From: an uncultured virus (IMG/VR IMGVR_UViG_2882593062_000003)
Lineage: Duplodnaviria > Heunggongvirae > Uroviricota > Caudoviricetes
DNA: 64,000 bases
IMG/VR virus record: IMGVR_UViG_2882593062_000003
Reading direction: 5' to 3' (one strand)
Shown: positions 1 to 64,000 of the stretch, in pieces
Position numbering within the stretch: the first letter of the stretch is position 1
Layout: every line of letters starts with the position of its first letter
Made by a program: the position numbers and the translations under genes
Notes under the pieces: generated by a model
The model's database searches: none
The model's input: only the letters and a program-made list of their open reading frames with translations
Told to the model about the DNA's origin: nothing

Positions 1-261
1 ATGATCCCGTTCCTCGTCTCCGTCGTGGCGATGCTCTTCATCGTCTGTCTGGCAGGCATGTTCTGCTCGTACATGAACTTCTTTCACCCCGGCTGGCAAG
101 GTCGCCTTCGCCGGTGGTGGAAATCCCCCCGGGTCGCCGAATTCCGGTATCGGCTAAGCCTCTTTCTGACGCTGCTGTTGTTCTGGGCCGGCTTTCTGGC
201 GCTGATCTACTTCACCGATGCCCTGGGCTACTGGAACAATCATTCCTACGCACGGCCATGA
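1..261 (+). CDS. small membrane protein (prophage early region), start may lie upstream of window
   Basis: Two hydrophobic segments; stop overlaps next start (ATGA). Confidence 0.6.
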   Translation: MIPFLVSVVAMLFIVCLAGMFCSYMNFFHPGWQGRLRRWWKSPRVAEFRYRLSLFLTLLLFWAGFLALIYFTDALGYWNNHSYARP

Positions 262-656
262 ACCCAGCGACCCCGCACGAATCACCCAGCTGGGCGGCCA
301 ACCTGATCTTCTACGAGGTACGGGACAAACTACCCGGCGCGGAAACGATGGACGAGCTTACGGCCGAATCGTGGGTGACATATCTGACCAGCCGAAACTT
401 CGCTTTCAGCCTCCAGTGCCGCTATAAACCGCTTCATGGCTTTGATCTGGTCCGATTGGCCTGGAAGTACGCCCAGACCTTTTGTGACAGTCACCTGCCC
501 ACGGCCAACGCGGAAACCCGGCTGCTGTTCTACAGCGCCATCACCCGCAACCTGCTCTTGATGGTCAACGCCTCGACGGGCGTCAAAGATGCCAACTATT
601 GCTGGTTTCTGGCCTTTGAATACGGCTTCCTAAGAATCTCCTATTGCCTCAACTGA
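258..656 (+). CDS. hypothetical phage protein (132 aa, start MNPATPHE)
   Basis: ATG at 258 coupled to upstream TGA; GC-rich codon usage. Confidence 0.6.
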   Translation: MNPATPHESPSWAANLIFYEVRDKLPGAETMDELTAESWVTYLTSRNFAFSLQCRYKPLHGFDLVRLAWKYAQTFCDSHLPTANAETRLLFYSAITRNLLLMVNASTGVKDANYCWFLAFEYGFLRISYCLN

Positions 657-805
657 TGATGAAAGACTCGAACCGTCGAACGGATTACACCAATCGCTAT
701 CCCGGCGACGAAGACCCGAATACGGGCGAATACAAAGATCCGTGGTGGTTCTGGCCCCTGTGCCTGTTCTGGACCGCCGTGCTGATCTATGCCTGCTGTG
801 CTTAA
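656..805 (+). CDS. small hypothetical membrane protein (49 aa)
   Basis: Hand-translated MMKDSNRR...WWFWPLCLFWTAVLIYACCA; TGATG coupling; below ORF-track cutoff. Confidence 0.45.
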   Translation: MMKDSNRRTDYTNRYPGDEDPNTGEYKDPWWFWPLCLFWTAVLIYACCA

Positions 806-827
806 TCCAACAAAACCCCACTGTATC

Positions 828-1055
828 ATGAAAACCTTATTGATTCTCCTGACGCTGGGCGTGATCGGCTGGTGTGCCGACCTCCGCACGAATCACTTTC
901 ACCCCGCCTATGTTGAAGCGCGCTTCGAGGGACTAAAAACGGCGGCTACCGTGGACACCCAGAACTGGCCGGAAGCGGCCATCATCCTGATGCTGCTGGT
1001 ACTGGCCTGCTTTATCATGGCGCCCTTCTTCTTTCAGGACAACCAAAAGCGGTAA
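828..1055 (+). CDS. small membrane protein
   Basis: MKTLLILLTLG start; C-terminal TM helix. Confidence 0.55.
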   Translation: MKTLLILLTLGVIGWCADLRTNHFHPAYVEARFEGLKTAATVDTQNWPEAAIILMLLVLACFIMAPFFFQDNQKR

Positions 1056-1067
1056 TCAGGCGCATTC

Positions 1068-1976
1068 ATGAGGTACTTTTTGCACGATACCGACGCATTC
1101 CAGGACGAGAAGATCACCGAACTCTTCATGGCTTTCGGCTATGAGGGTCTGGGCTTGTTCTATACGATTCTGGAACGGCTCGCGGCCCGGGAAAAACCGA
1201 TCCGGACGGAAGTGCTGAAACGGCAGTTGGGGGTAGGCAAAAAGCTGGAGAAAATCTGGAAGTTTCTGGAAGAAATCGAACTGATTTCATCGGAAAACGG
1301 CGAAACTTTTAACAAAAGACTGGCAAACTTTCTCGAAACTTTCGACAAAAAACGAGAAAATACCAAAAAACGCGTCGCGCAATTCCGTGAAAATCAAGAC
1401 TCTACTGAAAATGTAACGCGTTACAACCGCGTTCGTAACACTTCTAATAGTAATAGTATAGAAGTAAATAAGGAAGATAATACAGAAGATAAATCTTCTG
1501 TTAATCCTCTCCTTTCAGTCGAGGATATACCGACCCCATCGGAAAAGCCGATGACTGAGGTACCCCAGAAACCTCCGGAGGCTCCCTCCCCCAGTTCCGG
1601 CTCCCCCCCTCCCAAAAAATCGAAATCGGTGGGCAATCACCTGTTCCGGACCTCGCCCTTCTACGACGAAGAGACGTTCGTCAAGGCGCTGGCCGGGACC
1701 GAATACGAAATCTACGATCTGCGCTTCTACCACCGCACGGTGAAAAACTGGGCGGATTCGAAAAACGCCATGCGGGCCGACTGGATGGCCACAGCCCGAA
1801 ACTTCATGCTATCTGACGCCCGGGAGGGCAAAGCCAAACTTCGATCTGATCTGAGTCCCTATGGAAGCCAGCAACAATCCCAACCCTACCACGGCCGTCG
1901 CTACGACGACCGGAACGGCGACGCCCAGTTTGGAGCAGCAATTGATGCACTTGCTGACGCTAAATACGGTAAGTGA
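1068..1976 (+). CDS. phage replication initiator-like protein (DUF4373/Lin1244-like N-terminus)
   Basis: YFLHD..AFQDEKI..L...G.EGLGLFY.ILE N-terminal motif, low-complexity linker, C-terminal W..TARN motif. Confidence 0.7.
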   Translation: MRYFLHDTDAFQDEKITELFMAFGYEGLGLFYTILERLAAREKPIRTEVLKRQLGVGKKLEKIWKFLEEIELISSENGETFNKRLANFLETFDKKRENTKKRVAQFRENQDSTENVTRYNRVRNTSNSNSIEVNKEDNTEDKSSVNPLLSVEDIPTPSEKPMTEVPQKPPEAPSPSSGSPPPKKSKSVGNHLFRTSPFYDEETFVKALAGTEYEIYDLRFYHRTVKNWADSKNAMRADWMATARNFMLSDAREGKAKLRSDLSPYGSQQQSQPYHGRRYDDRNGDAQFGAAIDALADAKYGK

Positions 1977-2640
1977 GCTGCTGACGACGGTTCGCAACGA
2001 GCCGGCCCGGATGGCCCTGGCCGAGGTTCGCCAGAACACGTCGATGGAGAAGGCCCACCTCAAACCGAAGCTGTTCCAGCTAAAGGCCCGGGCCGATTTC
2101 GGACCCAAAACCCTGCACAAGCTGCTCTGCTTCATCCTAAAGACCTTCCAGGATAGTTTGAAGATCACCAACCCGAAAAACGAAATGTCCACTTCGGAAA
2201 TCTTCAGCGCAGCCGGCATGCTGATGGAGAAGTACACCCACGAGAGCATCCACGACTTTCTGATGGCCCTGAAGCTGTATGAGGAATCCGGCAAAGAGGT
2301 ATATAACCATTTCAGCAAGAAGGTGCTGCTGAGTATCATGAACGCCTACCTGAACACGAAGTCGGACTGGCTCGAACAGCTCTGGGACGCGGACAATTTC
2401 GGCAACTCAGGCGAAGATCTGGGCCGCTACCTCTCCGATGGACAACTGAAAGCGGATTATGACGCCCTGAAGCGCGGGGAGCCTACCGAGGCCATGATGC
2501 TCCGTCAGCAAACGGAGGACATCGGCAAAATGAAGGCGCTCAAGGAACATGATTTCCAGCTTTTCAAGATGAAATACTACCTCCAGCGGCAGAAGGCGCA
2601 GGAAACGACCTACACGGAAACCAACGATGAATCGAACTGA
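1861..2640 (+). CDS. hypothetical phage replication-module protein
   Basis: Overlaps initiator gene, in the position usually held by a helicase loader; no motif recognised. Confidence 0.6.
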   Translation: MEASNNPNPTTAVATTTGTATPSLEQQLMHLLTLNTVSELLTTVRNEPARMALAEVRQNTSMEKAHLKPKLFQLKARADFGPKTLHKLLCFILKTFQDSLKITNPKNEMSTSEIFSAAGMLMEKYTHESIHDFLMALKLYEESGKEVYNHFSKKVLLSIMNAYLNTKSDWLEQLWDADNFGNSGEDLGRYLSDGQLKADYDALKRGEPTEAMMLRQQTEDIGKMKALKEHDFQLFKMKYYLQRQKAQETTYTETNDESN

Positions 2641-3175
2641 AATGGGCTACCAGCTTCCCATTGCCCGGCAGACTCCGCTGATTGCGGGCATCGATCCCGA
2701 CATCGATAAATCCGGTTTGGCCATCTGGTCCCGTAAAGATCGGAAGTACACGGTTCTGAAGGTATTGCCCTTCGCCGAGTTGCAGGAAACCCTGTGCAGT
2801 TACGATCCGGCTGAGCTGTCGGTGGTGGTGGAAGCCGCCTGGCTGAACGGCGATATCATGTACCGTCACCACGAGAAAAACCTGCCGAAGGATTTCAATA
2901 AATGGACCATCGAGGGTCGCTATGCCTACATGTTCAAACGCGGTACGGACGTCGGCCGAAACTTCGCCGTCGGTCAGACACTGGTCCATTACCTGAAGGC
3001 CAACGGCTACGATGTGGAAGAAAGAAAGCCGGAGTCCAAAAAATGGGATTCGGCAACCTTCCAGAGCCTGACCAAGCTAAAAATCAGGACCAATCAGGAA
3101 GTCCGAGACGCTGCAAAACTAGTATTCCAAAGAGATCAATCTTTACATTTAAAATTATACTATAAATATATGTAA
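2627..3175 (+). CDS. RuvC-like Holliday junction resolvase (phage type)
   Basis: IAGIDPD..KSGLA, VVVE, E.RDAA acidic motifs of the RNase H fold. Confidence 0.7.
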   Translation: MNRTEMGYQLPIARQTPLIAGIDPDIDKSGLAIWSRKDRKYTVLKVLPFAELQETLCSYDPAELSVVVEAAWLNGDIMYRHHEKNLPKDFNKWTIEGRYAYMFKRGTDVGRNFAVGQTLVHYLKANGYDVEERKPESKKWDSATFQSLTKLKIRTNQEVRDAAKLVFQRDQSLHLKLYYKYM

Positions 3176-3351
3176 ATAAAATAATTTTATTTTTTGATAA
3201 AATTGAAACCAGAAATGAAGGTAGAGTAATTTGCCTTTTAATAAAATATTGTTAAGCTTATACCAAATGATTTACTACCTTTTGTAGTCTTTAATTATAA
3301 AAAATCACCTAAAGCGCCACTACATATTAATTCCAAAATCTTTATAAATCA

Positions 3352-6300
3352 ATGAAAAAAATAGCCATATTCTTGATGTTAGCAAACTTTTCTATCTCAT
3401 GTAATCATTATCCAACTACAAATGAAAGTAATTTTAATATTATTAAAAACTGGCAATTTAATGGCTTGTTATTAGCATTAAAAGATACTAATGTCGATGT
3501 AAATGAAATAGCAATTGAATCCCTTGATGAAAGATGGCTTTCTGATTCGACAAAAAGAATTGACCTTCAATTTCTAGATTCGTTACAAAAAAATAAACTA
3601 TTGGTTGGAATTGAATATGATGCATTGGTTCAAGACAAGCTTGAACCTGTAACTATAAAATCCCTTATCGATAAACTCATTTCTACAAATGATTTAAGCT
3701 TGCAAAATAGGGGCTTTTTCGCATTAAGTCGGCAGAAACTTGAGCCTTCAGCTATCAAAATATTGATCGATAAACTCAATCAGAGTACAGAAAATTCTCT
3801 ACGAGAGAATGTGGCTTATGTATTAGGTCGGCAAAAACTTGAGCCATCAGCAATTAATACACTTATCGATAAGCTCAATTTGAACACTGGAACAGCCCTG
3901 CTAGACAATCTGGCAAATATATTAGGCCAGCAGGAACTTGAAACCTGGGCCATAAATGCCCTTATCCAAAAAATCAATTTGAATGCTGGATCATACATGC
4001 AATTAAATATAATTAATGTATTAGGTCGGCAAAAACTTGAACCCTCGGCAATTAATATACTTATTGATAAGCTCAATTTGTATGCTGGATCAGCTCAAAT
4101 AAACAATATAGCTAATGCATTAAAACAGCAAAAACTTGAGTCCTCAGCTATCAATGAACTAATTGATAAATTCAATTCTGTGATTAACAGTAAAGTTGAA
4201 AGTAGCATAGCAGCGATATTAGGAGAGCAAGAGCTAGAACCCTCAGTCATCAATGAATTAGTCAATAAGTTAAATTATACTACTAATGTAGATGTTGAAA
4301 CAAGCATAGCAGTGGCATTAGGCAAGCAGAAACTTAGTTTTTCAGCCATTAATGCATTAGTCAATAAGTTAAATTCTACGACTGATCTAGATGTTGTAAG
4401 AATTGTAGCCAAGGCATTAGGTAAGCAGGAGCTTGAATCCTCAGCCATCAATGCATTAGTCAGTAAGCTTTATCAATTCCCATACGAGGAAATTTTTAGC
4501 GCAGATTTGACAACACTTAGACCAGACAGAGAATTAGCGATTGCATTAGGCAATCAAAAACTTGAATCTACGACCATCAATGCTTTAATAGATAAACTTA
4601 ATGTAAATACGGAAGGAATTTTGCAATACAGAGTGGCTGAGGTATTAAGTCAGCAAGAACTTGAGCCCTTTGCTATTAACGAGTTAATTAATAAACTCAA
4701 TTCTACCACTAATCTAAATCTTGAAAAAAATGTGTCACGGGCTTTAGGAGGGCAGGACCTTGAGCCCTCAGCCATCAACGCTTTAATTGATAAGCTCACT
4801 TCAAAGACTGACCATGCGGCAGCAGAATCTGTTGTTTTAGCACTAAAGAATCAGAAACTCGAGCCAGAGATTATAAATAAAGTAATTAATGAGACGAACA
4901 ATATAGCTCAATTTAATAAAATTACTCAATTTGATTTCTTAGAATCACAAAGCCCTGATGTAAAATGGTCAAACTATATGTTAGCAATATTACTGAATGA
5001 GAGATTAAATGCATTTATCCAAGAAGGCCAAGATTATGAAGATCAAGATAGGTTTAAAATATTTTATCAAAGTGGCAGAACGACCAAATCTGACACGCCA
5101 GTTCGATGGCTATTTGGTATACCTACTGAAAGTATAATGAAAAAAATTTCTGCAGATGAATTAGAAAGTGAGTTATTTATTCTTACAGAATTTTGGCCGT
5201 CTTGCCAGAATTTTCCAATCGTTAAAGAAGAGTTTGCGAAGCAGGTGACGGAATTAGCAACATATTTGGAAAATTCAAATAGTGATCATGTTTTAGATCT
5301 GTTAAAATTAAATGAAAAAAATTTTTCCGATGAAAATTTTAAGTCAAGAGCAAATAGTCTTAATAAAGTAATAAATGTAATTGAGAATAAAAAAAGCTGG
5401 ATAAATAAGTTGATTTCCTTAATTCCTTGGGCAATTTCATTACATCTTCTCTTTTGGATAGCCTTACTATTTGCTTATCCAAATTCCCCAACAGTTCAAA
5501 GTATGTTTTTCTGGAATCCAGAAGTGTTAAAGTGGGGTGGACTTTTTTATGTAAAGGCAGCATTAATTCATATTCCATTTTTAAGAAAGCGTATTTTATA
5601 TCCCTTCCGAAATAGGCTGCTTGAGGATGCCCGTCTTGAAAGTTTCCGGGAAGATGCTTATTTCTCTGAATCAATAGTAAGGGTTGAGGCGAATGGCCAA
5701 CATGAAACATTAATTGAACGCATTGCAAAGGAAGATAGAAAAATACTTTTAATTGGCGAATCTGGTTTGGGGAAAACCATGTATTTAAGAAAATTAGCCC
5801 AAACGTATTTAAATGATACAAATCGTTTAGCTGTTTACTTGAGGGCATCAGAATGTAATAACGGGGTAGTGGAAGCAATCCAAGAAAAAGTTAAAGGGAT
5901 CGCTCAGGATACAGATTTCTTAAAGCCTTTGATTTTTATCGGGGCAATGGATGTCTTCATAGATGGACTTAATGAGGTAAGCCCTGATACACGGTCATAT
6001 ATTAGGAAGTTTCTTGGAGATTATGGCAAAGGCAAATGCATTGTAACATCCCAGCCCATTCCCGACTTACCAAATGATATGAAGCAATTTACTTTATTGC
6101 CTTTAAACCAACAGCAATTAACTAATTTTCTTTTAAAACGAAATCAGCTAGAAGAAAGGCCTATCTCCGAAGCTTCTATTCATGCCTATTTAAGTAAAAT
6201 GCTAAATCCAATATTACCAATGCAAGAATTAAAAGACAATGAGCGAATTTTATCTAATCCGCTCGATTTATCTATAGTCGGGCAACTGCTTGCTTCAGGC

Positions 6301-6816
6301 ATTACTCAACCGAACTTAAATCAATTACAGGAGAAGCTTTATCAGCAAATGGCAGAGGCATACCATTCAGAACATACAAGGGAAGAAGGCAACTTTCCAT
6401 TAAAAAACTTTTCTGAGAGGACTTACGAACATAGGCTAAATACTGACGACAACTCTTTAGATGCAACAAACTATATGGATGAGATTGAATGTATGGCGAA
6501 GTTTAAGATGGTTTATAAAAGGGAAAACAAAGAGAGGATTGAATGGTTCTTCCGACACGATAAAATCCAGGACTTCTTCCTACTTCAAGCGTTTACAAAT
6601 AAATCAGAGCGTCAGATTCTACATCTTGGCGATCCGAAATTTAGAGGTGTGTATTTCCTTTTGGCATTAAAATTACCATTTGATGATGCTCAACTACTTC
6701 GGGAACAAATTATCCAATACGGTGCAGACCATAATGATAATACAGTTAGTAATGAGTTCATAAAATTACTTCGGTCAAGGGCTGAAAAAATGAAGAATAC
6801 ACCAACGGGTTTATGA
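3352..6816 (+). CDS. lipoprotein-signal, HEAT-like repeat, TM, NACHT/STAND NTPase
   Basis: Lipobox-like FSISC; ~33-aa repeats; TM near aa 690-710; Walker A GESGLGKT; Walker B VFIDGLNE. Confidence 0.8.
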   Translation: MKKIAIFLMLANFSISCNHYPTTNESNFNIIKNWQFNGLLLALKDTNVDVNEIAIESLDERWLSDSTKRIDLQFLDSLQKNKLLVGIEYDALVQDKLEPVTIKSLIDKLISTNDLSLQNRGFFALSRQKLEPSAIKILIDKLNQSTENSLRENVAYVLGRQKLEPSAINTLIDKLNLNTGTALLDNLANILGQQELETWAINALIQKINLNAGSYMQLNIINVLGRQKLEPSAINILIDKLNLYAGSAQINNIANALKQQKLESSAINELIDKFNSVINSKVESSIAAILGEQELEPSVINELVNKLNYTTNVDVETSIAVALGKQKLSFSAINALVNKLNSTTDLDVVRIVAKALGKQELESSAINALVSKLYQFPYEEIFSADLTTLRPDRELAIALGNQKLESTTINALIDKLNVNTEGILQYRVAEVLSQQELEPFAINELINKLNSTTNLNLEKNVSRALGGQDLEPSAINALIDKLTSKTDHAAAESVVLALKNQKLEPEIINKVINETNNIAQFNKITQFDFLESQSPDVKWSNYMLAILLNERLNAFIQEGQDYEDQDRFKIFYQSGRTTKSDTPVRWLFGIPTESIMKKISADELESELFILTEFWPSCQNFPIVKEEFAKQVTELATYLENSNSDHVLDLLKLNEKNFSDENFKSRANSLNKVINVIENKKSWINKLISLIPWAISLHLLFWIALLFAYPNSPTVQSMFFWNPEVLKWGGLFYVKAALIHIPFLRKRILYPFRNRLLEDARLESFREDAYFSESIVRVEANGQHETLIERIAKEDRKILLIGESGLGKTMYLRKLAQTYLNDTNRLAVYLRASECNNGVVEAIQEKVKGIAQDTDFLKPLIFIGAMDVFIDGLNEVSPDTRSYIRKFLGDYGKGKCIVTSQPIPDLPNDMKQFTLLPLNQQQLTNFLLKRNQLEERPISEASIHAYLSKMLNPILPMQELKDNERILSNPLDLSIVGQLLASGITQPNLNQLQEKLYQQMAEAYHSEHTREEGNFPLKNFSERTYEHRLNTDDNSLDATNYMDEIECMAKFKMVYKRENKERIEWFFRHDKIQDFFLLQAFTNKSERQILHLGDPKFRGVYFLLALKLPFDDAQLLREQIIQYGADHNDNTVSNEFIKLLRSRAEKMKNTPTGL
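3630..4880 (+). repeat. ~12 degenerate ~99-bp intragenic repeats (HEAT-like)
   Basis: Recurrent ALG.QKLEPSAIN.LIDKLN peptide; DNA cagaaacttgagccttcagc-like units. Confidence 0.8.
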
Positions 6817-7071
6817 AGTTGCATGTCGAAATAGGCAGTCTGCCGATATGCAAGATTAATACCTGGCCGAAAGTGCAGCCGATCGTTACTTAAGGTCCAT
6901 CACTGTTCGCCAGTCTAGTTATGAAGCTTACGGCTTGCGTTTTTAATTTATTTTACTAATTCTTCGGCTATATTAGGGGTTGGAAAAAGTATTTTTCTTA
7001 TTAATCGCCGACGTACTTAATTTAACAAGTTATTAGAAAAGTAGATTTTAAACTTAAATATTTATTTTTTC

Positions 7072-7881
7072 ATGGAATACCTCATACTTATTTTAGGCTT
7101 TTTGGGAGCAGCAATTGGTATTTTTGGCAAGAGCTGGGATAAAGATCGTAAGAACTTAACAGCTATTGGCTGGCTATCATTTATTGTTGCTTTTGCAGCA
7201 CTTGTCTTTACGTTTATTAATACAATTAATAGAAATAGGGCACTAGATGATCGCAAAGCGATGGTCAAAAATATAACTAATGAAAAAATAATTAACGGTT
7301 TGAATTATATAACTGAACATTTAACCAATCAAGAAAATTTAAATGACTCAATTTTAAAGCTTCTCACAGAAGATACTTTATATTTAGCTAGGCACATTGG
7401 TGTCATCCCTTTAATTAATAGTCCATTGATCACAATTGAAAATACTAACGACGTTGAAGGTAGATTTGACTACCCTTACCAGAAAATTTCTTCAAATATT
7501 AAAGAAGGCAAAAAACAACTACAAGATTTACTTGACAATAATCTTAATGATCTTGAAATTGATAAATCAAACTTAATAAATAGTATCTTGAATGATAAAT
7601 ACTTTAAGGATACATATAGCCTATTAGGATTGCATCAATCTTTAATATTATCAAGTATCAGTAATGTTGAGGAGAGACCAAGTAAATATATGGATTACAA
7701 CTCCTATCCTGCATGGAGTTATTTGGGAACACATTACTTTAGTTTGGCACCATATATCAGGAATGATACAATTCCTCCATATGATTTAAACATGGGGCCT
7801 GGTAATTTCAAAGATTTTCAGGTTTTTGTTGGTAAAATAAGAACACTTTTTAACAAATGTAACAACGAGCTAAAAGGTTAA
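7072..7881 (+). CDS. hypothetical protein with two N-terminal TM helices (AT-rich cargo)
   Basis: 269-aa ORF, hydrophobic N-terminus. Confidence 0.7.
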   Translation: MEYLILILGFLGAAIGIFGKSWDKDRKNLTAIGWLSFIVAFAALVFTFINTINRNRALDDRKAMVKNITNEKIINGLNYITEHLTNQENLNDSILKLLTEDTLYLARHIGVIPLINSPLITIENTNDVEGRFDYPYQKISSNIKEGKKQLQDLLDNNLNDLEIDKSNLINSILNDKYFKDTYSLLGLHQSLILSSISNVEERPSKYMDYNSYPAWSYLGTHYFSLAPYIRNDTIPPYDLNMGPGNFKDFQVFVGKIRTLFNKCNNELKG

Positions 7882-8085
7882 AATTAGCTCTAACTTATAT
7901 TAGGTAGAGGATTCCTTGCTTTGATTCGGCAGATTTATCGAGCAACCCCGTATTGGGGCGAAAAATTCAAATACGGTTTATACGATATGGATAAACTGTT
8001 TCAGGGGCTTAAGATATATTATTTGAAATAGGTACAGGCCCGGAGAGCATGATCCGGGCTTTGTCTTTTCCGGTCAGCTAAAAAA

Positions 8086-8142
8086 AGTAAGTAAAAACTT
8101 ACTCGAACCCTTGACAAGTAGGTAAGTTTTTGCTTACCTTTG
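8086..8142 (+). promoter_or_regulatory. hicAB promoter with two operator palindromes
   Basis: AGTAAG-N6-CTTACT (8086-8103) and AGGTAAG-N6-CTTACCT (8120-8139) flank TTG at 8111 and overlap -7 TACCTTTG (8135-8142). Confidence 0.7.
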
Positions 8143-8177
8143 ATGTGTAATTAGTTCTTTTACATATTGAATTGCCT

Positions 8178-8363
8178 ATGAAAGCAAGCGACCTAATTCA
8201 AATGCTTTTAGATGCTGGCTGGCAGGAGGTTCGGCAGAAAGGTAGTCACCGGATTTTTAAACATCCTGACTTTCCAAGGACGATCAGTATTCCTGATCAT
8301 GGAAAAAGTGACCTCAAAATTGGAACTCTGAACGCCATTCTAAAGCAAGCCGGGTTGAAATGA
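8178..8363 (+). CDS. hicA: HicA family toxin
   Basis: GW.EVRQKGSH.IFKHP...IPDHG..DLK.GTL.AILKQAG. Confidence 0.9.
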   Translation: MKASDLIQMLLDAGWQEVRQKGSHRIFKHPDFPRTISIPDHGKSDLKIGTLNAILKQAGLK

Positions 8364-8454
8364 CAACCCGGCTCCCCTTCTGGGGATAAAATTGGGAAGG
8401 CTGCTATGTAGTCTTACTTTAACCATATTTTTAGCAGATTGTATGAAAGCAAGG

Positions 8455-8865
8455 ATGAGCAAAGCATTAACTGTTATCTTAGAAAGAGATGACGGCGAAT
8501 TTTGGGGACGCATTGAGGCTCCCGACTTTCTACATGTAACCCAGGGGGCTACGGTAGCAATTGTAACTAAGAATCTGCGCGACCTGGTCGCCGATTCGCT
8601 GGAACACGAACTGAAAGACAAACCCGAATGGCAGGGAGTTACTGCCGACACGATTCAGTTCGATTATGTTTACGATCTTCAATCTTTTTTCGAACGATTC
8701 AAAGAATTAAAAATGACAGCCATCGCCGAGCGTGCAGGATTGAACAAGAATCTTTTGCACCAATACGTGGCGGGCCATAAACATCCGAGTGAACAGCAGG
8801 CAAAGAAGATTGAAAATGCTGTTCACGCTCTGGCTGAGGAACTTAGAAAAGTCATCCTGGCGTAA
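8455..8865 (+). CDS. hicB: HicB-like antitoxin with C-terminal HTH
   Basis: VILE.DDG.FWG...HVTQG N-terminus; IAERAGLNKNLLHQY..G.K.PS HTH; directly downstream of hicA. Confidence 0.8.
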   Translation: MSKALTVILERDDGEFWGRIEAPDFLHVTQGATVAIVTKNLRDLVADSLEHELKDKPEWQGVTADTIQFDYVYDLQSFFERFKELKMTAIAERAGLNKNLLHQYVAGHKHPSEQQAKKIENAVHALAEELRKVILA

Positions 8866-8877
8866 CACTTTCAATGG

Positions 8878-8908
8878 AAGCCCGGTCTTAGTTGACCGGG
8901 CTTTTTTT
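8878..8908. terminator. intrinsic terminator
   Basis: aagcccggtc-ttagtt-gaccgggctt followed by T-run. Confidence 0.8.
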
Positions 8909-9158
8909 ATGGCATCCGTCCCAAGGTCGAAAAGTAGAACAAAATTGCCGTCTTCAGGTCGGCGTCGGCATACCCTGATTCGCTATTATACAGGTCCAGT
9001 TCGCCGTCTTCCGTCATCGTAAAGCTGACAAAGGAAACCCCCAGCGTGGCCATGCACAACTGAACCGAATCCCGCAAAACGTAAAAACGACCGGTTTCGA
9101 AGCCGAGCCGTACGGCCAGCTGCTGCGCCTGTTCGTCGGTAATCCTGATTAAAGCCAT
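8907..9158 (-). CDS. hypothetical protein
   Basis: 83-aa ORF ending at the terminator. Confidence 0.55.
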   Translation of the reverse strand: MALIRITDEQAQQLAVRLGFETGRFYVLRDSVQLCMATLGVSFVSFTMTEDGELDLYNSESGYADADLKTAILFYFSTLGRMP

Positions 9159-9335
9159 CCTGCAAAAAAACGGTCTGTTACCTTTATAACAAAAATGCCG
9201 GCCGTCAGCTGACGATCGGCATTCCTACCTAACACTGTACTCACTGAAAAGGATCGTTTTTCCAGTCACCCGATATTATATACGCCAGAACGGCGCCGAT
9301 CGCCAGACCCGCAGCCATCTGCAGGACGGCCGCTA

Positions 9336-9818
9336 TCATGCGACCTGTTGAAGCTGACCCGCTAAGAATGCACTATATGCTTCCTGATTGCGTTCTACTG
9401 TAACAAAGACCTTACCGGTTTTGATAGCGGACCGGATCCGGAAGAACCAGCGGTCGAAGGCCGACCGCGAATCCGTGACCATGTTCCTGGCAAACCCAAG
9501 GCCCGGAAGTTGACAGCCTTCCGTATCGTCAGCATAGTTGCCCGGATGCCAGCGGACCCCTTCGAAGCCCGGTACATTCATCAGCAGCGGCAGGTATTTC
9601 TGAAACCGGTTGCTGAAGGTGACGGCCATCTCGTAGCGGCCCGTCGGAATGGCCGTCTTTCCATACACTTTTGCCTGTTGGATGGCAAAAAGGGGCATGC
9701 GGGAGTACAGCCCCCGGTCCCGATCTTCCAGCATATGCCCGCAGAACTGGCCGTCGATCATCACGTCAGAGATCGTGGCCGACTCGCTGAATATCTTTCT
9801 GGTTATGGTGATTTCCAT
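9336..9818 (-). CDS. DUF5675-like protein, putative endolysin
   Basis: AIPTGRY...PLL.NVPGFEGVRWHPGN...TEGC.LPG motif; follows holin-like genes. Confidence 0.7.
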   Translation of the reverse strand: MEITITRKIFSESATISDVMIDGQFCGHMLEDRDRGLYSRMPLFAIQQAKVYGKTAIPTGRYEMAVTFSNRFQKYLPLLMNVPGFEGVRWHPGNYADDTEGCQLPGLGFARNMVTDSRSAFDRWFFRIRSAIKTGKVFVTVERNQEAYSAFLAGQLQQVA

Positions 9819-9830
9819 AGCTCGGTGCAA

Positions 9831-10271
9831 TTAACGGGTGCTGATAACCACTACGACGCCGATCACGGCTAGCAGGGTGATCAGTTGATTACCGGTCGCA
9901 TAAACCCGGTTCCAGACCCGATCCGCGGCCATGCGTTTATTATTAGCCTCCAGTAGCCGGTTATCCCCTTCCAGACGGGCGGACCGGGCTTGACTTTCCT
10001 GCAGCTGTGCATGGTAGGCGGAAATCCGTCGGCTGGCCTCCTTCGCCAAGCTGTCGAGCCTCGCTTCCTTTAGCATCAGCAGCGTATCAGTTACGGCCAG
10101 CACGTATTCGACCTGGCCCACCCGAGCCTTCAGAGTGCGGTTTTCCTCCCTCAGCTGAGCTACTTCTCCCGTCAGGCCTTCGATCTGTTTGGCGGGCGGG
10201 ATCACCAGGTTCAGTGTCTGGGCCGCGGCCGGTCGGGTCAGCAGGACCAGCAGAATCAGGATCCGGTTCAT
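9831..10271 (-). CDS. signal-peptide coiled-coil protein with C-terminal TM (spanin-like)
   Basis: MNRILILLVLLTRPAAA|Q; coiled coil; terminal TM; lysis-cluster position. Confidence 0.55.
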   Translation of the reverse strand: MNRILILLVLLTRPAAAQTLNLVIPPAKQIEGLTGEVAQLREENRTLKARVGQVEYVLAVTDTLLMLKEARLDSLAKEASRRISAYHAQLQESQARSARLEGDNRLLEANNKRMAADRVWNRVYATGNQLITLLAVIGVVVVISTR

Positions 10272-10744
10272 TGAGTTTTCAGCAGGCGCCGGGCGCTGTC
10301 GAGTTTGGCCTCCAGCACCTTCTCCCGGTCGGTCGGTTCACTCCCCGCCAGCGAGGTCGGGACCGTCTGGGTCATGGGCTGGAGATACTTTTTCGTCGAT
10401 TCGCGCTCAAACAGCAGCAGAATCAGGATCAGGGCGAAGGCCGGCACGAACCACCACAGCAGACGCCGGTTCAGGTCGGCCCGTTTCTCCTTCGGCATCG
10501 GCTGCCAGTACGTATACCACAACCAGCTGAAGGCCGTCACGGCCGCGAAGCTGCTGACCAGAAAGGTCGTCAGGTTCAGCAGGCCCGGCACGAAGCGCCA
10601 CGCCAGCCAGGTGAAGAAAAAGGATCCGGCGACGCCGATCATCGGCACGGATACCCGCTTGGGCAAGCCCTGCGTGGTGGCACAGATCAGGTAGGCCCCG
10701 ATGGCCGCGCTGATCAGAGAGACTTGAATGAGAATGTCGATCAT
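10268..10744 (-). CDS. multi-TM membrane protein (lysis cluster)
   Basis: Four hydrophobic helices; coupled to neighbours. Confidence 0.65.
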   Translation of the reverse strand: MIDILIQVSLISAAIGAYLICATTQGLPKRVSVPMIGVAGSFFFTWLAWRFVPGLLNLTTFLVSSFAAVTAFSWLWYTYWQPMPKEKRADLNRRLLWWFVPAFALILILLLFERESTKKYLQPMTQTVPTSLAGSEPTDREKVLEAKLDSARRLLKTQ

Positions 10745-11130
10745 GGTTTGACAGGAGTTTCCAGTTTGGTAAGCACTTGTTTGAGGAGGGTGACGAAGAT
10801 TTGCCGAAGGGCCAGCATCGGATTCCGGCTCAACTCATCCCCTACACGATCCACGGCCACCTGAATGAGACTCCCCAGGTAGGCCAGCAGAAACCAAAGC
10901 CAGAACAGCATTTTCCAGTACACTTCGTAGCCGAACAGCAGCACGGCCGTACACATCACTATCCCGACACCCACACCGCCAAAACAGAAGCCGGTGAAGA
11001 ACGCCTTCAGGGCGTGGACCAGGTGCATCGCTTCCCGGTTGATGGCCCGTACGGCTGAGCCCAGAAACAGGCACAACAGCACGATAACCAGATCAGGGAC
11101 GGCTTCCAGATTTTTGAGCAGTTCGTTCAT
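10741..11130 (-). CDS. putative holin
   Basis: 129 aa, three TM helices, upstream of lysin candidate. Confidence 0.55.
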   Translation of the reverse strand: MNELLKNLEAVPDLVIVLLCLFLGSAVRAINREAMHLVHALKAFFTGFCFGGVGVGIVMCTAVLLFGYEVYWKMLFWLWFLLAYLGSLIQVAVDRVGDELSRNPMLALRQIFVTLLKQVLTKLETPVKP

Positions 11131-11163
11131 TCGTTACGGTGGGTGTTACGGCCCAGATTGGGT

Positions 11164-13239
11164 TTAATCGGTAATCGGGCGCATCGATCCGGAATACTGG
11201 GTGTAGTCCGAACCGTACAGGGTAAAATCGTTGTAGAGAAACGAGATCGGCCCGCCATTGATAGGGGCATACGGCCGGGCGAGTTTCGTCGATCCGGTCA
11301 CCATCTGCGTTTTGGTGTAGGCGATTTCGCCCGGCGATCGGGTGTACCGATCAATATAGGAGGTCGTATTGTCGGCCGACCGGCGAGCAATCAGAATCAC
11401 ATCGTCATAGCTGGGCGTCGATCCAAAAGCCATACCCGGCAGGTAGTTGGCGTCCTGATCGTAGCCGATACGGGGGCCGGCCACATCCGGGAAGATCTCC
11501 GTCATCCACATGGCCGGCAGCGTCTGACTGGAGGCCCTGACGATTGTTGAACCACTGTTTTGGCTCCAGCTTTCTCCGGCCGTGCCGGTGGTAGCTCCGG
11601 TACCGGCCGTGGCGGTGGTAAAGTTGACCCCGGCTACCTCCACACCCGAGCCGTTCAGGATCCGCACCGACTTGACCAGCAGGTTCAGCGCCAGCGAGGG
11701 GTTGGTTGAGTTGTTGGGTACCGTCAGGCTGTTGGTATTGGCAATCGGGGCGGCCGTGGCGCCGAGGCTGTAGCCCGAGGGGGTCAGTTCCTTCCAGGTG
11801 GCTCCGCCATCGGTCGAATAGATCGGGTACACGACTGAGTTGCCTCCGACGTTGGTGCGGAAGCGGAAGCCCAGGCCGACCTCATCGGTCCATGCTCCGG
11901 GGACATATTCGGTCGTGGTGATCTGGCGCTGGGTACCGCCGGTGATGGCATAGCTGAAGACGAACCGCCGGTCGGAGGTTAAGGCCGCAAACCAGCCGTT
12001 GGTGGCCGTCGATCGGCGCCGGATGAAATCCACCGTTTGGGTGGGTTTCTGTAGGTACCGGCAGACGACCTGGGCGTCGAAATCATTCAGGTTCAATGCG
12101 GCCGAGGAAGCTGTGCCGGTGTACCCGTTTCCCGTGCTGGTCAGCACGCCGTCGAAAGTGATCGTCGAGGAGGGAATGTAGCGGGTGACCTTGTACTGGG
12201 CGGCATTGTAAGTGCCGCCGGTGACATCCCAATCCGCATAGGCAATGGCCGGTGGCAGCGGCCCCGAGCGAACGTAGAAAAGCCGCCGGGAATAGCCCGT
12301 GGCCACCGTCGAGAGGGGCGTCAGATCGGTATCGAGAATAGCGCTTCCGGAATAAATGTTGCCTGTCAGAGCCGGGGTGACGATCGAAGAAACCGCCCCG
12401 GTTTTGACGTCGATCTCCAGATAGTGCAGATCGTGGGCGGAAGCCGCCGGGTTGTAGCTGAAGGCCATGCGGATCACCTGATTGCCCGAGGTGTTGAAGG
12501 CATCGGCCGTGATGATGTAGCTCTGCCGGGTACTGCCGTTAAGAATATCCCGGTAAGCCCTCGTCCAGGTCAGCGCCCCGGTGGCCTGATTGACGCTGAA
12601 GGTGGCAATGCCCCAGAAGGTATTGTTCTTTCGCGTAAACAGGATAAACGTGTCCTGCAGGGAGTCCGAATCCGCCTTGAGCCGATGAATCTGGGTGTAG
12701 GACGAAAGCGACCCCAGATTCAGCTGAATTTCCGGACCCCACTTCGTCACATCGCCTGATAAACTGCCGACCTTAAACCGGACCAGGTTGTCGTTGTTGT
12801 GATTCGTCCAGGCGATGATCGGACGGTGGTCATCCATCGCCCACAGCGCCGGGCTACAGTGATCATCGACCACCGCCGAGCCAACTTTGAACCGTTTGAC
12901 TTTGCCCGTCGAATGGGCTATTTCATTAACGACAATGTCGCCGTTGGCCGCGATACCACCCGAAACTACCCTTTCGTAAGGCTTCCGTAGGTAGGTCGCC
13001 ACCGGATGTTGCCACCACTCCAGTACGGCATCGGAAAATGGCGTTTTTCGGCTGGCCTCAATCGCCTGTTTGACCCGGAGGGCCGACATGGCTTTGGAGT
13101 TGTCGGAAAGCTGCTCGGCCTCGGTCTGGCTGGCGATGGTGACCGAACCTCCGCCACCGCCTGACGACCCACCGAGGCCAGGACGCTGACCAAGGGCCAT
13201 TAGCGGGGCCAGCAGTAGGAAAAGAAGGGCTTTTTTCAT
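11164..13239 (-). CDS. tail-fibre-like protein with N-terminal signal peptide
   Basis: MKKALLFLLLAPLMALG|Q; tail-fibre motif ASQTEAE..SDNSKAMSALRVKQAI; Asp-box-like STDGGATW. Confidence 0.65.
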   Translation of the reverse strand: MKKALLFLLLAPLMALGQRPGLGGSSGGGGGSVTIASQTEAEQLSDNSKAMSALRVKQAIEASRKTPFSDAVLEWWQHPVATYLRKPYERVVSGGIAANGDIVVNEIAHSTGKVKRFKVGSAVVDDHCSPALWAMDDHRPIIAWTNHNNDNLVRFKVGSLSGDVTKWGPEIQLNLGSLSSYTQIHRLKADSDSLQDTFILFTRKNNTFWGIATFSVNQATGALTWTRAYRDILNGSTRQSYIITADAFNTSGNQVIRMAFSYNPAASAHDLHYLEIDVKTGAVSSIVTPALTGNIYSGSAILDTDLTPLSTVATGYSRRLFYVRSGPLPPAIAYADWDVTGGTYNAAQYKVTRYIPSSTITFDGVLTSTGNGYTGTASSAALNLNDFDAQVVCRYLQKPTQTVDFIRRRSTATNGWFAALTSDRRFVFSYAITGGTQRQITTTEYVPGAWTDEVGLGFRFRTNVGGNSVVYPIYSTDGGATWKELTPSGYSLGATAAPIANTNSLTVPNNSTNPSLALNLLVKSVRILNGSGVEVAGVNFTTATAGTGATTGTAGESWSQNSGSTIVRASSQTLPAMWMTEIFPDVAGPRIGYDQDANYLPGMAFGSTPSYDDVILIARRSADNTTSYIDRYTRSPGEIAYTKTQMVTGSTKLARPYAPINGGPISFLYNDFTLYGSDYTQYSGSMRPITD

Positions 13240-13240
13240 C

Positions 13241-13570
13241 TTAATAGTATTCGGAACGGAGGGCTAAACGAACAATAGGAGTTCCAGAGGTCGCCTTGAA
13301 CCGGAAGTTTTTGACATCTTCCGCTGATTCGAGTTTGAAGGGTGGGCTTTTACGGTCCATCTCGCCTTCAATGACTGCTCCCCCGACGGTATTGTAAATA
13401 ATGGACGCGTTGGTGTTCTGGTCAGTCGAATCACTGATTCCGACCGAAACGTAAGCCCCATTATAGTAGGCATTCGGAAAATCGTTCAGGTTGAAGCCCA
13501 ACCAACTGCTGGTCGCATTGACTTCGGCATTATGAACGGTCTTTGGCTTGCCCGGGTGCGTGTGTGCCAT
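13241..13570 (-). CDS. hypothetical tail-module protein
   Basis: 109 aa, beta-rich, in operon. Confidence 0.6.
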   Translation of the reverse strand: MAHTHPGKPKTVHNAEVNATSSWLGFNLNDFPNAYYNGAYVSVGISDSTDQNTNASIIYNTVGGAVIEGEMDRKSPPFKLESAEDVKNFRFKATSGTPIVRLALRSEYY

Positions 13571-13596
13571 GCTCGTTTAGTGGTTTGTTTGGAGAA

Positions 13597-16500
13597 TTAT
13601 TGGGTTCGATACTTGACGTTGAAGGAGAGGTAGTATTCGGTGGCGCTGGCAAAACTGCCGCCGTAGGTGCCCGCCTGATGGCCGAAAACCAGATTCGGCG
13701 TAGTGTCCAGCAAACCCGTATAGACGGCCGTGTCGTTATGGGACGAGAAGGTGAAATACATATCCACCGAATCCACAAATCCCGGAATGCCCGTAATCGC
13801 CGGCTTGCCCGTCGCGGCCAGCGTCGCGTAGGCCACGCCCGTCAGCTCGAAAGTGCCGTCAATCTTGTTGATCATCACCCGACTGAGGTTGTAAGACGTC
13901 AGGGCCGAGCCGTTCTCCCGGGTCATCGCCAGCACCCCGTTATCGGCCCTTAGCATCTGTACCTCCGAGTTGGCCCAATTGATGGCCGCCCCCGAATAAC
14001 CCCCCGCTTTGGTGATCACTGTCAGGGCTCTGAGCGAAACGCCTGAGCCGGCGATGGCCACGTTCTCCCGGACGACCAGACGCTGAATCTGGTGGTTGGT
14101 TGCATCGTACTGCACGACCGGCGGATTGGCGTCGGCCGAACCCAGGGTGTTGAAGTAGAACGTGTTGTTCTTGACGGTGATGGCCGCCGTGTTGGTGCCA
14201 TCAATGTAGACGCCGTAGTTGCGGGAAAAATCGGTGTTGTTATTGATGAAGTGGATATAACCTGTCGGTGCCGCCCCTACGCCCAGAAAGGCATTGGGAT
14301 ACTTCGTGTAGTCCATCGTGATCCCGCCAGGCTGCGTATCGTCGGTGATCAGGGATTTATAGCTGTTGCCCCGATAGGTATGATTCAGGCCGGCCGAGGA
14401 GGTGAACGGCAGCGTGCAGCGGCCTGAAATGCGGTTGTTTTCGACGGTGATGTCCTTCCCTCGCAGTTGAAAACCTTCGTAGCAGTCGACGACATCGTTA
14501 TCGTAGAAAGCGATGTTTTCCGCGGCCTCGTGGCAGGCAAAGCCCTGGGATGTCCCGCCCGTGGTGGCGGAGTTGAACCAGTCCGTTCCCGAGGTGTTCA
14601 GACCCGTATTGCCGGTGACCGTATTGCCGTACACCCGGCCCAGACGGCTGGGACCTGCCGAGCCGCTGCCCGAAAAGTCCACCGCCTTGCGGTTTCCGAA
14701 AAATTTGTTGTCGTGGATGTTGTAGATCAGCCCACCCAGCGGGTCGATGCCGTACCCTTCCCCGGTTTCGTTGGCCCCCGAAATCGTGCAGCCGGCTACC
14801 TCGAAGTCGTACATGGCCTTCGGCTCGATGCCCGTATACTGGAAGCCCTTCACAACAGAGTTCGTCACCTTGCTTTTCTGCAGGTATTGCAGCGCCAGAC
14901 CCGTCACCGGGTTGTTGCCCGTATCGTTGCACTGAATCTCGACATTATCGATTTCGACGGTGGCCGCGTTGTAGTTGGAAATCGTCACCGTCTCCGAGGA
15001 CAGATACGAATCCATCAGCGGGTGCCGCAGGGTTACAGTCGTTCCCGAAATGCCTTCGATGATATTCTGCTCGGCCTTTTTGACGCCTGAGCCGATGGGC
15101 CAGTTGGTGGCGCTGGCGATGTTGATCAGGTCACCGACGGCAAAGTTGGTCACACTGGTAAAGGTGACCGTGCGCGAGCCGATGGCGGCATTAGCCGAGA
15201 GCGTCGTACTGCCTGATTTGGCCGAGGCCCGCAGGATCAGCGGGTAGAGCGCCGTGTCGGGCAGCTTAAAGATGGCTTTTCTAGCCCCCTGCCGGGAGCG
15301 GATTTTGATCGTGCCGGCAAAACCGAAGTCGATGGCTGTGCCCAGGTAGTAGGTTTTGGCCGGGTCCACCGTCAGCGTGCGGCCCGAATTGGCGGCCATA
15401 TAGGTCAGGGCGGACAGGATTTTGGCGGCATCGTTGGTAGAGCCGTTTCCGGCCGGATTCCAGATCTCAATAGGCACATCTTCGCCGGGCAGTAGCCTCC
15501 AGCGGCCCGTTGACTGTCCTGTCACCTGATGCACAGTCGCTCCGTCGTCGGCCGTCGTCGACAGCGAATCCCAATAGAACTGCACGGCCGGCATATCGCC
15601 CTGTGTCGTGTAGCCTGAGAGTGTCACCACGTGCCCGTTCAGAGGTGGAACTTTTGCTTTCATAGCCGCAACGGTCGGATATTCGGTCCGGCTATTCACC
15701 AGCGCCAGCTGAGCGTCGTTAATGAACCGGTTATTGGTGTTGGTGGCGACTTTCCCAGGCGATAGGAGCGGGATATCGTCTTCAATCAGGGCCCGGAAGC
15801 CCGGTGCCACCGAAGCCCCTGACACCGGACCGGCAAACACCTGATTGGCCGTCTGTGCCGGCAGCGACAGGCTCCCCGCCGACAGTGATCCGGCGATACC
15901 GACGCCGGTAGGGCTGACTGTCACCATGGTCGTTCCCTTCGTGACGCCGGCGGACGCGCCGGTGCGGATCTGTAGGTTGGCGTCGGTCCCCAGGATTGAA
16001 TAACCCGCCGATCCGGACGTGAAGAACTGTACGCTGGATTCGGTCGGCGTGCCCACGTTGGGCATCAGGTTGATGCCGTTGGCGCCACTGCTTGCCTGCA
16101 GGTTCAGCAGCGTTGTCGTCGAGGCCGTGTTCACGCTCAGGCTGCCCGACCGCAGGTTGCCGCCCACCCGGCCAGTGCCGCTCAGGTAGAAGCTGGCACT
16201 CTGGGCCCGGGCCGTCTGGTTCTCCAGAAAATTGACGCCAGCCCCGTCCGAGCCGGGCGATCCATAGGACAGCCGTAGCGACGAGTCGCCGGCCGCAATC
16301 CACAGGTGCGAGTTGCCCAGCCGCAGGTGGCCGTTATTCCAGCCCCCGCCCACAATGCGGAAAGAGTTGGCCGCCGAGGTGCCGTTGAGGGTAACTGCGA
16401 TCGTGTTGTTGGTGCCGTCCGAAGAAGGCGAGATGTTGCCCGTCGAGAATCCGCCGGAATAGAATTCCATGATCGGGTTGGAAGCCGCCCGCTGCTTGAA

Positions 16501-18225
16501 ATTGAAGTAGTTTCCCGCATCGCCGGTGCCGGCCGCATTCCGGAAGGAGGAGGTGACGATGGCCTGCTCGTCAAATTTGGCGATATGAGCCGCCCCTTTG
16601 TTCCAGTAGTCGACTCCCGTGTGATTTTTGACGGTGTTGCCCAGAAACGAATTCGCGCCATCGTAGGTGATGCCGATGGTCTGGTTGGCGCTCAGGTTCC
16701 CGATGCCGCCCGTGTACGCCCGGCCGTCGACCACGTTGCCGACGACGGAGACGTTGGCCGATTTTTCCAGCACCAACCCGATCTGGGCCGTGGCATTGCC
16801 GAAGCCGGCGAACAGCACCTGGTTATTATTGAAGACTACCCCATCGACCCCGCGCAGCTCGGCGCCCGATCCGTAGGACTGGTCAAACCGGTTGTGCGAA
16901 ATGATCGTGTTGTAGGTACCGAACAGCTGCTGACCGTTGAAGAGAAAGTTCGTTTCCCGCCCCACCGAGAAGGTCAGCGTGCCGGATCCGGCCGTCGTCA
17001 GGTTAACAAATGTCCCAGCTACCGCATTTTCGTAGGTGGTAGCGACCTTGAAGCTGTTGGCATTGACGGCTTTGATCCAGTACGTCTGGTTGTCGACCAG
17101 CGGGCTGGGCAGGGTGCCGGACGTAGTGAAGATCATCACCGGCGTATAGTCGGGCAGTCCGTAAGCCGTCGCCGTCAGCGCATCGGTGGCCGCATCGGCG
17201 GTAAAGGTCCAGTTAAATTCGGGCCGTGCCACATTCGCGCTGGAATTGTAGCACATGTTATCGGTAATGATGTTGTTGAAACACCGGTACCCCGTTAGCC
17301 AGAAGGGGGTGCGGGCGATCGTCCCGTTCGAAACGCCGAAGCCACTGAATGCATTCGAGTAAAACCGGCTATCGCGCACGGACTCCCCGTAGAAAGCCCC
17401 CTTGGCCGTGTTGTGGTGGAAATGCAGGGTGTTGACTTCTTTGGTGTGTACCGCAAACAGCTTCGTGCCCGTGAAAGCGCAGTGATCCACCTCGACCCCC
17501 CAGACGCCGTACATCCGCAGCCTTTGTAAATATTTATTGTCCCGATCGCCCCCGGTAAAGTCGAGGTTGGCGATCCGGCCGCCCTGGTAGCGGGCGCTGT
17601 CGCCATTCGCCAGCTGGCTGTAGACGGCCGGACCACCGTTCGTGTTCGCCGATACTTCCAGAATCGGTCCGGACAGGGTGCTGGCCGCTACCAGCCGGGC
17701 CATAGGGTTGGAAGCGGCCTGCTCGGTGACCGACACTTCCCCAATCAGCGAGACGTTGTACTTCAGGGTGATCGTCGTATCGACGGCGTAATCGGCCACC
17801 GGCAGAAACACCGTTCCTCCGCCGGCAGCATAGGCGTAGTTGATGGCCTTGCGGATGCCCGCATCGGAAAGGCTGAAGGCCCGCACATCCAGATACAGCC
17901 CTTTTGACCGCTCGTAGTAGTAGCCGGTCGGCCCGCGAAACACGATAGCCCCGTAGCCGGGTGTCGCCCCGGTCACCGTACCCACCTTCCGGATATAAAT
18001 TGAGCCGTCGGGATGCTGCACGGCCGGTGCGTTGACGGTGGTAAATTGGCTGACAGAGGTCAGCACGGTCGGCTTGACGCTCACCGAGTCGTATTTGCTC
18101 TTCTGCTGAGTGGTCAGCAGCGATCTGCCCTGGCTGTTGAAGTACTGATCCAGGGCCGCCGGGTCGGTCTGGGCCCAGCAAAGGGAGGTGAGCAGCAAAA
18201 AGAAGAGGACAAGCAGCTTTTTCAT
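13597..18225 (-). CDS. tailspike/depolymerase-like protein, two pectin-lyase-type beta-helix regions, with signal peptide
   Basis: MKKLLVLFFLLLTSLCWA|Q; LDVRAF..IRKAI...GGGTVFLP and GNGSTNDAAKI beta-helix entry motifs; Asn-ladder repeats. Confidence 0.75.
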   Translation of the reverse strand: MKKLLVLFFLLLTSLCWAQTDPAALDQYFNSQGRSLLTTQQKSKYDSVSVKPTVLTSVSQFTTVNAPAVQHPDGSIYIRKVGTVTGATPGYGAIVFRGPTGYYYERSKGLYLDVRAFSLSDAGIRKAINYAYAAGGGTVFLPVADYAVDTTITLKYNVSLIGEVSVTEQAASNPMARLVAASTLSGPILEVSANTNGGPAVYSQLANGDSARYQGGRIANLDFTGGDRDNKYLQRLRMYGVWGVEVDHCAFTGTKLFAVHTKEVNTLHFHHNTAKGAFYGESVRDSRFYSNAFSGFGVSNGTIARTPFWLTGYRCFNNIITDNMCYNSSANVARPEFNWTFTADAATDALTATAYGLPDYTPVMIFTTSGTLPSPLVDNQTYWIKAVNANSFKVATTYENAVAGTFVNLTTAGSGTLTFSVGRETNFLFNGQQLFGTYNTIISHNRFDQSYGSGAELRGVDGVVFNNNQVLFAGFGNATAQIGLVLEKSANVSVVGNVVDGRAYTGGIGNLSANQTIGITYDGANSFLGNTVKNHTGVDYWNKGAAHIAKFDEQAIVTSSFRNAAGTGDAGNYFNFKQRAASNPIMEFYSGGFSTGNISPSSDGTNNTIAVTLNGTSAANSFRIVGGGWNNGHLRLGNSHLWIAAGDSSLRLSYGSPGSDGAGVNFLENQTARAQSASFYLSGTGRVGGNLRSGSLSVNTASTTTLLNLQASSGANGINLMPNVGTPTESSVQFFTSGSAGYSILGTDANLQIRTGASAGVTKGTTMVTVSPTGVGIAGSLSAGSLSLPAQTANQVFAGPVSGASVAPGFRALIEDDIPLLSPGKVATNTNNRFINDAQLALVNSRTEYPTVAAMKAKVPPLNGHVVTLSGYTTQGDMPAVQFYWDSLSTTADDGATVHQVTGQSTGRWRLLPGEDVPIEIWNPAGNGSTNDAAKILSALTYMAANSGRTLTVDPAKTYYLGTAIDFGFAGTIKIRSRQGARKAIFKLPDTALYPLILRASAKSGSTTLSANAAIGSRTVTFTSVTNFAVGDLINIASATNWPIGSGVKKAEQNIIEGISGTTVTLRHPLMDSYLSSETVTISNYNAATVEIDNVEIQCNDTGNNPVTGLALQYLQKSKVTNSVVKGFQYTGIEPKAMYDFEVAGCTISGANETGEGYGIDPLGGLIYNIHDNKFFGNRKAVDFSGSGSAGPSRLGRVYGNTVTGNTGLNTSGTDWFNSATTGGTSQGFACHEAAENIAFYDNDVVDCYEGFQLRGKDITVENNRISGRCTLPFTSSAGLNHTYRGNSYKSLITDDTQPGGITMDYTKYPNAFLGVGAAPTGYIHFINNNTDFSRNYGVYIDGTNTAAITVKNNTFYFNTLGSADANPPVVQYDATNHQIQRLVVRENVAIAGSGVSLRALTVITKAGGYSGAAINWANSEVQMLRADNGVLAMTRENGSALTSYNLSRVMINKIDGTFELTGVAYATLAATGKPAITGIPGFVDSVDMYFTFSSHNDTAVYTGLLDTTPNLVFGHQAGTYGGSFASATEYYLSFNVKYRTQ

Positions 18226-18227
18226 CG

Positions 18228-18896
18228 TTACGAAGCGGGCATGGTGACGCTTTCCAGCAGGGTGGAAAAGCCAGGGATGTAGAGGTATTTTTTATGGTTG
18301 GTGATGTCGACGAACTCTTTGGCCAGCGGACCCGTCGCCACCGCCTGGGCGGCACTCAGCGACGCCACTGGAATCGGCCGGGCCGTGGCCAGGCCCTGTT
18401 CCACATCATAAATGCGGCTCTGCAGGGCGGCAGCAATCTCCGTGGTGATGGTTTCGCCCCCTTCGGAGGTCAGCTTCGAGACGAACACCTCAGCCATCGA
18501 CGGCCCCGGCTCATTGGCCGTCTTCGGCAGCCGCTTGTAGACGGTGATGTCCGTGTATCGGAAGGTTACCTGACCGTCCGCCGTCTGACGATACCAGCGC
18601 AGTTCGTAGGCCGCCGTAATGTTGGCCACCGACAGGCTCAGGCCCGCAACGGTTGGCGTAGCGGCCTTCAGCCGGATGATGTGGTTCTGGGGCCGTGACA
18701 GCATCGGACTGTCGTTGGCGATGATCACGTTGTGGCTTTCCTGCTGCGGGTTGGTGATCTGAATGCCGATTACCCAGGCCGATACGTCGCGCGGGCTGTT
18801 GTCTTCGTTCAGGAACTGAAGCTCGATCATGAAGGCGTCCGTGGCCAGGCGGGCGCCGGCGGATTCGGGAATATACGGAGCGGACTGGTCAGCCAT
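18228..18896 (-). CDS. baseplate/fibre-attachment-like protein (BppU-like N-terminus)
   Basis: F.IELQF..ED.SP.DVS.W motif; position upstream of spike. Confidence 0.5.
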   Translation of the reverse strand: MADQSAPYIPESAGARLATDAFMIELQFLNEDNSPRDVSAWVIGIQITNPQQESHNVIIANDSPMLSRPQNHIIRLKAATPTVAGLSLSVANITAAYELRWYRQTADGQVTFRYTDITVYKRLPKTANEPGPSMAEVFVSKLTSEGGETITTEIAAALQSRIYDVEQGLATARPIPVASLSAAQAVATGPLAKEFVDITNHKKYLYIPGFSTLLESVTMPAS

Positions 18897-20383
18897 TAGA
18901 GCGTATCGTTATAGACCATCAATTCGTGACCTTCCACCTGCTGCTGGATCGTTTTACCCGAGCTGTGCTGCATCTCCAGAATCCAAGGCTTACCCGGATG
19001 GCAGGCCTGATTCGTCGCCATGAAGGTGATGTTGCCGTCCTTCACCCGCGTTTCGGCCACGACGGCCATCGCCCGGTTGAGGTTGGTCGGATCGTCGGAG
19101 GAAAGCGCCCGGGCGGCCATGTAAAGCACGTCGGAGCCGTTGGGTTTAGGATCGGTCCAGGGCGACCAGTCGGCATCGCCCTCTCGCTTGATGCGGAATT
19201 TGCAGTAGGCTTTCGTGCCGCCGTGGGTGGCCACCGAATCGGCGTAGAAATGGTTCGAGACGGTCAGCTCGTCGTAGGCCGACAGGCGTTTAGCCGGGAA
19301 CTGATGGCCTGACCGGCCTGGGAAGTTGCCGGTGCTGCCGCCACCGCCGTCCGGGTAGAATTCGGTATGGGTATTGATGCTCTGGACGTTGACATCCCGG
19401 CCGAATTTCGGTTCACCGTTCCAGTCGATGCGCTTGCCCGTTTCCCAGAGCGCCAGAAAGCCCATGGCAATGTTCTGGGTCGTCGGCGTCTGGATGTAGC
19501 CCACCTGGCGAATTTCTCCACTCGGGTTGGTCGTGCGGATCGACCGCTTATGGCTGAACTGGCCGACCGCCAGCGTTCCCGTATGCTCGCGCATGGGCCA
19601 GTAGAAGCCGCAGCCCTTCGTGTGGCTCAGGCCCAGGTCGGAGCAGGCGTACTTCATGATCTCGAAGCGGTGCTTGACGTTGTAGAAGTCGAGCATGGAC
19701 GCCTTATTCGCCGAGGTCGGATACCAGCTGACGTTCCAGCCGATGATGTTCTTCAGCCGCGAGAAATAGCCGATTTTGTCACGGGCGGCCGCCGGCGAGT
19801 TGTACCGGTTCAGGAAATAAGGGTGCAGCGGGTTTTGCTCGCTGGTATCGGGCGCCGTGAAGTTGTCGTACTTCTGATAGGTGGCAAATGAGCCGTAGTT
19901 GCCGTATATCAGAAACGGCTTCCCGTACAGCACGTGGCTGGGAGGCAGGTTTTGGTACCGCTCGGCAGTGAACTGGTTGGCCTTGTAATACAGGTCCGTG
20001 TACCATTCGATGATCGTCCCATCGTCGTCAGGCTCCCCAAACTGGTTGCCGTTCCACTGCACGAGCGGGTAACGGTTGACCGCCTGGCGGATCAGGTTGT
20101 CGTCGTTGACCACCGGATTGTGTCCCCGGATGCCTACGGCGGAGAACTGATTGGTACCGTAAACCGAAAACGCCCGGTGATAGTTGGACGTGATGGCATT
20201 GTCCCATGAGTTGTGGTCGAGGTGGGTCCGCTGCTTGAGGTACTCCGCCAGGGGCAGATCACCGTCCTTGCAATAGCCGCCGATCCAGACGTCGGACGGC
20301 AGGCTGACCGGCGGGGCGACCCGGATCGCGTTCTCGAAGTTGGAAAGAGTGTACCAGCTGGGAATTTTAGATCGTTTCGCCAT
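18896..20383 (-). CDS. hypothetical tail-module protein (495 aa, aromatic-rich)
   Basis: Long GC-rich ORF coupled to neighbours; no family recognised. Confidence 0.65.
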   Translation of the reverse strand: MAKRSKIPSWYTLSNFENAIRVAPPVSLPSDVWIGGYCKDGDLPLAEYLKQRTHLDHNSWDNAITSNYHRAFSVYGTNQFSAVGIRGHNPVVNDDNLIRQAVNRYPLVQWNGNQFGEPDDDGTIIEWYTDLYYKANQFTAERYQNLPPSHVLYGKPFLIYGNYGSFATYQKYDNFTAPDTSEQNPLHPYFLNRYNSPAAARDKIGYFSRLKNIIGWNVSWYPTSANKASMLDFYNVKHRFEIMKYACSDLGLSHTKGCGFYWPMREHTGTLAVGQFSHKRSIRTTNPSGEIRQVGYIQTPTTQNIAMGFLALWETGKRIDWNGEPKFGRDVNVQSINTHTEFYPDGGGGSTGNFPGRSGHQFPAKRLSAYDELTVSNHFYADSVATHGGTKAYCKFRIKREGDADWSPWTDPKPNGSDVLYMAARALSSDDPTNLNRAMAVVAETRVKDGNITFMATNQACHPGKPWILEMQHSSGKTIQQQVEGHELMVYNDTL

Positions 20384-20386
20384 GGG

Positions 20387-23155
20387 TTAAGTCGGTAAGG
20401 TATCGGCAGAGCCGGTCCAAATGTCGTCCTGGAACCAGCGGGTGATGTAGCGTTGGTTGGCGTTGGTATACGAGCCTACATCCTTGCCCTTGGAATGCAC
20501 GACGGTAATCGTCAGGTAGTAGTTCTCGCTGACCTCGTAGTTGGTCATGGCCGGCCCGAAGGGTAGTTCGACGTTGTTGACGGTCGTAAACCAGCCGTAG
20601 CCGTTTTCAGCCGGGGATTTCGGTACGAACGTCAGGTAAACCTTGCCGTTCGAGTACGAATAGGTGATCGTACCGACATTGACGTTACAGACCGACTCCT
20701 TGTAGATTGTATCACCCCCGCCCATGCCTTCGGACACCAGATCAGGCAGGTTCGAGCCCGTCAGATCGTAGGTGCCGGCCGGCTCGATGAACTCGAAGCT
20801 GAGCTGTTTGGTATCATCAGCCAGTTTGCCCGAAATCCGGTAGCGTTCGTTCTCGGTCAGGGCCCCGAAGTTGTAGCGCCACCGCCGTTCAGTACGGCCG
20901 TCGCCCAGCGTCCGGGTCGTGGAGGTCGAAATCGCATCCTTCCAACCGATGATGGTGTTCGCTGCACCGGGTGAAATGCCTTCCAACTGCAGTTTTGGCG
21001 CGGAACCCGTGGTCCACACGAAGGCTTCCGAAGTTCCCGGCAGGCCGCTGTCCGAGCCGTTGGTGATCCGCAGGTTAGTCAGGGTCGTTTCCAGCACCGG
21101 TCCGGTGTCGGACTTGATGTAGTAGTCGCCGTCGGTGTTGGCCTGCGGCAGCGTCTGCACCGTCGTATACTCCTCCGAGGTGTTGTTCTTGTTGCGCAGC
21201 CAGATTTTGATCTGCTTGCCCTTGAACAGACCGACGCTGGAGCCGCTGTTCGACAGAAACAGCTTATCGAGCGTATACTGCTGGAAGGTCTGCGCCGTCA
21301 GGTCGTAGTAATTCGAGGAGGTAAAGTTCGACCCGCCCGTAATCGCGCTTCCGTCGGGATTGGTCAACCGTACTTCCATCTGCTGGCTACCCGATACCCG
21401 CGCCCGCACGTGATACCCCTTCGAAACGGCATCATAGGAAAAGCCCAGCCGCTCCAGCCAGGTCGGCGCCCCGGATGTACTACCCGGGTAGTTGACCGTA
21501 AAGGTGAACTGGGAGAAGGTCTGACCGCCCCGTGGATCAGTAACCGCCACCCCTGATGAATACGTGCCAGCCACCGTCGGCGTGCCGGACAATTCGCGCG
21601 TGACAGGGTTGAATGAAAAGCCCTCCGGCAGCTGAAAGGCCCACTCGTAGGTGAGCGGCTGGCCTTCCGGATCCCGGAACGTGTTCAGCGGTACGATCCA
21701 GCTGAAGGGCTGGCCGACGATGGCCGTCATAGCTGGCAGGGGGTTGTCGACGACGGGAATCTGGTTGGGCGCTTCGGTTGGATTCGAGATGGTGATTTTC
21801 AACGTCGTCGATACCTTGGCGCCGTAGTTGTCGGTGGCCGTCACCGTGGCCGTCGCGACACCCCCCGCCGACGGAGATCCCGAGACAGTCCGGGTGGCGG
21901 CCGTATAGGACAGACCACCCGACAGGCCCGTTACTTCGATGGAGATAATCTGGCCGTCCGGATCAGAAAATGTATTGGCCGGGATGAGGTAGCTAAAATT
22001 CTGACCGACCGTCGCCGTCTGGTCCGGAATGACGTTGGCGACGACGGGTCCCTGGTTGGTGGAGGTCTGATCGAGCAGCGTCTTCAGCTGAGCGATGGTC
22101 ATACCCGCCGGCTCCTTGCCGTTGGGGGTATCGATCCACACCCCGATGACGTTGAGCGAATTAACCGTCGGTAAATTGCCCACCCGGATGGTTTTGACCT
22201 CCGGCGTTTCGTCCTTCGCTTTCGGGTCTTTCTGAAGCGTTTCTTTGAAGGAGGGCATGGTCAGAATTTTGGCTTGCTCGAAAGACAGTCGGGTAATCTT
22301 GCGGCCCTGGCCGCCCGCTTCGATGGCCGCAAATGCCTCGGGATTGACCGAGTCGGAGGGCAATTCGATCCGAAGGCCGGAATCGTCGGTAGCGAGACGG
22401 AAGGGGTATTGGTCGGGAAGAGCGGAGTCGAAAACGACAGTTCCCGGAGGACTTTCCATGAAGTCAGGCGACTTCTCAATGTCGGCCTGGAGGCCGTAGA
22501 CCTTCACCGAATACGCCACAAAATCGCGGTTTAGCCGCACGTACACGGCGACAGTACCAGCCGCTTCGGCCAGACAGACGAGATCGCAACCCAGCGCGTC
22601 GGGCAACATGGCTTCGCGCGTCCACCAGTAGGCAAAGCCTCCCCGGTTGGCGCAGAACAGGCGGATGACGCCTTTCTGGTAGCCGCCCCAGCCTCCGCCG
22701 GTCAGCTCCACGAAAACGTGATCGTAGGTGCCCGCCCCGGAGAGGGGCAGCGTGGCGACCCGGCGGTAGATGACCTGATTCGATCCGCTGGGACGCGAGT
22801 AGGAGATGCCCTCGGCATCCTCGTTTTTCTGGAGCAGTTCGATGACGTCGGCGGCCGACAGGACGCGGTCCTGCGCTTCCAGATGGCTGGGGTCTTCCGG
22901 ATCGGCGAGCTTGATGAGGCCCGGCGTCAGGTAGTTGGCCAGTCCGGGCAGGACGGCATTGGCAATCTGGGCAAAGGAAGGGAACGCCGTGGCCAGGTTG
23001 ATGTCGGTGACCTCTCCGCCCTGACGGGTGATCGTCAGAATACCATTGGCGGGGTTGAAGCTGTAAGACGCAGGAATCTGGGCGATCGCGGCATTTACCT
23101 TGTCGCGGCCTTCGTTTACAAAATCACCTTCCTGGATGGATTCAAGGACTGCCAT
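20387..23155 (-). CDS. tail protein with two putative-Ig (He_PIG/CADG) domains
   Basis: NQGPVVAN.IPDQTATVGQ.FSY.IPANTFSDPDG and NQIPVVDNPLP..TA.VGQPFSW.VP.NTF.DPEG repeats. Confidence 0.75.
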   Translation of the reverse strand: MAVLESIQEGDFVNEGRDKVNAAIAQIPASYSFNPANGILTITRQGGEVTDINLATAFPSFAQIANAVLPGLANYLTPGLIKLADPEDPSHLEAQDRVLSAADVIELLQKNEDAEGISYSRPSGSNQVIYRRVATLPLSGAGTYDHVFVELTGGGWGGYQKGVIRLFCANRGGFAYWWTREAMLPDALGCDLVCLAEAAGTVAVYVRLNRDFVAYSVKVYGLQADIEKSPDFMESPPGTVVFDSALPDQYPFRLATDDSGLRIELPSDSVNPEAFAAIEAGGQGRKITRLSFEQAKILTMPSFKETLQKDPKAKDETPEVKTIRVGNLPTVNSLNVIGVWIDTPNGKEPAGMTIAQLKTLLDQTSTNQGPVVANVIPDQTATVGQNFSYLIPANTFSDPDGQIISIEVTGLSGGLSYTAATRTVSGSPSAGGVATATVTATDNYGAKVSTTLKITISNPTEAPNQIPVVDNPLPAMTAIVGQPFSWIVPLNTFRDPEGQPLTYEWAFQLPEGFSFNPVTRELSGTPTVAGTYSSGVAVTDPRGGQTFSQFTFTVNYPGSTSGAPTWLERLGFSYDAVSKGYHVRARVSGSQQMEVRLTNPDGSAITGGSNFTSSNYYDLTAQTFQQYTLDKLFLSNSGSSVGLFKGKQIKIWLRNKNNTSEEYTTVQTLPQANTDGDYYIKSDTGPVLETTLTNLRITNGSDSGLPGTSEAFVWTTGSAPKLQLEGISPGAANTIIGWKDAISTSTTRTLGDGRTERRWRYNFGALTENERYRISGKLADDTKQLSFEFIEPAGTYDLTGSNLPDLVSEGMGGGDTIYKESVCNVNVGTITYSYSNGKVYLTFVPKSPAENGYGWFTTVNNVELPFGPAMTNYEVSENYYLTITVVHSKGKDVGSYTNANQRYITRWFQDDIWTGSADTLPT

Positions 23156-23220
23156 AAGACGCTACGGGGGTAAACTATGGTAGCGCTTCGCAGTCCGGTA
23201 GTGAAGCAGGTGCTAAGTTA
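23153..23220 (-). promoter_or_regulatory. leader element copy 1 (variant)
   Basis: TAACTTAG..CTACCGGACTGCG then alternative stem GCGCTAC/GTAGCGT ending 3 nt before ATG. Confidence 0.65.
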
Positions 23221-23303
23221 AAGAATTTGGGAAGATTTCCAAAAAATGATAATTTGATACCTGACGATCAACCATCTACACTTTTCTACCCTATCTTTTC
23301 ATC

Positions 23304-24059
23304 ATGGCGTCAGGTAATGGAAGCCAAGAGGCACAGAGTGGAGGCTCCGTTGAGTCTTCCAAAGCCGGGATATTCATAAATATTCCGGTTCAGGAGTCTT
23401 CTAAGGAAGCGAAACCAGCTTCTTGGCTAGAAAGTACCGAACAAGTCCTTAAGCTGTTAGGATTGATTGCTGGACTGTTTACTTGGCCGCTTGTTATTCT
23501 GGTTACCTTACTGATGTTTTATTCTCCTTTGAAGGAGGTTGTAGAAAAGCTGCCCAGAAAAATAGACTCCTCTCAAGAAGTAAGCTTTGGCTCTTTTTTA
23601 TCCTTTAAAATAGATAAGCAGGCCCGAGCAGAGGGTAATGCAGAATTAGCTGCCATCATTAAGGGGCTTAGTCAGCCCGCCATCCAACTCTTACTTGGTG
23701 TTGGCAATGCTTCTCACCAAATTTTAAGTTCAGCCGAAAATGACACGGAAACCCTTAAGGACAGTGACTTCGAATCCTACAAAGAGCTTTTTAAGAATGA
23801 ATTGATTGAACCTACCAACTACTCTGATGACATGGATCTGAAAGGATTCTTTGACAAGGTTGAAGGGCTGAATATCAAAGAGGAAAACCGTCTAGACTTA
23901 ACTGAGCTTCCCTCTAGCGAACGTGAAGTAATTTCAAATTATACCGTTCAATTATCTGCTTCAGGAAGGCGGGCGTATGATATTATTATTTCGGTCATCT
24001 CAGAATCTATCTCCGGAGATATTCCTACAAAACAAGATTCTACTGATTCAAAGAATTAA
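23304..24059 (+). CDS. hypothetical TM protein (AT-rich cargo)
   Basis: LFTWPLVILVTLLMF TM, SFGSF beta hairpin; opposite strand to tail operon. Confidence 0.7.
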   Translation: MASGNGSQEAQSGGSVESSKAGIFINIPVQESSKEAKPASWLESTEQVLKLLGLIAGLFTWPLVILVTLLMFYSPLKEVVEKLPRKIDSSQEVSFGSFLSFKIDKQARAEGNAELAAIIKGLSQPAIQLLLGVGNASHQILSSAENDTETLKDSDFESYKELFKNELIEPTNYSDDMDLKGFFDKVEGLNIKEENRLDLTELPSSEREVISNYTVQLSASGRRAYDIIISVISESISGDIPTKQDSTDSKN

Positions 24060-24101
24060 TTTCAAACCACATTAAATAAAAAAATAAAGAAGAGCTTTGT
24101 A

Positions 24102-24743
24102 ATGGAACGTTTACAATATTTTTTAAAAACTTGGTTTTCACCAAGCTACATTGCCAATATTGTCGCCATTCTCGCTTTAATCGTTTCCGTGAGAAGTTGT
24201 CGACTCTCTCAAGCCTCTTTTGACCTTGCAAATGACGAGTACAAAACAAGTAGAATGCCGGTGTACACCGGCATTCTACAAGACTCCATTAAAGTGTTTA
24301 AACTTCATAGTACAGACCCATCGATTAAGTTGCAGATGGCAAAAGTTTATTACCCTCCTCAAATACGAAAAGATGTTTGGGATGTTTACCCTCCAGAGTA
24401 TGAATTACATATGACAGGCATCCTGTTTGAATTACAAAGCTTTATTGAAAGTAAGGTAAAAAAGAAGAAAGATCATGTTTCTTTTGCACTTGACTGGAAC
24501 ATTCCATTCATTATAGAATCGCTATACGTAGCAAAAGGACGTTCTTACATTGACCGATCGCTATACTTGTTACGATTTGAGTTTTCTATTCCTGATGGAG
24601 CATATGAAAAGCCAGATATAAAATTTACAGCTATATCTTTTCTTGAACATTTGAAATCATCCGAAGATTCTCATAATCTGTTGAGTAGACTTTGGCAATC
24701 AGGTGGTATTACTATGCATCAAGACAAGTTCTTAAGTGATTAA
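24102..24743 (+). CDS. hypothetical protein with N-terminal TM (AT-rich cargo)
   Basis: 213 aa; stop overlaps the convergent tail gene stop. Confidence 0.7.
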   Translation: MERLQYFLKTWFSPSYIANIVAILALIVSVRSCRLSQASFDLANDEYKTSRMPVYTGILQDSIKVFKLHSTDPSIKLQMAKVYYPPQIRKDVWDVYPPEYELHMTGILFELQSFIESKVKKKKDHVSFALDWNIPFIIESLYVAKGRSYIDRSLYLLRFEFSIPDGAYEKPDIKFTAISFLEHLKSSEDSHNLLSRLWQSGGITMHQDKFLSD

Positions 24744-27397
24744 TTGAAGTCCAAAAAGCGGCAGAAGCGGTAAAAGTTCGGATCGGCGCTCGGATCCGTC
24801 TCAAAACGCAGGAATTGCCAGTTCGCATACAGATCACAGTCGTACGTCGGCGCCGTCTGGTACCGCTTCAGCATCTTGATCTCCACAACTTCCGAGCAGG
24901 GGTTGTATTTGATGCTGCCTCCCATGCGCAGCCAGCCCGTAACGTATTCGCCGTCCGGATTTTTCACGCTGATGTAGCCCCGGTGGATGACCTCGGGGAC
25001 GTCGTCGCTGCTTGTCATGGCCGCCAGCAGGAGTTTCAGGTCGTCGCGGTCCACCCGGGCGGTCACATACACCCACTCGGGACTGAAAAACCGCCCTTCG
25101 ACCTTTTCGATCTCACCCAGGGCAATGGGCCCCGACTCCCGGATCGTCTGTTTGTAGAAGTCGCCGGGCAGGCTCGGCGATTCGGCCCGCACCCGCGAGG
25201 TCATCGCCCCATTTTGCGAGAAAAACGTGCATTTCATCTCCTCAAACAGGGGCTTGTAGCGCAGGCCGTTCAAGAGAAACGGCGCATGCCGCCGGATGAT
25301 GCGGGCGGGTGAGAGTTCGGCATTGACGACGGTGGCCGGGTCCGAAAGGCCGGTGATCTCCAGCCGCTCGTTGGTGCGGATCATCACCGGTTCCGTGCCG
25401 GACCGGAAGGTAATGGGGGTATAGGCCGACACGTTGGGAACCGTCTCGTTGGTGATGAATTCAACGCGGGTGCCGGTCAGCAGGCTCCGGCTAATTACAT
25501 TGGTGATGATCAGAATGGCACCGGCGCCCGGGCCGGTCAGGATCGTGATGGCGACCCCGGTCCGCACGGCCGTTGTAGGCAGGAAGAACGTGGCGATCCG
25601 GCGCTGGTAGGGGATGCCCGGAAAGGTCTCTGCCGCCAGCGTCTGGAACTTGACCAGATTGGCGTGAACGGCCGTCTGCACATGCAGGATGAAGCCGTCG
25701 TCGTCGTAGGCGTGGGAATCCGTCGGCTGCTCGGCAAACTGCACGGTGCGGACCTGTTCGATAGCGGTACCGGCCCCGATCAGCGGGCATTTGATCTCCA
25801 GCGTCTGGCCGTAATTACGGATCGGAGTTTGATACGTCCGAATCGTATTAAATTCCTCCCGGACGCCCGGGCCGTCTTCCGGGTATTTCTCGTAGCCGAC
25901 TTCGACCTGGTTATAGAGGTGATCGGTGGCGACCTCCTCGCGGTAGCTGAATACCTCGTCGATCTCCAGCATCTGCGAGTTCTGGTAGAAGTAAGCCCCT
26001 TCCTCGATCTGGACTTTATCCCCTTTGTATTGAATGCCGGCCGCGTGAAGCGAGGATAGGACCCCGATCAGCTGCTTCAGCGTGAATATCGGCGCCTTGG
26101 GCACCCCGCGGAGGCTGGCCCCGTTGGTGACCACGTATTCGGAGGCCGGGCCGGGGAAAGGGCCTTCGCTGCTCAGCAGGCTGCTGAGGATCGGATCCTC
26201 GCCGGCCGGCTGGTCGATGATGCAGCGCAGCACGTGTCGGATGGCATCGGAGAGAAACCACACCCGGGCCAGCGACGGTTCGGCCCGCGTCAGCGTCCGC
26301 AGCTTGATATGGACCAGCAGGGCGGTGACTGAGCAATTGATCTGGCGAGGCATCTTGTCCGCAGCTACATACAGGGCCGTATAAATGAAAACCGAATCCC
26401 CCTTATCCAGCGTCAGCGTTTGATTGATATGCACCTCCACGGTTTTTCGGCCTAAGTGGGTTTTCTCTCCTTGACCTCCCTGACGCGGGGCTACCTCCGT
26501 CTCCGTGCGTTCCCCAGTTTCTTTGACGACTACCATCAATGGGCGAAGGGTCCATGTTTTAAACCGGATCGCGCCAATATCAAAAGCACGCTTGGTAAAA
26601 CTGACCTCCACCGTAAAAACCCAATCGAATTGGATTTCATAGGTTCCGTCTGCATCGGCTTTCAGGAAAGGAAACGAGCCGCCCTTCTCCGGGTCGACCT
26701 TTTCAGGGGTAATGCCCGCCAAAACACCGCCCGGATGCCGTTTCAGGGCGGTAATCGTCTCCGTATTGGTTTTGGCAGGCTCTCCTGGAACCGGAGGCAC
26801 TTCGTCGGTATTGGGCAGGATAAAGTAGATCAGGGCCGGAACGCCGACCTGGGCCGGGGTATCGAAGTCTTCCCGCTGGATGCGGTTCGATTCGAGCGTT
26901 TGACGGATCGCTTGGCCCGGAAGACGTAATTCAATGTAGCTGGGAGGGACAATCGCCTTGCCATCCAGGGTAAGATTGGCATCCATCGACACCTTCGAGT
27001 CCCAACGGGCGTCAATCACCGAATGGATGGATTTCTGTTGAATAGAAGCCTCTACGCGGCCCGGTGAAACCACAATGCTTTCGCCCAGAATCACCCCCTC
27101 AAAGTCAATTTCTTCCGTACCGTCTTTGTGATGAAAGACTATCTGAAACCGCACGTCAAGGTCCGAGCCGTACTGGTAGTATTGTTGAGAAATCAGGTTG
27201 TGAGCGGGTTCACAGGTGAAGGTGAGTTTGATTTCATCCTCCCCATAGCCGTAAAGGAAGCCGTGTAATTTGGGGTCGGACTCCCCGACCAGCCGCAGGT
27301 CAGAGAATTTGATTGGTTCCCGGATAGTAGGAGAGACGACCGTGGGTTCATCGACGCCAACGGTTTTGATTACCGTAACTAAGCGAAAGGAATGCAT
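24740..27397 (-). CDS. large phage tail/baseplate protein (885 aa)
   Basis: Position after TMP-derived sequence; YNQVEVGYEKY...EEFN..RTY motif seen in Bacteroidota phage tail proteins. Confidence 0.65.
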   Translation of the reverse strand: MHSFRLVTVIKTVGVDEPTVVSPTIREPIKFSDLRLVGESDPKLHGFLYGYGEDEIKLTFTCEPAHNLISQQYYQYGSDLDVRFQIVFHHKDGTEEIDFEGVILGESIVVSPGRVEASIQQKSIHSVIDARWDSKVSMDANLTLDGKAIVPPSYIELRLPGQAIRQTLESNRIQREDFDTPAQVGVPALIYFILPNTDEVPPVPGEPAKTNTETITALKRHPGGVLAGITPEKVDPEKGGSFPFLKADADGTYEIQFDWVFTVEVSFTKRAFDIGAIRFKTWTLRPLMVVVKETGERTETEVAPRQGGQGEKTHLGRKTVEVHINQTLTLDKGDSVFIYTALYVAADKMPRQINCSVTALLVHIKLRTLTRAEPSLARVWFLSDAIRHVLRCIIDQPAGEDPILSSLLSSEGPFPGPASEYVVTNGASLRGVPKAPIFTLKQLIGVLSSLHAAGIQYKGDKVQIEEGAYFYQNSQMLEIDEVFSYREEVATDHLYNQVEVGYEKYPEDGPGVREEFNTIRTYQTPIRNYGQTLEIKCPLIGAGTAIEQVRTVQFAEQPTDSHAYDDDGFILHVQTAVHANLVKFQTLAAETFPGIPYQRRIATFFLPTTAVRTGVAITILTGPGAGAILIITNVISRSLLTGTRVEFITNETVPNVSAYTPITFRSGTEPVMIRTNERLEITGLSDPATVVNAELSPARIIRRHAPFLLNGLRYKPLFEEMKCTFFSQNGAMTSRVRAESPSLPGDFYKQTIRESGPIALGEIEKVEGRFFSPEWVYVTARVDRDDLKLLLAAMTSSDDVPEVIHRGYISVKNPDGEYVTGWLRMGGSIKYNPCSEVVEIKMLKRYQTAPTYDCDLYANWQFLRFETDPSADPNFYRFCRFLDFN

Positions 27398-27454
27398 AGG
27401 ACTGCGAGTTGATGGGTGTATGGGCCGCAGTCCGGTAGCGGTTCAGTAAAGATA
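27395..27454 (-). promoter_or_regulatory. leader element copy 2
   Basis: TATCTTTA..GCTACCGGACTGCG-N19-CGCAGTCCT-ATG. Confidence 0.8.
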
Positions 27455-27658
27455 TTGTTTTTCTTTAAGTGAGCATGATAAATTATGATCACACTAGGTT
27501 AACCACTGAAGTAGTGTGTAAAAACTTGACTTGATTAGAGGTTTTTGTAATTTACAAGTTAAGAAAGGGGCAAAAAAGTAATTTTTAAAATAAGCATATA
27601 TAAATAATAAATTTATATCATATATATATACTTAGCCACCAAAACACTATAAAAGAAA

Positions 27659-28399
27659 ATGGGAAAAAGAAATGAAAACAAAAGCTGGATCTTTTCGATT
27701 GAAGTCATTGCGGCAATTATTGGATTTATGGGCGTTATAGTTGGGGTAATGTTCTCGCCATTTGTAAATAAACTAGCTGAAAAGACTTTTGCGCCAAAAA
27801 TCTTATTAAATTCTGGATTCGATAGATATTATTTTGGAATGCCTTATAATATTGTAATAGATAACTTGCCGGAGAAAATTAGATCAAATTTTCAAAACAT
27901 CTCTTGGGACAACTTGCCAACGGCCCCAGAGTTTATTGACTCACTTTATGGTGAAAATATGCAATGCAGTAATGTACTTCCTTTAAAAGAAAGCGTAAGA
28001 TATATTTATATTTCGTTAAAAGATGCCGACATTAAAGCTCTGCCTCCATCAATAAAAAGCGAAGAATATTTCAAATCTAGCTTTTTATTTTTTTATTTCC
28101 ACCAAAAAAGACTTTTCAGGATAACGATAAGGTTTATGGGTCTTGAAGAAAAGGACCGTAAAAAAGCTCAAAATTCAGTTGAAAAGATTGATACTAAAAA
28201 AGTTTTGGAGAAATGCGTTAATTTCTTTGAAATTGATACTGATGAAATTAAAACAGCAAAAAATTCAAATAAAGGTTTTGTTGTTCTCTACAAAAGTGAA
28301 TATTCAATATTAGTAGGTGAAGCAGCTACAGATAGCAGTGGATGCCACATTTCATTTATAAAGCCTTGCTCTCCAAGAGCATATGGCGAATTATATTAG
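27659..28399 (+). CDS. hypothetical protein with N-terminal TM (AT-rich cargo)
   Basis: 246-aa ORF. Confidence 0.7.
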   Translation: MGKRNENKSWIFSIEVIAAIIGFMGVIVGVMFSPFVNKLAEKTFAPKILLNSGFDRYYFGMPYNIVIDNLPEKIRSNFQNISWDNLPTAPEFIDSLYGENMQCSNVLPLKESVRYIYISLKDADIKALPPSIKSEEYFKSSFLFFYFHQKRLFRITIRFMGLEEKDRKKAQNSVEKIDTKKVLEKCVNFFEIDTDEIKTAKNSNKGFVVLYKSEYSILVGEAATDSSGCHISFIKPCSPRAYGELY

Positions 28400-28444
28400 C
28401 TGAGGTGAAGTCCTCATCTGTTAAATATTTACTAACCGGAAAGA

Positions 28445-28552
28445 AACCCGAAATTTGTAGCATTGGATGGGTTATTGAATCGTCAAACTGAAGACGGTCG
28501 GTTTCTCGACGCCGACGGTGATGATGGAGGTGACAAGCCTAAAGGAGTGCAT
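28445..28552 (-). pseudogene. remnant duplicate of the 5' end of the 885-aa tail gene
   Basis: MHSFRLVTSIITVGVEKPTVFSLTIQ*PIQ versus MHSFRLVTVIKTVGVDEPTVVSPTIREPIK. Confidence 0.85.
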
Positions 28553-28614
28553 AGGACTGCGAGAGAAGCAATTATATGTTCTGCAGTCCGGTAGCAGAAA
28601 GATGGCTAAATTTA
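28550..28614 (-). promoter_or_regulatory. leader element copy 3
   Basis: TAAATTTAG..GCTACCGGACTGCA-N-CGCAGTCCT-ATG. Confidence 0.8.
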
Positions 28615-28863
28615 AGTTATATTTCGAAAAACTCAATTATTCTTTAAATCCTGATAAATTATAAAGGATAACATATGGGAAGTTGATGTTACGGTAGGAA
28701 AACAATTTGATCCAGAATTTAAAATCCCTTTTTCATCATCTCGATTGCTAGCGCTGATCCGACTTTTAAACTAGCCGAACCTTTATAACATCATTCTTTA
28801 ATGAAGTTAAGGTAAGACTATCTATAATCTTTCATTTATAAATGTTCACATATATCTCCTAAT

Positions 28864-29832
28864 ATGAAGGTTAACTTTATTTGCAGTACAATTTTAATGG
28901 AAATAGACCTTTCTGGTCAAAATTTCTTCGGAGTTTCCAACTATGTCCTTAATCAAGACTTAAATCTGATTGCCAAAGAGTTCAACGCTGACTATTTGGT
29001 CGAAGCCATAGGAAATATAGAATTTGATTTCTATATGAAGAACCCATTTTTTTATTCAAGAGCAGAATTCGAAAATAGGGAGCCTATATTTAGATGGACA
29101 GAAATTGACACCAATCTTTTGCAATATTTCATGTTTTGTTTATGGTTTGTTAAGGACAATAGTTCAAATATTTTACTTTTAACGGCGGTTTCTGACGATA
29201 ATTATATATTAACTAATAGAAAGGAGACGTCTGTTAGTAATTCAGCGGGTGACCATACTTTAACTAAATTTACATATAAAGAGTTAGAAGAAGCATACGA
29301 GTTTTTATTAATTATTGATAAGATATCTTCTGTAAAAAGTATTGAAGATGCTCTTCAAGTTAAAAAGAGAGGTTTAATATTAAACCCAGATTATCATAGC
29401 GAAAAATATAATGCGAGAAATAGGATAGAAAGAGCGCTTCTGTTTCTTCAAATAGCAAGAAGTCAGTCATTTTTGCCTCCGAAAATATCATTCTATGTAC
29501 TTGCAATTGAGTGTTTGTTTTCAGCAAATGATTTAGGAGAGATTCAACATAAAATTGCAGAGAGGGTTGCAATGTATATTGGAAGAAGTTCTACTGAAAA
29601 ACAAATCATTTTTGAAAAGATAAAAAATGGTTACAAAATTAGGTCTAAGTACCTGCATGGCCAAACTTTATCTAAATCTCAAGACAAACTTGATGTTTTA
29701 ATTGAAATTTCAAACGAACTCGATGATTTAGTAAGACAAATTTTAAAAAAAGTATTGCGTGAAGACTCAGCCAAATTTCTGCTGAAAGAGGAAGAGTTAA
29801 CCTTGTGGTTTAATAGTCTTTTATTTGGTTGA
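28864..29832 (+). CDS. HEPN-domain (ApeA-like) protein
   Basis: AIECLF...I.HKIAERVA...YKIRSKYLHG carries the Rx4H motif. Confidence 0.75.
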   Translation: MKVNFICSTILMEIDLSGQNFFGVSNYVLNQDLNLIAKEFNADYLVEAIGNIEFDFYMKNPFFYSRAEFENREPIFRWTEIDTNLLQYFMFCLWFVKDNSSNILLLTAVSDDNYILTNRKETSVSNSAGDHTLTKFTYKELEEAYEFLLIIDKISSVKSIEDALQVKKRGLILNPDYHSEKYNARNRIERALLFLQIARSQSFLPPKISFYVLAIECLFSANDLGEIQHKIAERVAMYIGRSSTEKQIIFEKIKNGYKIRSKYLHGQTLSKSQDKLDVLIEISNELDDLVRQILKKVLREDSAKFLLKEEELTLWFNSLLFG

Positions 29833-30218
29833 ATAGCTGTTTCTGCTTTAAGAGTGCTTCTCTTGGCTAAAAATTATGCCGGAGGGAATTTACAACCACT
29901 CATTAAGTCATTTCCCGACTTGAAAATTCGTCCACTTGGACTTGTGGGAACTTAGTTCAGGACTTTCAGTAACAGTTACTTAAGTGCCGCGCCTATTTGC
30001 ACAGAATTCGCCGGAAAGTCAATCTCTATCACAGCCCGGCAGAAGCTTTTCCCTCCAACGCCTGTTTGTTAGGCCACTTTTTAGCGTAAATCAAAATAAG
30101 CTCAGCCACGGAATTCCCCGTTAAATAAATGACTGTCAGCCTTCTCCTGATAATTCATTAGGTTGAATTCTATTCTTGAGGACATTTATATCCTATCCAC
30201 GACTAAAATCTTACTCTT

Positions 30219-30968
30219 ATGGAAAAGCAAGAAGAACAAGAGAAGGAGATGCTCGAAAAAGACTATGCCGGGTTAATGGAGAAGTTGAAAAACGTCCGCC
30301 TTTTCGACTCTGATGATGAATTTGACATTTACAATCCCAGTAGATTTTTTTCTTTCCAGCAGCGGTTATTAGACGACCGGGACTTCTTTGCCAGGATACA
30401 GGGAGATATTCCTCAGCTTGGTGAATTTCGTCCTTTAAGAATGCACTCAAGGGAAATCGATATGTTTACTGTCCATCGTCCTTTTAGTGATGATTGGAGG
30501 TTTGTCAACTTTCAGTTTCCTTCTTACGTTCACACCGAGCCCTGGGGGCACGTTACAACCGGTAGTGTCTCGTTTGATTCGCCTTCTTTAAGTAGTATTG
30601 AAACTCCTCCCGGCGTTAGGCTGACTTATTACTTTACCCCCAGTTCAGGAGTGGTTTATTACCATGTCACCTTTGAGGTGGCTGTGTATGAGCCTGATTT
30701 TCGTGTTCTGGATACGACCGCCCGGTTTAGGATTATGGCTTTAGATGGTCCGTCTTTAGATTCGGATACGATCGTTTCTAGGACTCAGGTTATTTCGAAT
30801 CTCGGAAGTACCACAGCACAGATTAGTTTAGGTATACCGGCCGGTTCAGCCAGTAGACAAGTTTTGACGATTTGGCTTTACTTGGAGTCTTGGCAAACCT
30901 CTTCCTTGACCTGGTCATTTCATAATGTTAAAGTTTCAGAGACCAGATTGATTTTCACTCCCAGATAA
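30219..30968 (+). CDS. hypothetical protein
   Basis: 249-aa ORF, beta-rich C-terminus, followed by terminator. Confidence 0.6.
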   Translation: MEKQEEQEKEMLEKDYAGLMEKLKNVRLFDSDDEFDIYNPSRFFSFQQRLLDDRDFFARIQGDIPQLGEFRPLRMHSREIDMFTVHRPFSDDWRFVNFQFPSYVHTEPWGHVTTGSVSFDSPSLSSIETPPGVRLTYYFTPSSGVVYYHVTFEVAVYEPDFRVLDTTARFRIMALDGPSLDSDTIVSRTQVISNLGSTTAQISLGIPAGSASRQVLTIWLYLESWQTSSLTWSFHNVKVSETRLIFTPR

Positions 30969-31027
30969 GCTTCAAATCTAACTAAGGGCAGATCAGCAGA
31001 TGCTGATGATTTCTTTCATCTTCCGAT

Positions 31028-31063
31028 AACTAAAAGAAGCCAGATCCCTGGCTTCTTTTAGTT
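31028..31063. terminator. bidirectional terminator
   Basis: aactaaaagaagccag-atcc-ctggcttcttttagtt. Confidence 0.8.
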
Positions 31064-31086
31064 TAACCATTTTAAGTTTTATTCTT

Positions 31087-31566
31087 TTATCGTCTTCCTA
31101 AATAACGATTCTGATTCTTTAGAATTCGCCGGGATGTGCCTTCCACGATTGTCCGGGTGAAGCCCCGCTCGTCGAAATCGACCTTGTCGAAGGGCAGTTT
31201 CTGCAGGTGGTTGGCCACGGATTGCCCTACGGCGTCGTAGTTGATGGCCATTCCCCGGCCGACCAGACCGGACTGATACGCCATGCGGTCGCGCCCTAGT
31301 TTCTGGTAGGCCATTTCGCCCTGCGCGATGCGGGAAAGCATCCCGGAGGCCGCAAACGCCCGGTCGTCCGACAGCAGCCGTTCGGTCAGATGGTTGGGCA
31401 GGATGATGTCGTCGCGGCCGACGTTGATCAGCGACGGGCCGTCGACCAGCTCCACGCCCGACCGGCTGAACCACAACTCCCGGCCGGCCTCCCCGGCGAT
31501 GGCCGGTCCTTCGAAACGGTCGAGATTGTCCAGCCCTTTCCCGTCCTTGTACTGGGGGATCGGACG
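31087..31566 (-). pseudogene. orphan 3' end of a tape measure protein gene
   Basis: RPIPQYKDGKGLDNLDRFEGPAIAGEAGRELW...RYLGRR aligns to TMP at 44735-45220; no upstream TMP sequence; high GC. Confidence 0.9.
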
Positions 31567-31580
31567 ATATAATTTTGACT

Positions 31581-32750
31581 TCAGGAGTTAAAATCACTGA
31601 CTAAGAGGTTTCTTCTTTTTTTATAGTAATGTTGGTTATAGTGCTTTCGACAGTAATACAGACTTTTTTTTGTTGGACTATCACACAACATGCAAACCCT
31701 AATGGGTTTATGTTGTAACTGAGGTGGCTTTCTGGGTCTTAAAATTCGGTTCGCGTATGCGTCAAGCCTCGCCTTTTTTCTTTGTAGATAGATTGTCGCG
31801 CCGTGATACATGTAATTGTATAACCTCAAAACCTGCTGCCTGCCACCAACTAAAATTGTAATAATTTTTAAATAGCCGTCCGGGTGGGAAATTCGCCTTT
31901 GAAAATATACATCACATTTAGCCATTAAAAACTCCCTTAGTGGATCAATAAAGTCCATATGCCCAATAAATCCAGCAGTACACCTGAATGTGGTTCTGCT
32001 CTTATCATTGCTGCGAAGAAGTACAGTTTCAGGATTAGTTATCCACCCATCGCCATCAAAGAAGCCTCTAACAAAGTGATGTATAAGGGACGGGTCAATA
32101 AAGTCAGGAAAAGAAATATTATAAGTCTTTCGTGCGTTTATCCCCCACCTTTCTAAAGCGCCGGACATACGCTGGTTCTTAATCTGGATTTTGCAGTACC
32201 TGTGTACATGACCCTTTTTCTTAGGGCGCTCTTCTCCGTAAACAAGCGGCTTGTCGGGATATACCAACCTGTTGAGCCTTTCCATCAATTCCGCATCTCC
32301 TTGTTGTAGCATCAGCACAATCAGGTTTTTCTCTGGCAAGTGATATCCATCGGCGTAAAGCATCCCGAGAAAATACGCTTTTTCCTCTGTGTCTATGCGA
32401 TCAAAAAAGTCCTCATTGATTGCATAGCGCCTGTTTCTAAGGGATCGGTCTCGAATTGGTACATTGCGCCTCTTTAATGTATTGAATATGGTCATAGGAG
32501 AAAGGCCGAATAGCTTAGCGACTTTCCCCAACGGCTTGCCTGAAAGGTACTCTTTGGCAATTTCCTCCGCGATACCATCGGTTTTCGATATTGATCTGAT
32601 GGAAACTTCATTTTTTTTCAGGACATAGGTCACCGCCTTCCGGCTTGCGCCCATTCGTTCAGCGACTTCCCTCTGATTGAGTCCAGACAGATACAAATCA
32701 ATTATTTGGGCATCCATCCCTTTTAGTTTCCCTGATTGCTTATTGCTCAT
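31581..32750 (-). CDS. LAGLIDADG homing endonuclease with two N-terminal HTHs and C-terminal Cys/His motif
   Basis: EKAYFLGMLYADG and HFVRGFFDGDG motifs; CxxC...CxxHY tail. Confidence 0.85.
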   Translation of the reverse strand: MSNKQSGKLKGMDAQIIDLYLSGLNQREVAERMGASRKAVTYVLKKNEVSIRSISKTDGIAEEIAKEYLSGKPLGKVAKLFGLSPMTIFNTLKRRNVPIRDRSLRNRRYAINEDFFDRIDTEEKAYFLGMLYADGYHLPEKNLIVLMLQQGDAELMERLNRLVYPDKPLVYGEERPKKKGHVHRYCKIQIKNQRMSGALERWGINARKTYNISFPDFIDPSLIHHFVRGFFDGDGWITNPETVLLRSNDKSRTTFRCTAGFIGHMDFIDPLREFLMAKCDVYFQRRISHPDGYLKIITILVGGRQQVLRLYNYMYHGATIYLQRKKARLDAYANRILRPRKPPQLQHKPIRVCMLCDSPTKKSLYYCRKHYNQHYYKKRRNLLVSDFNS

Positions 32751-33109
32751 CTTTTGATTGACTTTTTGAATGCTACAGATAATCGACGCGATATAGGTAT
32801 CCTTTCATTGTTACCAAGCTTCGCAAACACCTCTCCTTGACCATTTTGGCGTATCTCGGATATAAGCGACTCGTTCACTAGATGCGACCGATGTATCCTT
32901 ATAAAGCCGGGCAGTTCCCTCGACAGTCGCGCGAGGTGAATGGCGATCAGGTGCTTCCGCCCATTCTTTAAAATAAGCCAGCTATAGCTTCCGGCCGCTT
33001 CAAAGCGCACGATCTGGCTGAGGTAGACCCAGTCCGTATTCGCCCCGATGCGAAGCGTGAAGACGGCAATTTTAACGGGCTTAGCGGGCCGGTCACGGAG
33101 TGTAGTCAT
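32747..33109 (-). CDS. stand-alone LytTR DNA-binding protein (copy A)
   Basis: I.RFEA.GSYS...FIRIHRSHLVN...IPISRR; start MTTLR at 33109. Confidence 0.85.
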   Translation of the reverse strand: MTTLRDRPAKPVKIAVFTLRIGANTDWVYLSQIVRFEAAGSYSWLILKNGRKHLIAIHLARLSRELPGFIRIHRSHLVNESLISEIRQNGQGEVFAKLGNNERIPISRRLSVAFKKSIKR

Positions 33110-33827
33110 GGTAGAAGAGTTCAGACATAATGATGCCGTACAGCTTTTCCAGATGCCCATGCCGCTCGGCGACCTCCAGCAGCGAGACGCCCGGTTGTCG
33201 CCGGTAGCCCCGGATGTTGACCCGGTAGAGCTGGTAGAGCCGGTCATAGAGCCAGTTCCAGGCTTCATGCTGGGGAATATCCCGCTCCCCGCAGTAGTCG
33301 TTGATGAGCTTGTTGATTTCCTCCCGGCTGGAGGGTTGGGGCGGGGCGACCGGAGCCGGTTGAGAATACCGACCGCCCGTGATCAGGTGCGTGACCAGCG
33401 TTTCCAGCTTCGCCAGACGGCCACTTTGCTCGGTGAGTTGCTGGGCGTGGTTGACCAAGAGGGCTGCTTGCTGGAGCATCAGTTCCGCCGAACCGCCCGC
33501 CACCGCTTCGGGGGCGGGAACGGTCTGCTGCAACTGCTTTTCGCATTCGATGAAGTAGCGCCGGGCCTGTTTGCCCTTCTCGTTACCCTCCACCATCGCC
33601 AGTTCCTTGGCCGCTTCCAGCGTCAGGGCGTAGTCCAGTTCGGGCCGACCTTTTTCTAAAATTTTAGAAATAACCACAAAGTCCTGCCCCTCAATCAAGT
33701 CATACTTCTCAATCCGGTTTTTCATCCAATCGGCAAACTTGGAGCGGATTTGAAGGAAGCCGTGCAGGGTCCGGGCGGAAACGACCGCCCGGCCTTCTTT
33801 CTGTTCAATGGGAATCAAGGCGTTCAT
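33093..33827 (-). CDS. AntA/AntB antirepressor family protein (copy A)
   Basis: VSAR.LH.FL....FADW.K.RI.KY...AKELAMVE.NEKGKQARRYFIECEK. Confidence 0.85.
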   Translation of the reverse strand: MNALIPIEQKEGRAVVSARTLHGFLQIRSKFADWMKNRIEKYDLIEGQDFVVISKILEKGRPELDYALTLEAAKELAMVEGNEKGKQARRYFIECEKQLQQTVPAPEAVAGGSAELMLQQAALLVNHAQQLTEQSGRLAKLETLVTHLITGGRYSQPAPVAPPQPSSREEINKLINDYCGERDIPQHEAWNWLYDRLYQLYRVNIRGYRRQPGVSLLEVAERHGHLEKLYGIIMSELFYHDYTP

Positions 33828-35269
33828 TGGAGAGATAGTGTTTGCGGGTGGTAAGGGTTGGTCTGGGCCATCTGGCTAAGCAGTAGCTGCTCTCCGGCAT
33901 CGACGTACTTCGTCAGCATTTCGGACGAGGTATGCCCCGCGTTCGCTTGCAGGACCAGCGTAGGCGTTTTCAGCATCGCCCGGTGCGTCAGACCCGTATC
34001 GCGGCCCATGCCGAAGGTCAGCCGGATCGGCTTTCCTTTGCTGTCCCGAAGGCCCGCCAACAGGCTGATCTGCGTCAGCCGGGCATGGTACAGACTGTAA
34101 CCGGCGTACTTTAGCCCCTTCACCCCGCCCCACTTCGCCAGAAGCCTCTCGGCGCGGGGCGTCACATCGACGTACATGTGAATGTCGGCCCGGCGCTGTT
34201 TGACGCGTGGGTGAATGAAGTACCTGCGGCCGCTGACCGGATCGGTCTTAAAGTGCATCGTGGGCAGTTCCATGAAATCGGCATGATGCAGGCAGAGTTC
34301 CGCCGCCACCAGCCAGCTTTCGAGGTAGTGTTGCAGGTCGTGGGGTAAGTCCAAGCGTTCAAGGAAGTCCATTTGCTCGAAGGTCAGCGGTTTGGGGCTG
34401 GCTTTCGACTTACCCCCGTTGCGAACCGCATGCAGGGGGTTGTATTTCAGATAGCCTTTCAGCACCGCATAATCCAGCAGTTGACGAAGGAAGGTCACCG
34501 TGTAGGCGATGGTGGAGTGTTTGACCGGCCGGCCGTAGCGGGACACCTGTCGCTGCAAAAATTCTTTCAGGTTGACTGCATCAGCGGCCGTTACCTCCAG
34601 CAGGGATCGGTCGACAAGGTTGGCCTCCCTGAGGAAGGTTTCGATCAGCTTCCAGCGGTAGCCATACGACTGGTAAGTGGCGGTGCTGATTTGCTCTCCG
34701 TCCCGCGTAAACCGGTTGTCGTTGATGAGTCTGCCCCGCACGGCGATAAACTCCCCGTAGAGGCTTTCCAGCGTGACGACCTTCCGGCGAATGCCTCTGA
34801 GCAGATCGGTGGCTTCCTTGCGAAAGGTATGCTGCACTTCCGCGTCCGGGTGAAAGGCTTCGGTCTGAGGGTCGAAACCCGTGCGCTGGTGGCGTTTCTG
34901 CATCCACACGGCCAATAGGTAGAGGTTCCGTGGGGTCGGCCCAATCTTCTCCTGCATCAAGAGCAGGTGAGCCAGTTCCAGCCTCCGGCGAAAGCCTTCG
35001 ATCTTGGTGTTGAGGTCAATGGAGTCGGGCCGGTTGGGAAAGCGGTAGCGGTTCTCCCAGACGGGCCGGGTGGTTTCGATCTTTGTTGACCGGGGGGCGG
35101 AAGCTTCTTCGCCCAAGAAAATCAGCACCTGAACCCTTCCCGCCGGGCTGGTTTGCAGGGTACGGCGGTTCTTTCGAAACTCGAAGCGGCAGCGCAGGGG
35201 CTTCTGGGAGAGCGTGGTGTAGAGGGCGGGCCCGAAGAAGGGGCCCGCCTGAGCGTTATATGCATTCAT
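33824..35269 (-). CDS. tyrosine recombinase/integrase-like protein with atypical active site (copy A)
   Basis: Arm-binding and SAM-like regions (A...GYL..NP); C-terminal AGHTSSEMLTKY. Confidence 0.8.
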   Translation of the reverse strand: MNAYNAQAGPFFGPALYTTLSQKPLRCRFEFRKNRRTLQTSPAGRVQVLIFLGEEASAPRSTKIETTRPVWENRYRFPNRPDSIDLNTKIEGFRRRLELAHLLLMQEKIGPTPRNLYLLAVWMQKRHQRTGFDPQTEAFHPDAEVQHTFRKEATDLLRGIRRKVVTLESLYGEFIAVRGRLINDNRFTRDGEQISTATYQSYGYRWKLIETFLREANLVDRSLLEVTAADAVNLKEFLQRQVSRYGRPVKHSTIAYTVTFLRQLLDYAVLKGYLKYNPLHAVRNGGKSKASPKPLTFEQMDFLERLDLPHDLQHYLESWLVAAELCLHHADFMELPTMHFKTDPVSGRRYFIHPRVKQRRADIHMYVDVTPRAERLLAKWGGVKGLKYAGYSLYHARLTQISLLAGLRDSKGKPIRLTFGMGRDTGLTHRAMLKTPTLVLQANAGHTSSEMLTKYVDAGEQLLLSQMAQTNPYHPQTLSLQ

Positions 35270-35278
35270 GGGAAAGAA

Positions 35279-35587
35279 TCAGTTTTGGGAGAAGCGGTAG
35301 GGAAAGGTGTCGGCCGTAGCGGGCTTAGGCTGGGGCAGCTGGTTTTTCAGCAGGGCCAGCAAGCGGTCAATAAGCCGCTTTTGGGAATCAATCACCTGAT
35401 CGCGGTGGTCGATATGGCGATTCAGCAGCTTTTCGCGCCGGGCCAACTCCTGAAAGTAGAGATCAGCGGGGTAGAAAACGCCGGTTTCGCCGGGGAAGAT
35501 GCGGGGCCGCAGGTCCGGGGAGGTGGGGCCAGGTTGGGGCGCACTTGCGCCAAAGGAGGCATTGTCGTAGTTTTGCTCCGTACTCAT
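35279..35587 (-). CDS. conserved 102-aa coiled-coil protein (copy A)
   Basis: Near-identical copy at 61364-61672. Confidence 0.75.
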   Translation of the reverse strand: MSTEQNYDNASFGASAPQPGPTSPDLRPRIFPGETGVFYPADLYFQELARREKLLNRHIDHRDQVIDSQKRLIDRLLALLKNQLPQPKPATADTFPYRFSQN

Positions 35588-35745
35588 GACATGAACGTGT
35601 TTTGGGTGTCACAAGCCCCTTCGCTGACGTCGCCAAACTGATAGCGTTGGGGTTTTTTGTTAGGGGTTGGCTTCCTTCATACGGTCCAGCGGGCAACCGG
35701 GTTGGTGCTATTCCGCCTTTTCTGATTTGAGCCGTTTCCGTATTA

Positions 35746-35777
35746 CAAAGGTAAGCAATCCTTGCATATATGCAAGG
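35746..35777 (-). promoter_or_regulatory. core promoter plus operator A
   Basis: Perfect palindrome CCTTGCATATATGCAAGG (35760-35777) upstream of -7 TACCTTTG. Confidence 0.75.
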
Positions 35778-35793
35778 GAAATAAGCAAAAAAA

Positions 35794-36018
35794 TTACTGC
35801 GTTTTGATATTTATCTCTAACTCAGCATTCAATGCTTTGGCAATTGTTTTCAAGGTGGCAACTGTAAAATTATTCTTTCCAACCTCGTACCCAGCAACGG
35901 TGGACTCAGAGACACCGAGTTTTTGAGCAAAGGTAGCTTGAGTATACCCCTGCTTCTTCCTTAAATCCTGAATCAGCTTACCCAATTCTTTTGATGTGAT
36001 TGGCATTACAGAGATCAT
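35794..36018 (-). CDS. XRE-family HTH regulator (copy A)
   Basis: LRKKQGYTQ.TFA.KLGVS.STVA.YE.G. Confidence 0.85.
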   Translation of the reverse strand: MISVMPITSKELGKLIQDLRKKQGYTQATFAQKLGVSESTVAGYEVGKNNFTVATLKTIAKALNAELEINIKTQ

Positions 36019-36334
36019 TTTGAGCTAAAGTGGAAGAAAGAAATTCATCAAAACAAAGATCAAGCATTTAATTATTAAAGTTGGAATTTGCCTTAACAAA
36101 AGGCAATAAAAAAATTAATGAAGCACAGATAAAAAATATCAATGAAAGATTAACTTTGAAACCTAAAAAAATGCAAAAAATAATTATACAAAAACTTCAA
36201 AAAGTGAAATGAAAAAAGAACCAAACTTGTACAATCAAACAGGAAAATGCTCTTAAATACCTAACACCAAAATTATCAATTAATTAAAATTGATAAAATG
36301 TTTTATTATTTGTTAAAAATAAAGAAAGAGATTT

Positions 36335-38671
36335 ATGGACAAAAGTGAAAAAGAAACAATAGATGAATTGTTAAAAAAATTAAAATCAGAAGACCTGGAT
36401 TATAGAGAAATAATTCGTCTATCGAATCAATTATCCAAATATGACACAAAATACCAAAGATTTGTTATAGATGCAAAGACACTAATCCATTTAGGGAGAG
36501 ATAGCATAAAGGACCACACAACAGCATTACTTGAACTAGTAAAGAATAGTTACGACGCAGACGCAAAAAATGTAATTGTTGAAATATATTCAAAAGGTGA
36601 AGAGAAGTATATAAGAGTAGCAGACAATGGTTTTGGAATGAAAAAAGAGGAGCTGTTAAATAATTGGTTAAGAATCGGATTTTCTAATAAAAGACAGTCA
36701 AAGTTAAGTAATTTAGGCAGGAGGAGGACAGGCGAAAAAGGCATTGGAAGAATTTCAACTGATAGATTAGGTTCAAAATTAGTATTAAAAACAAAAAGTA
36801 GTGATGATAAAATAGTTGGCTTAAAAGTAGATTGGGATGATTTTGATACAGAAGGGAAAGACGTATTTGATATAAATGTAGAAATATTCGAGCCTATTGA
36901 AATTGATATCCCTAAAAATGAAATTAACAATTCATTAACTGGAACAGAAATAATAATAACAAACTTAAGACAAAATTGGACTGAAAAAAATGTAGAAAAT
37001 TTATACAATGAACTTTCCTCATTAACCCCGCCATTTGAAGATATAAAAGATTTTTCAATAGAATTAAAAAATGATATATTATCATCATTATCAAAAAAAG
37101 TAAGTACTGAATTTCTTAAGGCTGCAGAAATAGAATTAACACTTATATATGATGGAAAAGGAAAAGGCCTACTTTACACTATCAAAGATAAGCATCAAAA
37201 AGAAGAAATAGTTAAGGAAATATCTTGGCAAAATTTAATACAAAAAACATTTTCAAGTAACGAGCAAAACCAAATAAGTGAAGATCTGAGCTGTGGACCG
37301 GTAACAATAAAACTATTATTCTTTTTAAGGTCTGCTACAGCCGTAGCAGATTTAGATTTTAAATTGGCAGACCTAAGAGAATTTTTAAATGTAAATGCTG
37401 GCCTTAAAATATATAGAGATAATGTTGCCGTAAAGCCTTATGGATTTCCAAGTTCACAAAATGGATTTGATTGGCTTAGCTTAGCAGAAAGAAAAGCAAA
37501 AGATCCTGGTGGTATTGGGCGAGAAGACGGAGGTTTGGTTTTACCATACCAAATTGTTGGCGCAATATATATAACAAGGGATAACAACATTGCACTTACT
37601 GATAGTGCAGCTAGAGAAGGACTAGTAGAGTCAGAAGCCTTCAATGATTTAAAAAATTTGGTAATGGGTTCTATAGTGTTATTAGAAACTCACAGAGCCG
37701 ATTTATATCAAATGCTAGATAAGGAGAAAGAGACAAAAACACTAACTTCATCAAAAGAAAAAGAGTACATTAGAGATAAATTTTTAGTTGTAAAAGCAGG
37801 GTTAAATACGCTAAAAGAGGCAATTCAAGAGCAAGGTGACACAAAAATTAAAGATGAAAGCTTACAAATAGTAGAAAGTGCATCAGAGACGGTTTCTAAA
37901 GTTGAAATAATAGTTGAGAAAACTATAACTGAATTACTAGCATGGAACAGGGTTTTAAGTGGTTTGGCAACTTTAGGAATATCATCTGCAGTATTTGGTC
38001 ATGAAACGGAAAATTCAATTTCACAAGTTTTAAACTCTACCCATACAGCAAAGTTAATTTTAAATCAAATAACGCCTAATATTGAAGATGCAGTACAAGA
38101 AATAGATAAAGCCTTAGCGCATTCAACAAAAGTATCTGCTTGGGGTGCATATGCACTAACAAGAGTGCAAAAAGAAAAGCGAAGTAAAAAAGCATCAAAT
38201 ATTACGAGAATAATTGAAGCAGTAGTAAAAGAATTAAAGCCTGCATTTATGGCGGCTTCAATAGAAATAAAAGTAATAGGCGAAATGATTGTTAGTAAAA
38301 CCTATGTAATGGATATTGAATCAATACTAATAAATTTACTAACAAATTCGTACACAGCAGCGACACAAAAACCAGGTGATAGAAAAGTTAAAGTTGAAGT
38401 AGCAAGAGAAGACAAGAATGGACAAATCGGGTATTATTTTGCGGTATCAGACTCTGGCCCAGGAGTAGCAAAAGAGTTTAGAAAGAGGATTTTCGATCCA
38501 CTTTTTTCAACAAAGAATAGTAGTACAAATGCAAGTAAAAGTGTAGGTACTGGTTTAGGGCTTACAATTGTTTCCTCCATAGTAGCTGAGTTAAAAGGAA
38601 CAATTGAGGTTGATATAGATCCAATACTTAAAGGCGCAAGATTTAAAGTTTGGTTACCAAAGGAGAAATAG
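36335..38671 (+). CDS. GHKL (MORC/MutL-like) ATPase fused to histidine kinase
   Basis: ELVKNSYDADA, DNGFGM, GEKGIGR; H-box VFGHE; NLLTNS, DSGPG, GTGLGL. Confidence 0.85.
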   Translation: MDKSEKETIDELLKKLKSEDLDYREIIRLSNQLSKYDTKYQRFVIDAKTLIHLGRDSIKDHTTALLELVKNSYDADAKNVIVEIYSKGEEKYIRVADNGFGMKKEELLNNWLRIGFSNKRQSKLSNLGRRRTGEKGIGRISTDRLGSKLVLKTKSSDDKIVGLKVDWDDFDTEGKDVFDINVEIFEPIEIDIPKNEINNSLTGTEIIITNLRQNWTEKNVENLYNELSSLTPPFEDIKDFSIELKNDILSSLSKKVSTEFLKAAEIELTLIYDGKGKGLLYTIKDKHQKEEIVKEISWQNLIQKTFSSNEQNQISEDLSCGPVTIKLLFFLRSATAVADLDFKLADLREFLNVNAGLKIYRDNVAVKPYGFPSSQNGFDWLSLAERKAKDPGGIGREDGGLVLPYQIVGAIYITRDNNIALTDSAAREGLVESEAFNDLKNLVMGSIVLLETHRADLYQMLDKEKETKTLTSSKEKEYIRDKFLVVKAGLNTLKEAIQEQGDTKIKDESLQIVESASETVSKVEIIVEKTITELLAWNRVLSGLATLGISSAVFGHETENSISQVLNSTHTAKLILNQITPNIEDAVQEIDKALAHSTKVSAWGAYALTRVQKEKRSKKASNITRIIEAVVKELKPAFMAASIEIKVIGEMIVSKTYVMDIESILINLLTNSYTAATQKPGDRKVKVEVAREDKNGQIGYYFAVSDSGPGVAKEFRKRIFDPLFSTKNSSTNASKSVGTGLGLTIVSSIVAELKGTIEVDIDPILKGARFKVWLPKEK

Positions 38672-38673
38672 CC

Positions 38674-39333
38674 ATGGCAGGAAAAATTGCAATAATTGAC
38701 GATAACAAAGACCAAAGAGAAACCTTACAGAAGGCATTAAAAATTTTGCTTTCGGCAAATGGAAGTGATCTTGATGTTATAACAGTCTTTCCATTTGAAA
38801 ACCTTGAATTATATTCAAAATGGATTTTAGATGAAGAAATATGTGTTTTAATATTTGATGAAAAAATGCATGATGGGAGGGAAGATGGACAAGGCCCTGT
38901 ACATTATAAAGGCAGCGACTTAGTTGATACAATCAGACAGGTTTTTAAAGATATTCCTATATTTACAGTCACTGCTTATGCAAATGATGAAGAATTGCGT
39001 GCCAAATTTGGGCATTTTGAACAAATTATAAATCGAAAAGATTTTATTTGGTTTGGAGATAGGTATGTAAATATAATAATAAGGGCCAGTCAAAGATATC
39101 TAGATCAAAATCAAAAAGAAATGGCAGAATATAATTCTTTGACTAAACTCGCTGCCCTTGGAGATATAGATCAAAAGGACTCTGAAAGACTTGAGGCGCT
39201 TCAAATAAAGTTAAGCCTTCCTGTTATAAATACACTAAAAGATAGAGGAGAATGGATTAGGAAATATGAAAGCCAAATAGATGCACTTAATCAATTATTA
39301 CAGACAGTTCAAGCGAAAGTCAAAAAGTTATGA
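38674..39333 (+). CDS. response-regulator receiver-domain protein
   Basis: KIAIIDDN, LIFDEKM, IPIFTVTAY. Confidence 0.8.
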   Translation: MAGKIAIIDDNKDQRETLQKALKILLSANGSDLDVITVFPFENLELYSKWILDEEICVLIFDEKMHDGREDGQGPVHYKGSDLVDTIRQVFKDIPIFTVTAYANDEELRAKFGHFEQIINRKDFIWFGDRYVNIIIRASQRYLDQNQKEMAEYNSLTKLAALGDIDQKDSERLEALQIKLSLPVINTLKDRGEWIRKYESQIDALNQLLQTVQAKVKKL

Positions 39334-39947
39334 ATTGGAAACTTATACTAAAAAAAGCTGAAAATCAGCCTAAAACTGGAACTTATTCAGATTGGAAGGA
39401 ACAAATTGCTGAGGAGTGCTTTCATCGATGCGTATACTGTTCAATCCCCGAATCTCAATTTGGCGGGATTAATAATTACCATATAGATCATTACCGGCCT
39501 AAATCGCTACCAGAATTTATTCATTTGGAAAATGACATTTTGAATTTATTTTATGCCTGCCCTATTTGTAATAGGTTTAAAAGTAACGATTGGCCGAATG
39601 ATTCTGATGATCTTGAACTTGTATGTTATCCAGATCCATCTAAAATAGATTATTCGCATTTATTTAAAATGGATGATAATTTCTTATTACATGGCAATGT
39701 AGTTGCCGCAAGATATTTAGTTGAAAGGTTATTTTTGAACCGTGCTCAGTTGGTTTATGAACGAAAAGAGTTAACACTTATAAAAAAAGCAGCTCTTTTA
39801 ATTGATGAAATAATGAAAATAATTGGCAGAATTGAAGATAAAGAGTTACTTTTGGAAGCATTTGTATTAATTGGGGAATTACATAATACTTTAGCTGAGA
39901 AAGCTGAAGTTAGACCTTACGAACTTTTTGAAATTAGGCGCCCTTGA
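39330..39947 (+). CDS. HNH endonuclease
   Basis: CVYC...HIDHYRPK...NLFYACPICNRFKS. Confidence 0.85.
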   Translation: MNWKLILKKAENQPKTGTYSDWKEQIAEECFHRCVYCSIPESQFGGINNYHIDHYRPKSLPEFIHLENDILNLFYACPICNRFKSNDWPNDSDDLELVCYPDPSKIDYSHLFKMDDNFLLHGNVVAARYLVERLFLNRAQLVYERKELTLIKKAALLIDEIMKIIGRIEDKELLLEAFVLIGELHNTLAEKAEVRPYELFEIRRP

Positions 39948-41557
39948 ACATTAAAGAAATTGGATCATATTATACTCCCGACTTTTTGGCAAAGTTTATT
40001 ATTAACTTTGTTAAAGAAAGCTTAAACACTTCTGGGAGTTTATCCATCCTTGAACCAAGTGTTGGGGATGGTGCATTCCTTAAAGCTTTTTTAGAAAATA
40101 ATTTTGGTAACTCCTCCGATATAAAGTTCACTTCAATTGAGTTAAATGATCCTGAGTTAACTAAGGCAAAGAATATTTTTAATTTTTACTCTCAAGGTAA
40201 AAACCTTTCTAATTTTCAATTCTTTAATCAGGATTTCCTTGATTGGCAAAAAGATTGTAATGATAGATTTAATTTAATTATTGGTAATCCTCCATATATT
40301 AAATCAAATTTGTTAACATCAGAACAAATTTCTAACTCTCACTTGATTTTTACTTCAGCAGGATTAAATGAAAAATTTTTTAAAAATATATGGTCTTCTT
40401 TTTTGATTCGATGTACTCAACTTTTAACTGAAAATGGCATTTTAGCATTTGTTTTACCAGCAGAATTCTTACAAGTTAATTTTTCAAAACAAATTAGAAA
40501 GTTTCTAAAATCTCAGTTTGATAGAATTGAGGTTTTTACTTTTAATCAATTAATGTTTGAATCTACTGGCCAAGATACTATAATTTTATTTGGCTATCGG
40601 GAATCTCAAAAGCAAAAGGGAATTTATTTCTCTAACGTTTCTGATATCTCTCAATTGGAGGAACAAAGTTTTTTTTTGAATGAAAACGTAGCCTTATCTA
40701 ATTCTGAAACTAAATGGACTCACCATATTCTATCTTCAGATGAAATCAGTTTTCTTTATAATTTATATAATTCGGTAAACAAGATTAAAGATTTTTGTAG
40801 TTCCAAACCTGGCGTTGTTACTGCAGCTAACGACTTTTTTATTGTATCTGAAAAGGTAGAAAATTTTTATAATCTTAATCATTTTACTGAACCAATTATC
40901 CAAAAAGGCGCTTTTGTCAACGGTAGCGTTATTTTCTCAGGGGAAGATTATGCAACTTTGGTAAAATCTGGGAAGCCTTCAAAATTCCTTCGGTTAAGTG
41001 AGGATTCTATCTCTTCTTTTCCGCCTAGCGTTATTGAATATTTATCTTTAGGCTTAAATAAAAAAATTCATACAAGACATAAATGTGGAAAACGAAAGGT
41101 CTGGTTTATTGTCCCAAATATTGTACCTCCTGGTCATGGTCTTTTCTTTAAAAGATGCCATAGTTATCCTAAACTTCTTGTTAATGAGGCAAATATTCTT
41201 GTTACTGATGCCGCTTATAATGTTTACATGAAAGATAATTTCAATATTGAATCATTGGTATTTTCTTTTTACAATTCTCTTACACTTACATTTGCCGAGT
41301 TATTTGGACGATATTATGGAGGAGGGGTTCTTGAACTTACTCCTAATGAGTTTAGGGATTTGCCACTTCCTTATAATTCAATATCATTATCTGCTTTTAA
41401 GCAATTTAGCGATGATTTTAAACTTAAACACTCGATTTTCGATGTAACTTCTTTAAATGATTTCTCTATATTTAAAAATTCATTAAAAATAGATTCTGAA
41501 ACAATTTTGAAAATCAACGAAATTAAATCAAAACTTATTTTAAAAAGACTCCGTTAA
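39944..41557 (+). CDS. N6-adenine DNA methyltransferase (Eco57I/TaqI-like)
   Basis: GSYYTP, ILEPSVGDGAF, IIGNPPY. Confidence 0.9.
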   Translation: MNIKEIGSYYTPDFLAKFIINFVKESLNTSGSLSILEPSVGDGAFLKAFLENNFGNSSDIKFTSIELNDPELTKAKNIFNFYSQGKNLSNFQFFNQDFLDWQKDCNDRFNLIIGNPPYIKSNLLTSEQISNSHLIFTSAGLNEKFFKNIWSSFLIRCTQLLTENGILAFVLPAEFLQVNFSKQIRKFLKSQFDRIEVFTFNQLMFESTGQDTIILFGYRESQKQKGIYFSNVSDISQLEEQSFFLNENVALSNSETKWTHHILSSDEISFLYNLYNSVNKIKDFCSSKPGVVTAANDFFIVSEKVENFYNLNHFTEPIIQKGAFVNGSVIFSGEDYATLVKSGKPSKFLRLSEDSISSFPPSVIEYLSLGLNKKIHTRHKCGKRKVWFIVPNIVPPGHGLFFKRCHSYPKLLVNEANILVTDAAYNVYMKDNFNIESLVFSFYNSLTLTFAELFGRYYGGGVLELTPNEFRDLPLPYNSISLSAFKQFSDDFKLKHSIFDVTSLNDFSIFKNSLKIDSETILKINEIKSKLILKRLR

Positions 41558-42065
41558 ATTGTATTTTTACCTTTGATTCTCTATAAAAATTCTTGTAATC
41601 TTGGGTGCAGTTAATTAATATTTTTATATTTTATATTATTTTAAATTTTTCTGGTTTCCTCTTTCATGTAATTGTTTGCTTGTATATATTCTTTGGTCTT
41701 TTTATTTTATTCAGCCCTCTCTCTTACCTACCTCGATTTAAGGTTTTGGCGTCGATTTACTTTGGCTGGCTCTTAAACTATTTGTTTCAGCTTTTATTTT
41801 CCTGACTTCCGCTTTTCTGATTGTTATCATGTTTTTTTGCCTAAGGGCTTACTAATACTCTCAGGTTTTACTCTGAGCCGGTGAATTTATCCCTATTCCG
41901 TTCTTGAAAGAGGACTTTTCCTTTATGGGTATTGGTCTAAGTGAGCAAAAAGGGCAAATTTCCCCTGATATACGGGAATTTTACCCTTGACGGTCGATCC
42001 TGCCTGAGCCAACTTTATCACCTCATTCTATAATGGTCGTTTGTTCATCTAATCCAGATGAGGTT

Positions 42066-43325
42066 ATGAAGCTACTTCTACTCTTCCTGCCTGCGTGGCT
42101 TGTTTTTGCGGCCACCTACGTGCAACCCGAGATTAAATTTACCAAAGTGAATTCTTCTTTCATGCGTAAGCCCGGTGTGGTCACACAGGCCGTTGGGCTT
42201 ACGGCAAAGAAGGTGACTACCGCTCAAAATGTCACCATCAAACGGCTTTCAGGTCCGGGCAGTGGCGTAAGTCTTCACACTGACCCTACCGTTCATTCGT
42301 TTTCAACGCCAGGTGAATCCAGTTGGTCCGTTATTTTGGATGTCTCGGATGATACGACTAAAAAAGACACCGAATACCACACCTTAGAGCTAACCTATAC
42401 TTATCTGGACGCGGCCAATAATTCAGTCACCAAGACAGAAACCCATGTGGTGGCCTTGACCGCTTTCCGGGAGGACCCACCGGCGCCGGTGCTGATCCGG
42501 GATGATGTGCTGCTGTTTACCGGCTCGAATATCGATCCGGCTAATGATGGGGCCGCTCTGACCAGCTTTTCCTTTGAAACCATCTTTAAACTCGATTTAG
42601 GGAAAGGCTTCCATATGCGGCTGGGGGGCTATTCTAACCGAAACTTCTCTACAGACTCCGCGACGGCTTTGCCTCAGACCCGGTATATTACAACCACTCC
42701 CGGCATCCCGGCAGAGGTTGGTAAGACCCAGCTAGTAGTGCAGCGGTTCGTTCAGGATGTGCGGACCACCACCCGCAGCGCCGGGTTATATGCGGATCTG
42801 TTTTATACCTTAGCGGGTAAGAAATCGAAAGACTTCCGGCTGTCAGTCACCAGTCATTTTGAGTATGTCCGGCGTAAGATCATTCCCACCGTGGCCTTTG
42901 TCAACGTAGGAGACACCGATACAATAACCTATACGCAAGCGCTGGCTGATCGAAGAATTGTGATTCAGAGTAGCCTGACGACCAGTGAAAACGCTTTTGT
43001 CCCAAGACGAAACCTGGATCAGTATTTTATCACCGCAGGGATCGCCATTGAGAAGGCTACCCGGTTATTTGACATATTCTTTCAACCTTTAGGAGGGGTA
43101 GTGGTTAACAACTTGAAGTATTCACACCGGCCCAACCAGCTATTTGTCAGCAGTTATTTTACACTAGGCGTTAGAGCGCAGGCCACCATCAAGCTGCTGG
43201 ATGTGACGCTGGCGATTGACTTAAAAGACATCAATACCTCCAGTCCGTTTACGAATGTCTCCATCGGCATCCCGGTTTCCGGTAAAAAACTGACCGAACG
43301 GGTAAAAGAATTGTCAGGAGGCTGA
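42066..43325 (+). CDS. secreted/outer-membrane beta-rich protein
   Basis: Signal-like MKLLLLFLPAWLVFAA; alternating amphipathic strands in C-terminal half. Confidence 0.6.
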   Translation: MKLLLLFLPAWLVFAATYVQPEIKFTKVNSSFMRKPGVVTQAVGLTAKKVTTAQNVTIKRLSGPGSGVSLHTDPTVHSFSTPGESSWSVILDVSDDTTKKDTEYHTLELTYTYLDAANNSVTKTETHVVALTAFREDPPAPVLIRDDVLLFTGSNIDPANDGAALTSFSFETIFKLDLGKGFHMRLGGYSNRNFSTDSATALPQTRYITTTPGIPAEVGKTQLVVQRFVQDVRTTTRSAGLYADLFYTLAGKKSKDFRLSVTSHFEYVRRKIIPTVAFVNVGDTDTITYTQALADRRIVIQSSLTTSENAFVPRRNLDQYFITAGIAIEKATRLFDIFFQPLGGVVVNNLKYSHRPNQLFVSSYFTLGVRAQATIKLLDVTLAIDLKDINTSSPFTNVSIGIPVSGKKLTERVKELSGG

Positions 43326-43340
43326 ACCAAACCAAGAATA

Positions 43341-43428
43341 GAAGCCCCGAAGGTTGTCCTTCGGGGCTTTTGCCTCTTGAGCAATGAATATTGAGCAAAA
43401 ACACACCGGAAGGCTTCCGGTGTGTTTT
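43341..43428. terminator. two tandem terminator hairpins
   Basis: aagccccgaagg/ccttcggggctt and aaaacacaccggaag/cttccggtgtgtttt. Confidence 0.75.
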
Positions 43429-43596
43429 ACTTTTAAGAAGATAAATTCTATATGATAGATAAGAATAATTACCTTAGAGTCAAGCTGAAAACATATCTAA
43501 TAGGATGATACCCATTTATTTAACGAGGTATGTAAATATTTTATAGGGTATCTTATATTAATTAAACAATGGAAATTGTCCTTAAAAAATTAATAT

Positions 43597-44475
43597 ATGA
43601 TAGATATATCCGCTGAGTATATACTTTATTTCAGCATGATCGCAGCCATTGCTTTTGGTGTTGGAGTCTACCATAACTTAATCGAATCAGGTTACATCCC
43701 GCCTGAGGGCCTACTTGAAACGTTTAGATTGATGAGATTTTCAGAAGAAAATTTAGAAAAGATTGATTCTGTACATACTCTTCCTAAGTTTTCCATAACA
43801 GAAGATGATATAGAAAACGCAGATGAAAGACTAAAAAGATTTCATGAAAAATATCTAGATTTTGAATCAAACAAACTACTTACTTATAAAAGCCTAGATT
43901 TACGTTTAGCAAGAAATGAAAATAATGTTGTCGTAATGTTATTTTTATCAATAATTATGTCGGGTCTATTGATCTTTACAGTTCCCTGGTCTGGTATTTT
44001 ATCTTCACGTGATGAGGTCAGGGAGAAAGTAAAGGGCAAATCAATTACGCTTCTGATTCATCCTCTTGAGCGGTATAATACCATGATGCAAATAATTGGC
44101 TCGATAGCTTCATTGATAATAATATGCTCAGTCCTTGATTTAATTCTTCCTAGGTCCTGGGGCGTAATTATTACCATTATTGGATCAATTGAAATAATTA
44201 TTTTCCTGTACTATTGCATAAAACTAACCATTAAACAAATTGAATGGAAAAATGGCTGGAAGGAAATTCTAGATTATATTATGCAAAAGTCCACCCTTGA
44301 AAAAGATCATGATTTGCATAATAGGGCACTTTTACTTAAACAAAACGTTTCAATGTATCCAGATATTCCAATTTCCCAACTCCAAAAGGCAGGTGTAGTC
44401 ATATTTGCTCTATTGCAATTTCTTGTTCCAAGAATTATAACTTTTTTTAGCTTAAAAGATTTTACAGTTTTTTAA
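43597..44475 (+). CDS. multi-TM hypothetical protein (AT-rich cargo)
   Basis: 292 aa, about five hydrophobic helices. Confidence 0.65.
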   Translation: MIDISAEYILYFSMIAAIAFGVGVYHNLIESGYIPPEGLLETFRLMRFSEENLEKIDSVHTLPKFSITEDDIENADERLKRFHEKYLDFESNKLLTYKSLDLRLARNENNVVVMLFLSIIMSGLLIFTVPWSGILSSRDEVREKVKGKSITLLIHPLERYNTMMQIIGSIASLIIICSVLDLILPRSWGVIITIIGSIEIIIFLYYCIKLTIKQIEWKNGWKEILDYIMQKSTLEKDHDLHNRALLLKQNVSMYPDIPISQLQKAGVVIFALLQFLVPRIITFFSLKDFTVF

Positions 44476-44614
44476 GAGTAGCTTTTCAACGTGTTAATCT
44501 GAAAATTTATAGTTAATTGTATAACAAATCTAGAATTTCAGTATGTCTTTCAAATTTGGATTAATAAGTTAAAACCATAAAAATTAAGAGAGATTTATCT
44601 TAACTTACCTCTCT

Positions 44615-44675
44615 GCTACCAGACTGCGACCATACTCCCATCACCTCGCAGTCCTATGCACTCCTTTCGCTTATT
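44615..44675 (+). promoter_or_regulatory. leader element copy 4 (inverted) with MHSFRL gene-start remnant
   Basis: GCTACCAGACTGCG-N18-CGCAGTCCT-ATGCACTCCTTTCGCTTA. Confidence 0.8.
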
Positions 44676-44676
44676 A

Positions 44677-44736
44677 AGCCTACGCAATAAAGAAGCCCTA
44701 AAGGTTGACCAACAGGGCTTCTCTATTGCGTAGGCT
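44677..44736. terminator. 23-bp-arm hairpin at the TMP stop
   Basis: agcctacgcaataaagaagccct / agggcttctctattgcgtaggct, one mismatch. Confidence 0.7.
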
Positions 44737-47700
44737 ATCTTTTGCCTAAATACCGTGATTGATTGAGCAAAATCCGCCTTGATGTTCCCTCTACGATCGT
44801 CCGGGTAAACCCGTTCTCATCAATATTTAGCTGCAAGCGGGGTCGTTTTTCCAACTCATCAGCTAAGGCAGCCGCAATTTCTCTGGCACTGGGACCGGAC
44901 CTGCCGCCAGCCTGAGCCATAGCCGTACGATAAACCATCCGGTCCCTTCCTAATTTTTGGTAAGAAGCCTCCTGTTGGGCAATTTGAGACAATAGACTGC
45001 TGGCGGAAAACGCCCGATCATCTGAAAGGAGCTTTTCCGTTAACCGGTTCGGCAGAATCACATCGTCTTTGCCAACCTGAATCAGTGAAGGCTTGTCGAC
45101 CAGTTGAACGCCGGAGTCATTGAACCAGAGTTCTCTGCCTGCCTCTCCTGCAATCGCCGGTCCTTCGTAGCGATCTAAATTGTCTAACCCCTTACCCTCT
45201 TTAAACTGAGGGATGGGCCGGGCTAAAACCGCAGCCGTTTGAATGGCCGCAATCACGCCCAACGCTACGTTGAGGGGTGCGGCTAAGACCGGCGTAAGCG
45301 TGGCATTGTTCTTCATGATGCCTTTGGCTAATTCTAAGCCAATGGAAAAAACGGCCTGCGCTTTTTCAGCAATCGCCTGTCTGCGCTTGATTTGAGCCGA
45401 CTGCGCATCATACTTTTGCTCAATCATGGCAATAGTAGCCCGTTTGGATTCTTCGGACATCCGGGCAAAACCGTCACTTTGCTCAATTTTTTCGATTTCG
45501 GCCTCCTTCTTCTTTTCTACATCATCTAAATCTTTATTTCGGAAATCATTGAGGAGGCTAAAGTAACTGTTCATCGCTTCCTCAGACGCCTGAAAGTACA
45601 ATCCTTCCAATTGCTCCTTGGCCTCCGTTGCCTTTCGTGCCGCTTCAACTTCGGCTTCGGCGGTCTCTTCCGCGGTTTTTACCTTCGCGTCGGCCAGTGC
45701 CTTATTCCTTTTGGCTTCCTCATCCTCCAGTTTCTTTAATTTTTCCTGTTTGAGCCTTTGTATTTCCATTTCAGCATCAGCTCTTTGCTTGGCGGTAAGA
45801 TTCCCTTTTTTGAGGAGGTCTTCCAGGACGTCTATCTCCGCGTTATAAGCCTCCTCAATGGTTACGGCCTGCTGGGCGTAGCTTTCCGTAACCGCATTGG
45901 TCAAATCCTCCAGATACTTTAGGCGGAGGTTATGCAACTCCTCGTCGCGCTGCTCCTCGGTGATCTTCCGTTTCGCGTAGGCGACGCTTATTTTGCGTTC
46001 TTCCTCGGCATAGTACAAATCCAGATTCGCCAACCGTTTGGTTAGGCCGTTCTGTTCGGCATCGCCGATCTGTTTGAGGGCCTCCTTCGCTTCCGACAGG
46101 GCTTCCTTCCATTTTTCGCCCTCCAGCTTGTTTTTGGCCTTCAGGTAGTCGGCGTCGGCGTCCAGAATGTCGCGGGTGGCCTCCTTGAACTCCTCAGATT
46201 CGGCCTTATGGTATTGGTGCAGGATCTTCTGACGGGCGATCGCGCCGGCCACGGTAAGATCATGCCGCTTTTTGATGTAGTCGGCTTCCAGTATCTCTCC
46301 GTTTTCAAACGCCCGTTCCAGTGCCTTGAGTTGTTCGGCCGTGGCGGATTCGGCGGCTTTCAGGGCGGCTTTCATCCGTTTTTCGGCTTCCTGCTCGGCT
46401 TTTTTCGGGTCGGTCTTTGGCCCGGCTGGTTTGGGCGGTCGGGCGGCTGCCGGAATGGCACCGGGATTGGTCGCCGGCTTCTGATCCGGCTTAGCCTGGG
46501 CCGTCCACAGGTCGGTCATGGCCTCTTTGGCGCTTTTCAGATCGTCGATCAACTTGTCGACCGAAATGCGCTGGTCGATCTCGAATTCGGCTCCGAAAAA
46601 GTTGGCGACCTCCTTGCCTTTCTTGATCAGCAGGTTGTAGGCGTCGACAACCAGCAGGACGCTGGTCGCTACCAGAATCAGCGAGGTACCTACCAGCCGC
46701 ATGACCAGATTCAGACTGTCGGTGACGATCGTAGAGGCTTTCGCCTTCGACTCGTAGCCGAAGAACTGCTTGATCATCGTTCCGATGGAGGCCCCCACTT
46801 CGTAGAAAATGCCGAGAATCTTCGTAAAACTCTCCCGAACTGGGGCCGTACCCTTCCAGATGTCGATCAGTGCGTCGATGAGCTGGTTGGCCAGGCTGAT
46901 GATGCCCGCAAATGAGGTTTTCATGTCCCCGCCCAGTGTCGTTTTCAGCCGGTCGAAGTTATCGCCCAAGTTCGACAGCTGACCTTCGAGGGTTCCGGAG
47001 ATTTTGGCCGTCATGCCCATCACGCCCGGCATTTCCCCGAAGGCGGTGATGGCTTCCATGACGCCCTGCTCGGTGCGGGCGACCTCCTTGGTGACTCCTT
47101 TAAAGGTCAGCGATACTTTATCGCCGTTGGTTTTGGCCTTGATGCCGAATTCGTTCCAGCGTTCGGTGTTGTTGATGTCGTTGATGGCCTCGACCAGATC
47201 CTTCATCGGCTTGCCGGTGGCGTTCGACACGTCAGCCAGCTTCATCAGTTCCTCCTGACCCGGGCGCAGACCGCGGTTGGCCATCTTGATGTAGGCATCG
47301 GTCAGTTCGTCGACGCCAAAGTTGGTCTGGGCAGCAAACTTCTGAATCATCTGGAACGCGGCCGCCCCAGCTTCCGTGCTTCCTAACGTGGTCGCTAAAA
47401 TCGCGTTGTATTTCTCAAACTTGGCGGTTAGGTCTAATACGTCTTTTCCGAAGTCAATGACCATCTGGCCGACTTCTTTTACCGCTTCGAGGGCAAATAG
47501 CTGTTTGGCGACCGATCCAATGCCTCCCGCAAAGCCACCGAGCGATTTGGGATAGTTACCGACATTGCGCCCGAAACTGCCCATGGTCGCGTCCATCTTT
47601 TTGAGGGCCGCGTCCGCTTTGGCAATGTCTTTACTGAGTTGGACGGCTTCATGGTTGAACTGATTCAGCTCCCCTGTATTCTTGTCGAAAGCTGAATCAA

Positions 47701-48259
47701 GGCCGCGCAGCCGCGCCTTCATCTCGCCCAGATGCTTCGACAGGGCATCGTAAGAGCCGGCGGCCGCGTTGTTGGTCTGGGTAGCCTTCTGGGTTGCCTT
47801 GATCAGGGCGTCGTAGGAGCGGGTCGACTGGGCAACCTGCTGTTCGATCTCCTTCTTCCGCTTCAGGTCGGACTTCTGGGTCAGGTCGAGTTTGGTGTAC
47901 TCGTCCCTGAGCGCCTTCATCTGCTTTTCCAGATGGCCCACCATCTCGGCGTTGCCGGCCACGACCTGCTCGTTGAAGCGCAGGGCTTCCGAGTTGGCTT
48001 TATAGGCTTTCGTGGACTCCATGACGAAGTCCTTCAGGCCCATCAGATCTTCCTTGGCACCTTTCTGGGAGGTATTCAGCGAGACGACCTGATCCTTATA
48101 GGAGGCAATTTCGGCCTTCAGCCGGGATACCGAGTCGGCGATGATCCGGTTGATGTTGACGGACGACTTGCCGTAATCCTCGTTGGCGGCTTTCAGGCGT
48201 TCGATCTGGAGGAGGATGTCTTTGACATCAGCCAGATCATCGAAACGAATGGGTTCCAT
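44735..48259 (-). CDS. phage tail tape measure protein
   Basis: Long helical Ala/Lys/Glu-rich protein; RNVGNY; FAA.T.F.V.EL tape-measure domain; GQLSNLGD; C-terminal IPQF.EG...AGEAGRE. Confidence 0.9.
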   Translation of the reverse strand: MEPIRFDDLADVKDILLQIERLKAANEDYGKSSVNINRIIADSVSRLKAEIASYKDQVVSLNTSQKGAKEDLMGLKDFVMESTKAYKANSEALRFNEQVVAGNAEMVGHLEKQMKALRDEYTKLDLTQKSDLKRKKEIEQQVAQSTRSYDALIKATQKATQTNNAAAGSYDALSKHLGEMKARLRGLDSAFDKNTGELNQFNHEAVQLSKDIAKADAALKKMDATMGSFGRNVGNYPKSLGGFAGGIGSVAKQLFALEAVKEVGQMVIDFGKDVLDLTAKFEKYNAILATTLGSTEAGAAAFQMIQKFAAQTNFGVDELTDAYIKMANRGLRPGQEELMKLADVSNATGKPMKDLVEAINDINNTERWNEFGIKAKTNGDKVSLTFKGVTKEVARTEQGVMEAITAFGEMPGVMGMTAKISGTLEGQLSNLGDNFDRLKTTLGGDMKTSFAGIISLANQLIDALIDIWKGTAPVRESFTKILGIFYEVGASIGTMIKQFFGYESKAKASTIVTDSLNLVMRLVGTSLILVATSVLLVVDAYNLLIKKGKEVANFFGAEFEIDQRISVDKLIDDLKSAKEAMTDLWTAQAKPDQKPATNPGAIPAAARPPKPAGPKTDPKKAEQEAEKRMKAALKAAESATAEQLKALERAFENGEILEADYIKKRHDLTVAGAIARQKILHQYHKAESEEFKEATRDILDADADYLKAKNKLEGEKWKEALSEAKEALKQIGDAEQNGLTKRLANLDLYYAEEERKISVAYAKRKITEEQRDEELHNLRLKYLEDLTNAVTESYAQQAVTIEEAYNAEIDVLEDLLKKGNLTAKQRADAEMEIQRLKQEKLKKLEDEEAKRNKALADAKVKTAEETAEAEVEAARKATEAKEQLEGLYFQASEEAMNSYFSLLNDFRNKDLDDVEKKKEAEIEKIEQSDGFARMSEESKRATIAMIEQKYDAQSAQIKRRQAIAEKAQAVFSIGLELAKGIMKNNATLTPVLAAPLNVALGVIAAIQTAAVLARPIPQFKEGKGLDNLDRYEGPAIAGEAGRELWFNDSGVQLVDKPSLIQVGKDDVILPNRLTEKLLSDDRAFSASSLLSQIAQQEASYQKLGRDRMVYRTAMAQAGGRSGPSAREIAAALADELEKRPRLQLNIDENGFTRTIVEGTSRRILLNQSRYLGKR

Positions 48260-48321
48260 GGACTGCGTAGCGATGGGATGGAAATGGGCCGCAGTCCGGT
48301 AGCGGGAAGTATGTAAAAGTA
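48257..48321 (-). promoter_or_regulatory. leader element copy 5
   Basis: TACTTTTA..GCTACCGGACTGCG-N22-CGCAGTCC-ATG of the TMP gene. Confidence 0.8.
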
Positions 48322-48381
48322 CCTTTAAATTCTAAATTCAGGGCCAATTCAACCACAAGTTAATGGCGCCCCTCCGTGATG

Positions 48382-48972
48382 TTAGTCGGTCGAGTCAAAC
48401 GGAGGACGCTTCTTCCGGAAAACTCTCTGTATGAGTGGCGGCTTCTTTGATTCGAAAGAGGGCACGAAAGCAGAGCCAGATCCATTTTTAGCGCCTCTAC
48501 TCATCGCAATATAACGCTGGTATTTCAAATCAAGCTCTCCGTACAAATCCTGATATTCCTCAAGTAAGTTCTGAATTTTCTGATCATCCAGGGACGTGTT
48601 GAAACGTGTCCTATTTGCACGTTCACGTAAACTAAGATACCCGGACGCTCCGGTATAAAGATCAAGAACTTCTACATCTTTAAGCCCTGAGTTCACTAAT
48701 AACGATATCAAGCCGGAAATAACTGAGAAACCGGCTGCAATCAGCTTCATTGCTGGATCAGGAGTATAATCCGCAAGGACAGAAGTAACCGTAGCCGCAG
48801 ATAACAAAGACAATACCCCTGCTGTAATATTGAGCCTTTTACGACGATAAGTCTGTCTGCTGGCAACTTCAAGAAGCATGTCACGCTTTTGGGCAGCATT
48901 CCTTGCCAGTCGCCTAAATTCATATTCCAAATCTTCTTCCATCCGTTCGAGGGAGGGTTTTGTTGAATACAA
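48382..48972 (-). CDS. SLATT-like two-TM protein
   Basis: Helix, two TM segments, A..Y..LRE pattern; low-GC insert. Confidence 0.55.
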   Translation of the reverse strand: MYSTKPSLERMEEDLEYEFRRLARNAAQKRDMLLEVASRQTYRRKRLNITAGVLSLLSAATVTSVLADYTPDPAMKLIAAGFSVISGLISLLVNSGLKDVEVLDLYTGASGYLSLRERANRTRFNTSLDDQKIQNLLEEYQDLYGELDLKYQRYIAMSRGAKNGSGSAFVPSFESKKPPLIQRVFRKKRPPFDSTD

Positions 48973-49024
48973 TTTAGCAGTTAATTGATTACAACTGAAG
49001 ATATTAAATAAAAAGGTAAGGCCT

Positions 49025-49822
49025 TCAGCAACGATTTACTTCACTGAATTCGGTCTGATACATTTCAAACGAGCCCTCAGATAGTCTACGATGCCCATTT
49101 CCTGACGAATAGCCCGACTTAAGACTATAGGGGCGGCCATTGATTAGAATATCCTTGTGCCTTAGCATGGTCATAAACCCTTCATGCCCGAACGCATCCG
49201 TGAGCGGGGTGCGGAAGGGAACGACCAGATCCTGATTGATCTGCACAGCTACATGGCGGCCCGTGGTCACTTCCTGATAATCCTCAATCTGCGTATCCGC
49301 CTGGGGAACGCCTGTATAGCACTTCAGCCGCAACACCTGCCGGAAGCCGTTCAGCTCGGGTTTGTCGTAAGGGATGCTGGCCAGCGCCCGCCGGTTCCGG
49401 AACGAAAACAGCGCCGATCCGTTGTCATTCCCCGACGGGCAGTACCAGACGCGGTTCGAAATCCAGTTCACCCCGCCGGTCTCCGACTGGATGATCAGCC
49501 GGTAGTACCCTTCCGGAAGTCCGGACGGTATGGTGATCTGAGCTATGTAGTTGAACACGCTCGGCCGGATCTCGACCGGCGTCAGGTTGCCGATGCCCGC
49601 GGCCATGGGCTTCAGGTCGTTGCTGCGCAGGTGAATCGGGAAATCCCCAACGGGCATCCCGTCGGGCGCGTTGATGAAAAACGAATAGGTTTCGCCTGGT
49701 ACCAGCAGCACCGAGGCGGCCATCTTACCCAAAAAGCCGGATTCCGGAAGGCTGTGGAGGTCTTCAGGTTCCGGAGCGGTCTTTGACCAGACCAGAAAGT
49801 TAAAGCGGTTCTGCAGGGCCAT
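49025..49822 (-). CDS. phage tail-associated protein (265 aa)
   Basis: In tail operon, coupled to the upstream gene. Confidence 0.6.
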   Translation of the reverse strand: MALQNRFNFLVWSKTAPEPEDLHSLPESGFLGKMAASVLLVPGETYSFFINAPDGMPVGDFPIHLRSNDLKPMAAGIGNLTPVEIRPSVFNYIAQITIPSGLPEGYYRLIIQSETGGVNWISNRVWYCPSGNDNGSALFSFRNRRALASIPYDKPELNGFRQVLRLKCYTGVPQADTQIEDYQEVTTGRHVAVQINQDLVVPFRTPLTDAFGHEGFMTMLRHKDILINGRPYSLKSGYSSGNGHRRLSEGSFEMYQTEFSEVNRC

Positions 49823-50175
49823 CAGCGTACAGGTTTGTATTTCTCCTGGAGAGCTTCGTAAAAGCTCCAGTAATCGTAAGTCGTTGTTTCATCAGTTACC
49901 GGCAGCCCTTCCAGCTGCATGGCGACCCGGTTTTTCCGGTATTGCTTCCGCAGGCTGTCGACCGCATTGTCCGGATGCTTGTAGTCCAGCACCGGTGGGG
50001 TATGCTGATCGGTGATTCGTTTCAGCAGGTCGGCCTGCCGCATCGCCAGGTGCGGATCGTCCGGAATCAGCTGGCTGTCGATTTCCACCAGCAGCCATTC
50101 CTGCAGCAGTTCGGCCTGAGCCTGCTCGGGATCCGGAAACCGGTCCGGAAACGTCTCGCCGAGGTCGGCGTTCAG
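49822..50175 (-). CDS. tail assembly chaperone T segment (-1 frameshift extension)
   Basis: Open -1 frame from the slippery site: KKLNADLGETFPDRF...KYKPVR. Confidence 0.7.
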   Translation of the reverse strand: MNADLGETFPDRFPDPEQAQAELLQEWLLVEIDSQLIPDDPHLAMRQADLLKRITDQHTPPVLDYKHPDNAVDSLRKQYRKNRVAMQLEGLPVTDETTTYDYWSFYEALQEKYKPVR

Positions 50176-50588
50176 TTTTTTTTTACGGCCGGCAGCGTTT
50201 CCGCTACCATCTCATCAGTCAGACCCTCGTCGGAGAGTCGTTTCACCAGCCGTTCCAGCCCCTCTTCGGTCCAGTCCTCCCACGGCTGGCCGTCGACGGT
50301 CGCCACCAGACAGGCCAGCGAAAGCGACCGGGCCGACAGCTGCTTATGCAGCAGGTTGAAAAACAGATACCGGAGGTTGTTGATGGCGGTCATAAACTCG
50401 TCCTTCCGGTCGGCATTAGCCAGTGCCAGCAGCCCGTCGAAATGCCGGTCGACATCGTCGATCGATGATCCGACGCCCGACTCGATCAGCTGGTAACAGT
50501 CGGCCTCCACGCGCCGGCTTTCGGGCAGCTTTCGGGCCGAATCGTAGAATTCGACGACACATCCGGACGGTAAGGTCAGTGAGGTCAT
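50172..50588 (-). CDS. tail assembly chaperone G-like protein
   Basis: Start MTSLTLPSG; ends GTA AAA AAA AAC TGA (VKKN*), a slippery A AAA AAC. Confidence 0.75.
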   Translation of the reverse strand: MTSLTLPSGCVVEFYDSARKLPESRRVEADCYQLIESGVGSSIDDVDRHFDGLLALANADRKDEFMTAINNLRYLFFNLLHKQLSARSLSLACLVATVDGQPWEDWTEEGLERLVKRLSDEGLTDEMVAETLPAVKKN

Positions 50589-50848
50589 TTCAGGGTCAGG
50601 CGGTTTAGGATGGCTTGGATGGGAATGGCGGCAAAAGGGACTAGCAGGTAAACGCTGTTCGGAATCAGCGTCAGCAGAACGAAGACCCCGTAACCGATCC
50701 AGAACGCCCGGCAGAGGCTGCACGGATTCGATGGCCAGTACTTCGACCAGAACCGGTGCGTATTCATATAGTCGTCGACCTTCCACTTCTCCAGCAGGAT
50801 GACGCCGGTCGAGCCGCACAGGATGGTCAACAGCAGGTGAATCAGCAT
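50585..50848 (-). CDS. small membrane protein with CxxC
   Basis: PCSLCRAFW plus TM helices; coupled to neighbours. Confidence 0.6.
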   Translation of the reverse strand: MLIHLLLTILCGSTGVILLEKWKVDDYMNTHRFWSKYWPSNPCSLCRAFWIGYGVFVLLTLIPNSVYLLVPFAAIPIQAILNRLTLK

Positions 50849-51381
50849 GCGACGTAGTAGTTGACGGCGATTTCAATTCGGAACGCCCGGTAGGGATACG
50901 CGTTGAAGCGGTCCTGAAGGCCGGCCAGCGAGAATCCCGGGTAGACGTTCTGCGGATGGTCGAACGCCCGGCTGACGGCCGACACGCAGGACAGTTCGCG
51001 AAGCCGGTTGATGACGGCGTGCTTCAGGCTCTCGATCGAAGGATTGGCCTGTTCCAGCGCCTTCAGGTTGACCCAGACGATCACCGAGAGGGTGCGTTCG
51101 CCCAGGTGGCCGAAGCCCGTCAGCCGCTCGTCATCGTGGGTAAGCAGGGCGCTGAACGTATCCAGCTCGTCGTTGGGGTAGGCTTCGTAGTACTCCCCCT
51201 CGGCCCGGAACACCCACGGCCGCTGACCGCCCTGCTCATCCCGCTGCGGGTAGATGCGGCCCAGCGATCGGCCCGACAGCCAGGCCAGTTGGCCCAGATC
51301 GGACTGAAGAACCTTGCAAACGTGATCGACGCCTGTATCGGACAGTTGCGGAAGGGTAGGGGGTATCAGTGCCTGGCTCAT
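50842..51381 (-). CDS. tail terminator/completion-like protein
   Basis: 179 aa; ...YPYRAFRIEIAVNY ending; upstream of chaperones. Confidence 0.5.
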   Translation of the reverse strand: MSQALIPPTLPQLSDTGVDHVCKVLQSDLGQLAWLSGRSLGRIYPQRDEQGGQRPWVFRAEGEYYEAYPNDELDTFSALLTHDDERLTGFGHLGERTLSVIVWVNLKALEQANPSIESLKHAVINRLRELSCVSAVSRAFDHPQNVYPGFSLAGLQDRFNAYPYRAFRIEIAVNYYVAC

Positions 51382-51539
51382 GACGCGAATTGGGCCAGTA
51401 GAGTTTGAGACAGGCGTTTACTCCGCATAGCATCGTAGACTGCACTGTGGATTTCTTGTTTAACCTGCCGAAAGGAAAGTCTCATCCATAGAAGGATCAC
51501 CTTGTCGTCGGCAAAATCGTTAAAACGAAAGGAAAACAT
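51378..51539 (-). CDS. 53-aa chimeric ORF with TMP-like N-terminus
   Basis: MFSFRFNDFADDKVILL versus TMP MEPIRFDDLADVKDILL; coupled to the 179-aa gene. Confidence 0.5.
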   Translation of the reverse strand: MFSFRFNDFADDKVILLWMRLSFRQVKQEIHSAVYDAMRSKRLSQTLLAQFAS

Positions 51540-51605
51540 AGGACTGCGTTCGGTTAAAGAGAGTATGGGGCCGCAGTCCGGTAGCGGTGAGAATGGATAA
51601 AGATA
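51537..51605 (-). promoter_or_regulatory. leader element copy 6
   Basis: TATCTTTA..GCTACCGGACTGCG-N23-CGCAGTCCT-ATG. Confidence 0.8.
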
Positions 51606-51767
51606 ATAAAATGTAATTATATATCTATAGATACTGACGAGGCGGAAATATGAAAAAAGGTCAGAACTTTTTAACCTCATCAGTCCCTTTGGTTTGCTTC
51701 GGTGTCTCACCCGGCTAAATTTGCAGTAGCCGGTGACCCATGACTAACGATGCCCATAGTTTAACAG

Positions 51768-51809
51768 AAGGCTGTAGATAGTTGTCTTTTGACAAAAATC
51801 TACAGCCTT
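51768..51809. promoter_or_regulatory. inverted repeat upstream of the C5 methyltransferase (operator or terminator)
   Basis: aaggctgtagat...ttgtc-tttt-gacaa...atctacagcctt. Confidence 0.5.
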
Positions 51810-51862
51810 TTTGTATGAATTGACTATACTTGTAGAAAAGCTATTATATACTACATCAGAAT

Positions 51863-53083
51863 ATGAACGTAGCGTCACCAGCCATCTTAACATATACTGC
51901 TATCCGCAAGGCACTTGGTATTGACAATCCCAAGAATAAATTCAAACCCGGTCTCGACAGTCTCACGCACTACATACAAAATCTGGGTACACCAGCCGCT
52001 GATTATTTTCGGGAGGCGGCTTTACAGTATCTCGATGCGAACCGCCTGACCGACCTGTCGGAAGCAGTATTTGAGGGCGAAGTTTTCTTTGATGTGCCAT
52101 TTCCCCCGACTGAGCGGCCAAAGTTTACGTTCATTGACCTGTTCGCCGGAATCGGTGGCATCCGAATGGCCTACCAAAGTTTGGGCGGTAAGTGCGTCTT
52201 TACGTCCGAGTGGAGTCCAATGGCGCAACGTACTTATGAAGCCAATTATGGTGAGGTGCCGTTTGGTGACATTACCAAAGTCCACACCGACCAGATACCC
52301 GACCACGACGTGTTGCTTGCTGGCTTTCCCTGCCAGCCGTTCTCCATCGCCGGTGTATCGAAGAAAAACAGCCTCGGCCGGCAGCATGGGTTCAAGGATG
52401 AAACGCAGGGTACACTATTCTTTGACATTGTGCGGATACTGGAAGCCAAGAAGCCCTCGGCGTTCATGCTTGAGAATGTTAAAAACCTTGTCTCCCATGA
52501 TAAGGGGAATACATTCCGCGTGATTAAGGGTGCCTTACACGAACTGGGATACACGGTATATCACAAGGTTCTGGATGGTAAGCATTTTGTTCCGCAGCAC
52601 CGCGAACGTATTATTATTGTCGGTTTCCGCGAGGACAGGTTCGGTTTTCTCAACTTCTTTGACTTTCCGGATCTGCCGACGCCTACCGCCGTTATGGAAG
52701 ACATTCTTGAGCCGGACGCCCACGACCGGTACACACTTACACCCAATTTGTGGGAGTACTTACAGAATTATGCCGTTAAGCATAAGGAGAAAGGCAATGG
52801 CTTTGGTTTCGGTCTGATCCGGCCGGATGGTATATCCCGGACATTGAGCGCCCGGTATTACAAGGATGGCTCTGAGGTTCTGATACCGCAGGAAGGCGGA
52901 AAGAACCCGCGACGGCTGACCCCGCGCGAGTGTGCCCGGCTCCAAGGCTTTCCGGATAATTTTATTATTCCTGTTTCTGACACGCAGGCCTATAAACAGT
53001 TCGGCAATTCTGTTGTAATGCCTCTCATGCGGGCCGTGGGTGCCAAGGTTGTCGATGTGATTACCCGTTATGAATCTCAATAA
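51863..53083 (+). CDS. dcm: DNA (cytosine-5) methyltransferase, Dcm/EcoRII-like
   Basis: [41 protein letters not shown]. Confidence 0.92.
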
Positions 53084-54383
53084 CTTACAGCGGGTATTTG
53101 CCGCCAATGGCTGCCAGAAGATTTACGTTAAAACCTTAGCCGAGAATGACAACTCGAAGAACCAGGTTTACCTCGGCGGCAGTTTCGAGATCCTGAACGT
53201 CTTTCCCGCGTCCGACATCCAGTCGGAATCGCCCGGCGGCTGGAAGCGGGAGCGCTTCAAAGCCTCTGTACGGTTTGCATGGATAACAGAAATCGGTTCG
53301 CTGGCTATTGCTCCGAACGCCCAACTGATCCTGTACCCGAAGTACCCGGAGGTCCGATTCTCCGGCTTCCTGCTGGGATGTCCCGAAGCTCCTTCCGGGC
53401 TGATGAAGGCTTCGGCGAGGATCGCTGGCCGGCTACTCTTTCTTGGCGTGGCAGAAAACAGCCAGATTCTGGGATATGTGACCGCGCCAGACTCTGGGCT
53501 TGCTACCGAGTTCAACGGTCTAACCACCGACAATTACGGTGTGTTCAGGGTGTTACGGCTGGCCAAGGACGACAATCGTGGCAGACTACTGAGCGAACTG
53601 AAGCGCATCCATGAACTTGACTGGATTCCGTCTAAACGACTCGACCGCGCAGGCGGGACCATGGCATGTGAAGCTCCGAACTGTGGAGGCTATACGCTGG
53701 AAGCAGAATTGGGTATTACTCCTAACGGCTATTCCGAACCCGACTTTCTGGGATGGGAAGTCAAACAGTTCGGTGTACGGAATTTCGAGCGGATAGGAAG
53801 TGAAGTCATTACACTGATGACGCCCGAGCCAACAGGCGGGGCCTACGTTGTGCAGGGCCTTGATTACTTCATGCGGCGCTACGGTTACGCCGACAGAATG
53901 GGACGGGCCGACCGTATCAATTTCGGCGGTATTCATATCGCCGGTGCCCGGCACCCGACTACACAACTTCGGATGGAACTGATTGGCTTCGATACCGCGA
54001 CTGGCAAGATCCGGAGCGCCGACGGCCGCATCGCGTTGGTGGACCCTGACGGCAATGAAGCAGCAACCTGGTCATTTGCATCCATGCTCAAACACTGGAA
54101 CCGAAAACACAATCAGGCCTGCTACGTTCCGAGTCAGTCTGAAACCGATCCAGTTAGGCAGTACCGGTACGGTTCCCTTATTATTCTCGGTGTGGGCACC
54201 GACTTTCAGTTGTTTCTTCAGCAAATGGCTTCAGGAAACATTTACTATGATCCGGGCATCAAAATGGAAAACGCTTCCTCAGCAAAGCCCACGACCAAAC
54301 GACGCAGCCAGTTTCGCACAAAGTCGCTTTACCTGAGAAATTTGTACCGCATTAACGAGATCGCCGACCTTGACAAAATATGA
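53070..54383 (+). CDS. MvaI/BcnI-family restriction endonuclease
   Basis: [11 protein letters not shown]...PDF.GWEVK...TLMTPEP. Confidence 0.8.
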
Positions 54384-54393
54384 AAGCTTGGTT

Positions 54394-54846
54394 TTACTCA
54401 TTAACCTCAAAGTCTGAGGAATCAGCAGACGGTGCTTTAAGATACAGCACAATATTGTTCAAGGTCTTTTTCCTAAGCGGTTGGCGCAATTCACATTCGA
54501 AGATGCTGACAACGTTCCAGCCAGCGTCACGAAGCTTTTGAAAATGCTCAGCATCCTTATTCCGCGTGGTGAAAATTTTATCAGTCCACCACTCGCTACG
54601 GGTTTTAGGGATGGTAAAATACCGGCATCCTTCGTGACCATGCCAGAAACAGCCATGCACGAAAATGACAGTATGGTACTTTGGCAAAACGATATCCGGC
54701 TTACCGGGAAGCTCTTTGGCATGTAGCCTGAAACGAAATCCGTTAGCATGCAGGAACCGACGAACCAGCATTTCGGGCTTAGTGTCCTTGCCTTTAATTC
54801 GGCTCATATTGTAACTCCTGACCTCCTTTGAATGTACATCAGCCAT
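54394..54846 (-). CDS. vsr: very short patch repair endonuclease
   Basis: MADVH..EVRSYNMSRI..KDTKPE, PGKPD, FVHGCFWHGH. Confidence 0.92.
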   Translation of the reverse strand: MADVHSKEVRSYNMSRIKGKDTKPEMLVRRFLHANGFRFRLHAKELPGKPDIVLPKYHTVIFVHGCFWHGHEGCRYFTIPKTRSEWWTDKIFTTRNKDAEHFQKLRDAGWNVVSIFECELRQPLRKKTLNNIVLYLKAPSADSSDFEVNE

Positions 54847-54967
54847 ACTTATATTACGCAGGTATTGCCGTAACGGTTCCGCAGACACAGTATCGTAAGT
54901 CGTTTTCTGTCTTGCTGTTAAATACAGAAGCAGTACGTTAACTGCCTGCTAATAAACATCACATGAT

Positions 54968-55150
54968 ATGATCCTGACCAACAAAGAGAGCCAGCAGAAA
55001 AATCTCTTAAAGGATATCAACCCGGAATGCATGTCGGGAGTAAGTTATGACCTGCGAATTAAAGACATTATTTAACTGCAGGACTACGATATAGTTGATA
55101 AGACTACGCTTCCTCCTCAGGGAATGGCAGTAGCTATTTTCCACGAAGAA
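54968..55150 (+). pseudogene. dCTP deaminase/dUTPase-like N-terminal fragment
   Basis: MILTNKE...SYDLRI..*...LPPQGMA.....EE with in-frame TAA at 55073. Confidence 0.5.
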
Positions 55151-55399
55151 TCCCAAATCGCCGAACAGGAGGCTTCTTACCAGAAATTAGGTCGCGACCG
55201 GATGCACTATCATACGGCAATGGCTCAGGCAGGCGGCAAGTCTGGCCCCAGTGCCAGAGAAATTGCAGCTGCTTTAGCTGATGAGCTGGAGAAGCGACCC
55301 CGCTTACAGTTGAATAATGATGAGAACGGCTTTACCCGGACGATCATTGAGAAGACGACAAAGCGGGTTGAGCTGAATAAGCGAAGGTATTTGAGCTAG
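55151..55399 (+). pseudogene. third TMP 3'-end fragment
   Basis: SQIAEQEASYQKLGRDRM...SAREIAAALADELEKRPRLQL..DENGFTRTI matches TMP at ~44790-44989. Confidence 0.9.
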
Positions 55400-55635
55400 C
55401 AGACATTTTAAAATCAATTACCTCAGAAAACTCCATTTGAAGCTTCTCCAAGCTGTTCCCGACAGGTTTCAGTGCGCCGTTCCAGAATCCTAACCTAGAT
55501 TTTTTCCATCATAGTTCTCAAATAGCTTGGAATGCTGAATGATTGCTAAAGCAGCTCAAGGATTTAAGTAGGAAGGCTGTTCCTCTCAGTAGAAAACGAA
55601 AATAATGGCAAGATCTATTATAGGCACATTTTTAG

Positions 55636-55681
55636 AAACAAAGAGCCGAGTGAAGTATATACTTCACTCGGCTCTTTGTTT
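55636..55681. repeat. perfect 46-bp palindrome (probable bidirectional terminator)
   Basis: AAACAAAGAGCCGAGTGAAGTAT|ATACTTCACTCGGCTCTTTGTTT. Confidence 0.85.
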
Positions 55682-55708
55682 TCGTTAAGGCCCTGTCTTG
55701 TTAATGAC

Positions 55709-56206
55709 TTATTCTTGAGAAGCCTTCTTTTCTTCGTCTTTTCTTTGTTTTGACCAGTATAACCAGCATCGTCTGGCATGTATACCAAAAAAGGCAGCTT
55801 GATGTGTCTTATTGGTCTTATCCAGAGTCAATCCATCACAGAACTCCGGATAATCCATTAAGTCGAAAAATCCTTTCCCTGTGATATAGCCGTCCGATTC
55901 ACCACAAAGTATTACTCCAAGTAAAGGCCTTCCTGCCCGGTACTCATCATCATTAATCTCCCAACAGATTTGACCAATTAGCCTACGGTGATAATTGTAG
56001 GTCACATACAGAGGAATATTCAATGCTGAATAAAGCTCCCTGAAAGTACACTTGTGGCCTTTCTTTGCCAAGCCCTTGAGATAGTTAGAAATAGCCTCTT
56101 TCAAAGACTGAGGAGAAGAGTAGTCGCCAAGAAGGTGATCGGGATAAGTTTCCTTAGGGCGCGAAAGAGCAGGATGCCCATGTGAGCGGGATGATAACTC
56201 ATTCAT
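55709..56206 (-). CDS. hypothetical protein (winged-helix-like, RPLL..I.....G.GFF motif)
   Basis: 165-aa ORF ending at the palindrome. Confidence 0.6.
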   Translation of the reverse strand: MNELSSRSHGHPALSRPKETYPDHLLGDYSSPQSLKEAISNYLKGLAKKGHKCTFRELYSALNIPLYVTYNYHRRLIGQICWEINDDEYRAGRPLLGVILCGESDGYITGKGFFDLMDYPEFCDGLTLDKTNKTHQAAFFGIHARRCWLYWSKQRKDEEKKASQE

Positions 56207-56640
56207 CTTAATATGAATTGACGGTTATTACTTGTGCTTAGCTTTTACAAAGCCCTCACACTATCATTGCAAAATTAGGTAAGCGGTAAATTCTTACCAA
56301 GAAAATCCTCATTATTTTATGGTTTCATCAAAAAGGGTCTTTTAATTTTGAATTCTGCTATTAACGGTCCCAGCCTAGCCAAAGATCAAAAGCGGCCGAA
56401 GCGGATTGAGTTGAATAAGCAGAGGTCTCTAAGAAAAGGTTGAACTCTCAAGCTAGAAGGACTAAGATCAAATAGTTGAAAACATAAGGACAAAAAAAGC
56501 GTTCGCAGAGGAGGGTTGCGGACAAACAAGTTAAAAACAAGAAGCAAATTCTACCATTAAAGGACTGATCTTTAGCAGGTTGCGAAAATTTTATTTCTTG
56601 CCTATTTTAAAGTTTATATATATATTATAAATAGCGCCTT

Positions 56641-58086
56641 GTGACATGGATTGAAGAAACTATTCTAAAAAGAGGGCCTTTATTGTCTGGGACCTTAATA
56701 AGTGAAATGCAATCACAGGGCATTTCCAATGAAGCTATCCGAAAACGAATATCAAGAGTAGAGCCACCGCTATATAAACTAAGTAAATATTTCAAAAATA
56801 GGCAGTCCCTCATATATCACATAGATCATATAAATGGAAGAGAATATTACAATGGCCTTATATCAGCTTTTGAAACTGCAGGCAAAAGTTATTTCGCCGC
56901 TATTAAAGCATTAGAATATCATCAAGGCTATTTAAGGAAAGACGAATTAGCAAATTATTTAATTAGTCCAGTTGGAAATTTAAAGAAGCATAAAAAAGCA
57001 GAAGTCATAATAAAGGACTTAATAAAGCTAAAGGTAATTCAAGAGAACGAAGATTATTATTCGTTAAATCCACTATATAGCCGCAGTGGTGATTTTAAGC
57101 ATTTTAAGGGGATAAATATAGCTAAAGAGGTTACAATAAAACAATTATATAACTGGGCGAGGAGTATAAATTTAGTTTCTTATGATAAGGGAACGTTTAA
57201 CTCAGAATATTCAGGTTTCCAATGGGCTTTTGTTGGTCCATCATATATCTCTACAGTACTCCAATTTAAAGAAGAAAAACTTAATCCTGGGTTCATTGTT
57301 TCTGATATTTTAATCATTGATATGGTTGAAAAAAGCCATATTGAGTTCTTTATTGCAAAATTAGAAATAATAAAAAGGTTAAATGTCCCTAAAGTTATTC
57401 CTCTCCTTTTAGTTAACAAGGTATCAAATGAAGCACTGCAGTTATTAAAAGAGAAAGGGATAATAGTAGGGTTTATTGAGAAAATATTTGGCCCTGGCTA
57501 TTCTCAACTGTTAAGTTCGCTTATAAAAGTTATAGAAGAAGCCGGAAAATTATTAAAATCAGACCCTGATAAGTTTATAAAGTTACTAGATCAAATAAAT
57601 AAATTTGTTGATGGCGGAGTAAATAATTTACGGGGAGACTTATTCGAACTTGCTGTTGGTTATTTTTATAGCAGTCAATGTCAAGTACTTGAGATAGGTA
57701 AGAAAATTTCGCATGAAGGGCAAATCACTGATATTGATGTACTTGTAATAAAGCAAGACAGATTAATACTTGCTGAATGTAAGGGTTATAAATCAAACAT
57801 CTCAAAGCAAGTAATTGAAGATTGGATCACAAATAAAATTCCATTGTTTTATAAATGGGTAAATAGCCAATCTTTGCTAAGAGGGAAAAAGATAACTTTT
57901 GAGTTTTGGTCTGCCTCTGAATATACTGAAGACGCAAGGAAAATATTTACCGAAAGGTCTGATGTTTTAAGAAAATACGAAGTGAAAATCTATGATCGAC
58001 AAGAAATAATCAAAATGGCAAAAGATTTTAGGATTACCAAATTTATTGAAATTATGAACAACTACTTCATTAAAGTACCTGCTTAA
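56641..58086 (+). CDS. protein with C-terminal PD-(D/E)xK restriction-endonuclease-like domain
   Basis: GDLFE....TDIDVL......LAECKGY. Confidence 0.7.
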   Translation: MTWIEETILKRGPLLSGTLISEMQSQGISNEAIRKRISRVEPPLYKLSKYFKNRQSLIYHIDHINGREYYNGLISAFETAGKSYFAAIKALEYHQGYLRKDELANYLISPVGNLKKHKKAEVIIKDLIKLKVIQENEDYYSLNPLYSRSGDFKHFKGINIAKEVTIKQLYNWARSINLVSYDKGTFNSEYSGFQWAFVGPSYISTVLQFKEEKLNPGFIVSDILIIDMVEKSHIEFFIAKLEIIKRLNVPKVIPLLLVNKVSNEALQLLKEKGIIVGFIEKIFGPGYSQLLSSLIKVIEEAGKLLKSDPDKFIKLLDQINKFVDGGVNNLRGDLFELAVGYFYSSQCQVLEIGKKISHEGQITDIDVLVIKQDRLILAECKGYKSNISKQVIEDWITNKIPLFYKWVNSQSLLRGKKITFEFWSASEYTEDARKIFTERSDVLRKYEVKIYDRQEIIKMAKDFRITKFIEIMNNYFIKVPA

Positions 58087-58088
58087 AT

Positions 58089-59771
58089 TTAAAATTTAAA
58101 AAATTTCTCATGCTCAGATAGTAACAAACAAGTATTTTCATTTATAAACGAAATGTCAAACGATGTGAGTTTATCTCGCAAAATTGAAACAACATATTGA
58201 CCAGGAAGGCTATTAGCTAATTCAAAGGCAGTAGAAAGTTGATTAATATGTACATCCTCTGTGCTATCGTGAAGTACAAACCTTGGCAATTTTGATTTCA
58301 TTTCATCTAAAAAAGAAATATATGCAAAATCAAAAGCAGTAATTTGGCCTTTCTTTTTGCCTGTTCCAACATTTCCTGAAAGAGTATCCAACTTAAATTC
58401 AATCTTTTCCCCCTTCTTATCGTAAGAAAGAAAATATTGTTCATCGTATAACTTTTTTGAATAGTCAGCAAAATAAGTATTGAAAATTGCTAACTTATTA
58501 TCAAAATCAAACAAATATTCATTCAATTTCATTGTAAACAACTCCACTGCCTTTCGACTTTTTTCACAATTCGTTTCTTCGCTTTCAATGAGAGATATGA
58601 GTTTACTTTCTTGTCCTCTTCTTTCATAAAGTAAATTGAGTTCATTCTGCAGTTTATTTAGTTCGGACAAAGAACCTGTATCTGTAATTACCTTTAAAAG
58701 CTTACTCTCCTCAGTCAAGTAAAAGTTAAGATCCTTATAAGATTCCTCAATTTGAGTAATAGTCTCAGTTAAGTTTCTTTTAATAAAATCTATTTTTTTA
58801 TCAATCATTTTATTGTGAAAACCAAGAACTTCTTCGAAAGTTTTTTGAAGGCTTGGGACTAAAACTTTTGCCTCTTTATATAACTCTTTTATAGCTAAAG
58901 GATCAATTTTTGACCGATTACTCTCAAGTTCTTCTAAGCTTTCTTGATTTAACTGATGCTTAATTTTTAGGTTCGCAATCCGATTTGTAATTATTCCAAT
59001 TTGGGTTTTAATTTCATTTAAACGATTAACCTCTCTTTCATAAGATGCATTAAGCTTAAAACCTTTTAACTGCTCATTTGTAACGTCAATATTATGGTCT
59101 ATTATTTTTAGTATTTGTTTACTTGATTGAATTGACCTATTTCCTGACTTCAAAGCTTTCAACCTTTTTTCGGTCTTTTGCAATTCTTTTATTGCATACA
59201 ACCTATCTACTAATAAATTATGATCAGTGAAACCAAACAAAAAAAGGAATAATACCTCATATTCATCCTTTGTCGTTGTAGAATAAAGGAATTTTAACGC
59301 ATTAGTCATTGAAGTCATATCTTTTCGAATAAACTTATGCATTAATTGCCTTATTGACGGTTTTGAATTTTTAATGCTGAAAATCTCAAGCTCAAGCTTT
59401 TCTCTATATTGTTTTAAAGATGGAAAGGATTCATTATTAATTTTTAATAATGAACTATCATTAAATCCTCTTTCTAATATGTAAGACTTATTATTACTTG
59501 TTAATGATAAAGAAACCACTATTCCATTCTTAAATAGGTATTCATAAACGGGCTGATTTATAGTCCTAAACTCTGGATCAGTATAGATATCTTTGCCATC
59601 CGAACCAAAACAAAAATCGATTACTCGAAGTAATGTAGTTTTACCTACATTATTTCCAGATTCAGTATTCTTCTTCGTTGTCTCATCTATTACCAAGTTT
59701 AAACCAAGCTTAAAATCTACCTTTCGGATTTCGATTTTATCTAACTTTACTATTAATTGATTTAATAGCAT
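58089..59771 (-). CDS. ABC-three-component/Lamassu-type SMC-like ATPase (DUF2326-like)
   Basis: GNNVGKTT Walker A; coiled coil; GTGKKK signature; FVLHD Walker B. Confidence 0.85.
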   Translation of the reverse strand: MLLNQLIVKLDKIEIRKVDFKLGLNLVIDETTKKNTESGNNVGKTTLLRVIDFCFGSDGKDIYTDPEFRTINQPVYEYLFKNGIVVSLSLTSNNKSYILERGFNDSSLLKINNESFPSLKQYREKLELEIFSIKNSKPSIRQLMHKFIRKDMTSMTNALKFLYSTTTKDEYEVLFLFLFGFTDHNLLVDRLYAIKELQKTEKRLKALKSGNRSIQSSKQILKIIDHNIDVTNEQLKGFKLNASYEREVNRLNEIKTQIGIITNRIANLKIKHQLNQESLEELESNRSKIDPLAIKELYKEAKVLVPSLQKTFEEVLGFHNKMIDKKIDFIKRNLTETITQIEESYKDLNFYLTEESKLLKVITDTGSLSELNKLQNELNLLYERRGQESKLISLIESEETNCEKSRKAVELFTMKLNEYLFDFDNKLAIFNTYFADYSKKLYDEQYFLSYDKKGEKIEFKLDTLSGNVGTGKKKGQITAFDFAYISFLDEMKSKLPRFVLHDSTEDVHINQLSTAFELANSLPGQYVVSILRDKLTSFDISFINENTCLLLSEHEKFFKF

Positions 59772-60001
59772 CTTTCAATTCCAGATTTAGAGTTAATACT
59801 TATAAGACCTAAAATAAATAGCCAATCTAAGGCATATAAAAAGTAACTAAACGAAATCTTTTCTGGAAAATTCTTCGCCAGCTTCTCATACAAAATTTGA
59901 ATGTCAATAATTCCCATACTTTCAGAATTTAGGGTCTCTAAAATTTTTGACCCAATTACATACAAACTTTTTTCTGGTTTAATATCAATTGGTAATATCA
60001 T
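59762..60001 (-). CDS. ABC-three-component middle component
   Basis: MILP..IKPE.SLY.IG..IL...YALDWLF.LGLI. Confidence 0.8.
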   Translation of the reverse strand: MILPIDIKPEKSLYVIGSKILETLNSESMGIIDIQILYEKLAKNFPEKISFSYFLYALDWLFILGLISINSKSGIERCY

Positions 60002-60579
60002 CAGCCTTTGTTTGGGTTCTCTAATATCTTACAGTCGATAAAAGCTTTACAAACAATAATTACTAAACAAGCTTGAAGGTCTTCCTCCATGATTTGTTCA
60101 AAGTTAGATGATCTTTTATAATCAATACTTAATGAATCTATTATGTTTGTTATAATTATATCTGCATATTTACAAATTAAACTGTGTTTATCCTGATTCG
60201 GATTTTGTGCAACTAAGTCACTTACTTGCCTAATATACTTATTATTTATGCTTTTTAAAAATCTGCTTTTAGAATTAGGCTTTTCATTATCTAGCGTTTC
60301 ATAAATTTTATCTACTATTGCACCATAGTTTCCATAGTTTTCAATTACTTCTTTGTAAACCTTTATTTTATTGAATTCGATTTTTTCATTTATTTCATAT
60401 AATTGTAGTGTGGTCAGACCTTGCGGTGTATCATCAAGCACTTTTTCAAGTCGGCTGATTACAATAGATAAATAAGATGGAAGTCTTTCTTGTAAATATT
60501 TGTAATCGTTAATAATTAGGGTACCGGCCGATTGGTATACTGTCCCTTTTGCTTTAAAATTAGTTAATGCTCCCTTCAT
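60001..60579 (-). CDS. ABC-three-component CTD protein
   Basis: EKI.FN.I..Y...I..Y; ends F.DCKILENP. Confidence 0.75.
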   Translation of the reverse strand: MKGALTNFKAKGTVYQSAGTLIINDYKYLQERLPSYLSIVISRLEKVLDDTPQGLTTLQLYEINEKIEFNKIKVYKEVIENYGNYGAIVDKIYETLDNEKPNSKSRFLKSINNKYIRQVSDLVAQNPNQDKHSLICKYADIIITNIIDSLSIDYKRSSNFEQIMEEDLQACLVIIVCKAFIDCKILENPNKG

Positions 60580-60784
60580 TTTTCCCTTTATTTATAGTCA
60601 TATCTCCAGAAGTTTGGAAATTTTCTTTACCTTTTGCTTTAAATTGGATGTCACCTTTGTGACTTTTATTTGTTTTTATAGTTTTAGATATTTTGTTCGC
60701 TTTCCTTAATGCCATAATGCTTACAATCATTGAAATGATCGAAGAGGCTCCTACAATTATGTTAAATATATCTATTGCTTTCAT
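60560..60784 (-). CDS. small TM protein heading the ABC-3C operon
   Basis: N-terminal TM, basic tail, overlaps the CTD gene. Confidence 0.6.
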   Translation of the reverse strand: MKAIDIFNIIVGASSIISMIVSIMALRKANKISKTIKTNKSHKGDIQFKAKGKENFQTSGDMTINKGKNEGSIN

Positions 60785-60928
60785 ATTAATGATAAGAGTT
60801 AGGATTGTATTTTCAAATGTATTAAAAAACTTGTTTGTTTTTCTCCGCTCGTTAAGTCAATCTCGAACTTGCGATTTTGGTGCCATAGGTTTGTGTGAAC
60901 CTCGTTCAACATCTAACTTTAGCACAAA

Positions 60929-61153
60929 ATGATCGCCGTAATGCCGGAAACCCCTGAAGAGATAGGCCAGCTTATCAAAGAACTGAGAAAAAAGCGAGGT
61001 ATGACTCAAACCGAATTGGGTGAAAAATTCGGCGCGAACAAGTCAACAATTGCGCTTTATGAAAAAGGGCGTAACGGCTTCTCGGTTGCGACATTAAAGC
61101 GATTTGCGGAGGCTTTGAATGCGGAGCTCAAAATCGATATCATATTGAAGTAG
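60929..61153 (+). CDS. XRE-family HTH regulator (copy B)
   Basis: LRKKRGMTQ.ELG...STIA.YEKG; homologous to 35794-36018. Confidence 0.85.
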   Translation: MIAVMPETPEEIGQLIKELRKKRGMTQTELGEKFGANKSTIALYEKGRNGFSVATLKRFAEALNAELKIDIILK

Positions 61154-61169
61154 ATATTTTTTTGCCCCA

Positions 61170-61204
61170 AAAGTTTGCAATATTGCAAACTTTATCTATC
61201 TTTG
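61170..61204 (+). promoter_or_regulatory. operator B plus core promoter
   Basis: Perfect palindrome AAAGTTTGCAATATTGCAAACTTT (61170-61193); -7 TATCTTTG (61197-61204). Confidence 0.75.
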
Positions 61205-61363
61205 TAATAAGGAAACGGCAGAAATCAGAAAAGGCGATACAGTACCCATAAGGTTGCCCGCTGGACCGTATGAAGAAAGCCCAAACCCCATAAAAAACCC
61301 CAACGCTACGAATCTTGGCGGATGAAGCGAAGGGGCATGTGACACCCAAAACACGTTCATGTT

Positions 61364-61672
61364 ATGAGCACGGAGCAAAACTACGACAATGCCTCCTTTG
61401 GCGCAAGTGCGCCCCAACCTGGCCCCGCATCTTCCGACCTGCGGCCCCGCATCTTCCCCGGCGAAACCGGCGTTTTCTATCCCGCCGACCTTTACTTTCA
61501 GGAACTGGCCCGGCGTGAAAAGCTGCTGGCGCGTCACATCGATCACCGCGATCAGGTGATCGATTCTCAGAAACGACTCATCGACCGCTTGCTGACGCTG
61601 CTAAAGAACCAGCTGCCTCAGCCTAAACCCGCTACGGCCGACACCTTTCCCTACCGCTTCTCCCAAAACTGA
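61364..61672 (+). CDS. conserved 102-aa protein (copy B)
   Basis: Only a few substitutions versus copy A. Confidence 0.75.
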   Translation: MSTEQNYDNASFGASAPQPGPASSDLRPRIFPGETGVFYPADLYFQELARREKLLARHIDHRDQVIDSQKRLIDRLLTLLKNQLPQPKPATADTFPYRFSQN

Positions 61673-61681
61673 TTCTTTCCC

Positions 61682-63127
61682 ATGAATGCCTCTAGCTTTC
61701 AGGCTGGCCCCTTCTCCGGGCCCGCCCTCTACACCACGCTCTCGCACAAGCCCCTGCGCTGCCGCTTCGAGTTCAGAAAGAACCGGCGGACCCTGCAAGC
61801 CAGCCCGGCCGGAATAATTCAGGTGCTGATCTTTCTGGGTGAGGAAGCCTCCGCCCCGCTTTCCACGAAGATCGAAACCACCCGGCCCGTCTGGGAGAAC
61901 CGCTACCGCTTTCCCAACCGGCCCGACTCCATTGACCTCAACACCAAGATCGAAGGCTTTCGCCGGAGGCTGGAACTGGCTCACCTGCTGCTGATACAGG
62001 AGAAGATTGGGCCGACCCCGCGAAACCTCTACCAACTGGCCGTGTGGATGCAGAAACGCCACCAGCGCACGGGCTTCGACCCCCAGACGGAAGCCTTTCA
62101 CCCGGACGCGGAAGTCCAGCACACCTTTCGCAAGGAAGCCACCGAAATGCTGAAAGGAATTCGTCGGAAGGTCGTCACGCTGGAAAGCCTCTACGGAGAG
62201 TTTATCGCCGTGCGGGGCAGACTCATCAACGACAACCGGTTCACTCGGGACGGAGAGCAGATCAGCACCGCTACCTACCAGTCGTATGGCTATCGGTGGA
62301 AGCTGATCGAAACCTTTCTCAGGGAAAATAACCTCGCCGAACGGTCTCTGTTGGAGGTAACGGCTGCCGATGCGGTGAACCTGAAAGAGTTTTTGCAGGG
62401 ACAGTCCTCGCGCTACGGCCGGCCGGTCAAACACTCCACCATCGCCTATACGGTCACGTTTCTTCGGCAACTGCTGGATTATGCCGTGCTGAAAGGCTAC
62501 CTGAAATACAACCCCCTGCACGCCGTGCGCAACGGGGGCAAGTCAAAAGCCAGCCCTAAGCCTCTGACCTTCGAGCAAATGGACTTCCTCGAACGGATGG
62601 ACTTACCCCACGACCTGCAACACTACCTCGAAAGCTGGCTGGTGGCGGCTGAACTCTGCCTGCACCACGCCGATTTCATGGAACTGCCCACGATGCACTT
62701 TAAGACCGATGCGGTCAGCGGGAGACGCTACTTCATTCACCCGCGGGTTAAACAGCGCCGGGCCGACATTCACATGTACGTCGATGTGACGCCCCGCGCC
62801 GAACGCCTGCTGGCGAAGTGGGGTGGGGTGAAGGGGCTAAAGTACGCCGGTTACAGTCTGTACCATGCCCGGCTGATGCAGATCAGCCTGTTGGCAGGTC
62901 TGCGGGACAACAAGGGTAAGCCGATCAAACTAACCTTCGGCATGGGCCGGGATACGGGCCTGACGCACCGGGCGATGCTGAAAACGCCCACGCTGGTCCT
63001 GCAGGCGAACGCGGGGCATACCTCCTCCGAAATGCTGACGAAGTACGTCGATGCCGGAGAGCAGCTACTCCTCAGCCAGATGGCCCAAACCAATCCCTAT
63101 CCTCTTCAAACGCTATCCCTCCGATGA
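61682..63127 (+). CDS. tyrosine recombinase-like protein (copy B)
   Basis: Same length as copy A, roughly 94% identical by hand count. Confidence 0.8.
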   Translation: MNASSFQAGPFSGPALYTTLSHKPLRCRFEFRKNRRTLQASPAGIIQVLIFLGEEASAPLSTKIETTRPVWENRYRFPNRPDSIDLNTKIEGFRRRLELAHLLLIQEKIGPTPRNLYQLAVWMQKRHQRTGFDPQTEAFHPDAEVQHTFRKEATEMLKGIRRKVVTLESLYGEFIAVRGRLINDNRFTRDGEQISTATYQSYGYRWKLIETFLRENNLAERSLLEVTAADAVNLKEFLQGQSSRYGRPVKHSTIAYTVTFLRQLLDYAVLKGYLKYNPLHAVRNGGKSKASPKPLTFEQMDFLERMDLPHDLQHYLESWLVAAELCLHHADFMELPTMHFKTDAVSGRRYFIHPRVKQRRADIHMYVDVTPRAERLLAKWGGVKGLKYAGYSLYHARLMQISLLAGLRDNKGKPIKLTFGMGRDTGLTHRAMLKTPTLVLQANAGHTSSEMLTKYVDAGEQLLLSQMAQTNPYPLQTLSLR

Positions 63128-63861
63128 ACGCGCTGATTCCCATTCAACAGCAATCCGGGCGCACGGTGGTGTCTGCTCGTGACCTGCACACCTTTCTGGA
63201 GGATAAACAAAAGTTTGCCGACTGGATTAAAAAACGGATTCAAAAGTACGAGTTGGTGGAGGGCGAAGATTATCTCACGTTTTCATTAAATTCTGAAAAC
63301 GGAGGGCGCTCGATTGAATACGCTCTGACGGTGGAAGCGGCCAAGGAACTGGCGATGGTTCAGGGCAACGAGAAGGGCAAACAGGCCCGGCGCTACTTCA
63401 TCGAATGCGAAAAGCGGTTACAGCAGACCGTTCCCGCCCCCGAAGCAGTGGCGGGCGGTTCGGCGGAACTGATGCTGCAACAAGCGGCCCTGTTGGTCAA
63501 CCACGCCCAGCAACTCACCGAGCAAAGCGGCCGGTTGGCGAAGCTGGAAACGCTGGTCACGCACCTGATTTCGGGCGGTCGCTACAGCCAGGCCGCCCCG
63601 GTCGCCCCGCCCCCACCTTCGACCAGCCGGGAGGAAATCAACAAGCTCATCAACGACTACTGCGGAGAGCGGGACATTCCCCAGCACGAAGCCTGGAACT
63701 GGCTGTATGACCGGCTCTATCAGCTTTACCGGGTCAACATCCGGGGGTATCGCCGTCAGCCGGGCGTCTCGCTGCTGGAAGTGGCCGAGCGGCACGGTCA
63801 TCTGGAAAAGCTGTACGGCATCATTATGTCCGAACTCTTCTACCATGACTACACTCCGTGA
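63124..63861 (+). CDS. AntA/AntB antirepressor family protein (copy B)
   Basis: VSARDLH.FL....FADWIK.RI...ARRYFIECEK. Confidence 0.85.
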   Translation: MNALIPIQQQSGRTVVSARDLHTFLEDKQKFADWIKKRIQKYELVEGEDYLTFSLNSENGGRSIEYALTVEAAKELAMVQGNEKGKQARRYFIECEKRLQQTVPAPEAVAGGSAELMLQQAALLVNHAQQLTEQSGRLAKLETLVTHLISGGRYSQAAPVAPPPPSTSREEINKLINDYCGERDIPQHEAWNWLYDRLYQLYRVNIRGYRRQPGVSLLEVAERHGHLEKLYGIIMSELFYHDYTP

Positions 63862-64000
63862 CCGGCCTGCCCAGCCCATTAAAGTCGCCGTCTTCACGCT
63901 TCGCATTGGGGCGAATACGGATTGGGTGTACCTCAGCCAGATCGTGCGCTTTGAAGCGGCCGGAAGCTATAGCTGGCTTATTTTGAAAGACGGACGAAAA
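63845..64000 (+). CDS. LytTR protein (copy B), truncated by window end
   Basis: MTTLRDRPAQPIKVAVFTLRIGANTDWVYLSQIVRFEAAGSYSWLIL. Confidence 0.8.
   Translation, partial: MTTLRDRPAQPIKVAVFTLRIGANTDWVYLSQIVRFEAAGSYSWLILKDGRK

Follow-up and report, generated by a model that had tools for sequence, protein, structure and literature searches.

The ~80-kb siphovirus-type prophage analysed here through a window of 64,000 nucleotides carries two inverted, diverged copies (A and B) of one cassette in its structural-gene block. Copy A has recombined into the resident tape-measure protein (TMP) gene, such that the last ~360 TMP codons are now foreign and the native end is stranded. At a probability of about 0.5, this arose by a recombination-based insertion linked to a putative endonuclease, similar to that of the 'mobile ORFs' (mORFs) of fungal mitochondria; such an insertion is most likely when set against integrase-mediated integration. 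Gene identities were assigned by Pfam, PHROG and PADLOC searches (Table 1), which, together with repeat comparison, confirmed the gene order and homologies that an earlier note had read in both copies. A TMP 3' piece is followed by AT-rich defence cargo that differs between the copies, then by an XRE regulator, a 102-aa ORF, a tyrosine recombinase, AntA and LytTR. Core A (35862 to 32852, minus strand) and core B (61085-64105) share 86.7% identity over 3026 nt, and the TMP 3' ends (44989 to 44748 and 55151-55392) share 82.2% nucleotide identity. The dS between the copies is 0.38-0.51 and dN/dS is 0.05-0.18, indicating purifying selection. A and B are old copies of one mobile accessory cassette and evolve independently. 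The paired-copy pattern is beyond chance, given these rates and the 161 codons without a stop in the stranded end, for which base composition yields a rough probability estimate of ~0.007.

Table 1 Features of the two cassette copies and their surroundings.
Feature	Position	Strand	Basis or remark
885-aa virion/tail protein gene	24740-27397	-	phrog_15220 E=1.5e-110; directly after TMP in related prophages
AT-rich island, three antisense ORFs	27443-31086	+	GC 0.32-0.43; between native TMP end and 885-aa gene
Native TMP C-terminal remnant, 161 codons + stop	31087-31572	-	Similarity to TMP, translation, GC3
HTH-LAGLIDADG homing-endonuclease-type gene, 389 aa	31581-32750	-	phrog_4645 endonuclease E=1.2e-47
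LytTR DNA-binding protein, copy A	32747-33268	-	PF04397 E=3e-15
AntA-domain antirepressor-like protein, copy A	33093-33827	-	PF08346 E=1.4e-23; phrog_5817
481-aa tyrosine recombinase, copy A	33824-35269	-	PF13102; phrog_1 integrase, residues 148-473
102-aa ORF, copy A	35279-35587	-	A/B dN/dS 0.05
Promoter-like TAnnTTTG element and conserved leader with hairpin (35616-35652), copy A	35588-35793	-	Alignments; covariation
XRE-family regulator, copy A	35794-36018	-	phrog_8 E=2.5e-14; divergent from cargo operon
Cargo A	36335-44475	+	Pfam, PADLOC; GC 0.27-0.34 over 36-42 kb
Inverted copy, upstream motif and first 6 codons of 885-aa gene	44630-44673		Repeat I6
Hairpin terminator directly after TMP stop	44674-44734		Sequence reading
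TMP gene, 1174 aa	44735-48259	-	PHROG TMP families
Tail genes 5' of TMP, between copies A and B	48382-51710	-	Relatives' synteny; phrog_8914, phrog_8145
Dcm-type MTase, MvaI/BcnI-type endonuclease, Vsr	51863-54888		Pfam, PADLOC
Orphan TMP 3' fragment, copy B	55151-55399	+	Codons 1091-1171 equivalent + stop
Terminator palindrome, copy B	55636-55681
Cargo B (including terminator palindrome)	55636-60784		Pfam, PADLOC
XRE, copy B	60929-61153	+	Pfam/PHROG/PADLOC set
Hairpin of the leader, copy B	61298-61335	+	Leader pattern
102-aa ORF, copy B	61364-61672	+	Core homology
Tyrosine recombinase, copy B	61682-63127	+	Core homology
AntA, copy B	63124-63861	+	Core homology
LytTR, copy B (past window end)	63707-64192	+	Core homology
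TnpB, after copy B LytTR	64226-65311		Copy B terminal nuclease; head genes next

The TMP gene at copy A is a hybrid. Its GC3 falls from 0.75 to 0.51 at a change point at codon 816 (~45811), and not at 45220, where the earlier note had begun the lower-GC part; codons 1-815 are backbone-like and the rest, codons 816-1174 (45811-44735), is foreign. The gene has a counterpart in the remnant from codon 1012 (45226) onwards, which places the start of the foreign tract 196 codons upstream of the duplication boundary. The native 161-codon end lies 13.6 kb downstream and only 8 nt past the LAGLIDADG stop (31581 vs 31572), the adjacency to a second, high-GC TMP end having been recognised earlier. From 31572 to 31090 it shares 66% amino acid identity with TMP residues 1012-1174, and its GC3 is 0.77 vs 0.75 for the TMP body. 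It has no start codon, and stop codons occur upstream. A 172-aa ORF at 31079-31597 was rejected as the TMP remnant as it is in another frame. No identical att-type core was found at the copy A junctions; within the 490-nt duplication, identity extends over at most 12 consecutive nt, ~60 nt inside, and over only 5 nt at the boundary. The proposal of an insertion into TMP that brings a replacement 3' end holds for copy A. The AT-rich island beyond the remnant has no Pfam or PADLOC matches; another, partial copy of the 885-aa gene 5' end lies in it at 28459-28563 (repeat D3).

Cargo A encodes a GHKL/histidine-kinase-like protein (778 aa), a REC-like protein, a PtuB-like HNH protein, a type II, Eco57I-type MTase and ORFs of 430 and 292 aa. 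Cargo B encodes a 165-aa ORF, a NERD-like 481-aa protein, a DUF2326/PDC-M68B ABC ATPase, an ABC-3C CTD10 protein and a 74-aa ORF, such that the cargo differs between conserved flanks, as expected of the swappable cargo proposed earlier. The two XRE proteins share only 55% amino acid identity. The 102-aa ORF has its N-terminus (MSTEQNY) in common with the 131-151-aa ORFs that occupy its place in related cassettes. By GC3, the LAGLIDADG gene (0.45), XRE (0.44) and the foreign TMP tract (0.51) form one compositional group, and the 102-aa ORF, recombinase and AntA (0.73-0.76) are backbone-like. The copy B TMP piece begins at codon 1091 and is joined to no TMP gene; its translation (55151-55393) is 84% identical to TMP residues 1091-1171 (82% at the nucleotide level) with a dN/dS of 0.16, in agreement with its reported likeness to the lower-GC end of A. 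The truncated side of copy B adjoins the restriction-modification unit formed by the Dcm-type MTase, MvaI/BcnI-type endonuclease and Vsr genes. Homology between A and B stops inside LytTR, beyond which A ends in LAGLIDADG and B in TnpB, a discrete 1.08-kb unit whose flanks have no homology to those of its closest relative. The sequence beyond 64000, where the earlier note had suggested looking for another TMP remnant, holds none; TnpB is followed by head genes.

Alleles without a cassette, a further check suggested by the earlier note, are present: of 14 related prophages, 8 have the TMP stop within 62 nt of the following tail gene, and 5 have 1.3-4 kb of small accessory genes at this junction. 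A second genome, G154, provides an independent case of a hybrid TMP, a LAGLIDADG cassette and a native C-terminal remnant. Its locus reads TMP, cargo, XRE, x (small core ORF), Rha, HNH, LAGLIDADG, 10 kb of AT-rich cargo and TMP remnant. The GC3 of its TMP changes from 0.49 to 0.37 at codon 744, and the remnant, corresponding to TMP residues 874-974 (73% identity), has a GC3 of 0.54 vs 0.37 at the expressed end; an extra 31-aa TMP tail fragment is also present. G154 has no recombinase, yet it exhibits the same footprint as copy A.

It is the putative LAGLIDADG endonuclease whose occurrence follows the TMP locus. The protein has a weak Pfam LAGLIDADG_3 match, and the annotations of its homologues in phages read "mobile intron protein" or "endonuclease". 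Among 401 family genomes, all eight LAGLIDADG homologues lie at the TMP / next-tail-gene region, with at least three TMP types. Among the 18 loci with the leader motif, four of four with LAGLIDADG are TMP-linked vs 3 of 14 without it (Fisher p = 0.011, related loci not being independent). Two observations count against endonuclease homing. The position of the gene varies, G315 having it upstream of TMP, G175 and G069 in antisense on the downstream side, and G342 at a distance of 12 kb; and the TMP-linked modules G290 #1 and G153 contain no recognisable nuclease.

The recombinase and the 102-aa protein, which the earlier note had suggested searching for, do not define a family, and their relatives outside the prophage genome are only 29-44% identical. 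One search found relatives in 9 of 401 genomes (source genome included), a second found two distant proteins, and two more searches returned nothing closer. The recombinase is missing from related TMP-linked cassettes and is a lineage-specific addition of putative role. The leader pattern occurs 18 times in 13 of the 401 genomes and is absent from the control. The core (XRE, structured leader, 'MSTEQ' ORF, AntA/Rha and nuclease) also occurs on plasmid-like contigs and on islands without TMP, and 11 of the 18 motif-bearing loci have the core without TMP, at odds with the TMP-inserting family that had been inferred. Of the proposed family of elements that insert into TMP, G154 adds a second case, but the recombinase is absent from the other TMP-linked cassettes; the first interpretation is, overall, partly supported.

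The cassette begins with a TMP 3' end and a strong terminator, after which come, in order, an AT-rich defence operon that can be swapped, a divergent XRE, a promoter and structured leader, the small 'MSTEQ' ORF, the recombinase (source genome only), AntA, LytTR and a terminal nuclease (LAGLIDADG in A, TnpB in B). In the proposed mechanism, the putative LAGLIDADG endonuclease would cut TMP alleles without the cassette and the break would be mended from a cassette-bearing copy, which would make the foreign codons ahead of the duplication boundary a co-conversion tract. Cargo may be swapped by recombination between the TMP-end/terminator and XRE/leader flanks. Copy B may be the relic of a second TMP-bearing module that lost part of its length beside the restriction-modification insertion; relatives have complete modules of this kind.

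The mORFs described in Allomyces atp6 and in Glomus atp6, atp9, cox2 and nad3 are endonuclease elements in which the inserted C-terminus is followed by a LAGLIDADG or GIY-YIG ORF and then by the native C-terminus (PMC3630166). As in those cases, the in-frame foreign C-terminal part keeps the host gene intact, the native end lies downstream, unexpressed and closer to the resident lineage, and divergence between the inserted and the native end is strong (64-81% nucleotide identity in mORFs, 66% amino acid identity in the prophage) (PMC3630166). Copy A differs in sitting in a bacterial prophage structural gene, in its 13.6-kb size vs ~1-2 kb, in holding a regulator/antirepressor core, recombinase and defence operons before the putative endonuclease gene, and in a C-terminus-endonuclease gap of ~13 kb, far above that of the mORFs described (PMC3630166). 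This distance counts against endonuclease homing, as does a remnant that is backbone-like from its first codon, so that no right-hand co-conversion is visible. Likewise, no TMP fragment was found at five of the eight LAGLIDADG loci, and the G154 remnant lies 10 kb from LAGLIDADG, not adjoining it. Copy B, with no LAGLIDADG and with ends unlike those of A, gives homing no support. Moreover, a cassette end must hold some gene, and phage accessory regions accumulate selfish nucleases. Free-standing homing endonucleases of T-even phages ('intronless homing', SegF-type marker exclusion) also have the endonuclease gene beside its presumed target and spread via break repair with flank co-conversion, but large cargo is absent from them and their spread does not duplicate a gene end.

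Rather unlikely, in our estimate, is an origin without dedicated mobility, in which the TMP junction is an ordinary accessory hotspot shaped as related phages co-infect a cell and undergo general and illegitimate recombination, the long TMP serving as homology anchor and the nucleases, TnpB and recombinase being passengers. This would accommodate the small accessory genes at the junction in relatives, whose TMP genes are compositional mosaics with varied switch points, as well as the nested partial copies of the 885-aa gene 5' end in both orientations, the duplicated or inverted tail genes of G324, the inverted whole TMP modules of G290 and the XRE/leader/x core on plasmid-like contigs and islands. 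Tail-region defence hotspots are also known in P2-like phages, the old/tin and Z/fun loci between tail-related genes being described as temperate-phage defence/accessory hotspots (10.1101/2024.10.15.618418). Those loci likewise place variable defence-type cargo among conserved tail-region genes with occupancy that varies between relatives (10.1101/2024.10.15.618418), whereas the prophage cargo travels with a conserved XRE/leader/ORF/AntA/nuclease core and the insertion lies inside a structural gene with duplicated flanking gene ends. A hotspot leaves unexplained the eight of eight LAGLIDADG genes at TMP loci of at least three types in 401 genomes, the twofold origin of the foreign end-cassette-native end footprint, and the 8-nt gap between endonuclease gene and remnant.

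More doubtful still is a model of integration in which the recombinase, aided by the 102-aa protein as directionality factor, inserts a circular element into the 3' part of TMP, the attP-side copy restoring the gene. The recombinase is intact, its catalytic-type motifs (GRDTG, AGH and KY) are conserved in the alignment, and both copies are under strong purifying selection (dN/dS 0.08 for the recombinase and 0.05 for the 102-aa ORF). Homologous TMP 3' ends lie at the same end of A and B, and in island L091, from the same genus, a canonical integrase accompanies XRE, leader, x and LytTR. The direct TMP 3' duplication also matches the classic footprint of integration that targets gene 3' ends. 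Integrases that supply a replacement end include those of phage 21 and e14 at icd and of tRNA-targeting islands, and there too the element is flanked by a duplicated, diverged 3' end and leaves its target gene intact. However, copy A has no shared att core, its recombinase is not terminal but 2.2 kb from the nearer end, and the foreign tract is longer than the duplication. The ends of A and B differ (codon 1012 vs 1091; LAGLIDADG vs TnpB), the recombinase is unlike the foreign TMP tract in composition and is missing from all other TMP-linked cassettes, G154 included, and the short loci of its 29-44% relatives contain no TMP. In PICI and P4-like satellites, an integrase is combined with an XRE-type regulator, genes of antirepressor type and defence cargo that can be swapped. 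The prophage cassettes have these features in common, but Pfam and PHROG searches found no replication or packaging-redirection genes in either copy, and the cassettes lie within the prophage tail operon and not at a chromosomal att site.

A programmed switch, in which the recombinase inverts the ~25-kb block between the inverted cores or exchanges TMP C-termini in a shufflon-like manner, is very improbable: the two inverted 3-kb cores with a recombinase gene in each, the three TMP 3' versions (one inverted) and the TMP modules of G290 inverted relative to tail genes would suit it, but the cores are 13% diverged (dS ~0.4-0.5), unlike actively recombining sites, the inverted TMP end of B lies upstream of TMP and not downstream, inversion would cut TMP and six tail genes off from the remaining operon, and G290 has no recombinase homologue. 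With endonuclease-linked insertion as the favoured reading, the mobile-ORF logic would here extend to a unit that also holds a regulatory core and defence cargo of several kilobases.

Annotated with Pfam and PHROG, the window and a further 20 kb past it show one siphovirus-type prophage in a 6.9-Mb genome of 57.6% GC, whose only named relative found is a Larkinella MAG. The prophage backbone has ~58–60% GC and is broken by several islands of 27–43% GC. The earlier note had claimed two copies of a cassette with different defence cargo, and this was borne out. A 3.0-kb block is repeated in inverted orientation at 86.7% identity, and a 242-nt 3' piece of the tape-measure gene (TMP) is found in both copies at 82% identity. 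Copies A and B share the order TMP 3' end, hairpin terminator, AT-rich cargo, XRE, 102-aa ORF, 481-aa tyrosine recombinase, AntA and LytTR, and PADLOC and Pfam assign them distinct cargo gene sets. Cargo A comprises a GHKL/histidine-kinase-like protein, a REC-like protein, a PtuB-like HNH, a type II methyltransferase and two unassigned ORFs, with defence-type matches to MTase_II, PtuB-like HNH and REase_II-like GHKL. Cargo B comprises a DUF2326/PDC-M68B ABC ATPase, an ABC-3C CTD10 protein and a NERD-like protein, with defence-type matches to PDC-M68B/LmuB-like and CTD10. The coordinates are listed in the table.

Features of the prophage, its two cassettes and related loci (window positions unless a locus, L, is named; G, genome of the 401-genome family set).
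Feature	Position	Strand	Remark
Window in source genome	G000:C12:40553-104552		contig C12
1154-aa ORF	3352-6816		in another AT-rich prophage island
Distal tail genes	27397 down to ~9.3 kb
Partial copies, 5' end of 885-aa tail gene	27380-27423, 28459-28563, 44630-44673		nested; the third inverted
8-bp-stem hairpin motif	27398-27442, 48260-48305, 51568-51588		GGACTGCG ... CGCAGTCC
Native TMP remnant	31087-31572
LAGLIDADG stop	31581	minus
Repeated 3.0-kb block	35862->32852, 61085->64105		inverted
Leader, copy A	35588-35793	minus	hairpin 35616-35652, loop TTGGCG
430-aa cargo ORF	42033-43325		GC 0.50
TMP	48259-44735	minus	1174 aa, intact ORF, stop at 44735
TMP 3' piece	44989->44748, 55151-55392		copies A and B
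Tail genes	51710-48382
Leader, copy B	61154-61363	plus	hairpin 61298-61335, loop TTGGCG
TnpB, copy B	L003:1226-2311		window 64226-65311
Integrase (421 aa), Tad3, TerS, TerL, portal, capsid genes	~65.4-79 kb	minus
Tad3-family gene	L003:13296-13877		window ~76296-76877
Module at T4CP 3' end	L097:332-4059		G324, contig C74
G290 TMP genes	L046:4006-7530, L046:13291-17157		strand opposite head and tail genes

Several other features of the prophage were recorded. The start codons of TMP and of the next tail gene, encoding 885 aa, are directly preceded by a hairpin motif with an 8-bp stem, which is probably a late-gene control element. Two extra, partial copies of the motif (28459-28563 and the inverted 44630-44673) include the first codons of the 885-aa gene and mark old insertion scars. 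The 1154-aa ORF is AT-rich, encodes at least eight tandem repeats of 33 aa (99 nt), HEAT-like repeats and a STAND/AAA NTPase domain, and had no PADLOC match. Near the integrase end, the Tad3-family anti-Thoeris gene (PF25185, E = 4e-25) adjoins a PD-(D/E)XK nuclease gene. The 430-aa ORF of cargo A, which differs in GC from its AT-rich neighbours, weakly resembles outer-membrane beta-barrels in Atlas structure rows (TM 0.3–0.44) and could be a lysogenic-conversion surface protein. The Atlas look-up of the 102-aa ORF yielded no usable match.

Both cassettes are insertions, because relatives lack them at the corresponding junctions. The 885-aa tail protein has relatives in 23 of the 401 family genomes. 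Sixteen loci were fetched and two (G306 and G100) were dropped because the contig ended, leaving 14. Empty alleles, which the earlier note had proposed to look for, occur in eight of these, with at most 62 nt between the TMP stop and the 885-aa gene start. Five others have 1.3–4.0 kb of small accessory genes there (SHOCT, DUF4468, GNAT, or an AntA-KilAC module), and the last, G290, has TMP modules on the opposite strand. At the place of copy B, head genes join tail genes directly in three relatives (G246, G135 and G148). As in prophage defence hotspots, the cargo lies between phage genes that are conserved and varies among relatives, some alleles being empty and others holding different genes. 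A TMP search of viral contigs returned one contig, covering TMP residues 231-585 only, without other prophage genes.

The two copies are old and both are under selection. Between A and B, dS is 0.48 for the 102-aa ORF (dN/dS 0.05), 0.38 for the recombinase (dN/dS 0.08), 0.51 for AntA (dN/dS 0.18) and 0.69 for the TMP ends (dN/dS 0.16), and the XRE proteins share only 55% identity. A recent in-place duplication was rejected on this divergence, and an assembly artefact was rejected because the copies are 13% different and their flanks unlike. Homology stops inside LytTR, and the ends differ: copy A extends from TMP codon 1012 to a LAGLIDADG gene, and copy B from codon 1091 to a TnpB gene. Phage satellites of the PICI or P4-like type have their own replication and packaging or capsid-redirection genes, whereas neither cassette has a primase, Rep, TerS or capsid-related family among its Pfam and PHROG matches.

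Copy A has left a hybrid TMP. The copy is closed by the LAGLIDADG gene, which also encodes an HTH (phrog_4645, E = 1e-47) and whose stop lies 8 nt from a TMP remnant of 161 codons with neither a start nor stops. The remnant copies TMP residues 1012-1174 with 66% amino acid identity. GC3 of the intact TMP changes at codon 816 from 0.75 to 0.51, so that an in-frame, foreign C-terminal part follows. The remnant has a GC3 of 0.77, against 0.75 for TMP codons 1-780 and 0.71–0.72 for neighbouring tail genes, and the values for the expressed TMP end and the copy B TMP fragment are 0.51 and 0.58. Because the remnant is backbone-like and the expressed end is lower, the expressed TMP is the hybrid; the remnant is, by its composition, the native TMP end. 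Identity to TMP ends of relatives, all of them distant, is 36–43% for the remnant and 39–47% for the inserted end.

This arrangement suggests that the cassette may be an endonuclease-linked, homing-type insertion, a reading to which we assign a probability of about 0.5. The observed footprint consists of a foreign C-terminus in frame, an endonuclease ORF and the native C-terminus downstream. That footprint is described for mORFs, mobile ORF endonuclease elements of fungal mitochondrial genes, whose own LAGLIDADG or GIY-YIG enzyme cleaves alleles that lack the ORF (PMC3630166). Copy A resembles them in its hybrid host gene with a foreign end and in the native end retained past the endonuclease ORF. 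It differs in that a mORF is a compact unit of inserted end and endonuclease ORF, whereas 13.15 kb of cargo and core separate the TMP and LAGLIDADG stops. The foreign TMP tract spans ~360 codons and the duplicated part only 163; the tract's extension upstream of the duplication fits co-conversion in break repair and is at odds with conservative site-specific recombination at a fixed core.

The full footprint of foreign end, cassette and native end is seen twice, in the source genome and in genome G154, where the anatomy of copy A is repeated with an unrelated TMP. GC3 of the full G154 TMP falls from 0.49 to 0.37 at codon 744. It is followed by a 31-residue TMP tail fragment just 3' of the stop, cargo, XRE, x (the small 'MSTEQ' ORF of related cassettes), Rha, HNH, LAGLIDADG, 10 kb of AT-rich defence-type genes (AAA_21, Abi_alpha) and, past these, a TMP remnant matching residues 874-974 with 73% identity and a GC3 of 0.54 versus 0.37 for the expressed end. 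Eight of the 401 genomes have a single LAGLIDADG homologue each, and all eight homologues, which form one endonuclease lineage, lie in the region of TMP and the next tail gene, with at least three TMP types; the endonuclease is in this sense TMP-specific. The gene adjoins the native remnant in the source genome and belongs to a cassette after TMP in G154 and to a module between tail genes and TMP in G342. It is 1.6 kb upstream of a full TMP in G324, ~0.5 kb upstream of the TMP start in G315, and antisense at 218 nt from the TMP stop in G175 and ~250 nt after it in G069. In G176 it comes after 22 kb of cargo, ~100 nt ahead of the next tail gene. TMP fragments flank the modules in three of the eight (source genome, G154 and, with an N-terminal fragment, G324).

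Homing is weakened by the very large size of the unit, by the differing places and orientations that LAGLIDADG takes with respect to TMP, and by the terminal TnpB of copy B, which is a discrete unit. Selfish nucleases also tend to gather in accessory regions, which counts against it. Undirected recombination at a hotspot, without dedicated mobility, is a serious rival, if an unlikely one; the nested partial copies of the 885-aa gene 5' end and the mosaic TMPs of relatives speak for it.

The TMP piece of copy B (residues 1091-1171, 84% amino acid identity to the end in A) is joined to no gene. The earlier note had suggested inspecting the sequence past 64000 for another TMP remnant; none was seen, and copy B runs on through LytTR and a single-copy TnpB (NCBIfam guided_TnpB, 365 bits) into head genes. 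TnpB as the determinant of the insertion site was dropped, as a relative in G176 with 79% amino acid identity shares homology within the ORF only. In G290, a 35% identical TnpB is located at the equivalent module end, one gene away. Rfam gave no omega-RNA near the copy B TnpB, and the 3' flanks of the source-genome and G290 genes show no clear conserved scaffold. G290, G324 and G342 have modules in which XRE, a 131-151-aa ORF and either AntA or Rha are combined with a LAGLIDADG, HNH, GIY-YIG or TnpB nuclease gene; the TMP genes that these modules adjoin are whole, duplicated or fragmentary. Between the head and tail genes of G290 and G324 stands a second, complete TMP, after which come XRE, x/Rha and either TnpB or GIY-YIG, and copy B looks like a module of this type with its TMP cut to 83 codons beside a Dcm/MvaI-like/Vsr insertion. 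The two G290 modules share patches of 85–97% identity, which suggests exchange between two modules of one prophage. The two full-length G290 TMP genes share 60–67% amino acid identity at their ends and their downstream x ORFs are 97% identical; each gene has its own upstream hairpin, analogous to and different from the source-genome motif. A 159-aa ORF ending G290 module 1 appeared HNH-like by eye and was not counted as a nuclease, since Pfam gave no match even at E = 0.1.

Integration by the encoded tyrosine recombinase is distinctly unlikely. The protein looks functional from its dN/dS and conserved motifs (GRDTG, AGH and KY in the alignment), and it matches phrog_1. Pfam detected no catalytic domain, and the PDB yielded no homologue by sequence. 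However, an identical att core is absent from both copy A junctions in the alignment of the duplicated TMP ends, in which no identical run exceeds 12 nt; that run lies ~60 nt within the duplication, and at its boundary identity extends over 5 nt. The differing ends of A and B, the internal position of the recombinase and the high GC3 of the 102-aa ORF/recombinase/AntA block, unlike the foreign TMP tract, XRE and LAGLIDADG, also argue against integration. Furthermore, every other TMP-linked cassette, including the G290, G324 and G342 modules, lacks the recombinase. Its relatives in the family genomes have 29–44% identity only; genome contigs gave one locus (35% identity), viral contigs none, and a search of 5.8 billion proteins nothing beyond the sister copy and two further proteins with 32–35%. 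Programmed inversion is highly improbable.

A regulatory core is conserved. The N-terminus MSTEQ.Y is common to the 102-aa ORF and the 131-151-aa ORFs, and each of them is preceded by a promoter-like element, TAnnTTTG, and a ~150-nt leader that contains a hairpin, a candidate new cis-regulatory RNA with no Rfam family. The hairpin pattern has 18 matches in 13 of the 401 genomes, against 0 for the reversed-pattern control. Compensatory changes occur in four pairs at pattern-free positions, and 96% of cells are paired versus 40–50% when partners were slid. For the contexts, 87 of 155 ORFs were scanned with Pfam and the rest with a custom TMP-domain HMM and blastp (stop-to-stop ORFs of at least 150 aa). 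Seven loci are TMP-linked (copies A and B, two in G290, and one each in G324, G342 and G175), five lie on plasmid-like contigs with Rep3, T4CP and ParA genes, and six are in other islands with NACHT, AAA_15, ThiF/multiubiquitin, MrcB-HNH and similar cargo. The core is therefore not TMP-specific, with 11 of the 18 loci outside TMP contexts. All four hairpin loci with LAGLIDADG are TMP-linked, versus 3 of 14 without it (Fisher p = 0.011, which overstates the evidence as the loci are related). In four of the five plasmid-like loci (L094, L095, L096 and L097), the T4CP gene has an x-HNH pair directly at its 3' end. L097 also holds, past the module on its far side, a diverged C-terminal piece of T4CP (residues 400-576, 35% identity), which may be the TMP-type gene-end footprint on another target gene. 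Shared by phages, plasmid-like contigs and islands, the XRE/leader/ORF core points to a common regulatory module for the defence cargo of Spirosomaceae-type mobile elements.

A broader model, tentative and rather doubtful, is a family of regulated, cargo-carrying homing cassettes whose terminal nucleases break target genes that the cassette then patches. The nuclease would break a gene that is both essential and conserved, in elements that are rivals or lack the cassette, the LAGLIDADG target being phage TMP genes; the HNH may target plasmid T4CP genes, whose 3' ends the core abuts in four loci. The whole cassette would be copied into the break and the gene patched with the cassette's own C-terminus; with it would come its XRE/AntA switch, a leader RNA with structure and over 10 kb of exchangeable defence genes against phages.

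A literature search of limited depth returned no description of TMP-inserted cassettes or endonuclease-linked phage defence cargo. Tail-region defence hotspots (10.1101/2024.10.15.618418) and mORF-type insertions (PMC3630166) are each already known; what is new is that the two are combined, within a structural gene of a phage and together with an XRE/leader/ORF regulatory core. If the endonuclease drives insertion, homing would carry immune cargo of tens of kilobases from virus to virus and give rise to chimeric tape-measure proteins. To our knowledge, homing has so far been tied to introns, inteins and small free-standing genes. Defence systems cluster in prophage hotspots, and we know of no explanation for most of the routes by which they arrive there. 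The cassette offers a concrete, testable route, in which a structural gene is invaded and then repaired with the cassette's own end. If the model of a homing-cassette family is true, homing endonucleases would be vehicles that spread defence systems between phages.
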